A stretch of 31,137 bases of DNA from Deltaproteobacteria bacterium (GTDB lineage: Bacteria > Myxococcota_A > Polyangia > Palsa-1104 > JAEUJZ01): NCBI GenBank assembly GCA_017990795.1, contig JAGNNG010000001.1, positions 2,771 through 33,907 on the forward strand, written 5' to 3'. This document shows positions 1 to 31,137 of this stretch, piece by piece. How positions within the stretch are numbered: position 1 is the stretch's first letter; each line of letters opens with the position of its first letter. The position numbers were made by a program, and so were the translations under genes. The notes beneath the pieces were generated by a model. The model was not told the origin of the DNA. It did no database searches and saw only the letters and a list, made by a program, of their open reading frames with translations.

Positions 1-1056
1 GTCGGAACGGTGCCGGTCGGGCCCGCAAATCCACCGGATATTTCTAGCCCCCTTACAAGCATTCCGAACTATGCCGTTGGCCTTAGCATCCGCCCCGACT
101 TAGCAAGGCGAGGTACGCGCATAGAGCGCGCTGCGCTGCAAGCTCAGGCTGCAGATGCGCAGCTAGCATTCGCTACGCGCACTCATGCGTTACGACTGCT
201 GCGCAACATTGGAGAGCTTGCGATAGCATCGCTACGACTTGGAGCCGACCAACGGTTAGTCAAGCAAGCTAAGGATGCGCTGGCACTGGCTCGGGATCGA
301 GTGCGCACAGGCTTTGGGCCGCCACTGGATGCCGACCGTGCAGAGATCGAACTGCTCCGCTTTGAGCAGCAGGTATCTACTGACCAAGGGGAGATCTTAG
401 TCGCTCAAGCTGCATGTGCGGAGTACGTAGGTGTTCCCTGCGGCAGCTTTTCCGAGGACACACAGGCACGTCTATTTCTGTCGAGCTGGCAGCTGCGTGC
501 GGAGCAAGTTCCGCTCAATGGATCGTCACGCCAAGATCTGCGCGCCTTGGCTATTCAACAAAAAGCAGCATTGGCAGAAGAACGACTTGCCTTTGCGCAG
601 CAGGTGCCAGATCCCACAGTCCGGATGGGCTATCTGTACGATAGCTTTGTCGTCTCTGGTAATCAGCAGCACTCCGTTAATCTCTCCCTTAGTACGCCGC
701 TGTCACTCATTGACCGTGGGCAAGCTGGAGCCCAGGCGGCGCAAGCCCGAGCCAGACGTTATGCTGAGCAGCGACGGCTGGCTCTTGCCGCCTCAGCAGC
801 GCGGAGCGAGGCTTTGCGGCGAGCGCTGCAGATGCAGCGCCAGCGACTTCGCATGCTACAGGAGCAGGTAGTGCCGCGCGGACAAGCCATCTTGCGCGAT
901 GTTCGGCGCGCATTTGAAGCGCGGTCAGTACCCCTCACAGACTTGAATCAAGCGCAGCGCGCACTTGATGAGCTGGTGCTGCAAGAAGCCACTGCACTGA
1001 GCGATGTCTTTCGCTTATGTGTCGACTTGATTGAGCTAGGAGGGGAGCAGGAGTGA
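1..1056 (+). CDS. TolC/CzcC-family outer-membrane efflux protein, 5'-truncated by the window edge
   Basis: Frame is open to base 1 (track start 10 is an internal GTG). Helical OEP-type repeats, QVPDPTVRMGY and VNLSLSTPLSLIDRGQ (the P.FxRNQG-like segment), C-terminal LTDLNQAQR helix. Confidence 0.85.
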   Translation, partial: VGTVPVGPANPPDISSPLTSIPNYAVGLSIRPDLARRGTRIERAALQAQAADAQLAFATRTHALRLLRNIGELAIASLRLGADQRLVKQAKDALALARDRVRTGFGPPLDADRAEIELLRFEQQVSTDQGEILVAQAACAEYVGVPCGSFSEDTQARLFLSSWQLRAEQVPLNGSSRQDLRALAIQQKAALAEERLAFAQQVPDPTVRMGYLYDSFVVSGNQQHSVNLSLSTPLSLIDRGQAGAQAAQARARRYAEQRRLALAASAARSEALRRALQMQRQRLRMLQEQVVPRGQAILRDVRRAFEARSVPLTDLNQAQRALDELVLQEATALSDVFRLCVDLIELGGEQE

Positions 1057-1303
1057 ACTGGTTTCTGCTGGAGCACACGTTGCGCTGGTACGAAGCGGCG
1101 ATCTTGCAAGCATGCTGCGTGACTTGCGCGCAAGTGCAGCACTGGCGCAGACCAAGCGCGCGCTGGCCAGTCGTTTGTAGATGTTGGTCGATGCCCGCGG
1201 TGGCTCTATAAATGATCTGCTGGTAGCAAAAAATGACATGCGCGATGCAGAGCTTCAGGCCAGTACTGCCCCCCATAGATCATCACCAACTTCAATCGTT
1301 TGA
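1055..1303 (+). pseudogene. Internal fragment of an RND periplasmic adaptor (MFP/HlyD-like) with an in-frame stop
   Basis: Not in the ORF track. The frame reads ELVSAGAHVALVRSGDLASMLRDLRASAALAQTKRALASRL*MLVDARGGSINDLLVAKNDMRDAELQAS, with TAG at 1178-1180. This fits the lipoyl half-motif plus alpha-hairpin pattern of MFPs, and it sits directly behind tolC where an adaptor is expected. Confidence 0.65.
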
Positions 1304-1315
1304 AGCTGGACTAAA

Positions 1316-2407
1316 GTGACATCCTTCATGCGCCGCTCTCGCTTTGGACTGCTGCTGCTTCTCTGTGCGACCTTCACGCTGGGTCTATTTGACTACATTA
1401 CTGGACCCAAGCTGTCGTTCGGGCTGTTCTATCTGCTCCCCGTCTCCGTCGGCGGCTGGCTGTTTGGGGTGCGCGCGGCGTGGATTTTGACTGCCGCCGT
1501 CTGCCTGGCGCAAGTCTGTGCAGACATCGCGTGGGCGGGGCAGGATCTCTCACCGATTGCACTTTGGAATTTTTCTACACGGGTGCTTGTCATTGGCGCA
1601 CTTGGTCACGTAGTGGCATGGCTGCGCCGAGACCGAGATAGGCTTGATAACCTTTTGGCAGAACGCACTTCAGCGCATGTGGCCACTGTGGATCAGCTAC
1701 GTCATCGCGACCGACTGGCGTTGGTGGGACAGCTTGCCTCCGGTTTGGCGCACGAACTGGGAACACCCCTGAACGTTATTGCGGGCCGTGCTCGCCTGAT
1801 GGAAGAGGCGCCATTACCGCCGGAGCAGCTAAGCGCTCACATTCGCAGCATCCTTGAGCAGACCGAGCGCATGACCAGCACGATTCGCCAGCTTCTTGAT
1901 TTTGCCCGTCGCCGGGGTCCAGACATGGACCGCGCCGACCTGCATGACCTATGTCGGCGCGTTCTGGAACTTCTCAGGCCATTGGCGACCAAACGCAAGA
2001 TCGTGCTCACACTTCATCCACGCAGTGCCGAGTGCCTAGCGAAGGTCGACTGGAATCAGATCCAGCAGGCCATAAGCAACTTGCTCATGAACGCGATGCA
2101 AGCGATGCCACAGGGCGGTGAAGTGGAGGTCAGTGTTCGCGGGGCAGATCGAGACTTTATTGTGCTGACCGTCGCAGATAGCGGCATGGGAATTGAAAGA
2201 GAACAGCTGCAGCGAATCTTTGAGCCCTTCTTTACCACTCAAGGCGCGGGCGAAGGAACTGGCCTGGGCCTCTCTATCACCGAGGGAATTGTGCGCGACC
2301 ACGGCGGCAAAATTGAGGTCAGCAGTGAAGTCGGACGCGGGAGCTGTTTCTCGCTCTACCTACCGCGATTGCAAGCCCAGCCGGTGGCTACCCCAGAGCA
2401 AACATGA
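1316..2407 (+). CDS. Membrane sensor histidine kinase HK1 (about 4 N-terminal TM helices, DUF4118/KdpD-like; HisKA + HATPase_c)
   Basis: H-box LAHELGTPL, N-box NLLMNAMQAM, G1 DSGMGI, F-box FEPFFTT, G2 GTGLGL; hydrophobic N-terminus. The start may be ATG 1328 rather than GTG 1316. Confidence 0.95.
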   Translation: MTSFMRRSRFGLLLLLCATFTLGLFDYITGPKLSFGLFYLLPVSVGGWLFGVRAAWILTAAVCLAQVCADIAWAGQDLSPIALWNFSTRVLVIGALGHVVAWLRRDRDRLDNLLAERTSAHVATVDQLRHRDRLALVGQLASGLAHELGTPLNVIAGRARLMEEAPLPPEQLSAHIRSILEQTERMTSTIRQLLDFARRRGPDMDRADLHDLCRRVLELLRPLATKRKIVLTLHPRSAECLAKVDWNQIQQAISNLLMNAMQAMPQGGEVEVSVRGADRDFIVLTVADSGMGIEREQLQRIFEPFFTTQGAGEGTGLGLSITEGIVRDHGGKIEVSSEVGRGSCFSLYLPRLQAQPVATPEQT

Positions 2408-3771
2408 AGCCGCAGATCTTGGTCGTAGATGATGACCGTGGCATGTGCGAGCTATTGGAACTCGGTCTGGCCCGGCGAGGCTTTCAGGTACGCTGGACAA
2501 CGGAGCCGCGCAAGGTCTTAGAGCTATTGCAGCAAGACTTTTATGAGGCAGTAGTCACGGATTTGAACATGCCAGGGCAAGACGGCATTGAGCTAACGCG
2601 TCAGCTCGTTGGCAACCGCTCTGACCTGCCGGTCATCGTCATCACCGCATTTGGCAGCATGGAGTCTGCGGTGGAAGCAATGCGCGCTGGTGCATACGAC
2701 TTTGTGACCAAGCCGCTGGAGGTTGATTCGCTAGCCCTTGTCCTGCAGCGTGCCGTCCAACATCGCGCCCTGAGAGAGGAGGTGAAGCTGCTTCGTCGCG
2801 CGGTTGCAGCATCGCACGGCGTCGACAACCTGATCGGCGAAAGTAGCGAGATGCGCAGGGTGTTTAACCTGCTCTCGCGTGTTGCGGAGGCCGATGTTTC
2901 AGTCCTCGTGCTGGGAGAGAGTGGTACTGGCAAAGAGCTGGTTGCCCGGGCAGTTCATACCCGCAGCCAACGCAAAGACGGTCCCTTTATAGCGGTTAAC
3001 TGCTCAGCGTTACCCGAAGCTCTGCTAGAGAGCGAGCTGTTTGGCCATACACGCGGCGCCTTTACGGATGCTCGCAGTCCACGCCGAGGACTTTTTCAGC
3101 AGGCCCATGGTGGCACTGTATTTCTCGACGAGATTGGCGATCTACCACTGGCGCTTCAGCCACGGCTTTTGCGCGCCCTGCAAGAGCGCAAAGTGCGACC
3201 GGTGGGCAGCGATACCGAAATCGACATCGATGTCCGCGTCCTTGCTGCCACCAATCAGGATCTAGAGAGCGCGGTCAGCGAGAAGCTGTTTCGCGGCGAC
3301 TTGTACTACCGACTGAATGTGGTTCAGGTGCGGCTACCGCCTCTGCGCGCGCGTGGAAACGATGTGCTGCTGCTTGCGCAGCACTTTTTGCGTCAGACGG
3401 CTGCGCGTCTCGACAAACACGTCGAGCGGATGAGTCCAAGCGTTGCAGAGCGACTGCTGGCCTATTCATGGCCGGGCAATGTGCGCGAGCTACAAAACTG
3501 CATCGAGCGCGCAGTGGCGTTGACCGCATACGACCAGCTTGGTGTAGATGATTTGCCCGAAAAGATTCGCGACTATCGCCCCTCCCAAGTCCTGCTGGCC
3601 AGCGACCATCCCAGCGAGCTTGTCACCATGGACGAGATCGAGCGCCGCTACATCCTGCGGGTACTTGATGTCGTGAGTGGCAACAAGTCACTGGCCGCGC
3701 AGATCCTGGGATTTGATCGCAGGACCTTGTATCGCAAGCTAGAGCGCTACGGCATCTCTACTCGACTGTGA
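2404..3771 (+). CDS. Sigma54-dependent response regulator RR1 (NtrC/AtoC family: REC-AAA+-Fis HTH)
   Basis: VDDD and TDLNMPG phospho-acceptor, Walker A GESGTGKE, GAFTDA loop, Walker B FLDEIG, RGDLYYRLNV, WPGNVRELQN, HTH DRRTLYRKL; ATGA overlap with HK1. Confidence 0.97.
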   Translation: MKPQILVVDDDRGMCELLELGLARRGFQVRWTTEPRKVLELLQQDFYEAVVTDLNMPGQDGIELTRQLVGNRSDLPVIVITAFGSMESAVEAMRAGAYDFVTKPLEVDSLALVLQRAVQHRALREEVKLLRRAVAASHGVDNLIGESSEMRRVFNLLSRVAEADVSVLVLGESGTGKELVARAVHTRSQRKDGPFIAVNCSALPEALLESELFGHTRGAFTDARSPRRGLFQQAHGGTVFLDEIGDLPLALQPRLLRALQERKVRPVGSDTEIDIDVRVLAATNQDLESAVSEKLFRGDLYYRLNVVQVRLPPLRARGNDVLLLAQHFLRQTAARLDKHVERMSPSVAERLLAYSWPGNVRELQNCIERAVALTAYDQLGVDDLPEKIRDYRPSQVLLASDHPSELVTMDEIERRYILRVLDVVSGNKSLAAQILGFDRRTLYRKLERYGISTRL

Positions 3772-3802
3772 CATTTTGCTACAAAGCGCCAAAATGTCAC
3801 AG
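3766..3802. promoter_or_regulatory. Perfect 13-bp inverted repeat (palindrome copy C); candidate activator binding site or bidirectional terminator
   Basis: CTGTGACATTTTG-ctacaaagcgc-CAAAATGTCACAG, overlapping the RR1 stop codon in a convergent gap. Confidence 0.6.
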
Positions 3803-3854
3803 CCAAGCTGGTGCTAACGATACGTCGCATTGGCAACGACAGGGCACCACCTGT

Positions 3855-5405
3855 CTAGTGTGGGTCAAGACTGAGCAGGCGCGCATCCACATCCACGAGC
3901 AGTTCCTCGCACACTTCTTGGCTTAGATACCCTTTGCGAAATGCAGCGAGAATGGCGTCTTTCTCGACGATAAGCATATGCCTGCGCGCGGCCAGCTGTT
4001 CCTCTGTGCGAAGCTCCTCCGCTTGTAGGTGCATGTCCGTAATACGCTGCTCTGCATCGGTAATGGCGCCTGAGTATTCATCGCGAACGCGCGCTACAGA
4101 TTCGGGGTGAACCGCTCCATCTTTGAGCAGCTGCTCTAGTGCTGAGACTGCAGCCGTCTTGGCTCGAATCATCCCCCGCTCGCGCTCGTAGTCCTTGCGG
4201 TCCGCGCGCAAGCCAATGAGCCCGAGTTTGCGCAGCAGCGGCCCCATGCTCAGTCCCTGCAGCAAGATTGAGATGAGAACGACCCCGAAGGTCATGGTGA
4301 CAAGCAGGTCGCGATGTGGAAAGTCTCGCGGCAGCGCCAGCACTAGCACCATCGATAGGCCGCCACGTAGACCGCCCCAGGTCAGCACCGCACTCCAGGA
4401 CCAAGGTAGCGTCTCGCGGGTTCGCCGAAGCAGCCAAGTTACGGCGTAGATCAGCGCAGCCCGTCCAAGAGTGACCGCCATGTACGCAACGAGGATCATC
4501 TTCCAAGACAGCAGTAGCGCGCTTAGGTGAACCTCAAAGCCGATGAGTAGAAAGACAATCGAGTTGAGGGCAAACGCCACGTACTCCCAAAACGACTCGA
4601 CGGCGATCCGGGTCGAGGGGCTCATACCAGTGCGCGCACCGTAGTTGCCGCAGAGCATTCCGGCGGCAACGGTTGCAATCACACCAGAGAGGTGAAAGTG
4701 CTCCGCAATAATAAAGCTGCCGTACGCGGCGATGGTGGTTAGCGTGATCTCGATCATGGGATCGTCCACGCGCTGCGTCAGCTTCGACGCTAGATAGCCG
4801 ACTAGAACGCCTACCAGCGTACCTAGTCCCACTACTCGTACAAAGTCCACCACTGCGCCACCAATCGACAGGGAGTCACCGGTGACAGCTCCCAAGATCA
4901 GCGTGAAGAAAACCACAGCGGTGCCATCATTTAGCAGGCTCTCTCCTTCGACCAATACGGCCAGACGCTTTGGCGCACCCAGGGTCTTAAAAAGCGCAAC
5001 CACTGCGATTGGGTCGGTAGCTGCAATCAGTGCTGCAAATACCAGCGCATGCTTCATCGTAAAGCCATCTACGAAATGAAGAGCGCTGGCAGCAGGCTGT
5101 AGTAGAACCGCCGTAATGCCAATGGCTGCGGCCACACCGGGAACTGCAAGTGCGTGAATCGCCAGCTTGTTCTGCCAAAACTTGTGAAAGTCCAGGTGAA
5201 ACGCAGCCTCGAAAACGAGCCCAGGAAGGAAGATTGCGTACAGCAGTTCCTTGGTCAAGTGTGGTGCGTTGATAACGCGCGTAGTCCCAAGCAGCAGTCC
5301 TGCTACCACCAGCGCTACAGTGTAGGGAATCTTGAGCCATCGCGCAGCCAGAGCGACGGCTGTAGCCACAGCAAACAGTGAAATGAAAACGGCTTCAAAG
5401 TGCAT
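3855..5405 (-). CDS. CPA1-family (NhaP-like) Na+(K+)/H+ antiporter
   Basis: About 12 TM segments, ATDPIAV, EGESLLNDG, GGLRGGLSMVLVLAL, helical cytoplasmic C-tail. Confidence 0.93.
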   Translation of the reverse strand: MHFEAVFISLFAVATAVALAARWLKIPYTVALVVAGLLLGTTRVINAPHLTKELLYAIFLPGLVFEAAFHLDFHKFWQNKLAIHALAVPGVAAAIGITAVLLQPAASALHFVDGFTMKHALVFAALIAATDPIAVVALFKTLGAPKRLAVLVEGESLLNDGTAVVFFTLILGAVTGDSLSIGGAVVDFVRVVGLGTLVGVLVGYLASKLTQRVDDPMIEITLTTIAAYGSFIIAEHFHLSGVIATVAAGMLCGNYGARTGMSPSTRIAVESFWEYVAFALNSIVFLLIGFEVHLSALLLSWKMILVAYMAVTLGRAALIYAVTWLLRRTRETLPWSWSAVLTWGGLRGGLSMVLVLALPRDFPHRDLLVTMTFGVVLISILLQGLSMGPLLRKLGLIGLRADRKDYERERGMIRAKTAAVSALEQLLKDGAVHPESVARVRDEYSGAITDAEQRITDMHLQAEELRTEEQLAARRHMLIVEKDAILAAFRKGYLSQEVCEELLVDVDARLLSLDPH

Positions 5406-5545
5406 GAGGGTCTTGCTTTGGAGTGAGAAGACTGCGATGGCGGAGAGTGGATGGTGTCAACGGCGTCCCGGCGTTGAGCTACTTGCGAGGAGAACGCACT
5501 TGGGGATGGATTGCAGCCAGAACGCCGCTGACTTACCGATCACAG

Positions 5546-5561
5546 AGCAGAAACTGTGCCA
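5546..5561 (-). promoter_or_regulatory. Sigma54 -24/-12 promoter for the CPA1 antiporter
   Basis: TGGCACAGTTTCTGCT on the minus strand (GG-N10-GC), about 140 nt upstream of ATG 5405. Confidence 0.75.
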
Positions 5562-5631
5562 TGGATACGGTGTTCTGTACATCCTAGCTCGGGAGGGCAA
5601 CTGGGTGGTGTGATGCTGTCCTTCTATGAGG

Positions 5632-5648
5632 GCCTGTCCGCGACAGGC
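5632..5648. other. GC-rich hairpin between the hypothetical gene and the antiporter promoter
   Basis: GCCTGTC-cgc-GACAGGC; no U-tract, function unknown. Confidence 0.3.
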
Positions 5649-5694
5649 ATGCACTCATCTTGCGCAACATCGGAGCCAACGACCACACCCAATA

Positions 5695-6252
5695 TCAGGT
5701 GATGGAAGCAGCGTCGCCGAAGATGCGGTCCATGAACTGCACGCTGGTACGCAAGGTTAGGTCGACGTGCGCTTCTCGGTCGCCGACGAGGATTCCAAAG
5801 CCGGGCGCGAAATGCAGCCGCCACCAGTTCAGCTCCGCCGCACCGTATAGCGACGGCTGCACGATGCCGCGCTTGAGGCGTCCGACGTGCTTGGGGTCGC
5901 CTTCAAAGTTGTCGAGTAGTAGCTGCGTCCGAACTTCGATGACGGAGGACCACCACGGGCGATGCTCGATGGAGTAGAACGCGGGCGACTGTGGCCCGGG
6001 GCGGAGGCGGAGGCGGGCGCGTAGTTCGAGCGGCCCGCCGACCAGATAGAAGTCTTCGCTCGGGCGGGTGGCCAGTCGGGTGGCTGCGCCTGGAATGTCT
6101 GTGTCAGCGCCGCTGCCGTGTCGGGGTTCTGGACTGCGGCAGAATCGCACTAGAAGCAGCGCAAAGTCATAGTCATAGTCGTGCTTGCGCAGGCGCCCGC
6201 AGTAGAACGTAAAGCGACAATCGGCCGCTGCAACGCAAGGACGGAAAGCCAC
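5695..6252 (-). CDS. Hypothetical protein, possibly an outer-membrane beta-strand fragment; true start uncertain
   Basis: The C-terminal ~100 aa look protein-like and amphipathic (YSIEHRPWWSSVIEVRTQLL...LHFAPGFGILVG...VDLTLRTSVQF). The N-terminal part looks non-coding and no clear RBS was found. Confidence 0.4.
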   Translation of the reverse strand: MAFRPCVAAADCRFTFYCGRLRKHDYDYDFALLLVRFCRSPEPRHGSGADTDIPGAATRLATRPSEDFYLVGGPLELRARLRLRPGPQSPAFYSIEHRPWWSSVIEVRTQLLLDNFEGDPKHVGRLKRGIVQPSLYGAAELNWWRLHFAPGFGILVGDREAHVDLTLRTSVQFMDRIFGDAASIT

Positions 6253-6340
6253 AGGCGCTTACGCGGGGCACCTTGCCCATTTTTCTGCCTACACCGTTTT
6301 CGCTTCGTTGGCGTCGCACTTACCTATACTTTGGGTAGTA

Positions 6341-7831
6341 ATGCTTGACCGGATTGTGATCGCTGGTGCGGGAAAGACGATGGAGTCGATCCTTGCGCGG
6401 CTGGTGCACCTGGCACCGCTCATCGTGCTAGATACCGCGCAGAGCGCGCTTGATGAGCTGCGCGTAGACACGGACCCATCGAACGCTGCAGAGGACGCGA
6501 GCCCGCCGCAGTCGGTCACGAAGCGCCTAGCCGATGCAACGTCGCGCTTCGTCCTGGAGGAGGCCCGTGGAGAATCGCATCTCTCCGTCGCTCTGGCGGC
6601 AGCAACGGGCGATGATCGTCGCAACATCGAGGTGTGCCGTCTGGCGCGCGAATTGGGCTTCTCGCCGGTCGTGGGCATCGTCATCGACCCATCGACCAGC
6701 CAAGACTATGTGGCACAGGGCGCGCGCGCCATCGTCCGTGCCCAGATTTTGGGCAGCGTGGTCGAGCAAGCGCTGCGCTACGACGGATTAGTCATCGCAT
6801 CAACCGTCGGCCAAGGGCGCGGCGAGATCATTGAGTTCGTGGTGTTACCAAGCTCGCCGGCAATTGGCGTGCCGCTGTCGCAGCTTCACGCCGAAGGCTG
6901 GCGCATCGCCGCAGTCTATCGCGGCACCGAGCTGGTAATCCCCATGGGAACCACCATGATTCGCGCCGAGGATCGCGTGCTGGTCATCGGTGACCCTGAG
7001 ATTTTGCCCAGCATCGCCGAGCAGCTGCGCATCGGAGTGCCGCAGTTTCCGCTGCGACATGGAAACAGCGTTGTCGCCTACTTACCAGCGGGGCGCATTG
7101 CCAACGTCGAAGAGGAAGCAGAGCTGCTGGCGCAAAAGACCCGCGCAACCGCGCTACGTCGGATCTATCCGGGTGCCAAGCCAAGCAAAGAGGCGCTGCT
7201 GCCTACGCCTGCCCCATCCGCACAAAGCCCGCGCCCAGCCGCCAAGCAGCGAGAGGACATGCTGCTTGCTGGTGACAACTTGCGCGCACACATCGAGCAG
7301 CTTCGCCAGCTGCGGCCCGGAGTTGTAATCGCTAGCCCGATGCGCCGATCGTGGGGACGACGCATGCTGGGGCGCAGCGGTAGTGCAGCGGAGCTATGTA
7401 CGGCGATGGACTGCCCGGTTCTGTTTGCGCGGGGCACTCCGCACCATGCGCGCGTGGTTCATGCCCTCATCGCCGGAATCGCCGACCTGGCATCTGCCGA
7501 TACCGCCATCGACTTGGCACGCATGCTGTCGCTACCGTTGGTGGTCGTTCGCGTTATTTTACCACCGTATGTACAGGCCCCGGACCAGCAGACTGAGCAG
7601 GTTGGTGATGAACTACAGCGACGCGCGCGGCTCTATGGCTTGCAGTTGGAATGGCTGCAGATTGAAGGGAATCCTGTCCGGGAACTGGTTCGCCTGGCCC
7701 AGCCCGATGATCTGCTGATCCTCTCCAGAAAGCCAACACGACGCGACAGCTTCACCTCGCCCGACGTAGCGATGCGAGTGGCCGAGTCGGCTCGTTGTTC
7801 CACGTTGATTCTGACGGTGCAGCGGCCGTGA
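6341..7831 (+). CDS. TrkA-like RCK_N + RCK_C protein fused to C-terminal universal-stress-protein (USP)-like domain(s)
   Basis: MLDRIVIAGAGKT Rossmann start (ATG 6341 preferred to track TTG 6308); RCK_C pattern SPAIGVPLSQL...IAAVYRG...IP...IRAEDRVLVIG; USP pattern EGNPVRELVRLAQPDDLLIL...DVAMRVAESARCSTLIL. Confidence 0.8.
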   Translation: MLDRIVIAGAGKTMESILARLVHLAPLIVLDTAQSALDELRVDTDPSNAAEDASPPQSVTKRLADATSRFVLEEARGESHLSVALAAATGDDRRNIEVCRLARELGFSPVVGIVIDPSTSQDYVAQGARAIVRAQILGSVVEQALRYDGLVIASTVGQGRGEIIEFVVLPSSPAIGVPLSQLHAEGWRIAAVYRGTELVIPMGTTMIRAEDRVLVIGDPEILPSIAEQLRIGVPQFPLRHGNSVVAYLPAGRIANVEEEAELLAQKTRATALRRIYPGAKPSKEALLPTPAPSAQSPRPAAKQREDMLLAGDNLRAHIEQLRQLRPGVVIASPMRRSWGRRMLGRSGSAAELCTAMDCPVLFARGTPHHARVVHALIAGIADLASADTAIDLARMLSLPLVVVRVILPPYVQAPDQQTEQVGDELQRRARLYGLQLEWLQIEGNPVRELVRLAQPDDLLILSRKPTRRDSFTSPDVAMRVAESARCSTLILTVQRP

Positions 7832-9054
7832 CGGGGCATGCAGACAATCTGTGGTGGACGCTACTGCTGCTGCTGGGCGCGAGCATTATCGGTCCGGTGC
7901 TGGCCGTTCGGCTGCGTGCCCCCTCGGCTGTGATGCTGATTTTGTTGGGCATCTTGCTTGGGCCGGCTGGCATCGGCGTTTTACAGGACAGCCCAACGGT
8001 CTCGTTCCTGTCTGAGTTTGGATTCTTGGTCCTGATGTTCATGGCCGGCATGGAGATCGACTTTGCCGCACTGCGCAGCGCTGGTCGCTCTGCGCTGCTG
8101 GTTCCACTACTAGTTGTCGTCGCTGTATTTGGCAGCGCGGTCGCGATGGGCAGGTTCTTCGCACTGGGCCGGATCGAAGTGTTGGCCCTCAGCGCAGTCA
8201 GCGTGGGCATGCCGCTGGCGATGCTAAAAGAGACCGCGCAAGATGCCACCCCCATCGGGCGTCACGTCATGCTAACGGCCTCACTGGGAGAGTTTGTCTG
8301 CATTTTGGTCATCACCGCGCTGGAACTGCTGGCAGGAGGAGGAGGAGTGCAGCACACCGCCCAGCGCATCGGGCAAGTTGTGCTGCTGCTGGGGGCATCG
8401 ACGCTGCTGATGCGCTGGGCACGTGCTCTGGTGTGGTGGCACCCCGAGCCGCTGCGCCGCCTGACCCATCACCACGACGTGGCCGAGCTGGGTGTCCGCG
8501 TCGGGCTGTGCATCATGCTGGCATTCGTCACGCTGTCCGCGCTGGCGGGCGTCGAGCCCATTCTTGGCGCTTTCATCGGCGGCGCGCTGGTCGGCTTTGT
8601 GTTGCGCCAAAAGCAGACGCTGGAAGGCAAGATCGCAGCCCTGGGAAATGGCCTCTTCATCCCGGTGTTTTTCATTGTGGTGGGCGTCCGCTTTGACGCC
8701 AGCGCACTCGATAGGTCGATGGTGCTGCGAGCGCTGCTCCTAGCCGCGCTGGCGGGAGTGGCCAAGCTTGCGCCCAGCCTGCTCTTGGCGCGCCGTGGCA
8801 CACCGCTGCGTGCTCGCTTGGCCGCGGGAACACTGCTGGCGGCACCGCTGACGTTAGTGGTGGCAGTTGCGGCGATCGGACGCCGACTGGAGCTGATCGA
8901 CTCGCGACAGCAGGCAGGCCTGGTGTTGGTGGCGATGCTCGTGTCGATTGTCTTCCCCGTGCTGTTCAAGCTGCTGGTGCGGGAAGTGCGCGACGAAGCA
9001 GCGACTAAGAGGGGGATTCAAAAGCCGTCTTCCGTTGAGAAACTCCACGGCTAG
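7828..9054 (+). CDS. CPA2-family cation:proton antiporter (membrane domain only)
   Basis: FLSEFGFLVLMFMAGMEIDF, LGAFIGG, FIPVFFIVVG; about 12 TM; GTGA overlap with the upstream stop gives start 7828. Confidence 0.9.
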   Translation: MTGHADNLWWTLLLLLGASIIGPVLAVRLRAPSAVMLILLGILLGPAGIGVLQDSPTVSFLSEFGFLVLMFMAGMEIDFAALRSAGRSALLVPLLVVVAVFGSAVAMGRFFALGRIEVLALSAVSVGMPLAMLKETAQDATPIGRHVMLTASLGEFVCILVITALELLAGGGGVQHTAQRIGQVVLLLGASTLLMRWARALVWWHPEPLRRLTHHHDVAELGVRVGLCIMLAFVTLSALAGVEPILGAFIGGALVGFVLRQKQTLEGKIAALGNGLFIPVFFIVVGVRFDASALDRSMVLRALLLAALAGVAKLAPSLLLARRGTPLRARLAAGTLLAAPLTLVVAVAAIGRRLELIDSRQQAGLVLVAMLVSIVFPVLFKLLVREVRDEAATKRGIQKPSSVEKLHG

Positions 9055-9065
9055 GGTCGCCCACA

Positions 9066-9102
9066 GAGTTTGTTCCAGAGGTGCTCTGCTCTAAACAAGC
9101 TC
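9066..9102. terminator. Compound hairpin in a convergent gap, possible bidirectional terminator
   Basis: GAGTTTGTT...AACAAGCTC outer stem (8/9) around CAGAG-gtg-CTCTG. Confidence 0.35.
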
Positions 9103-9129
9103 CTGGGAAAATGGGTCCGGGCTGTGACG

Positions 9130-9582
9130 CTAACTATCGATGATTTCGACCTGGTCCGTATCGCTTGCATCTTGGGTGATTGCCAACAGTCGTGTGATCA
9201 CCGGTTCAAATATGCTGCCAAGACTGGACATATCGGAGGGAACCCAAGGAAGCCGCAAGCGCGGTCCAATCAGTTCCGTTGATGAGCAAGGCGATGGCTC
9301 GCTGAGCAGGTTAAACAGGACCGTCTTGGTACGAAGGCTGAGGGCAAGCTGAGTGCCAGGTAGGTCGCACAGTGGCTTGGCTTGCTGCAGTTCACTGGCC
9401 AAGCCGCTGGCAGAGACGGTCACAGAGCGTCCTCCCAGCGCCTCGCCCACGCGATGCAGCTCGGTGAACACAGCGCCCTGCTGTTTTCCCTTCAAGTGAT
9501 GCTCGATGTTGTCGTAAAGCAGCGCGTACTGGATCCAGGGCAGTTCGCAGGATCCCGCAGGACCGATGAACGTAAGACTCAT
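9130..9582 (-). CDS. Hypothetical soluble protein (150 aa), last gene of the czcB-czcA-MFS run
   Basis: GGAGG RBS 8 nt before ATG 9582; protein-like composition (MSLTFIGPAGSCELPWIQYALLYDNIEHHL...); 37 bp downstream of the MFS stop. Confidence 0.75.
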   Translation of the reverse strand: MSLTFIGPAGSCELPWIQYALLYDNIEHHLKGKQQGAVFTELHRVGEALGGRSVTVSASGLASELQQAKPLCDLPGTQLALSLRTKTVLFNLLSEPSPCSSTELIGPRLRLPWVPSDMSSLGSIFEPVITRLLAITQDASDTDQVEIIDS

Positions 9583-9619
9583 GTGCATTCCCTCCGAGGG
9601 GTCACAAGTTGGGTGCAGG

Positions 9620-11089
9620 TCAAGGTGGGCCAGCGCGGTCAGGAAGGGGACCGGGCTCCGCCAGCGCCTCTAGTGAGCGACCTTCAGCGGCAACGCCCAG
9701 GAAGGCAGCAACAACCGCCGCCGCAATCATCAGCAAGCCGCCAATCAGATATCCGATGAGCACCTGGGTTTTACTGCCGGTTTGAATCATGGCGCCAAAC
9801 AGACCTGGAGCGACCAGGCCCCCAGCCGCTGTGCCCACGGCATAGAACAATGCAATGGCCATGCCGCGCAGCTCGACGGGAAATAGCTCGCTCACCGTCA
9901 AATAGGCAGAGCTAGCAGCGGCTGAGGCGATAAAAAAGACGACCGACCACAGCACTGTCTGGGTCACGGCGGTCAGCCAACCTTGTGCGAAACACCAGCC
10001 CGTCAGCATCAACAGCAGGCCTGCCGTGCCATAGGTCACCGTGATCATCACGCGCCGACCAATCGAATCGAACAGCCCTCCCAGTAGGAGTGGGCCCAGC
10101 AGATTCCCAGCGGCAAAGGGCAGCAGATACAGCCCAACTGAGTCGGCAGGCACACTGTAAAATCGCGCCAGCACCAGCGCATAGGTAAAGAAGATAGCGT
10201 TATAGGCAAACGCCTGCGCAATCATCAGTGACAGACCCAGGACCGAGCGCCGAAGATGGCAGACGAGCAGCGTGTGTCCGATGGCGGCAAAGCCAACCGT
10301 CCCCTTCACCGTCATCGACACCGCAGGCCCAGCTGGTGGCAGCGTCGCTCCGGTGCTGCGTTCGACATCCGCTTCGATAGCCGCAACGATGGCTTCCGCT
10401 TCCTGCACATGGCCATGCAGCAGCAGCCAGCGCGGACTTTCGGGCACATGGCGCCGTACCAGCACGACGGCACCACCCAGCAGCGCCCCCAGACCAAAGA
10501 CCAAGCGCCAGCCGATCGCGTGGGGTAGGTAGCGCGGGTCGAGCAAGATCAACGTCGCGCTGGCACCCAGGGCCGTGCCTAGCCAATAGGTGCTGTTGAT
10601 GGCCAGGTCGGCACGCCCACGCACGCGCGCAGGAAGCAGCTCGTCGATGGCGGAGTTGATGGCTGCATACTCGCCGCCAATACCCGCTCCGGTCAGCGCC
10701 CGACAGATCGCAAAAGAATAGAAGCCTACTGAGCACGCGGTCGCCATGGTGGCCAGCAGATACACCGCGAGCGTGATCAGAAACAGGCGCTTGCGACCCA
10801 GCTGGTCGGTCAGGCGGCCAAAGAACAGCGCACCCACGATTGCGCCAAACAGGTAGGCGCTCGCGGACAGACCGACCTCGGTTTCGGACAGATGCAGGGT
10901 ATCGGTTTCACCCAACACGCCAGCGACTGCGCCTACCACGGTGACCTCGAGCCCATCCAGGATCCAGGTCACGCCCAGCGCAATGACGACGCGCCAGTGC
11001 CAACCGGACCACGGCAGCCGGTCTAGCCGCGCCGGAATGTCAGTCTGGATTTGACTGCCGACCGCAAGCGCATCAGGCCGAGGCTTCAT
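9620..11089 (-). CDS. MFS transporter (12 TM, sugar-porter/SV2-like group), substrate unknown
   Basis: ARLDRLPW..WHWRV N-terminus, GRLTDQLGRKR motif A, GIGGEY, PESPRWL, GGLFDSIGRR, SELFP; AAGGAGGT RBS before ATG 11089, overlapping the czcA 3' end. Confidence 0.92.
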   Translation of the reverse strand: MKPRPDALAVGSQIQTDIPARLDRLPWSGWHWRVVIALGVTWILDGLEVTVVGAVAGVLGETDTLHLSETEVGLSASAYLFGAIVGALFFGRLTDQLGRKRLFLITLAVYLLATMATACSVGFYSFAICRALTGAGIGGEYAAINSAIDELLPARVRGRADLAINSTYWLGTALGASATLILLDPRYLPHAIGWRLVFGLGALLGGAVVLVRRHVPESPRWLLLHGHVQEAEAIVAAIEADVERSTGATLPPAGPAVSMTVKGTVGFAAIGHTLLVCHLRRSVLGLSLMIAQAFAYNAIFFTYALVLARFYSVPADSVGLYLLPFAAGNLLGPLLLGGLFDSIGRRVMITVTYGTAGLLLMLTGWCFAQGWLTAVTQTVLWSVVFFIASAAASSAYLTVSELFPVELRGMAIALFYAVGTAAGGLVAPGLFGAMIQTGSKTQVLIGYLIGGLLMIAAAVVAAFLGVAAEGRSLEALAEPGPLPDRAGPP

Positions 11090-14000
11090 CAAGCGACCTC
11101 CTTTCAGAAGCTGGCGCGTGCCGCATCACCCAGTGCAAGAGCAGCGGCAGAATGAGCAGCATCAGCACGGTAGAGGACACAATGCCGCCGATGACGACCG
11201 TGGCCAGTGGCCGCTGTACTTCTGCCCCAGCGCGCGTCGAGATGGCCATGGGAAGAAAGCCAATCGCTGCCACCAGCGCAGTCGTCACGACTGAACGCAG
11301 GCTGCTGCGAGCACTGCCAAGCAGCGCTTCGTTACCGCGTTCTCCATCGGCGAGCCGTCGGCGTAGTTCCGAGGTCATGACCACGCCATTTAGCACTGCT
11401 ACACCACACAGCGCGATGAAGCCCACCGCCGCAGGTATTGAAAATGGCAGTCCCCGCAGCTGAAGGGCGAGCACACCGCCGATGATGCCCAGGGGCACGC
11501 AGGCAAAGACGGCGCAAGCGTAGCGAGCGTCCCCAAACATCAGAAACAGCATCCCGAAGATGATGGCCAGCGCGATCGGCGCGACCAACATGAGGCGACT
11601 CTTGGCGCGACTGAAGTTTTCAAACTGCCCGCCCCACTCCAGGTGATAGCCGTGGGGAATCGCCACTTGCGCCTTTACGCGAGCACGGGCGTCTTGCACA
11701 TAGCTGACCAGATCACGTCCGCGGATGTTGGCTTCGACCAGCACGCGTCGCTCTAGTGCTTCCCGATTGATGACCGCAGGCCCCTCTGATTCGGTGACCT
11801 CCGCTACCTGCGCCAGCGGTACTAGCGCTCCGTCTTCCGTTCCGACCAGCAGCTCGCCAAAGGACTCGGGCGTCAGCTGGTTGGGCGACAGCAGCAACTT
11901 GATTGGGAAGCGTCGTGCTTGCTCAAAGACCTGGCCTGCCTGACGTCCGACGCGCGAAGCTTCGACGGTGTTTAGGATCTCATCTGCGGGAATGGCGTAT
12001 CTGGCCAACCGCTGTCGATCGACTTTGACGTTCAGTAGAGGTAGACCGAGCACGCGCTGGACGCGCAGATCACCAGTCCCAGGAACCCCACGCATCACAA
12101 GGCCGATGCGGTCAGCGATGCTCTTGCCCACTTGCAGATCGGGGCCGAACACTTTCACCACCACGTCGGCACGCGAGCCCGCCAGAAGCTGGTTCACGCG
12201 ATCTTCGATGGGCTGCGACACCGATACAAACGTCGCTGGCACTTCGGCTTCGATGGCCGCTTTGATCTTTTCACCCAAGCTGTCCAGGTCGTGGGCCGTG
12301 GTCCAGGTTCCTTTTTCGGCCAGCTTCACCATGACCTCGGCTTCATCCGGGCCCACCGGGTCAGTGGCTACTTCGGCGCGCCCGGTCCGAGTGACGATGG
12401 ACCGCACTTCAGGAAAGCGACCCAGCACGTCTTCCACCAGTCCGCCCAGCCGCTGCGCTTCGCTGATCGAGATCGACGGCAGGCGCTTGATGTCCAGCGA
12501 TAGCTCGCCCTCGTCCAAGCGCGGCACAAACTCTGCGCCCAGCGTGGTTGCAGATACCGCCGTCAGCGCGCACAGCCCAAGCGTCACGCCCGCGATCTGG
12601 CGAGGATGCGACAGCGCCCATTGCAGGCGCCTACTGTACATTGCCTGCAGCCGCGCCCAGATCCCCAGGTGCGCATGACCCGCCTGCGCATCGTGACCGT
12701 GCGACGCCGCTGCGGTCTGCACGGAGGCGGTTAAAACCGACGCCGCCAGCGCCGGAAACACAGTCAGAGAAAACAGCAGCGCACCGGCTAACGCCAGCGC
12801 CACGGTAATCGCCATGGGCTTAAACATGCGGCCTTCAACGCCCTCTAGCGCCATCAGCGGTAGGTAGACCAGCAGGATGATGGCCACGGCGAATGCAACG
12901 GCGCGTGCGTTGGCACCCATCGAGCGGGCGATAACAGACGGCACATCAGCACGCTGCATCGGGCCTGCGCTAGCCAGTGCGACCATCGCCCCCTCAAGCA
13001 TGACGATGGCCCCATCGACCAACAGCCCAAAGTCGATGGCGCCCAAGGACATCAAGTTGCCGATGACGCCCATGCGCACCATGCCAATGACCGCCACGCC
13101 CATCGCGAGCGGAATGCCCAGCGCCACGATAATGCTGCCGCGCAGGGTGCCCAGCGTTGCGAACAGCACCAAGATAACCAGCAGCGCCCCTTCCGTCAGG
13201 TTCACCAGCACGGTCTTGAGCATGCGATTAATGAACTCGGCGCGGTCGTAGTAGCTCACGATCTTTACGCCGGGTGGCAGGTCGCGCTGAATCTCGGTCA
13301 GCTTGGCCTTGACGTTCTCCACGACCTCGCGTGAGTTCTGCCCTATGAGCATCATCACGGTGCCAGCCACGATCTCGCCTTTACCGTGCTTTGTGACCAC
13401 GCCGAAGCGCAAGGCGGGGCCGAACTGCACTTTCGCCAGCTGCTTTAGCAGGACCGGAGTGCCGGTTTCATCCGTTGTGATGACAGTGCTAGCGATGTCG
13501 CGCAGATCGCGGTACTGCGCTTCGCCGCGAATCACGAGCGACTCGGCATTTTTTTCGATGTAGCCACCACCGATGTTGCCGTTGTTGCGACGCAGGACGT
13601 CGTAGATCTTGCCCAGCGTTAGCCGATAGGCCGCCAGCCGCTTGGGATTGACCACGACTTGATACTCCTTCGCTTCACCACCCATGGCGTTTACTTCGAT
13701 GACGCCGGGAACCGAGCGCAAGCGGCGCGCAACTTCCCAATCCAGCAGCGTGCGCAGCTCCATCGGCCCCTGCGCACCGTCGCTCGACTCCAAGTAGAAC
13801 TCATAGATCTCCCCAAGCCCGGTGGATGCCGGAGCGAGCTCGGGATGTCCGTACTGCGGATTGATGTCTGCCTCTGCCTGCTTCAGCCGCTCGTTGACAA
13901 GTTGACGACAGAACCAGACATCCATGTCGTCTTGAAAGATGATGGTTACAGCCGAAACGGCGGTGCGGCTGATGCTGCGAATCTCGCTGACGCCTGGCAG

Positions 14001-14225
14001 CCCATTCATCGCGGTCTCAATGGGATAGGTTAGGTACTGCTCGACCTCGGCTGGGGACAGGCCCGGTGCTGCGGTCAGCACCGACACCTGTACGTTCGTG
14101 ACGTCCGGTACCGCATCGACCGAGAGCCGACGCATAGCGAAGAGCGCCGTCAGCGCTAGCCCCGCAGCCAAGATCAAGACGACCCCGCGCCGATGCACGG
14201 AAAAGGCGACCAGTCGGTCCAGCAT
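11073..14225 (-). CDS. czcA: Heavy-metal efflux RND permease, CusA/CzcA family (family-level symbol; metal unknown)
   Basis: 1050 aa; DAVPDVTNVQV, MSLGAIDFGLLVDGAIVMLE proton-relay motif, FVPRLDEG, GFIALCGVAVLNGVV, GAEVQRPLATVVIGG. Confidence 0.95.
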   Translation of the reverse strand: MLDRLVAFSVHRRGVVLILAAGLALTALFAMRRLSVDAVPDVTNVQVSVLTAAPGLSPAEVEQYLTYPIETAMNGLPGVSEIRSISRTAVSAVTIIFQDDMDVWFCRQLVNERLKQAEADINPQYGHPELAPASTGLGEIYEFYLESSDGAQGPMELRTLLDWEVARRLRSVPGVIEVNAMGGEAKEYQVVVNPKRLAAYRLTLGKIYDVLRRNNGNIGGGYIEKNAESLVIRGEAQYRDLRDIASTVITTDETGTPVLLKQLAKVQFGPALRFGVVTKHGKGEIVAGTVMMLIGQNSREVVENVKAKLTEIQRDLPPGVKIVSYYDRAEFINRMLKTVLVNLTEGALLVILVLFATLGTLRGSIIVALGIPLAMGVAVIGMVRMGVIGNLMSLGAIDFGLLVDGAIVMLEGAMVALASAGPMQRADVPSVIARSMGANARAVAFAVAIILLVYLPLMALEGVEGRMFKPMAITVALALAGALLFSLTVFPALAASVLTASVQTAAASHGHDAQAGHAHLGIWARLQAMYSRRLQWALSHPRQIAGVTLGLCALTAVSATTLGAEFVPRLDEGELSLDIKRLPSISISEAQRLGGLVEDVLGRFPEVRSIVTRTGRAEVATDPVGPDEAEVMVKLAEKGTWTTAHDLDSLGEKIKAAIEAEVPATFVSVSQPIEDRVNQLLAGSRADVVVKVFGPDLQVGKSIADRIGLVMRGVPGTGDLRVQRVLGLPLLNVKVDRQRLARYAIPADEILNTVEASRVGRQAGQVFEQARRFPIKLLLSPNQLTPESFGELLVGTEDGALVPLAQVAEVTESEGPAVINREALERRVLVEANIRGRDLVSYVQDARARVKAQVAIPHGYHLEWGGQFENFSRAKSRLMLVAPIALAIIFGMLFLMFGDARYACAVFACVPLGIIGGVLALQLRGLPFSIPAAVGFIALCGVAVLNGVVMTSELRRRLADGERGNEALLGSARSSLRSVVTTALVAAIGFLPMAISTRAGAEVQRPLATVVIGGIVSSTVLMLLILPLLLHWVMRHAPASERRSLDEASA

Positions 14226-14228
14226 GAT

Positions 14229-15401
14229 TCACCTCAGCAGCTCGCTTTTGAGTAGGAATCCCCCATCCACCACCACCAGCTCCCCTTCACTGACGCCACT
14301 TCTGACTTCGATCAGAGACCCACCCGAGGGCCCTAGCTCGACGGAGCGACGCTCGAAGCGGCCACTGCCGGTCTGGACAAAGAGCAGCGGCTTGCCTTCC
14401 ACTGTGACCACCGCCTTTCTTGGGACTGTCAGTACGGCCGTTTGCGCCACCGTCGCTTCGCCTTGCAGCGTTGCGGTCACGAACTGTCCTGGCCGCAGCA
14501 GTCCTTCACTGTTGTCGAACTCAACGCGGACTGGCGCGGTGCGCGTCTTTTCATCGATGACGCTACCAATCAGTGCTACCTGCGCCGGAAATGTGCGGCC
14601 CGGATACGCTTCCGTACGGATCTCGGCGCGCTGCGCGCTGTGCACATGAGGCAGGTCTTTTTCGAACAGATCCAGCAGAACCCAGAGTCGGCTCAGATCC
14701 GCGACCTGAAACGCATCGCTGGCGGACTGCACGGCTTGTCCCAGCGATACCTCGCGGCGGATAACGGTTCCATCAATGGGCGCCAACAGCGACACGCGAC
14801 CCGCACGAGCATCGCGGATCTGGCTGATGTCGCTCTGGCGCAAGCCCAGTGCACGCAGCCGTTGCATCGCCGCAGCTAGCTCGGCCTGCTGGGTAATTGC
14901 TGCGGCTTCAGCCAGCTCACGCTCGCGTTCCGAGCTGACCTTGCGCTCGGCCAGTTCACGCTCGCGGCGCAAGTTGGCCTCTGCCGCAAAGGAGGACGCG
15001 CGCGCAGTCAAATAGGCGGCTTGGGCCTGACCGACTTCTGCGCTCTCTAGCTCTGCCATGGTCTGACCCGCTTTGACCTTGTCTCCCACTCGCACCTGGA
15101 TCGAAACCAAACGGCCCGCGATTAGGGGGCCAACGGCAGCAAAGTGATCGGCGGCGAATCCAACCGAGCCGACGACTTCGACATCGCGCGCCAGGCGAGT
15201 GCGCACAACCGCGACCACTCTCACTGGACTGTGCTTCGTTGCTTCAGCGGGCAATGCCAGCGGTCCGATGCGGGCCGCTTCTACGCCTTCGCTGTGGTGC
15301 TCAGGGGATTGCTTCACACTCAGTCGGCCCAGCAGCAAAGCCGCAGCCCCAACGATGACGACAGGCAGTCCACGCCGAATCCTGTCCTTAAATGCTGCCA
15401 T
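14229..15401 (-). CDS. czcB: RND periplasmic adaptor, CzcB/CusB family
   Basis: N-terminal anchor, VRVGDKVKAGQ lipoyl motif, alpha-hairpin, APIDGTVI, ADLSRLWV, LRPGQFV; GAGGAGGAG RBS. Confidence 0.93.
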   Translation of the reverse strand: MAAFKDRIRRGLPVVIVGAAALLLGRLSVKQSPEHHSEGVEAARIGPLALPAEATKHSPVRVVAVVRTRLARDVEVVGSVGFAADHFAAVGPLIAGRLVSIQVRVGDKVKAGQTMAELESAEVGQAQAAYLTARASSFAAEANLRRERELAERKVSSERERELAEAAAITQQAELAAAMQRLRALGLRQSDISQIRDARAGRVSLLAPIDGTVIRREVSLGQAVQSASDAFQVADLSRLWVLLDLFEKDLPHVHSAQRAEIRTEAYPGRTFPAQVALIGSVIDEKTRTAPVRVEFDNSEGLLRPGQFVTATLQGEATVAQTAVLTVPRKAVVTVEGKPLLFVQTGSGRFERRSVELGPSGGSLIEVRSGVSEGELVVVDGGFLLKSELLR

Positions 15402-15457
15402 CGCTCCTCCTCGCTTTCGCTGTGGGCGAACTGCGTTGTGCAGGTCATCCAGGTGTC

Positions 15458-15473
15458 AGGTGCAGTCTTTGCA
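15458..15473 (+). promoter_or_regulatory. Candidate sigma54 promoter for czcC, sharing the TTGCAA -12 box with the czcB promoter
   Basis: AGGTGCAGTCTTTGCA; GG-N10-GC spacing and perfect TTGCA, but a non-consensus -24 box. Confidence 0.45.
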
Positions 15474-15485
15474 AGTGCCTTGCCA
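15470..15485 (-). promoter_or_regulatory. Sigma54 promoter for czcB-czcA-MFS-hyp
   Basis: TGGCAAGGCACTTGCA on the minus strand; canonical GG-N10-GC. Confidence 0.75.
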
Positions 15486-15507
15486 CAAAGAGAACGAAGG
15501 AGCGGAC

Positions 15508-16899
15508 ATGCCAACGAGAACAGAACAAACGAATCCCTGGCTCCGTCCTCGCTGTCGAGCAAGGGCGACGTTGCAGCGCCGCGCATCCAGCTTGCTTGCG
15601 CTGATATGCATGACGTGGTTTGCCAGCGGAGGTCATGCAGCTGCCGATTCAGCGACCGCGCTGTCCCTAAGTCTGGCGGACGCACTGCAGCGTGCCGCAC
15701 ACAACGCGCCGGAGCTGGTGCGGGCACAAAACGAGCTACGCAACGCCGAGGCCCGTCGCGTGGGCGCTGGCCTGTGGCTATCGACAAACCCTCTGGTGTC
15801 TTTCCTTATCGGCTCTCGCACCGAACAGCAGAGCGTGGGTCCTGCGCTACGCGGCATCCAACATCAGCTGCATGTTGAGCAGGCTCTCGAAGTAGCTGGC
15901 CAGCGTTGGGCGCGGCTAGATGTGGTGGACGCAGCAGTTGCGGCGCAGCAAGACGCGGTGGCGTATGCGCAGCTGGTGGCACGCTCGCTGATCAAAGCTC
16001 TGTACGTTCAGTGTCTCCTGGTCGAACGACGCTTGGCGGTGGCGCAGAAGCGTGAAGATGTTGCACGCCAGCTGCTGGCATCGGCAGAGACGCGGCTGCA
16101 GCTCGGCGCAACTGGTGCTATCGAAGCAAACCTGGCGCGTATTGAAGTAGGCCGCGTGGTCAGCGACCGTGCCGACATCGCGACCGAGCGCGAGCTTCGC
16201 TTAAGTGAGCTGCGCATCGCAACGGGCATCTCGCCTGCCGTAACGATTACGCTAACGACGCCGACCATGATTGACACCCTCCCTAGAGTCACGCTGGATG
16301 GCGAGGTACATCAGCAGATCGAGCAGGCACTGTCGCGCCGCCTGGATCTTCACGCGATCCAAAAGCAGCGGGTGCAGATCCAAAGCGACGCTCGCCGATT
16401 GCGGCGCGAAGTGGTGCCCAATCCGATTGTGGCCTTCGACTATCAGCAGGATCTGGCTGGGCAGATCTTTATTGGTGGAACCCTCGGGCTGACGATACCG
16501 ATATTCCAGCGCAACCAAGGGCCGCTGGCGCAGCTTCTGGCAGCAGAGCGAGCCCGCCAAGCCGAAGAGAGACTGCTGGTCACTCGCGTTCGTTCCGAGG
16601 TCGCGCAGGCGCTACAAACGCTGCGGATTCGTCGAACGCAGCTAGAGTCGTTCGCGCGCGATGCACTGCCGCCAGCGGAGGCGAACATCGAGCTGCTGCA
16701 CCGCGGGTGGCAAGCGGGCAAGTTTGATCTGTTTCGCGTTATCACGGCGCTGCGCGAGGCGACCGAGCTAAGGCTTCGCTATCTCACGATGCTGGAACAG
16801 ATGTGGATCGCAGGCATTGCGCTAGAACGCGCAAGCGGGGTCGATGTGCTAGCGGTCGAGCAGACCCACGATGCGCATGACGGTGGCACGCAGCGCTAG
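15508..16899 (+). CDS. czcC: TolC/CzcC-family outer-membrane efflux protein, divergent from czcBA
   Basis: AAGGAG RBS 5 nt before ATG 15508 (the track ORF's 103-aa extension lies antisense to czcB and across the intergenic gap); signal-peptide-like N-terminus; PNPIVAF, IPIFQRNQG, GKFDLFRVI. Confidence 0.9.
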   Translation: MPTRTEQTNPWLRPRCRARATLQRRASSLLALICMTWFASGGHAAADSATALSLSLADALQRAAHNAPELVRAQNELRNAEARRVGAGLWLSTNPLVSFLIGSRTEQQSVGPALRGIQHQLHVEQALEVAGQRWARLDVVDAAVAAQQDAVAYAQLVARSLIKALYVQCLLVERRLAVAQKREDVARQLLASAETRLQLGATGAIEANLARIEVGRVVSDRADIATERELRLSELRIATGISPAVTITLTTPTMIDTLPRVTLDGEVHQQIEQALSRRLDLHAIQKQRVQIQSDARRLRREVVPNPIVAFDYQQDLAGQIFIGGTLGLTIPIFQRNQGPLAQLLAAERARQAEERLLVTRVRSEVAQALQTLRIRRTQLESFARDALPPAEANIELLHRGWQAGKFDLFRVITALREATELRLRYLTMLEQMWIAGIALERASGVDVLAVEQTHDAHDGGTQR

Positions 16900-16931
16900 C
16901 ATGGGTGTGCTTAACGGCAGGACGAACCGCG

Positions 16932-16974
16932 TGCATTTATGCCCCACATGGACAAAAGTGCTGATCAAAAGTGC
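16932..16974. repeat. Palindrome copy A plus a tandem extra half-site
   Basis: TGCATTTATGCCCCACATGGACAAAAGTGCT (16932-16962) is 26/31 identical to the reverse complement of 21821-21851; CAAAAGTGC occurs twice (16953, 16966). Confidence 0.75.
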
Positions 16975-16988
16975 CAGGTGCGGCGCGG

Positions 16989-18755
16989 TTACAAGATCTC
17001 AGACCAGCTGGGTGATGCAGCAAAGGCCGCATGAATCAACCCGACGTGCGAATAGGCTTGCGGGAAGTTGCCCCACAGACGCGGCTCAGCTGTTTCATAG
17101 TCTTCAGAGAGCAGCCCCAGCGGCGAAAGCGCTGCGAGGGCTCGCGCCATCACTGACTCGGCTTCGCTGCGCCGGCCCAGTCGCACCAGCGCTTCGACCA
17201 GCCAGAACATACAGATGATAAACGCGACCTTGGGTTTTCCAAAACCGTCATCAGTGCGATAGCGCAAGAGCCACGCGTCATGGCCAAGCTCACGCAGGAT
17301 TGCATCTACCGTAGCGTGCAAGCGCAGGTCCTGCGGCGGTAAAAAGCGCAGGCTCACCATCTGCAGCAGGGCCGCATCCAGCTCTGTGCTGCCTGGACAG
17401 CCGACAAAGCGATTCTGCTGTTCGTTCCAGGATCGGCTGAGAATCTCCTGATGCAACGATTGGGCAGCCTGTTGAAACTCGGTCTTGAGCGCCGGACGAT
17501 GACGCGTCGCAATCGCAGCCATGCGGTCCGCACCAGCCCAACACATGACACTGGAAAAGGTCTGCGGCTGCCAAGCGGTGCGGTACTCCCAAATGCCCGC
17601 ATCTGGCGACCCAGCCACGGCTATCGCCTTCCTCGCCAGCGCCTCGACTAGGTCGAGCGCCGCCCGTGATCGTTCGACAGCAAATCGCTCGTCAAGAAAT
17701 GCTGGCGTCAGCGCCAAAACCATCTCGCCGAAAATGTCGTTTTGAGTGTGCTCAGCTGCCGCGTTGCCTACACGCACCGGCCCGTTGCCTTCGTATCCCG
17801 GCCAGTTCGGCAGCACGCGCTCGGCCAGGTCGGTGCCACCATCGATGCGGTAAAGAGGAGAGAGTCGAAGATCGACCGCGCCGCCGGCCAGGTTGAGAAG
17901 ATAGCGAGTGAACTGCTCGCGCTCTTCAAACTGCCCCAGAAGGCGAAAGGCCTCAAGCGCGTAGTACGCATCGCGCAGCCAGCAGTAGCGGTAATCCCAC
18001 GTGCGTCCGCTGCCCGCAGACTCTGGGATCGACGTGGTCATCGCGGCGATGATGGCACCGGTGTCTTCAAAGCAGTGCAGCTTCAGCGCCAGCGCCGAGC
18101 GGATCACTTCGTTTTGATAGCGCGGAGGCACATCGCAGTGCTTGACCCAGCTCTGCCAGTAGCGCGACGTCTCGCTTAGGAATCGATCGCACAGCGGCTC
18201 TAACGGCTCCTCGATGGGCGTGCCCCAAGTCATCACCAAGTGCTGGCGCCCGGTCAGCGAGAACGGCCGACCATCCAGGTAAGACAGGGGTAGGTCCGTC
18301 GTCAAACGCACCTGCGATGCATAGCCTTCGTACCGGATGTGATGCGAGCCCAATAGGCGCGCGGGCTCTGCCTTCGACCAGCCAAGACGCGGCGCGCAGC
18401 ACACGGCAATGCGCGGAGTGCCTTCGATGGGCTCGATCAGTCGATACAGCTGCGTGGGGCGAAAGATGCGACCGTGCAGCATGAAGCGCGGCGCAAAATC
18501 GATGACGCGAAATGCCCCGTCTCGCGTGTCAAACCGCGTCTCTAGTACATTGCTGTTTTCTTGGTAGCGCTGCGTTCCCAGGCTGCCATCACTCGCTCCG
18601 ACCGTGAAGTGACCGCCGTGCGCTTCATCAAGAAGGGCGCCAAAGATCGGCTCAGAATCGAATCGCGGCAAGCAGCTCCACACCACCGCGCCTCGACGAT
18701 CGATGAGCGCAGAGAACTGACAGTTACCGATCAAGCCAAGATCTTCTAGTCGCAT
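16989..18755 (-). CDS. Glycoside hydrolase family 15 (trehalase/glucoamylase-like)
   Basis: IGNCQFSALI, WSCLPRFDS, WDYRYCWLRDA, DAGIWEYR, LLSED...GNFPQAYSHVGLI; GAGGA RBS. Confidence 0.93.
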   Translation of the reverse strand: MRLEDLGLIGNCQFSALIDRRGAVVWSCLPRFDSEPIFGALLDEAHGGHFTVGASDGSLGTQRYQENSNVLETRFDTRDGAFRVIDFAPRFMLHGRIFRPTQLYRLIEPIEGTPRIAVCCAPRLGWSKAEPARLLGSHHIRYEGYASQVRLTTDLPLSYLDGRPFSLTGRQHLVMTWGTPIEEPLEPLCDRFLSETSRYWQSWVKHCDVPPRYQNEVIRSALALKLHCFEDTGAIIAAMTTSIPESAGSGRTWDYRYCWLRDAYYALEAFRLLGQFEEREQFTRYLLNLAGGAVDLRLSPLYRIDGGTDLAERVLPNWPGYEGNGPVRVGNAAAEHTQNDIFGEMVLALTPAFLDERFAVERSRAALDLVEALARKAIAVAGSPDAGIWEYRTAWQPQTFSSVMCWAGADRMAAIATRHRPALKTEFQQAAQSLHQEILSRSWNEQQNRFVGCPGSTELDAALLQMVSLRFLPPQDLRLHATVDAILRELGHDAWLLRYRTDDGFGKPKVAFIICMFWLVEALVRLGRRSEAESVMARALAALSPLGLLSEDYETAEPRLWGNFPQAYSHVGLIHAAFAASPSWSEIL

Positions 18756-18787
18756 AGCGTCCTCGATTTCTGCGTTCGATCTGCAGG

Positions 18788-18803
18788 TGGCGTCCTTCTT
18801 GCT
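18788..18803 (+). promoter_or_regulatory. Sigma54 promoter for otsA-otsB
   Basis: TGGCGTCCTTCTTGCT, GG-N10-GC, about 70 nt before ATG 18873. Confidence 0.7.
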
Positions 18804-18872
18804 TCGTTCGCCATGGCTGCAGTGCTGCAGACTGCGGTGAAGTGACCACGCGAACTATGCAAGGAGGATTCC

Positions 18873-21068
18873 ATGCCGCGATCCCTGCGCTTTGTGATCG
18901 TGCTCCTGCTGGGGTTGTCGGCCTTGTCGACAGCCGCCGTGCTAAGCGTCCACAGTCAGTTACGAGCCTGGTTTGCGCAGGATCTGAGTCTACGCGCTCG
19001 TCTCGCGATGAGCGGTGCCAAGCGGCCCCTGGTCGATCACTGGAACCAGCCGACCGTTCTAACTGAGCTACTGACTGAGCTGGCCCACGATGAGCGACTG
19101 CTGGCCGCCGCCGCCTGCTCTCCCACCGGCCAGCCGTTTGCGCGCTCCGACAGCTTTCCGGCGAGCCTGGGCTGCGATGCGACAGAGACCCGCTTGGCGC
19201 GCGTCGGGCAGAGCGAGCTGCACATCAGCAACTTTCCAATCTTTAGCGGCTCGACCGCACTGGGGACGGTGACCCTGGTTCACGACTTGCGCTATGTCGA
19301 AGACCGTATCCTCAGTGCACGGCACTTCCTGCTGCTGGCGTTCGGCGTGCTGTCGCTGATAGCAGCCCTCTTTACGATCTTGGTAGGCCGCATAGTCTGG
19401 CGCGAATGGAGCGAAGAGCTGCGTCAGGCGCTGCACGGCGTCCGAGCAAGGAAAGAGTTCCAACCGCTGATGCGCGAAGTGCGAGATTTGGTTGAGCGCA
19501 TCAACACAGAGCGCCAGAGCGATGCGCAGGAAGGCGAGTGGACGCCGGAGCGGCTGCGCACCATTCTGACGCGTCACCTTCACGGCGAAAAGATCGTCAT
19601 CCTCGCCAACCGCGAGCCCTACATTCACCAGAAGAACGCCGCGGGAGAGCTCTCAGTCCTGCATCCCGCCAGCGGTCTGGTAACGGCGCTGGAACCTGTG
19701 ATGCGCGCCTGCTCCGGCGTCTGGGTTGGACATGGCAGCGGCAATGCCGATCGCGATACCGTCGATGCGCACGACCGTGTGTCTGTGCCCCCAGGGGAAG
19801 ACTCCTACATCATTCGTCGCGTATGGCTGACACCCGAGGAAGAGCAGGGTTACTACTACCACTTTGCAAACGAAGGACTGTGGCCGCTGTGTCACATCGC
19901 GCATACACGCCCGCGCTTCGGTGCTGAGGACTTTGAGCACTACCGCCGCGTCAACCAGAAGTTCGCGGACGCGGTGTGTAGTGAGGTCGATCGCGACGAC
20001 CCCATCATCTTGGTGCAGGACTATCACTTCGCGCTGGCACCGCGCATGATCCGCAACCGCCTGCCGCGCGCCACCATCCTGACCTTTTGGCATATCCCGT
20101 GGCCCAACGCGGAGCGCTTCGGCATCTGTCCGTTTTACGCCGAGCTGCTAGACGGGCTTTTAGGAAGCAGCATCGTTGGATTTCACACGCAGCTACACTG
20201 CAACAACTTCATCGACAGCGTGGACCGCTTCTTGGAATCTCGTATCGATCGTCCCGCGCAGGCCATTGTGCAGGGGGGAATGCGAACGCTGGTGCGCCCC
20301 TATCCGATCTCGATCGAGTGGCCCGTGCACTGGCTCAAAGACATTGATTCTGTGGCTATCTGTCGTCGGTCGGTGATGCAAGAGCACGGCCTGCGGCCCG
20401 ATGCACTCATCGGTGTAGGCGTTGATCGCATCGACTACACCAAAGGCATCGAGGAGCGCCTGCTTGCGGTCGAGCGCCTGCTGGAAATCGCTCCTGAGCT
20501 GCTCGGTCGCTTTGTGTTCATCCAGATTGGCGCGCCCAGCCGTACTGCCATTGAGCGCTACCAGCAGCTTAACGACAGCGTGGTGGACCTAGTGGCGCGC
20601 ATCAACCATCGCTTTGGCACAGAAGACGGCTACCGTCCGATCGTGTTGGTTCGTTCCCACCAGGAGCCACCGACGATCTTTCGCTATCTGCGCGCGGCTG
20701 ATCTTTGCTACGTCAGCAGTCTTCACGATGGCATGAACTTGGTGGCAAAGGAGTTTGTCGCAGCCCGCGATGACGAGCGCGGCGTGCTCGTGCTTAGCCA
20801 CTTTACTGGGGCAGCCAGCGAGCTCACGGAGGCCCTAATCGTCAATCCCTATGACCTAGAAGAGTCGAGCGCTGCGCTGCAGGCGGCTCTGCGCATGACG
20901 GCTGCCGAGCAGCAAGCGCGCATGCGTGCCATGCGAACGCTGGTGGCAGAGTTTAACGTCTACCGCTGGGCTGGCCGCATGCTGGCAGATGCCGCAACCG
21001 TCCGGCGGCAAGCGCGATTTCAGGGCATGCTCGTCCCATCTCCTCGGCTGCGCCGAGACAGACAATGA
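18873..21068 (+). CDS. otsA: Trehalose-6-phosphate synthase (GT20) with an N-terminal 2-TM/periplasmic extension
   Basis: [49 protein letters not shown]; the first ~180 aa contain two hydrophobic helices flanking a ~120-aa loop; AAGGAGG RBS. Confidence 0.93.
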
Positions 21069-21799
21069 AGCGCCTGCTCACGATGGCGGGCCGCTTGGCG
21101 CTGCACAACCACGTGCGTCTAGGCGCACTGCTCGCTTTTGATTTTGATGGAACGCTGGCGCCCATCTGCGCAGACCCGAACACGGTGCAACTGCCCCTGA
21201 CCACCCATGCCCTGCTGCGCAGTGTTGCGTCTCGGTTCCCATGTGTTGTGATCTCGGGTCGCGCGCGCAAAGACGTTCGTGGGCGCGTGGCTGACATCCC
21301 GCTGCTCGAGGTGTTTGGCAACCATGGCGTCGAGCCGTGGTATGCGTCCCAGAGCCACATCGACTGCGTTTCGCGCTGGCGAGAGATCTTGGCGCGCAAC
21401 CTGGCCGCGATATCCGGCGTACACATTGAAGACAAAGTGTACTCGCTTAGCGTCCACTACCGTCACGCTGCAGAGCAACATCGCACGCATCGCGCTATCC
21501 TGGAAGCGCTAGCGACCCTACAAGGGGCGCGTGTCGTGCCGGGCAAGAAGGTATGCAACGTGATGCCCGCGCATGCGGTGCATAAAGGCACTGCGCTTAT
21601 CGCGGCGATGGGTCGCTTTGAGTGTGAGCGCGCGCTCTTTGTCGGAGACGATCACACCGATGAGGATGTATTCGCCTCCTGCAACCCGCGCCAGGTGTTT
21701 GGAGTACGGGTTGGTTTCAGCCGATCATCGCAGGCCGGATACTACCTAAGTCGTCAGGGCGAAATTGATGCTCTGCTGGCAGCGGTGCTGCGTTCCTAA
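21065..21799 (+). CDS. otsB: Trehalose-6-phosphate phosphatase (HAD IIB)
   Basis: FDFDGTLAPI, ISGR, GNHG.E, HKGTAL, FVGDDHTDEDVF; ATGA overlap with otsA. Confidence 0.93.
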   Translation: MKRLLTMAGRLALHNHVRLGALLAFDFDGTLAPICADPNTVQLPLTTHALLRSVASRFPCVVISGRARKDVRGRVADIPLLEVFGNHGVEPWYASQSHIDCVSRWREILARNLAAISGVHIEDKVYSLSVHYRHAAEQHRTHRAILEALATLQGARVVPGKKVCNVMPAHAVHKGTALIAAMGRFECERALFVGDDHTDEDVFASCNPRQVFGVRVGFSRSSQAGYYLSRQGEIDALLAAVLRS

Positions 21800-21805
21800 C
21801 CGCTG

Positions 21806-21820
21806 CCGCCAGCTTGGCGG
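21806..21820. terminator. Short GC hairpin after otsB
   Basis: CCGCCA-gct-TGGCGG; no U-tract. Confidence 0.3.
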
Positions 21821-21851
21821 AGCAATTCTGCCCATGTGTGGCAAAAATGCA
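21821..21851. repeat. Palindrome copy B
   Basis: Minus strand TGCATTTTTGCCACACATGGGCAGAATTGCT; 26/31 identical to copy A and 19/31 to copy C (3769-3799), with the same TTTTG-N11-CAAAA geometry. Confidence 0.75.
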
Positions 21852-21870
21852 GTTTCCGAGGCTGGCCGCA

Positions 21871-23298
21871 CTAATGAGCATCCCCGTAGCGCTCTAGCTT
21901 TCGATACAGCGTGCGGCGGTCGACGGCCAGTACCTGCGCCACCAGTGCCTTGTTGCCGCCGAGCACTTCCAGAACGTGCAGGATGTAGCGGCGCTCGATC
22001 TCATCGAGCGAGACCAGCTCCGATGGATCAGGATGGGTTAGCACCAGCTGCTGCGGGCGCCCATCTCGGATTTTTTCGGGTAGATCATCGACACAGATCT
22101 GGTCGTAAGAGGTCAGCGCTACTGCGCGCTCGATGCAGTTTTGAAGCTCGCGCACATTTCCCGGCCACGAGTAGGCCAGCAGCCGCTCGGCTGCCTTCGG
22201 CGAGATACCTTGGACCTGCTTGCCCAGCCGAGCCGTGCAGCTCTCCAGGACATGCTGCGCCAGCAGCAAGATGTCGCCGCTCCGGCTGCGCAGCGGTGGC
22301 AGGTTTATCTGCACGACGTTGATGCGGAAGTACAGATCATCGCGAAAGCGCCGTTCTTCAATGGCCGCTTCCAGATCACGATTGGTGGCCGACAGGATGC
22401 GCACATCAATTGGCACTTCACTGTCACCACCGACGGGACGCACGCGTCGCTCTTGCAGCGCGCGCAGCAGCTTGGGCTGCAGACCGATGGGCAGGTCCCC
22501 GATTTCGTCCAGAAAGAGCGTCCCGCCATCGGCCTGCTGAAAGAGCCCTTTGCGAGCGGCCCGCGCGTCGGTAAAGGCTCCTTTGGTGTGCCCGAATAGC
22601 TCGCTCTCCAGCAGCGGCTCGGGCAGCGCTGAGCAGTTGATGGCAACGAACGGACGATCTCGCCGCGCGCTCTTCTGATGAATCGCTCGCGCCACCAGCT
22701 CTTTTCCGGTGCCGCTCTCGCCTGTGATCAAGACCGACACGTCGGTTTCTGCGACACGACCAACCAAGTCGAACACCCGTCGAATCGCTGGGCTGGTGCC
22801 GACTAGATCCTCGAAGCGCTGCGCCGACGCTACGGCCTGACGCAGGAGCTTCACTTCTTTGCGCAGCGCGCGGTGCTGCACGGCTCGCTGTAGCGCCAGC
22901 GCTAGGGTGTCGACCTCGAACGGCTTCGTCAGAAAGTCATAAGCACCGGCGCGGATGGCCTCGATTGCAGTCTCAAGGCTGCCGAATGCTGTGATGACAA
23001 TGACCGGCACGTCGGGGCGGTTGGCGACGATGCGGCTGCACAGCTCTGTACCCTTTAGTCCCGGCATGTTCAGGTCAACGACCATGGCCGAGATGTTCTC
23101 CTCCGGCAGCAGCTGCAAGGCCGCCAGTGGCTGGGTGCGCCAGATGACATCGAAGCCGCGCTTGCGCAGCCCGATCTCCAGCACCTCACACATGCCGCGG
23201 TCGTCATCAACGACCAGCACGCGCGGCTTTACACCTTCGCGCCCATCTCGGGTCGATGTGCCGTCGGCAGGACTACCGTGAATCGCGATCCTTTCCAT
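21871..23298 (-). CDS. Sigma54-dependent response regulator RR2, paralog of RR1; start uncertain (ATG 23298 or GTG 23220)
   Basis: VLVVDDD, VDLNMPG, GESGTGKE, GAFTDA, FLDEIG, WPGNVRELQN, DRRTLYRKLERYG. The codon aligned to RR1 Met1 is GTA (23232-23230). Confidence 0.92.
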   Translation of the reverse strand: MERIAIHGSPADGTSTRDGREGVKPRVLVVDDDRGMCEVLEIGLRKRGFDVIWRTQPLAALQLLPEENISAMVVDLNMPGLKGTELCSRIVANRPDVPVIVITAFGSLETAIEAIRAGAYDFLTKPFEVDTLALALQRAVQHRALRKEVKLLRQAVASAQRFEDLVGTSPAIRRVFDLVGRVAETDVSVLITGESGTGKELVARAIHQKSARRDRPFVAINCSALPEPLLESELFGHTKGAFTDARAARKGLFQQADGGTLFLDEIGDLPIGLQPKLLRALQERRVRPVGGDSEVPIDVRILSATNRDLEAAIEERRFRDDLYFRINVVQINLPPLRSRSGDILLLAQHVLESCTARLGKQVQGISPKAAERLLAYSWPGNVRELQNCIERAVALTSYDQICVDDLPEKIRDGRPQQLVLTHPDPSELVSLDEIERRYILHVLEVLGGNKALVAQVLAVDRRTLYRKLERYGDAH

Positions 23299-24347
23299 GG
23301 TTCGCTCTCTACCTCGATCCAGCCGCCGTGGTCGCGGATAATTTCCTGCGTGATAGACAGGCCGAGCCCCGTGCCCTCGCCTGCGCTCTGCGTCGTAAAG
23401 AAGGGCTCAAAGATGTGCGCAAGGTCTTTAGGAGCAATTCCTGTTCCATTATCTTCGATGGTGATCGCGACTTGGTCGGTTTCTTCGCCGCCGATATCGA
23501 CGGGTGGACGCTTGCGCACCGGTTGCACCCGAATCGTGACCAGACCCTGCCCTGAAATGGCCTGGATCGCGTTCATCACCAAGTTACCAATCGCCTGCTC
23601 AACCTGATTGGGGTCGACCGGTGCCATCGCTGGCAAGCCATCCACTGCCAGTGTCAGCTCAACTTGTCGCTTCATCGCCAGGGGCCGCAGCAAGTCCAGC
23701 GTGCGCCGGGTTAGGTCCACAAGACTCACCACGTCTCGCTGCGGTCCGCGGCGCCGCGCAAAGTCCAGAAGCTGGCGAATGGTTGTCGCAACGCGGTCGC
23801 TCTGCTCGATGATTGCGCTGGCATGTCGGCGGGCCTCTTCCAGCGTCGCATCGGGCTCGGTGATGAAGCGCGCGCGAGCCGTGATGACATGCAGCGGTGT
23901 CCCGATTTCATGCGCGATGCCGGATGCGACCTGTCCAACCATAGCCAGCCGATCGCGATGACGTAGCTGTTCAACCGTGGCCATATGAGCCGACGTCTCT
24001 CGCCTCAGCAGCGCACGCAGCTGGCCGCGGTCTCGCTGCACGCGCGCAGTCAGCTGGCCGACAGCGACCAGGAAGATTAGCCGCACGGTGGTGTTCCATA
24101 GGTGAGTGATGGTCAGCGCTTCTGCCTGCTGCGCCAAGTCGCCCAGATAGATGCCGAAACCCGCAGCCACCGAGGTCAGCAGCGCAGCCCATCCGCCAAG
24201 CACCCAGCCCGCGAAGGTGATTGGGATGGCGTAAAACAGCGCCATCGAAATCCGCGGCCCGGTCAGCCAATCGAATAAACCTAGCGCGACGACGGAACCC
24301 AGCAGCGCGGCGAGCGTCAGTCCCTTGCGAATGTGCGATGCCACCAC
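23229..24347 (-). CDS. Membrane sensor histidine kinase HK2, paralog of HK1
   Basis: LGLFDWLTGP...FYAIP TM block, QLRHRDRLAMVGQVASGIAHEIGTPL, NLVMNAIQA, DNGTGI, FEPFFTT, GTGLGL. Confidence 0.95.
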   Translation of the reverse strand: MVASHIRKGLTLAALLGSVVALGLFDWLTGPRISMALFYAIPITFAGWVLGGWAALLTSVAAGFGIYLGDLAQQAEALTITHLWNTTVRLIFLVAVGQLTARVQRDRGQLRALLRRETSAHMATVEQLRHRDRLAMVGQVASGIAHEIGTPLHVITARARFITEPDATLEEARRHASAIIEQSDRVATTIRQLLDFARRRGPQRDVVSLVDLTRRTLDLLRPLAMKRQVELTLAVDGLPAMAPVDPNQVEQAIGNLVMNAIQAISGQGLVTIRVQPVRKRPPVDIGGEETDQVAITIEDNGTGIAPKDLAHIFEPFFTTQSAGEGTGLGLSITQEIIRDHGGWIEVESEPWKGSRFTVVLPTAHRPEMGAKV

Positions 24348-24406
24348 CTCTCACAGATAGCACATTGGTCCACACGTGGCACGAACCCCGTTGCTGCTGC
24401 GCTCGA

Positions 24407-24422
24407 TGGCATGGTCGGTGCA
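24407..24422 (+). promoter_or_regulatory. Sigma54 promoter for the orfA-orfB-permease operon
   Basis: TGGCATGGTCGGTGCA, GG-N10-GC, just upstream of the GAGGAGG RBS (24436-24442). Confidence 0.6.
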
Positions 24423-24449
24423 ATCGAACCGACACGAGGAGGGCACTCG

Positions 24450-24953
24450 ATGCACAATCCGCCCCCGTCCCCACCGCCGCGTCGTGTCCCCACATCGGCC
24501 ATCACTGCGTTTATTCAGCGCGATGCGATTAACGAACTGCTGCGCCCTTGGCTTCCAGCAGATGATGAGCGGGCCCTGGTCGTGCGCTGTCTGGTGGACA
24601 CAGGCCCGGCGCACCACTGTGGCGCAAACTATGTCCTACTGCGCCTGCTGGGCCTGGTCCTGGAGCGCGTAGGCGGACCTCCCGCCAGCGGTGCTGCAGA
24701 CGATTCATCGGTAGCGATTCCGCTGCGCCTACCGCCGCCATTTGCTGAGGCGCGACAAGAAGTTCACTTTCCGCTGACGCTACCAACGCGCGCTGTGGCG
24801 CAGCTTGCACCGCGCAATAGCCGTCACTTCGCCGCGATGGTGGACTGTCTGACCGACGGCCCGCCGCAGCATGCACTAGCCAACGCCGCTATTCTTCGTC
24901 TGATCGAATCGGTCTTGATGCAGCTTGGCCTCAACCTTCAGGAGACACCGTGA
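24450..24953 (+). CDS. orfA: hypothetical helical protein (167 aa) with an internally duplicated C-L-x-D-(x)-G-P-x-x-H-x-x-A-N motif
   Basis: Strong GAGGAGG RBS before ATG 24450 (the track start 24333 overlaps HK2 and the promoter); GTGA coupling to the next gene. Confidence 0.85.
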   Translation: MHNPPPSPPPRRVPTSAITAFIQRDAINELLRPWLPADDERALVVRCLVDTGPAHHCGANYVLLRLLGLVLERVGGPPASGAADDSSVAIPLRLPPPFAEARQEVHFPLTLPTRAVAQLAPRNSRHFAAMVDCLTDGPPQHALANAAILRLIESVLMQLGLNLQETP

Positions 24954-25588
24954 GCGAGCTGCCGCGCGGTCTGGAGCAAGCGTTCCTGGTGGCGGCCTCC
25001 GAGCTTGGCTTTTGCTCTGCCGCTTGGCTTTTCGTGCAAGAGCTGGCCGCAGCTGGCGGTGCGCCTCTCGTCGAGCAGCTTCGCGATGAACTCGGACGCA
25101 GCTTTCCTGTGCTCGATGCGGTGGCTGCACAGTGGCTCGATGGGCTCAGCTGGTCAGCCATTGACGTGGCTCCAGTCGTCGCCGCTTGCGCGGGTGCCAA
25201 GACCCTTCTGGTCGTCGGACTGGAGGCCCGCTATCTGGATGCACTGCTGCCAGCACTACCCACACTGCAGATTCGACTCCTGCGCTATTCATCGATGGGA
25301 GATGTGGACTGGGAGCGCATCCTGGCCAACTACGACGCCCGCGTTCGTGCCACCGACCTGGGCTCATTTCAGCAGTGGGCTGGCACGCGTACCGTCGTGC
25401 TGACGTTTCTATATGGCGCCAATGATCATGCGGCCCACGCCAGTCCCGCGTGGCTGCGTCTGATGGGCGAAGATGTGCGCGCACAGTTTCGCAGCTTTGT
25501 CGGTTGGAACATCCTGTCGCGTCCCATGTACGTCTACCCGCGCTGGCTTGTCGAAGTGCCGCGCAGTGACTTCACGGTGCTGGTATGA
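24950..25588 (+). CDS. orfB: hypothetical protein (212 aa), helical N-domain plus alpha/beta Rossmann-like C-domain
   Basis: AGGAG RBS, GTGA and ATGA overlaps on both sides; beta-alpha pattern TLLVVGLEARYLDALL...IRLL...TVVLTF...FVGWN. Confidence 0.85.
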   Translation: MSELPRGLEQAFLVAASELGFCSAAWLFVQELAAAGGAPLVEQLRDELGRSFPVLDAVAAQWLDGLSWSAIDVAPVVAACAGAKTLLVVGLEARYLDALLPALPTLQIRLLRYSSMGDVDWERILANYDARVRATDLGSFQQWAGTRTVVLTFLYGANDHAAHASPAWLRLMGEDVRAQFRSFVGWNILSRPMYVYPRWLVEVPRSDFTVLV

Positions 25589-26913
25589 GCGGGCCACAGC
25601 TCTTGCTAAGCGCGCTGCTGTTCGCTGCGCTCATCCTGCAGGCCGTACTGCCTGCGCTACGCGTCTTGATCGTCTTATCGGCAGCAGCGCTCTCGTGCTT
25701 ACTGGCAACACTGCTAGGTGTCGGAACAACGCATCAGCTGATGGCCGAGGTTCCGTGGGACGTGCTCATCCTGTTGGTGGGCCTAGGGCTACTTTCCGAG
25801 CTATTGGTCGAGTCTCGCTTGTTCGGAATCCTCGCCGTACGCGCCGCTCGCCTAAGCCAAGCACGCCCCTCGCTTGTTCTGTGCTTTTTTGTGGTCGCGA
25901 TGTACCTAGTCAGCGGCCTAGTCAACAACTTGACCGCTCTGATGCTAGTGCTGCCCGTGCTGCACATTCTGCTGAAGTTGATGGGCGTGCATCAGCGCTA
26001 TCTGTCGTGGACCCTGGGCCTGCTGCTAGTCGCATGCAACCTGGGCGGTGCCGCGACACCCATTGGCGACTTTCCTGCGATCTTACTTTTAGGCAGCGGG
26101 CGCATGACCTTCCGGGCCTATCTGATTCACGCTGCGCCACCGACGGTGATTGCACTAGTCATCTTATTGGCTGTGGTCACTCTGATCATTCGTCCCCAGC
26201 GCGGGCTGGAGCGCGACACGCTATCCGCACGCCTGTCGGTTCAGGTGATGAATCAGCTCTATCGCAATGTGCGTTTGGATCGTCGCCGCTTTTACCCTGT
26301 CGCAGGCTTGTTGGCACTGATGCTGATGGGCTGGACACTAATCCCTACGTCAACGGGCATCAGCGCTGACCTGATCTGCTGGCTTGGAGTTGGCACGGCG
26401 CTTCTGCTGAACAAGCATCTAGGCGAGCAGCTTGTGCGTCGGCGCGTCGATATGGAGGCCGTGCTGTTTCTGCTGGCCCTGTTTGTGATGGTAGCAGCCG
26501 TTCGAAGGACCGGAATGTTCGTCGCGGTGGCGCACTTTCTGGGGACGCTGCCCGTATCGCCATTGGTACAGCTGGTCGTGTTCCTGTGTCTGGCCGGTGT
26601 GCTGACGGGAATCTTTTCAGCCGGACCCAGCATGGCTGCGCTCTTGGAAGTCGCGCACACGCTGGCGCAGCGACTGCCACCGCACGCTGTGTACGTTGGC
26701 TTGGCGCTGTCGGTATGCGCTGGCAGCTCGCTATTTTTGACCGCCGCGACATCCGGGCCGATGGCACAAGCGCTGACCGAGCGCGCCGACCTGCGGGGCG
26801 CACAAGGGGAGCCGATCCGCTTTGGCTTCTTTCAGTTCTTACCGACAGGACTTCTTAGCTTCGCCGTGATTCAGCTGGTCGCCCTCGCGTACGCCGCCTA
26901 CAGCGTTCGGTGA
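25585..26913 (+). CDS. Ion-transporter (IT) superfamily permease, ArsB/NhaD/CitMHS/P-protein-like
   Basis: About 11-12 TM; VPWDVLILLVGL, SGLVNNLTALMLVLP, NLGGAATPIGDFPAILL (family motif N.GG..T.IGDPPN), VDMEAVLFLLALFVMV. Confidence 0.88.
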   Translation: MSGPQLLLSALLFAALILQAVLPALRVLIVLSAAALSCLLATLLGVGTTHQLMAEVPWDVLILLVGLGLLSELLVESRLFGILAVRAARLSQARPSLVLCFFVVAMYLVSGLVNNLTALMLVLPVLHILLKLMGVHQRYLSWTLGLLLVACNLGGAATPIGDFPAILLLGSGRMTFRAYLIHAAPPTVIALVILLAVVTLIIRPQRGLERDTLSARLSVQVMNQLYRNVRLDRRRFYPVAGLLALMLMGWTLIPTSTGISADLICWLGVGTALLLNKHLGEQLVRRRVDMEAVLFLLALFVMVAAVRRTGMFVAVAHFLGTLPVSPLVQLVVFLCLAGVLTGIFSAGPSMAALLEVAHTLAQRLPPHAVYVGLALSVCAGSSLFLTAATSGPMAQALTERADLRGAQGEPIRFGFFQFLPTGLLSFAVIQLVALAYAAYSVR

Positions 26914-26954
26914 ACGATCCGGTCGCCTGCGCGGCTGCGCTGCCTCAGGTGGGG

Positions 26955-29045
26955 CTACTCAACCTGATTCACAGGGAGACCGCTGCGCTTCTGTATCACC
27001 ACCAGCACGTCATCTTTCCCAAGCGGTCGCTGGGGATCGGGCGGCGCCAATAGCTTGCCATCGCGGGTTTCGATCGCGAGGACATACACGCCAAAGCGCT
27101 GGCGGAAATCCGTCTCGCGCAGCGATAGACCCAGGGCATCCTCAGGCACGCGCATGCGCACCACTGCATCGTCACTGCGATGACTGAGCACGGCCAACAA
27201 GTCATCTAGCTGAACGTCGTTGGCCAGCGTGGAAAACGCCGCGTGCTCGCGCAGGGCCGCTGCACTGCGCGAGGCCACCTGCGCTCGCAGCTCTTTGAGC
27301 ATCGCGGCCCGTTCCAGCACGCCGACAAACATTCGTCCATCGCGCGCGACCACTGGTAGCACATCGACCCCAGCCTGTCGAAATCGCTCCAGCGCAGTGT
27401 ACAGGTCGTCATTTTGACGTAGCGGCTGGGTCGTGGTGTTCATGATGTCCGCAGCAACGACAATCTGATCCAGTTCAGCCAACTCCATGGCGGAAAGCAG
27501 CTCCGCCGTAGAGATGAAACCAAGAAGCTCGCCATTTGCGGTAACAAGCAAGATCGACTGCAGGCCGGGCGGAGTCTTGGTTAGCGCTTCAGGCAGCGGC
27601 GCTTGTGGATGGGTGATGTGCGGCCATTCGTCACGCAGTAAGGAGCGCACCTGGCGCGATTCAAGCCAACTGCGGACGGAATCGCCTGCGTGGGCCGGCG
27701 ACTCCTCCGGCGAGCGGACCTGTTCGGCGTAGACGCCCCAGCGATGCCCCAGTGCGTAGGATGCAACGCTGACCAGCATCAGCGGCACGATTAAGCCGTA
27801 GCTGCCAGTCATCTCAGTCACCATGACGATTGCGGCCAGCGGTGTACGTAGCGATGCCGCCAGTACACCAGCCATGCCGACGGGAATCAGGGCAGCGCGC
27901 AGCGGCTCTGGAATCATCCCTGGCAAGAAAAGCTGAAACAGCGAGCCGGTTGCCGCCCCGACCACACCGCCCATGAACACGACCGGGCCAAACAGCCCAC
28001 CTGCGCTCTCACCGCCCATCATCAGCGCAGTTGCGATGCACTTGGCCAGCACGACCAGGACGAAGCACAGCGCCCAGCCCTCTATCGGGGGCACCCCCAG
28101 CGAGCCATCGAGCGCACCTTGAATAAAGCGGTAGCGCGCATCCATGATCTGCGGAAAAGCCAGCGCGATCACGCCGCCGATAAGACCTGCGATCGCGGCA
28201 GTCGACCAGCGCGGCAATCGGCTACGTCGTCGCAGCGTGGCTGCAAGACGTAGCGAGTGAGAAAAAAAGAAGCTGACCGCTGCGCACAAGCAAGCCAGCA
28301 CCGCGTACGGAACCAGCTCTAGCGGATGGCTGAAGGTCAATCTCTCGGTGCCGCTTAGCAGACGGTGGCCATAGCCGCCAAAAGCCATGAAGGTGGAATA
28401 GCTTGTCACCGACGCGATAAACGACGGCATCAGCGCCTCGACCTCGAACTCCGGTTCGCTGTAAAGCACGCTGGCTGCGAACAGCGCACCGCCCAGCGGC
28501 GTCTGGAAGATTGCGCCCACACCGGCAGCACAGCCAGCAGTCAGAAAGCGTCGCCTTTCGCGCACGCCTCCGCCCAGCTTGTGACTAACTGTCGTGCCGA
28601 TGGCTGCGCACAGCACCGCAATGGCTGCCTCTTTGCCAACTGAGCCGCCGCACGAGATGACGATAGCCGCCGCGAATGCCTTCAGCGCCGCGTCACGCAG
28701 CGACATCTCGGCCCCGCCATGATGGAACGCATCGATCAGAACGGCGGTCCCGTGGGCGCGTGTGGGGCGGCACAGAAAAGCCACGATGACCCCTGAGCAC
28801 AAGCCACCGAGCACGGGCAGCAGCAGCACGCCCCAGCGAAACTCGAACAAGCTGCCCGCCGTCGTATTGGCGATTCGGCCAATCAGCCGTGGAAAGCCCA
28901 GATCCACCAGCGATTCCAGCGCCCGCGCCGCCAGCCCCGACAGCAGACCGACCAGGATGCTCAAAAGCAGCGTTCGAGACCAGCGCGTGCCCATCAGGCG
29001 CGGCAGGGTCCATTGCGTCGGCGTACGACGAGAAGGTGCGTCCAT
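26955..29045 (-). CDS. ClC-family chloride channel/antiporter with a CBS pair and C-terminal RCK_C (TrkA-C) domain
   Basis: HGTAVLIDAFH, GGSVGKEAA, GCAAGVGAIFQTPLGGALF, GGLFGP, TPLAAIVMVTEMTGSY, VY; two CBS repeats; GLSLRETDFRQRFGVYVLAI. Start set at ATG 29045 because track start 29129 overlaps a promoter-like box; ATG 28994 is also possible. Confidence 0.92.
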   Translation of the reverse strand: MDAPSRRTPTQWTLPRLMGTRWSRTLLLSILVGLLSGLAARALESLVDLGFPRLIGRIANTTAGSLFEFRWGVLLLPVLGGLCSGVIVAFLCRPTRAHGTAVLIDAFHHGGAEMSLRDAALKAFAAAIVISCGGSVGKEAAIAVLCAAIGTTVSHKLGGGVRERRRFLTAGCAAGVGAIFQTPLGGALFAASVLYSEPEFEVEALMPSFIASVTSYSTFMAFGGYGHRLLSGTERLTFSHPLELVPYAVLACLCAAVSFFFSHSLRLAATLRRRSRLPRWSTAAIAGLIGGVIALAFPQIMDARYRFIQGALDGSLGVPPIEGWALCFVLVVLAKCIATALMMGGESAGGLFGPVVFMGGVVGAATGSLFQLFLPGMIPEPLRAALIPVGMAGVLAASLRTPLAAIVMVTEMTGSYGLIVPLMLVSVASYALGHRWGVYAEQVRSPEESPAHAGDSVRSWLESRQVRSLLRDEWPHITHPQAPLPEALTKTPPGLQSILLVTANGELLGFISTAELLSAMELAELDQIVVAADIMNTTTQPLRQNDDLYTALERFRQAGVDVLPVVARDGRMFVGVLERAAMLKELRAQVASRSAAALREHAAFSTLANDVQLDDLLAVLSHRSDDAVVRMRVPEDALGLSLRETDFRQRFGVYVLAIETRDGKLLAPPDPQRPLGKDDVLVVIQKRSGLPVNQVE

Positions 29046-29124
29046 TATCAGTTCACGAAGGTCATGAGAAACGCGCGCGCAGTGTTCTACGCAAGTCCGC
29101 AGCTTTGAGCGGTCAGAGAAACAA

Positions 29125-29140
29125 TGCAAGTTCCGTGCTC
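29125..29140 (-). promoter_or_regulatory. Near-consensus sigma54 promoter for the ClC gene
   Basis: GAGCACGGAACTTGCA: CACG and TTGCA are perfect, but the first G of the -24 GG is A. Confidence 0.4.
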
Positions 29141-29203
29141 AAATGTCGGGACGGCGCACGCCTAGCGCTGGCGCGGGGCTCGACGCAAACCGGGTGACAA
29201 AAC

Positions 29204-29219
29204 GGGAATGGTTATTGCG
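29204..29219 (+). promoter_or_regulatory. Weak sigma54-like promoter for the OmpA-family gene
   Basis: GGGAATGGTTATTGCG, GG-N10-GC with TTGC, poor -24 context. Confidence 0.3.
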
Positions 29220-29258
29220 CTGTCGTCTGCCTGTAAATCCACCCACGAGGACCCCCAC

Positions 29259-30233
29259 ATGCCCCTTCGCAAGTTTTCGACATCGCTCACACTGGCCAGC
29301 ATGCTGGCTATGGGCTGCGTAACAACCGGAACGTACAACACCAAGGTTGCGGAGCTGGCCAGCGCACGCGAAAGCGCCGACAAGTTGCAGGCAGCGCTAA
29401 CGACGACCACCCAGCAGCGCGACGAGCTGCGCTCCAAATATGCCGAGGAGCAAGCCAAGGTCGCAGAGCTAGAGCTACGCTTTGCTGACACGCAGGAACA
29501 ACTGAAGAAGGTTAGCGTCGAACGCAATCAGCTGCGCGCGTCACTTGATGACAGCAACGCGTGGGCGGGTCAGCTCAAGGGGCGGCTGGAAAAGCTGGGT
29601 CAAAACGTCGACCGCTTGACGACCGAGCGCGGTCAGCTGACCGCTGGTCTGCAGGATGCCAAGGCGCGGCTTGAGGAGCTGCGCAAGCAGAAGGCCGCAG
29701 CAGAAGCACGGGCCGCGACGTTCCGCGAGCTGGTGGCGCGGCTGCGCGCGATGATCGACACCGGTCAGCTAAAGGTTGTCATTCGTGATGGGCGCATGCT
29801 GATCGCGCTGCCGGATGACGTGCTGTTCGACTCGGGCAAGACCGACATCAAGCCGCAGGGACAAGTAGCGCTCACCAAAGTTGGGCAGGTGCTGGCGACG
29901 CTGCCGGATCGCCACTTCCTGTGTGCGGGACACACCGACAATGTGCCGGTGCGCAGCGGCCACTTCAAAAACAACTGGGATCTGTCGACTGCGCGCGCCG
30001 TTGAAGTGACGCAGTTTCTAATTGCCAAAGGCATGAAGCCGCAGGTGCTGGCCGCAGCCGGTTACGGCGAATTTGACCCACTGAGCGGAAACGACACAGC
30101 AGAGCACCGCGCTCAGAACCGCCGCATCGAGATCGTCTTGCAGCCTAACCTCTCTGACCTGCCGTCTTTAGAAGGCCTGGATGCGAGCCAGGGCAACGCG
30201 AAGCCGAGCGCACTACCTGCAGCGCGGAAGTAA
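29259..30233 (+). CDS. OmpA/MotB-family peptidoglycan-binding lipoprotein with a long coiled coil
   Basis: GAGGA RBS before ATG 29259; lipobox-like LAMGC; heptad region; DVLFDSGK, GHTDNVP, NWDLSTARA, GYGEFDP, NRRIEIV. Confidence 0.92.
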   Translation: MPLRKFSTSLTLASMLAMGCVTTGTYNTKVAELASARESADKLQAALTTTTQQRDELRSKYAEEQAKVAELELRFADTQEQLKKVSVERNQLRASLDDSNAWAGQLKGRLEKLGQNVDRLTTERGQLTAGLQDAKARLEELRKQKAAAEARAATFRELVARLRAMIDTGQLKVVIRDGRMLIALPDDVLFDSGKTDIKPQGQVALTKVGQVLATLPDRHFLCAGHTDNVPVRSGHFKNNWDLSTARAVEVTQFLIAKGMKPQVLAAAGYGEFDPLSGNDTAEHRAQNRRIEIVLQPNLSDLPSLEGLDASQGNAKPSALPAARK

Positions 30234-30310
30234 GAAAGCTGTAGGGTTGCGCTCCCAGGGGTTGACCGGCACCACCGCGCCCAGGTGTTAGGCGGGTCGC
30301 CCTGCGCACC

Positions 30311-30712
30311 TCAGGGTCCGAGCGCGGCCATGTCCGTTCCTATATCCAGCCGATGTAGCCATCTGGCCGCACCACAGCGATCGCCGCCTTTGTCAGCTGC
30401 ATCGCCTCCAAGGCGACGGTCGCGACCTGCGGATCGGCCATCACCAACCGTGGGCATGAATGGACGGCAGGTGCGTGTTCGCCTGCGAGAACAACGCCGG
30501 AGCCTCGAACGAGTTGTTCGAGGAGCCCGGGAGAGAGGGGGCGCGCTCCAGGCGCGGATGTACCTTGCATTTCTGCATACGCTGTCGCGTCTCCACAAAA
30601 GCCGTAGAGACTCAAACCGTTGCAGCTTTATCGCCGGGCCTGCGGGATGTTTTGGCGTTCCGTGCGCGCAGCAGTAGCGGAAAACTGTCGGCATCGCTGC
30701 TCGGATAGCGCG
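30311..30712 (-). pseudogene. Frameshifted relic of the C-terminal domain of an FAD-dependent aromatic monooxygenase
   Basis: Pieces in different frames read RYPSS...RRPGDKA and AAIAVVRPDGYIGWI; removing 2 nt from the TATA run at about 30340 gives ...GWIGTDMAALGP. This resembles the Y..S...PGDRAP ... LVRPDGYVGW pattern. Confidence 0.5.
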
Positions 30713-30782
30713 GAGTCTGCCGCGCACCGCATCATCACCAGCTAATTTGCGGCCCTGGCACACCTTGCAAGCTCCTTAGCGC

Positions 30783-30934
30783 GCAAGCCATAGGCTTGCT
30801 GCCCTGGTGAACCCCGCAGGCGCCCCAGGAGCGCGCACAGCGCCACTTGCGCTCGCCCGCTTCGACCTGCCAAGCGGGCTCAGTGTCTCGCAAGGCTCGC
30901 TCTCGTGGTTCGCTAAGCCAGCTTCAGCGAACCA
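30783..30934. other. Cluster of three hairpins in the non-coding right end
   Basis: GCAAGCC-ata-GGCTTGC (30783-30799), GCCCGCTT...AAGCGGGC (30855-30879), TGGTTCGCT...AGCGAACCA (30906-30934). Confidence 0.4.
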
Positions 30935-31137
30935 GCAACCACCAAACTAGAAACTTGCCCTGTCTCAGCGTCGTGATACGCCGAGCCAATGCTCGCGTTG
31001 TCACCGTCCCAGCCTCATAGGGTGATTGCCTACTCTCTGCCCCGTCCTGCCCGAGCTGATGTCCGCACAGATGCGCTTCTGCAGCGCTGGCGAACCATCA
31101 ACCTGTGGCTCCTCGCCTACCTCCTCTCAGCATCCAC

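Follow-up and report, generated by a model that had tools for sequence, protein, structure and literature searches.

A 31-bp palindrome occurs three times within a single 18-kb stretch of a genome fragment from the Polyangia, and very probably serves as the binding site of two NtrC-family sigma54 activators, RR1 and RR2, that are encoded beside it. The fragment, hereafter the window, is the whole stretch of 31,137 nucleotides that was analysed, and it comes from the genome of an uncultured organism (a MAG, 60% complete). The initial annotation had read the palindromes as RR1/RR2 sites acting on remote promoters by DNA looping; the part of this reading that concerns the sites has gained strong comparative support, whereas the action over 1.4-3 kb is something that we infer. 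Taken as a whole, the account in which RR1 and RR2 would use these palindromes as enhancers acting over long loops stands, in our estimate, an even chance of being correct.

The palindrome and its position at gene ends

The three copies, PAL A (3769..3799), PAL B (16932..16962) and PAL C (21821..21851), none of them assigned to a strand, are found exactly where they had been located before, and all of them indeed lie in gaps between convergent genes, next to gene 3' ends. PAL A overlaps the end of RR1, the stop codon of which provides the first three bases of the palindrome, and is separated by 55 bp from the stop codon of a Na+/H+ antiporter gene. PAL B is in the gap between czcC and the GH15 gene, with the czcC stop codon 33 bp before it and the GH15 stop codon 26 bp further on, and PAL C is in the gap between otsB and RR2, 22 bp past the otsB stop codon and 20 bp ahead of that of RR2.

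The geometry originally proposed for the element, TTTTG-N11-CAAAA, is exact in PAL A but one base off in PAL B (TTATG) and in PAL C (TTCTG). The identity of 26/31 that had been attributed to A and B could not be reproduced, as these copies agree at 17/31 positions (14/31 to the reverse complement); the value of 26/31 is actually that of PAL B against the reverse complement of PAL C, and the 19/31 given for B and C is correct when the two are read directly. The general form of the element is approximately WGCAWTTTTGCC-N7-GGCAAAAWTGCW, and the arms of a single copy are often mismatched to each other. The site has dyad symmetry, and both halves of a consensus built from eight sites contain G, TT, T and G positions that never vary. 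PAL A belongs to the variant linked to RR1, TGACATTTTGC-N9-GCAAAATGTCA, and has perfect arms of 10 bp each, TGACATTTTG and CAAAATGTCA. The 10-mer GCCAAGCTGG is found 2 bp past PAL A on the plus strand (3802..3811) and recurs beside PAL C, which it follows on the minus strand (21809..21818).

With up to one mismatch allowed, TTTTG-N11-CAAAA has exactly three matches (A, B and C) as compared to 0.44 expected, and none of 100 dinucleotide shuffles reached three; accordingly, a chance origin was rejected. In the 2.67-Mb assembly, a position weight matrix (PWM), albeit one trained on the three copies, gave them scores of 28.6-30.2, with 19.1 for the next best sequence. The genomes of relatives have between one and five copies each, which often share a contig, versus 0-1 for a reversed control pattern. 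A dispersed repeat of the REP or MITE kind was rejected, given that the whole 2.67 Mb contains three copies, clustered in 18 kb, and that relatives have 1-5. Two sister families, represented by 19 genomes, yielded no match at up to two mismatches; the palindrome is confined to one Polyangia family, where it tracks close orthologues of RR1/RR2. All 13 genomes of this family that encode a protein closely matching the RRs (E <= 1e-48) contain at least one copy, whereas seven of the nine without such a match lack the palindrome and the other two have 3-mismatch matches only, although these genomes are related and do not make an independent sample. The element is lineage-specific, locus-specific and present above chance.

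The activators and the sigma54 promoters of the window

RR1 (2404..3771, plus strand) consists, according to Pfam, of a receiver, an AAA+ domain and a Fis-type HTH, and RR2 (21871..23298, minus strand) is its paralogue; both match PF00158 (Sigma54_activat, E 1e-70) and HTH_8 (E 1e-12). The two proteins are 70% identical, with an identical Fis-type recognition helix, and have a GAFTDA loop, a variant that is listed as compatible with activation (PMC4641369). Each has a partner histidine kinase, namely, HK1 (1316..2407, plus strand) for RR1 and HK2 (23229..24347, minus strand) for RR2. The sigma factor itself is encoded elsewhere in the assembly, where contig C457 contains an open frame of 514 aa that matches PF04552 with 208.7 bits and represents rpoN. 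A literature search yielded no described activator from Myxococcota with such a site.

Several operons of the window are preceded by matches to the sigma54 -24/-12 consensus, several of which score just 8-9/12. One match (15470..15485, minus strand, 11/12) belongs to czcB-czcA-MFS-hyp152 and is separated by czcC from PAL B, 1.46 kb away; it is kept in the relative G007, and the ends of RNA contigs fall at 15349-15441, a short way inside the start that is predicted. The match ahead of otsA-otsB (18788..18803, plus strand), for which the distance is 1.84 kb to PAL B and 3.05 kb to PAL C, has an aligned counterpart at the related loci L017/L018, and one RNA contig begins at 18827; the position of a face-to-face partner in the window is not shared by L017/L018. 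For the antiporter there are two matches on the minus strand, each 9/12, one at 5546..5561, 1.78 kb from PAL A, and an alternative at 5663..5678 that fits the RNA contig reaching 5622, with depth zero from 5648. Finally, orf167-hyp212-CitMHS has a match (24407..24422, plus strand, 10/12) that is separated by HK2-RR2 from PAL C, 2.57 kb away.

The sigma54 promoters nearest to the three copies are 1.46-3.05 kb away. A half-site PWM scan of the 31 kb, run at a very low threshold with the arm spacing varied by 2 bp, recovered just A, B and C, in agreement with the earlier impression that the sigma54 promoters of the window have no good copy beside them; at this low threshold, not even a weak copy was seen within 300 bp upstream of these promoters. 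Upstream of czcB, the alignment of the window to G007 contains no alternative conserved proximal site, the promoter alone being conserved. For these promoters, the sole recognisable site is found past a coding region, at a distance of 1 kb or more.

The palindrome in related genomes

In relatives, genes were labelled by BLAST, tblastn and Pfam because a GC3-based gene caller missed many genes of the window. Whereas none of the window copies is within 70-200 bp of a sigma54 promoter, about 12 of 20 copies in relatives have an outward-pointing sigma54 match at 48-176 bp, as compared to a chance rate of about 13% (a rough estimate from match density); this count includes matches of at least 9/12 from a simple consensus scan of related, non-independent genomes. 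The respective promoters drive orthologues of window genes, namely, hyp152 (palindrome at +48 in G007 and G010), otsA (-121 from the -24 box in G010), orf167-hyp212-CitMHS (+82 in G009 and G021, +176 in G001), orf341 (-70 in G001) and HK2-RR2 (+59/-93 in G001, an autoregulation layout). Judging from the sequences, such promoter-proximal spacing is the signature of a site for an enhancer-binding protein.

Gene ends are the other location of the palindrome in these genomes. The orthologue of PAL B is 42 bp past czcC in G007 (L014:142-172), orthologues of PAL C are found past otsB in G013 (L015:2605) and G010 (L114:14445), the variant of PAL A is at the 3' end of the RR1 orthologue in at least seven relatives, and in G009 and G021 the palindrome follows CitMHS. 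At these ends the palindrome alone is kept in otherwise diverged gaps, PAL C and its G013 orthologue, for example, being identical at 26/31 positions with largely diverged flanks. By these alignments, gene-end placement is kept across genera (czcC-3', otsB-3', RR1-3', CitMHS-3'). The orthologous sigma54 promoters in G013, G007 and G009 showed no proximal copy in a scan at very low threshold.

Hence, the reading of the palindromes as RR1/RR2 sites is strongly supported, because the same palindrome is positioned 48-176 bp from orthologous promoters in related genera, co-occurs with RR orthologues, and forms a conserved island in diverged intergenic DNA. These comparisons make binding of RR1 and RR2 to the palindrome highly probable.

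Alternative explanations

Some other protein linked to these loci might bind the palindrome instead, considering that the neighbouring proteins hyp152, orf167 and hyp212 belong to no known family. We deem this improbable, given that the presence of the palindrome tracks the RR orthologues, that it is placed relative to sigma54 promoters as activator sites typically are, that its two variants go with the RR1 and RR2 lineages, respectively, and that Pfam detects no recognisable DNA-binding domain among the window genes besides those of RR1 and RR2. A different question is whether genuine RR1/RR2 sites at gene ends drive distant promoters at all. They may have been inherited from an ancestral order of HK-RR, palindrome, sigma54 promoter and target, in which case they would currently serve as a roadblock or boundary between convergent units, in downstream autoregulation of HK-RR, or as a reservoir of the activator, or would be plainly decaying. 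Such a layout is still seen in G007 and G010, where a copy directly past the RR2 region or the region upstream of hyp152 is 48 bp ahead of the hyp152 sigma54 promoter, and one operon of G010 has two copies, one proximal and the other 3'; moreover, a weak sigma54-like match at the same kind of spacing (+47) from PAL A (3831-3846, 8/12) could be a relic, and in relatives with RR1 the copy is 264-316 bp from the promoter of a small gene that is missing in the window. Long-range activation as such is weakened by the fact that a lone dimer site is usually insufficient to nucleate an activator hexamer, and other activators, of which Myxococcota encode many, could drive the promoters of the window via sites not recognised here. 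However, decay is what the inheritance of relic sites leads one to expect, yet PAL A has perfect 10-bp arms and PAL C retains its similarity to the G013 copy between diverged flanks; furthermore, gene-end placement recurs past four different genes in several genera, and the window promoters have no other copy. We therefore consider the inheritance of sites that no longer drive distant promoters to be unlikely, although it merits serious attention.

The location of all three copies in convergent gaps would also suit intrinsic terminators that act in both directions, or hairpins at the RNA 3' ends of the convergent genes, and two of the copies do fold: the RNA folding z values are good for PAL A (-3.2 / -5.7) and moderate for PAL C (-1.8 / -3.3). 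In addition, RNA depth is lowest around PAL B. However, PAL B folds no better than shuffles (+0.2 / +0.4), and the stems are A+T-rich in a genome of 62% G+C, with no T-run behind them. A terminator scan of the three gaps reported nothing, metatranscriptome contigs, albeit unstranded, bridge all three copies, the arms are kept in sequence rather than in pairing alone, and the same element is found upstream of promoters in relatives. With no G+C-rich hairpin followed by a T-run in any of the three gaps and no stable fold in B, intrinsic termination was rejected and appears very improbable. Even less probable is a mobile trehalose cassette (16932-21851) with B and C as its terminal inverted repeats or recombination sites. 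This possibility is suggested by the inverted orientation of B and C around GH15-otsA-otsB and by their identity of 26/31 when C is reverse-complemented; however, the window genes include no recombinase or transposase, otsAB in G010 is flanked by copies (at -121 from the -24 box and past otsB) without GH15, PAL B is kept past czcC in G007, and copies in relatives are also found past czcC, CitMHS and RR1 and ahead of hyp152 and orf341. The absence of a recombinase and the occurrence of relatives' copies elsewhere, including promoter-proximal positions, led us to reject this reading.

A possible long-range mechanism

Under the reading that we prefer, dimers of RR1 and RR2 would bind the palindrome as an enhancer (UAS) and, upon phosphorylation by HK1 and HK2, oligomerise and contact the closed complexes that sigma54-RNA polymerase forms at the -24/-12 promoters of operons for ion transport, metal efflux and trehalose. 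As the palindromes of the window are located at the 3' ends of units, 1.5-3 kb away from the promoters and not at -70 to -190, a long DNA loop would be needed. Two such loops would come from upstream and span a divergent gene, joining PAL B to the czcB promoter and PAL C to that of orf167; two others would come from the downstream side of an operon, joining PAL A to the antiporter promoter and PAL C to that of otsA. Long-range action is plausible because gene-end placement is kept in other genera, the sigma54 promoters of the window have no proximal copy, the evidence on hairpins and terminator patterns opposes the terminator reading, and there are published precedents. We consider the three palindromes to be credible candidates for natural long-range bacterial enhancers, with the odds that the remote copies activate promoters 1.5-3 kb away roughly balanced. 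The copy at the 3' end of otsB may have a separate role because otsAB in G010 has a proximal copy (-121) in addition to the 3' one.

More tentatively, and with considerable doubt, the locus might be laid out such that promoters occupy the divergent gaps and enhancers the convergent ones, each enhancer serving the sigma54 promoter nodes on both sides over 1.5-3 kb. PAL B would then serve the czcB/czcC and GH15/otsA nodes, and PAL C the GH15/otsA and HK2/orf167 nodes; in this proposed layout, the remote placement of the enhancers would follow from crowded or interdigitated promoters in tiny divergent gaps that leave no proximal room. The regulon likely comprises the Na+/H+ antiporter, RND metal efflux, trehalose synthesis, the CitMHS-type permease module and an OmpA-like protein, a set that suits a two-component system for salt, osmotic or ion stress.

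Comparison with known systems

In bacteria, the textbook example of regulation from remote, enhancer-like sites is that by sigma54 activators. Like the UAS of NtrC, ZraR, GlrR and AtoC, the palindrome is a dyad site, the copies of which in relatives are 48-176 bp from a -24/-12 box, and it adjoins the genes for a receiver-AAA+-Fis-HTH regulator and its kinase, with an autoregulation layout at HK2-RR2 in G001. Unlike NtrC-family UAS, it is usually single and not tandem, and no copy in the window is promoter-proximal. We know of no NtrC, ZraR, GlrR or AtoC site that it resembles, and RR1 and RR2 fall below all NCBIfam equivalog cut-offs (the best being AtoC, 462 bits versus a cut-off of 714); the two represent a previously uncharacterised activator pair in Polyangia. 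From bidirectional Rho-independent terminators, with which the palindromes share their position between converging genes, they differ in the A+T-rich arms, the lack of a U-tract and, in B, of a stable hairpin, and in their conservation at the level of sequence.

To our knowledge, natural sigma54 activator sites more than 1 kb away from the promoter are known for very few loci, namely, those of rocG/RocR and SoxR. In B. subtilis rocG/RocR and in B. thuringiensis SoxR, a natural sigma54 activator site is located beyond the coding end, with the promoter that it serves 1.5 kb or more away, and such a site can serve two units, being downstream for one and upstream for the other (PMC4941409). The palindromes are likewise positioned beyond coding ends and far from promoters, but they come from a different phylum and differ in activator family and site sequence; the function of the rocG/RocR and SoxR sites was demonstrated by deletion and relocation, whereas that of the palindromes is deduced from sequence. 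In this sense, the palindromes represent an unusual, conserved layout of an already known type of site. With the site proximal in some genera and at a gene end, 1.5-3 kb off but beside orthologous genes, in others, nature provides 'moved enhancer' comparisons, and the 31-bp palindrome offers a defined probe for tests of long-range looping. In contrast to rocG/RocR and SoxR, the window has three such sites within 18 kb, each of them in a convergent gap, with a layout that is kept between genera; if the proposed scheme is true, this would be a conserved multi-enhancer architecture of kilobase-range looping in a bacterium.

Three palindromes at gene ends

The DNA of the window belongs to a metagenome-assembled genome of Polyangia (Myxococcota) and is present in wastewater and activated-sludge runs. 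It encodes, in order, an outer-membrane factor, the histidine kinase HK1 and the sigma54 activator RR1 (+); palindrome A; a Na+/H+ antiporter (-); a TrkA/Usp protein and a second exchanger (+); hyp152, an MFS protein, czcA and czcB (-); czcC (+); palindrome B; GH15 (-); otsA and otsB (+); palindrome C; the activator RR2 and its kinase HK2 (-); orf167, hyp212 and a CitMHS permease (+); and a ClC channel (-) followed by the OmpA-like orf341 (+). RR1 and RR2 are 70% identical, and both are NtrC-family proteins with a receiver, a sigma54-interaction AAA+ domain and a Fis-type HTH, the recognition helix of which (DRRTLYRKLERYG) is identical in the two; the genome also encodes rpoN. Neither protein reached an NCBIfam equivalog cut-off (best AtoC, 462 bits vs 714), and the nearest solved structures are generic NtrC-family proteins and ZraR. 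Both RR1 (2404-3771) and RR2 (21871-23298) carry a GAFTDA loop in place of the canonical GAFTGA, a variant listed as activation-compatible (PMC4641369).

In palindrome A (3769-3799), of the form TGACATTTTG-N11-CAAAATGTCA, the 10-bp arms are perfect and the RR1 stop codon supplies the first three bases; B (16932-16962) and C (21821-21851) show less symmetry, with 18/31 positions of each matching its own reverse complement. The initial annotation located all three correctly and gave the right identity for B and C in direct reading (19/31), whereas the 26/31 that it assigned to A and B belongs to B and the reverse complement of C; A is identical to B at 17/31 positions and to the reverse complement of C at 19/31. 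These numbers aside, the observation is real: the window contains exactly three matches to TTTTG-N11-CAAAA with at most one mismatch versus 0.44 expected, and 0/100 shuffles reach three. Run across the entire assembly (529 contigs, 2.67 Mb; 60% complete), as the annotation had proposed, a half-site PWM scored the three copies at 28.6-30.2 and the runner-up at 19.1, which, as the PWM was trained on these same copies, demonstrates only the absence of a fourth good one.

The 10-mer GCCAAGCTGG follows both A (3802-3811) and C (21809-21818), beginning two bases past the palindrome on the flank facing away from the RR gene, and is conserved among RR1-lineage relatives; since it equals the spacer at the centre of the G001:C10 palindrome, it may be a leftover of an adjacent second site. 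Palindrome A also matches, in both directions, a sigma70-type pattern (GTGACA-16-CAAAAT, 9/12, 3768-3800), probably a by-product of its symmetry.

The element in related genomes

DNA and pattern searches over the family's 22 further genomes, a comparison likewise proposed earlier, recovered the element at 1-5 copies per genome, as against 0-1 matches of a reversed control pattern; the copies frequently share one contig, with five within 13 kb in G010. Among 19 genomes of two sister families, neither the palindrome (up to two mismatches) nor the control was matched. Each of the 13 family genomes that has a close match to the RR proteins (E <= 1e-48) contains at least one copy, while seven of the nine genomes without such a match have none and the other two only 3-mismatch matches. 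Two variants can be distinguished, namely, WGCAWTTTTGCC-N7-GGCAAAAWTGCW, which accompanies RR2-type loci, and TGACATTTTGC-N9-GCAAAATGTCA, found where RR1 orthologues end.

Of 20 copies in relatives, about 12 are situated 48-176 bp from a sigma54 -24/-12 match (at least 9/12) directed away from the palindrome, the chance of such a neighbour being ~13% by a rough estimate from the match density in the window. The genes behind these matches are orthologues of window genes: hyp152 (box at +48 from the palindrome centre, G007 and G010), otsA (-121, G010), HK2-RR2 with a divergent gene (+59/-93, G001), orf341 (-70, G001) and orf167-hyp212-CitMHS (+82, G009 and G021; +176, G001). Judged by sequence comparison, such promoter-proximal placement is the usual hallmark of sites for enhancer-binding proteins. 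It appears very likely that RR1 and RR2 bind the palindrome, a reading already put forward in the initial annotation and well supported by comparative genomics. G010 (L114, C137) also contains antiporter gene fragments (6244-6726 and 12676-13419; pieces of 76-92% identity), with a palindrome adjoining each.

Predicted sigma54 promoters of the window

The sigma54 matches that fit gene starts precede czcB (15485, -, 11/12), otsA (18788, +, 8/12), the antiporter (5561 or 5678, -, 9/12 each) and orf167 (24407, +, 10/12). The czcB box is kept, with its TTGCAA, in G007, and the otsA box aligns with boxes of two relatives. Unstranded metatranscriptome contigs are consistent with the predicted starts: those over czcB end at 15349-15441, one over otsA begins at 18827, one over the antiporter ends at 5622, and RNA depth is zero across 5648-6313 in all four runs. 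The latter stretch covers an ORF (5695-6252, 185 aa, no Pfam match) that may be silent or not a gene.

The palindromic TTGCAA -12 box is common to the czcB box (15485-15470, -) and a weaker czcC match (15458-15473, +, 8/12); as czcC probably starts at 15508, the divergent gap is too short to accommodate a proximal activator site. In different runs, one contig on the otsA side starts at 18827 and one on the GH15 side ends at 18837, which fits transcripts crossing in the 117-bp divergent gap; a possible GH15 box (18873, -) overlaps the otsA start codon, and the position of this minus-strand partner of the otsA box is not conserved in the related loci L017 and L018. RNA depth is highest (20-28 in all four runs) in the bin 8978-9643, covering hyp152 (9130-9588), a gene of no known family whose orthologues in G007, G010 and G009 have their own sigma54 promoter.

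Orphan sites and orphan promoters

Placement in convergent gaps is not unique to this genome. Like palindrome B, a copy in G007 follows czcC; it lies 42 bp past the stop, and the conserved czcB promoter is 1.44 kb away. Copies follow otsB in G013 (with RR2 opposite once more) and G010 (with a different gene opposite) and CitMHS in G009 and G021, and at least seven genomes have the RR1-type variant 3' of RR1. Alignment of these gaps shows a single conserved island, the palindrome; C and its G013 orthologue are identical at 26/31 positions between mostly diverged flanks. In RR1 relatives, the convergent gap separates RR1 from a small sigma54-driven gene (L018:9438-9600, -; L017:9432-9640, -; L127:1290-1481, +), the promoter of which is 264-316 bp from the palindrome and points toward it, so that a site there could act only from downstream. 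The product, a secreted peptide, has a signal peptide and a Lys/Glu-rich tail of 35-45 residues; a search of this assembly gave no counterpart, and here the antiporter abuts palindrome A.

The initial annotation had noted, by eye, no good copy next to the sigma54 promoters. Even with the PWM threshold set very low, no palindrome lies within 300 bp of the czcB, otsA, antiporter or orf167 promoters of the window, and the same holds for orf167 in G013 and hyp152-czcCBA in G009. Taken together, these data point to two kinds of orphan, sites at gene ends and promoters lying 1.5-3 kb from them, the centre-to-box distances being 1.78 and 1.89 kb from A (to 5561 and 5678), 1.46 and 1.84 kb from B (to 15485 and 18788), and 3.05 and 2.57 kb from C (to 18788 and 24407). 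Long-range action of the gene-end copies, proposed earlier as looping over 1.4-3 kb, would be plausible given the conserved layout and the existing precedent, and such a layout could serve as a natural system in which to study kilobase-range sigma54 enhancers.

Alternative explanations

The serious rival is that the palindromes are genuine sites whose distant promoters are no longer served. The order RR2, palindrome, sigma54 promoter, hyp152 in G007, with the palindrome-promoter-hyp152 unit shared by G010, suggests an ancestral module; otsAB of G010 retains a 3' copy in addition to a proximal one; and a weak sigma54-like match (TGGCAACGACAGGGCA, 3831-3846, +, 8/12), a possible relic, follows the centre of A at +47 bp. 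Decay is disfavoured, however, by the perfect arms of A and by the conservation of B and C across genera. The 3831-3846 match has the palindrome-to-hyp152 promoter spacing of G007 and G010 and runs antisense into the 3' end of the antiporter gene; it may accordingly be either a relic or an antisense promoter.

Alternatively, the palindromes could be terminators, and A and C indeed fold better than shuffled sequence, but B does not (z +0.2/+0.4), the arms are A+T-rich with no T-run after them, a terminator scan of the three gaps returned nothing, and it is sequence rather than pairing that is conserved. RNA contigs bridge all three copies, which, the contigs being unstranded, argues weakly in the same direction. 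Copy number excludes a dispersed repeat. Recombination sites flanking a trehalose cassette would agree poorly both with the lack of a recombinase among the window genes and with G010, where one copy is 121 bp from the otsA sigma54 -24 box, another follows otsB, and GH15 is absent.

Comparison with known systems

If bound by RR1 and RR2, the palindrome would be akin to the UAS of NtrC-family activators. In Desulfovibrio vulgaris, no more than 100 nt separate most sigma54 promoters from the nearest activator site, and distances above 300 bp are rare (PMC4641369). The remote layout described here resembles three published cases, namely, relocated NtrC sites, the SoxR site, which is at least 1.7 kb away, and the downstream activating sequence of rocG, a RocR site 1.5 kb downstream that is shared with rocABC and retains partial activity at 15 kb (PMC4941409).

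What the first reader, a model, noticed from the sequence alone, without database searches (positions are those of the whole stretch)
24407..26913. Candidate undescribed transport system: two unknown soluble proteins translationally coupled to an ArsB/NhaD-type permease
Seen: sigma54 box, strong RBS, then orfA, orfB and the permease joined by GTGA and ATGA 4-nt overlaps, divergent from HK2-RR2. I cannot assign orfA or orfB to a named family. Established: IT-superfamily permeases (ArsB, NhaD, CitM, P-protein) mostly act alone or with known partners such as ArsA or RCK domains, and none of those is here. Inference: a three-component module of a putative metal/thiol-binding helical protein, a putative small-ligand-binding alpha/beta protein and an ion/anion permease, induced with the osmotic regulon.
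Basis: partly seen in the sequence, partly recalled or inferred. Interest (0 to 1): 0.85.

Follow-up and report, generated by a model that had tools for sequence, protein, structure and literature searches.

The report
Conserved permease operon with two unknown partners
A membrane permease of the ArsB/NhaD/CitM superfamily is always encoded together with two small soluble proteins that belong to no named family, one with no known structural relative, so this is a real, undescribed three-part transport module whose substrate is still unknown.

Summary
The window carries a sigma54-type box (24407-24422, GG-N10-GC), a GGAGG ribosome site, then orfA (167 aa), orfB (212 aa) and a 442-aa CitMHS-type permease joined by GTGA and ATGA overlaps.

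orfA and orfB match nothing in Pfam, NCBIfam, PADLOC or PDB sequences. All three genes lie in the same order in all 71 related loci that were long enough, mostly Myxococcota. One Burkholderiales and one Planctomycetota clade nest inside them. Nothing else nearby is conserved.

In 300 sampled genomes of the phylum, orfB and a close permease orthologue occur in the same four genomes, side by side.

- **orfA:** a confident AlphaFold model of an internally duplicated helical protein with no PDB or BFVD neighbour.
- **orfB:** a helical plus Rossmann-like fold, weakly eIF2B-like.

Distant versions of the module keep the A/B/permease triad, add an ABC exporter, and in some fuse a response-regulator receiver domain to orfA. 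A sigma54 box and an activator recur there too.

My best reading is that A and B form a cytoplasmic sensing or gating unit on the permease. That is inference. The substrate is unknown and the "osmotic regulon" link is unsupported. Other notes from this scan cover orfA and orfB on this same window only.

The parts
24330..24366 (.). Inverted repeat AATGTGCGAT-N17-ATAGCACATT. It is a candidate enhancer (UAS) for the adjacent NtrC-type activator, with its centre about 60 nt upstream of the -24 GG.
   Evidence: the position fits sigma54 enhancers by established knowledge; function not tested
24407..24422 (+). Sigma54-type -24/-12 promoter box TGGCATGGTCGGTGCA (GG-N10-GC).
   Evidence: Similar boxes lie upstream of orfA in 11 of 71 relatives against 3.6% of controls, and in distant locus L086.
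24438..24442 (+). Shine-Dalgarno GGAGG, 7 nt before the orfA ATG.
24450..24953 (+). orfA, 167 aa. A soluble, internally duplicated helical protein with two (D/E)GP-x-H...N hairpin motifs, a PPH motif and subfamily-specific Cys47/Cys133. It belongs to no named family and has no structural neighbour.
24950..25588 (+). orfB, 212 aa, GTG start overlapping the orfA stop (GTGA). A soluble protein with an N-terminal helical domain plus a Rossmann-like domain and many invariant charged residues (E18, R50, E92, D97, R123, R170, D175). It belongs to no named family.
25585..26913 (+). Permease, 442 aa, ATG overlapping the orfB stop (ATGA). Pfam CitMHS (IT superfamily). It forms a distinct subfamily with the motifs VNNLT, TPIGDFPA, SAGPS and TAATSGP.
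23229..24347 (-). Divergent membrane-anchored histidine kinase (HisKA + HATPase_c). Probable sensor controlling the operon in this clade.
21871..23298 (-). NtrC-type response regulator (REC + sigma54 AAA+ + HTH_8). Probable activator of the sigma54 promoter.

Best explanation
orfA, orfB and the permease form one self-contained operon that is inherited and transferred as a unit. It encodes a distinct subfamily of IT-superfamily (CitMHS/ArsB/NhaD-like, nearest model MamN) secondary permease that works only with two cytoplasmic partner proteins from two previously unnamed families.

**Shown**
- The three genes occur together in a fixed order, mostly with 4-nt start/stop overlaps.
- They co-occur strictly and diverge in parallel.
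- Both partners lack any known family. orfA is an internally duplicated helical protein with no structural neighbour, and orfB is helical plus Rossmann-like.

**Inferred**
- A and B are made in fixed proportion with the permease and sit on its cytoplasmic face as a sensing and gating unit.
- orfA is the signal-receiving part. It has a pseudo-symmetric His-containing site and often His/Pro-rich tails. In distant versions it is fused to a phospho-receiver domain.
- orfB binds a small cytoplasmic ligand, possibly a phosphorylated sugar or nucleotide.

In this genome the operon is transcribed from a sigma54 promoter, most likely under the adjacent histidine kinase and NtrC-type activator. The transported solute is unknown. 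An invariant Asp and paired Asn in the hairpin motifs suggest cation coupling or a cation substrate.
For: **Order and linkage**
- A-B-P order was found in 71 of 71 loci with enough sequence. The two exceptions are cut by contig ends.
- No other conserved neighbour exists.
- The A-B junction is a 4-nt overlap in 55 of 71 loci and a 1-nt overlap in 11. The B-P junction is a 4-nt overlap in 45 and a 1-nt overlap in 11.

**Co-occurrence and co-evolution**
- In 300 sampled genomes of the phylum, orfB and a permease orthologue of 53-60% identity occur in the same 4 genomes, adjacent to each other. The next-best permease is 34% identical and has no B-sized ORF upstream.
- Pairwise distances of A, B and P correlate at r = 0.78-0.83.
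- A joint tree shows Myxococcota with nested Burkholderiales and Planctomycetota clades.

**Distant versions**
- They keep A-like, B-like and CitMHS genes together (L076/77, L083, L086, L087/88; different order in L079/80).
- The B-like genes are confirmed by hhalign at 99.5% and 97.8% probability.
- REC-orfA fusions exist, with intact receiver motifs visible in the sequences.
- A sigma54 activator and a sigma54 box recur in L086.

**Structures**
- AlphaFold models are confident: A pLDDT 92, B pLDDT 94.
- A has no PDB or BFVD neighbour.
- B's best hits are eIF2B-family proteins, E = 5e-5, TM 0.4-0.53.
- The orfA internal repeat scores z = 8.4.
Against: - No direct evidence of physical contact between A, B and the permease. 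A complex could not be modelled and no natural A-B or B-P fusion was found. The two A/P hybrid ORFs look like deletions or misassemblies.
- The many invariant charged residues in orfB and the His/Asp/Asn motifs in orfA would fit enzyme active sites as well as regulatory sites.
- orfB's fold match is weak (TM about 0.5).
- The ABC exporter in distant versions hints at a more complex transport or metabolic role.
- No expression or substrate data.
Confidence: 0.5

Rival explanations
1. Metabolic coupling. orfA and/or orfB are enzymes that make or consume the permease's substrate in the cytoplasm. They would either convert a compound into the exported form, as GAPDH does for ArsJ, or trap an imported one. 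The permease would need no regulatory partner.
For: - orfB has many invariant charged residues (E18, R50, E92, D97, R123, R170, D175).
- orfB's nearest folds include sugar-phosphate isomerases of the eIF2B/MtnA/R15P-isomerase group.
- orfA keeps invariant His, Asp and Asn in a pseudo-symmetric arrangement.
- A phosphofructokinase follows the module in two Burkholderiales loci.
- An ABC exporter joins the module in distant versions.
Against: - No match to any enzyme family by sequence.
- The fold match of B is weak.
- A receiver-domain fusion to orfA is more typical of a signalling output.
- No other metabolic gene is conserved nearby.
Confidence: 0.25
2. Metal or metalloid handling. orfA, with orfB, is a cytoplasmic metallochaperone or metal sensor that hands a cation or metalloid to an efflux permease, loosely as ArsD/ArsA serve ArsB.
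For: - The N-terminal tails of orfA homologues are His/Pro-rich: 12% His against 4.5% overall, and 33 of 120 tails have 3 or more His.
- Distant members carry poly-His tails or loops.
- Conserved His sits in both hairpin motifs, with Cys47/Cys133 in this subfamily.
- The nearest curated permease model is the magnetosome protein MamN.
- An invariant Asp lies in the TPIGDFPA motif.
Against: - The window's own orfA tail has a single His.
- The Cys are not conserved in the wider family.
- There is no similarity to ArsD, ArsA or known metallochaperones.
- No metal-resistance genes are conserved next to the module.
Confidence: 0.15
3. orfA and orfB are biogenesis or assembly factors needed only for folding or membrane insertion of this permease subfamily. 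They take no part in transport or its control.
For: Strict co-occurrence and translational coupling would also fit dedicated assembly factors.
Against: - Secondary permeases of this superfamily are not known to need dedicated cytoplasmic assembly factors (established knowledge).
- The receiver-domain fusion and the conserved polar motifs argue for signalling or ligand binding.
Confidence: 0.05
4. Chance neighbourhood. orfA and orfB are unrelated to the permease and merely sit next to it.
For: None beyond the lack of experimental data.
Against: - Fixed order in 71 of 71 loci across three phyla.
- Overlapping start and stop codons.
- Identical presence/absence pattern in 300 genomes.
- Correlated divergence.
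Confidence: 0.02

Closest known systems
IT (ion transporter) superfamily permeases: Pfam CitMHS PF03600, ArsB, NhaD, MamN, DASS/SLC13
   Same: The permease passes the CitMHS gathering score (121.6 against 31.9 bits). It shows two repeats, each with conserved hairpin-type motifs. Its best curated model is MamN, and public annotations call it 'SLC13 family permease' or 'NhaD/arsenite permease-like'.
   Different: It is far below the MamN (127.6 against 500) and ArsB (25.5 against 457) cut-offs and has no NhaD hit. The canonical ArsB-like motifs seen in the neighbouring paralogue P2 (ND, IGNPQN, SNVP, GSIAN) are replaced by NN, IGDFPA, SAGP and ATSGP. This subfamily never occurs without orfA and orfB in the genomes examined.
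Secondary transporters with separate cytoplasmic regulatory subunits (KtrAB, TrkAH, KefFC, KhtTU) or with inserted TrkA_C/RCK_C domains
   Same: A membrane permease is co-encoded and translationally coupled with small soluble proteins, one of them Rossmann-like. This is the working analogy for how the module may act (inference; the properties of these families are established knowledge).
   Different: orfA and orfB show no sequence relation to RCK/TrkA, KefF or CBS domains. There are two different partners. One has no structural neighbour and is fused to a receiver domain in distant versions.
ArsA/ArsD with ArsB, and GAPDH with ArsJ (arsenic resistance)
   Same: A permease is served by dedicated cytoplasmic proteins that deliver or create its substrate. 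The permease belongs to the same superfamily as ArsB.
   Different: No ATPase, no ArsD-like protein and no ars regulator or reductase are present. The permease fails the ArsB models and motifs.
eIF2B alpha/beta/delta, aIF2B, MtnA, ribose-1,5-bisphosphate isomerase fold
   Same: orfB's model shares the overall layout of an N-terminal helical domain plus a Rossmann-like domain. These are its top 19 Foldseek hits (rank 20 is a methyltransferase), with best E = 5e-5.
   Different: TM-scores are only 0.40-0.53 with rmsd of 7-14 A and 7-12% identity. There is no Pfam IF-2B hit and no hit to PDB sequences with a profile. orfB is about 100 residues shorter.

Membership tests
IT superfamily / Pfam CitMHS (PF03600) - permease | Score above the Pfam gathering threshold over most of the profile | tested here: met
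   121.6 bits against a cut-off of 31.9, profile positions 10-331 of 336
MamN (NCBIfam NF040989, equivalog) - permease | Score at or above the curated cut-off of 500 bits | tested here: not met
   127.6 bits. It is the best curated model but far below the cut-off.
ArsB arsenite/antimonite pump (NF011980, TIGR00935) - permease | Score at or above the curated cut-off, and ArsB-type hairpin motifs | tested here: not met
   25.5 bits against 457. The motifs ND, IGNPQN, SNVP and GSIAN of the ArsB-like paralogue P2 are replaced in this subfamily.
NhaD Na+/H+ antiporter (NF038006) - permease | Score at or above the curated cut-off of 80 bits | tested here: not met
   No hit for the window's permease at E <= 1. 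A distant module's permease scores 35 bits.
DASS/SLC13 (Pfam Na_sulph_symp PF00939) - permease | Full-length match to the DASS profile | tested here: inconclusive
   34.2 bits (cut-off 27), but only residues 54-198 match profile positions 318-462. PDB sequence hits to a NadC-family transporter and PHO90 have E of about 1e-3. This is superfamily-level similarity.
eIF2B / MtnA / R15P isomerase (Pfam IF-2B) - orfB | Sequence-profile match, and a shared fold with TM above 0.5 over most of the protein | tested here: inconclusive
   No Pfam hit in orfB or 40 homologues. No PDB profile hit. Foldseek E = 5e-5, but TM is 0.40-0.53.
Known partners of IT or cation transporters (ArsA, ArsD, RCK/TrkA_N/TrkA_C, CBS) - orfA and orfB | Pfam or NCBIfam match to the partner family | tested here: not met
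   No such hits for orfA, orfB or 40 homologues of each
Sigma54-dependent promoter | GG-N10-GC with TGGCAC/TTGCW-like context upstream of the operon, and an enhancer-binding protein nearby | tested here: met
   The box lies at 24407-24422. The NtrC-type activator is adjacent. The box is conserved in relatives and in L086. Actual sigma54 dependence cannot be tested here.
Response-regulator output domain - orfA-like domain | Occurs C-terminal to a REC receiver domain | tested here: met
   P0445, P0453, P0457 and P0459 are REC + orfA-like domain. The window's own orfA has no REC domain.
Anti-phage defence systems (PADLOC) | Match to any PADLOC model | tested here: not met
   No hits for A, B or P

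The most novel reading that the evidence does not exclude
The module is a new kind of signal-gated transporter. A secondary permease is obligatorily controlled by a two-protein cytoplasmic unit. One component (orfA) is a previously unseen fold that acts as a direct output domain of two-component signalling or of metal sensing. Phosphorylation or ligand binding would then open or close a permease without going through transcription.
Probability: 0.3. Interest if true: 0.8.

Novelty: new variant of a known kind. Interest (0 to 1): 0.62.

Why it matters
- **A new subunit composition.** Permeases of the ArsB/NhaD/CitM/OCA2 superfamily are widespread and include medically and environmentally important members, yet many have no known substrate or regulation. 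Here a whole subfamily appears unable to exist without two dedicated soluble partners, which points to an undescribed regulatory or coupling mechanism.
- **Two new protein families.** Both partners are unnamed. orfA has a confident model with no structural neighbour, and in distant versions it is wired to a receiver domain. That makes it a candidate new output domain of bacterial signalling.
- **It is testable.** The module is present in cultivable, genetically tractable myxobacteria: Sorangium cellulosum So ce56 and Corallococcus macrosporus HW-1 (orfB homologue LILAB_28725).

Tried and rejected
**Searches that found nothing for orfA and orfB**
- Pfam, NCBIfam and PADLOC, singly and over 41 homologues each.
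- Profile search against all PDB sequences. orfB got nothing and orfA got only chance hits.
- Foldseek of the orfA model against PDB and BFVD. Best E was about 0.9 and TM was below 0.26.
- ESM Atlas, by features and by structure. All scores were below the level that means anything.

**Other dead ends**
- Literature: no paper mentions the locus tags or accessions, and none describes such a module.
- Natural A-B or B-P fusions: none. P0403 and P0393 join the N-half of orfA to the C-part of the permease and look like deletions or misassemblies.
- A conserved fourth gene: none in the Myxococcota-type module.
- The TGGCACGAACCCCGTTGCT site at 24377-24395 was rejected as a sigma54 box because its spacing is 13 nt.
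- A sigma54 box upstream of the distant module in L076 was not convincingly found.

- A model of the A-B-permease complex could not be made.
Full report
**What is in the window**

On the + strand there is a sigma54-type box, TGGCATGGTCGGTGCA, at 24407-24422 with the canonical GG-N10-GC spacing. A GGAGG ribosome site follows at 24438-24442. Three genes come next:
- orfA, 24450-24953, 167 aa.
- orfB, 24950-25588, 212 aa, GTG start.
- A permease, 25585-26913, 442 aa.

They are joined by GTGA and ATGA overlaps. Upstream and divergent are a membrane-anchored histidine kinase and an NtrC-type sigma54 activator. Downstream and convergent is a ClC-CBS-TrkA_C channel gene. No sigma70-like promoter or convincing internal terminator was found in the stretch.

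The permease passes Pfam CitMHS (121.6 bits). Its best curated model is MamN, but it scores far below that cut-off (127.6 against 500). ArsB is a remote hit at 25.5 bits. orfA and orfB hit no Pfam, NCBIfam or PADLOC model, whether searched alone or across 41 homologues each.

**Is the trio real?**

Both small proteins have a few hundred homologues, all annotated 'hypothetical'. Most are in Myxococcota.

A scan of one genome per prokaryote species found 72 loci encoding an orfB relative. Counting two further loci fetched separately, orfA lies immediately upstream and the permease immediately downstream in all 71 loci with enough sequence. The two exceptions are cut by contig ends. No other gene family is conserved around them.

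The junctions are conserved too:
- orfA/orfB is a 4-nt overlap in 55 of 71 loci and a 1-nt overlap in 11.
- orfB/permease is a 4-nt overlap in 45 of 71 loci and a 1-nt overlap in 11.

In an even sample of 300 other genomes of the window's phylum, orfB was found in four. A close permease orthologue (53-60% identity) was found in exactly the same four, adjacent to orfB. The next-best permease in any other genome is only 34% identical and has no orfB-sized gene in front of it.

Pairwise divergences of the three proteins correlate at r = 0.78-0.83. A joint tree shows a mainly myxobacterial family with one Burkholderiales clade and one Planctomycetota clade nested inside. The module therefore moves as a unit.

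**The two small proteins**

orfA:
- AlphaFold2 with a 41-sequence alignment gives a confident model (pLDDT 92, pTM 0.85). It has two helix-turn-helix hairpins and a beta-hairpin between them.
- Its two halves align with each other at z = 8.4 against shuffles.
- Each half carries a Pro-rich lead-in, then C-L-x-D, a GP turn, His and Asn.
- Foldseek finds no neighbour in the PDB (best E = 0.87) or in BFVD.

orfB:
- The model is also confident (pLDDT 94, pTM 0.90). It has an N-terminal helical domain and a Rossmann-like domain.
- The 19 best Foldseek hits are all eIF2B-family subunits and their archaeal relatives, with ribose-1,5-bisphosphate isomerase lower in the list (from rank 25). The match is weak: E = 5e-5, TM 0.40-0.53, 7-12% identity.
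- I treat this as a lead, not as membership.

**The wider family**

A profile of orfA searched against 1.84 billion representative proteins found only 102 clusters. The distant ones are informative:
- They keep (E/D)GP-x-H, PPH and GPPH but not the cysteines.
- Several have poly-His tails or loops.
- Four are fused to an N-terminal response-regulator receiver domain.

Their genomic contexts again show an A-like gene, a B-like gene and a CitMHS permease. Two of the B-like genes were checked by hhalign and confirmed at 99.5% and 97.8% probability. In four of the five contexts (all but L087/L088) a type I ABC exporter is added right after the permease.

Two of these contexts also carry a sigma54 activator next to the module. 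In L086 a near-perfect sigma54 box starts 46 nt before the start codon, against 43 nt in the window. So the triad is old. Sigma54 control recurs in distant lineages but is not universal: within the Myxococcota-type family only the window's close relatives (and one Burkholderiales locus, L052) show a good box (11 of 71 loci against 3.6% of controls).

**The permease subfamily**

Alignment of close and distant members shows invariant VNNLT, CNLGGAATPIGDFPA, FSAGP and TAATSGP elements. An ArsB-like paralogue follows the permease in four Burkholderiales loci. At the same positions it has the usual ND, IGNPQN, SNVP and GSIAN. The substrate site is therefore distinct from ArsB-type pumps. The invariant Asp suggests cation coupling or a cation substrate, but this is inference only.

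**How it most likely works**

The fixed order, the overlapping codons, the strict co-occurrence and the parallel divergence all point to a stoichiometric complex. The receiver-domain fusion marks the orfA domain as something whose activity is switched by a signal. orfB looks like a small-ligand binder.

I therefore favour a cytoplasmic sensing and gating unit on the permease, analogous in logic to RCK-type subunits but built from unrelated proteins. I put about 0.5 on this overall.
- The existence of the conserved three-part module itself is near certain.
- The regulatory role is the uncertain step.

Rivals are:
- Enzymes coupled to transport (0.25).
- A metallochaperone or metal-sensor role, prompted by the His/Pro-rich tails (0.15).
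- Assembly factors (0.05).

This is not supported. Neighbours vary between genomes, although a few are ion-related: KefC-like, NqrA and NfeD, plus ClC in the window. No expression data could be obtained.

**Novelty**

No paper or database family describes orfA, orfB or the module. It is a new variant of a known kind, a secondary transporter with cytoplasmic partners, built from two new protein families. Other notes from this scan on the same window had already suggested the orfA repeat and the eIF2B-like fold of orfB. Both were tested here. The repeat is confirmed. The Cys part of the motif is subfamily-specific. The eIF2B resemblance is weak.

Noticed in passing
window 24330-24366: Inverted repeat AATGTGCGAT-N17-ATAGCACATT, about 60 nt upstream of the -24 element. 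It is a plausible enhancer site for the adjacent NtrC-type activator, and it overlaps the annotated GTG start of the histidine kinase gene.
   Followed up: no
window 24377-24395: A second sigma54 look-alike, TGGCACGAACCCCGTTGCT, whose GG and GC are 13 nt apart instead of 10. Probably not functional.
   Followed up: partly
L047:3536-4843, L052:7974-9248, L059:7952-9250, L061:8016-9308: In four Burkholderiales loci a second, ArsB-like CitMHS permease with canonical motifs (77-79% identical among the four) directly follows the module's permease.
   Followed up: partly
L054:7954-11816 and L070:7636-11495: In two Rhodoferax-like loci the module is followed by a PAS histidine kinase, a LuxR-type response regulator and a phosphofructokinase.
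   Followed up: no
L059: The record is titled Candidatus Intricatilinea gracilis (Chloroflexota). The tree tool's taxonomy places it in Sphaerotilaceae, and its module nests inside the Burkholderiales clade. The contig is probably misbinned or mislabelled.
   Followed up: partly
P0403, P0393 (metagenomic proteins): Hybrid ORFs that join the first ~120 residues of orfA to the C-terminal part of the permease. They are likely deletions or misassemblies rather than natural fusions.
   Followed up: partly
L076:8930-10726, L079:3996-5828, L083:4539-6353, L086:8940-11132: Distant versions of the module carry a generic type I ABC exporter (ABC_membrane + ABC_tran, MsbA/bacteriocin-exporter-like, no peptidase domain) right after the permease.
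   Followed up: partly
L076:5361-5999: A 212-aa protein with no family and no similarity to orfB sits between the sigma54 activator and the REC-orfA gene in one distant module.
   Followed up: partly
window 21871-23298 / 23229-24347: The longest ORFs of the response regulator and the histidine kinase overlap by 70 nt. The regulator probably starts at a later codon.
   Followed up: no
window 26955-29129 (-): A ClC chloride channel with CBS and TrkA_C domains ends 41 nt from the permease stop, convergent with it. It is not conserved next to the module elsewhere, apart from one weak match in L010.
   Followed up: partly
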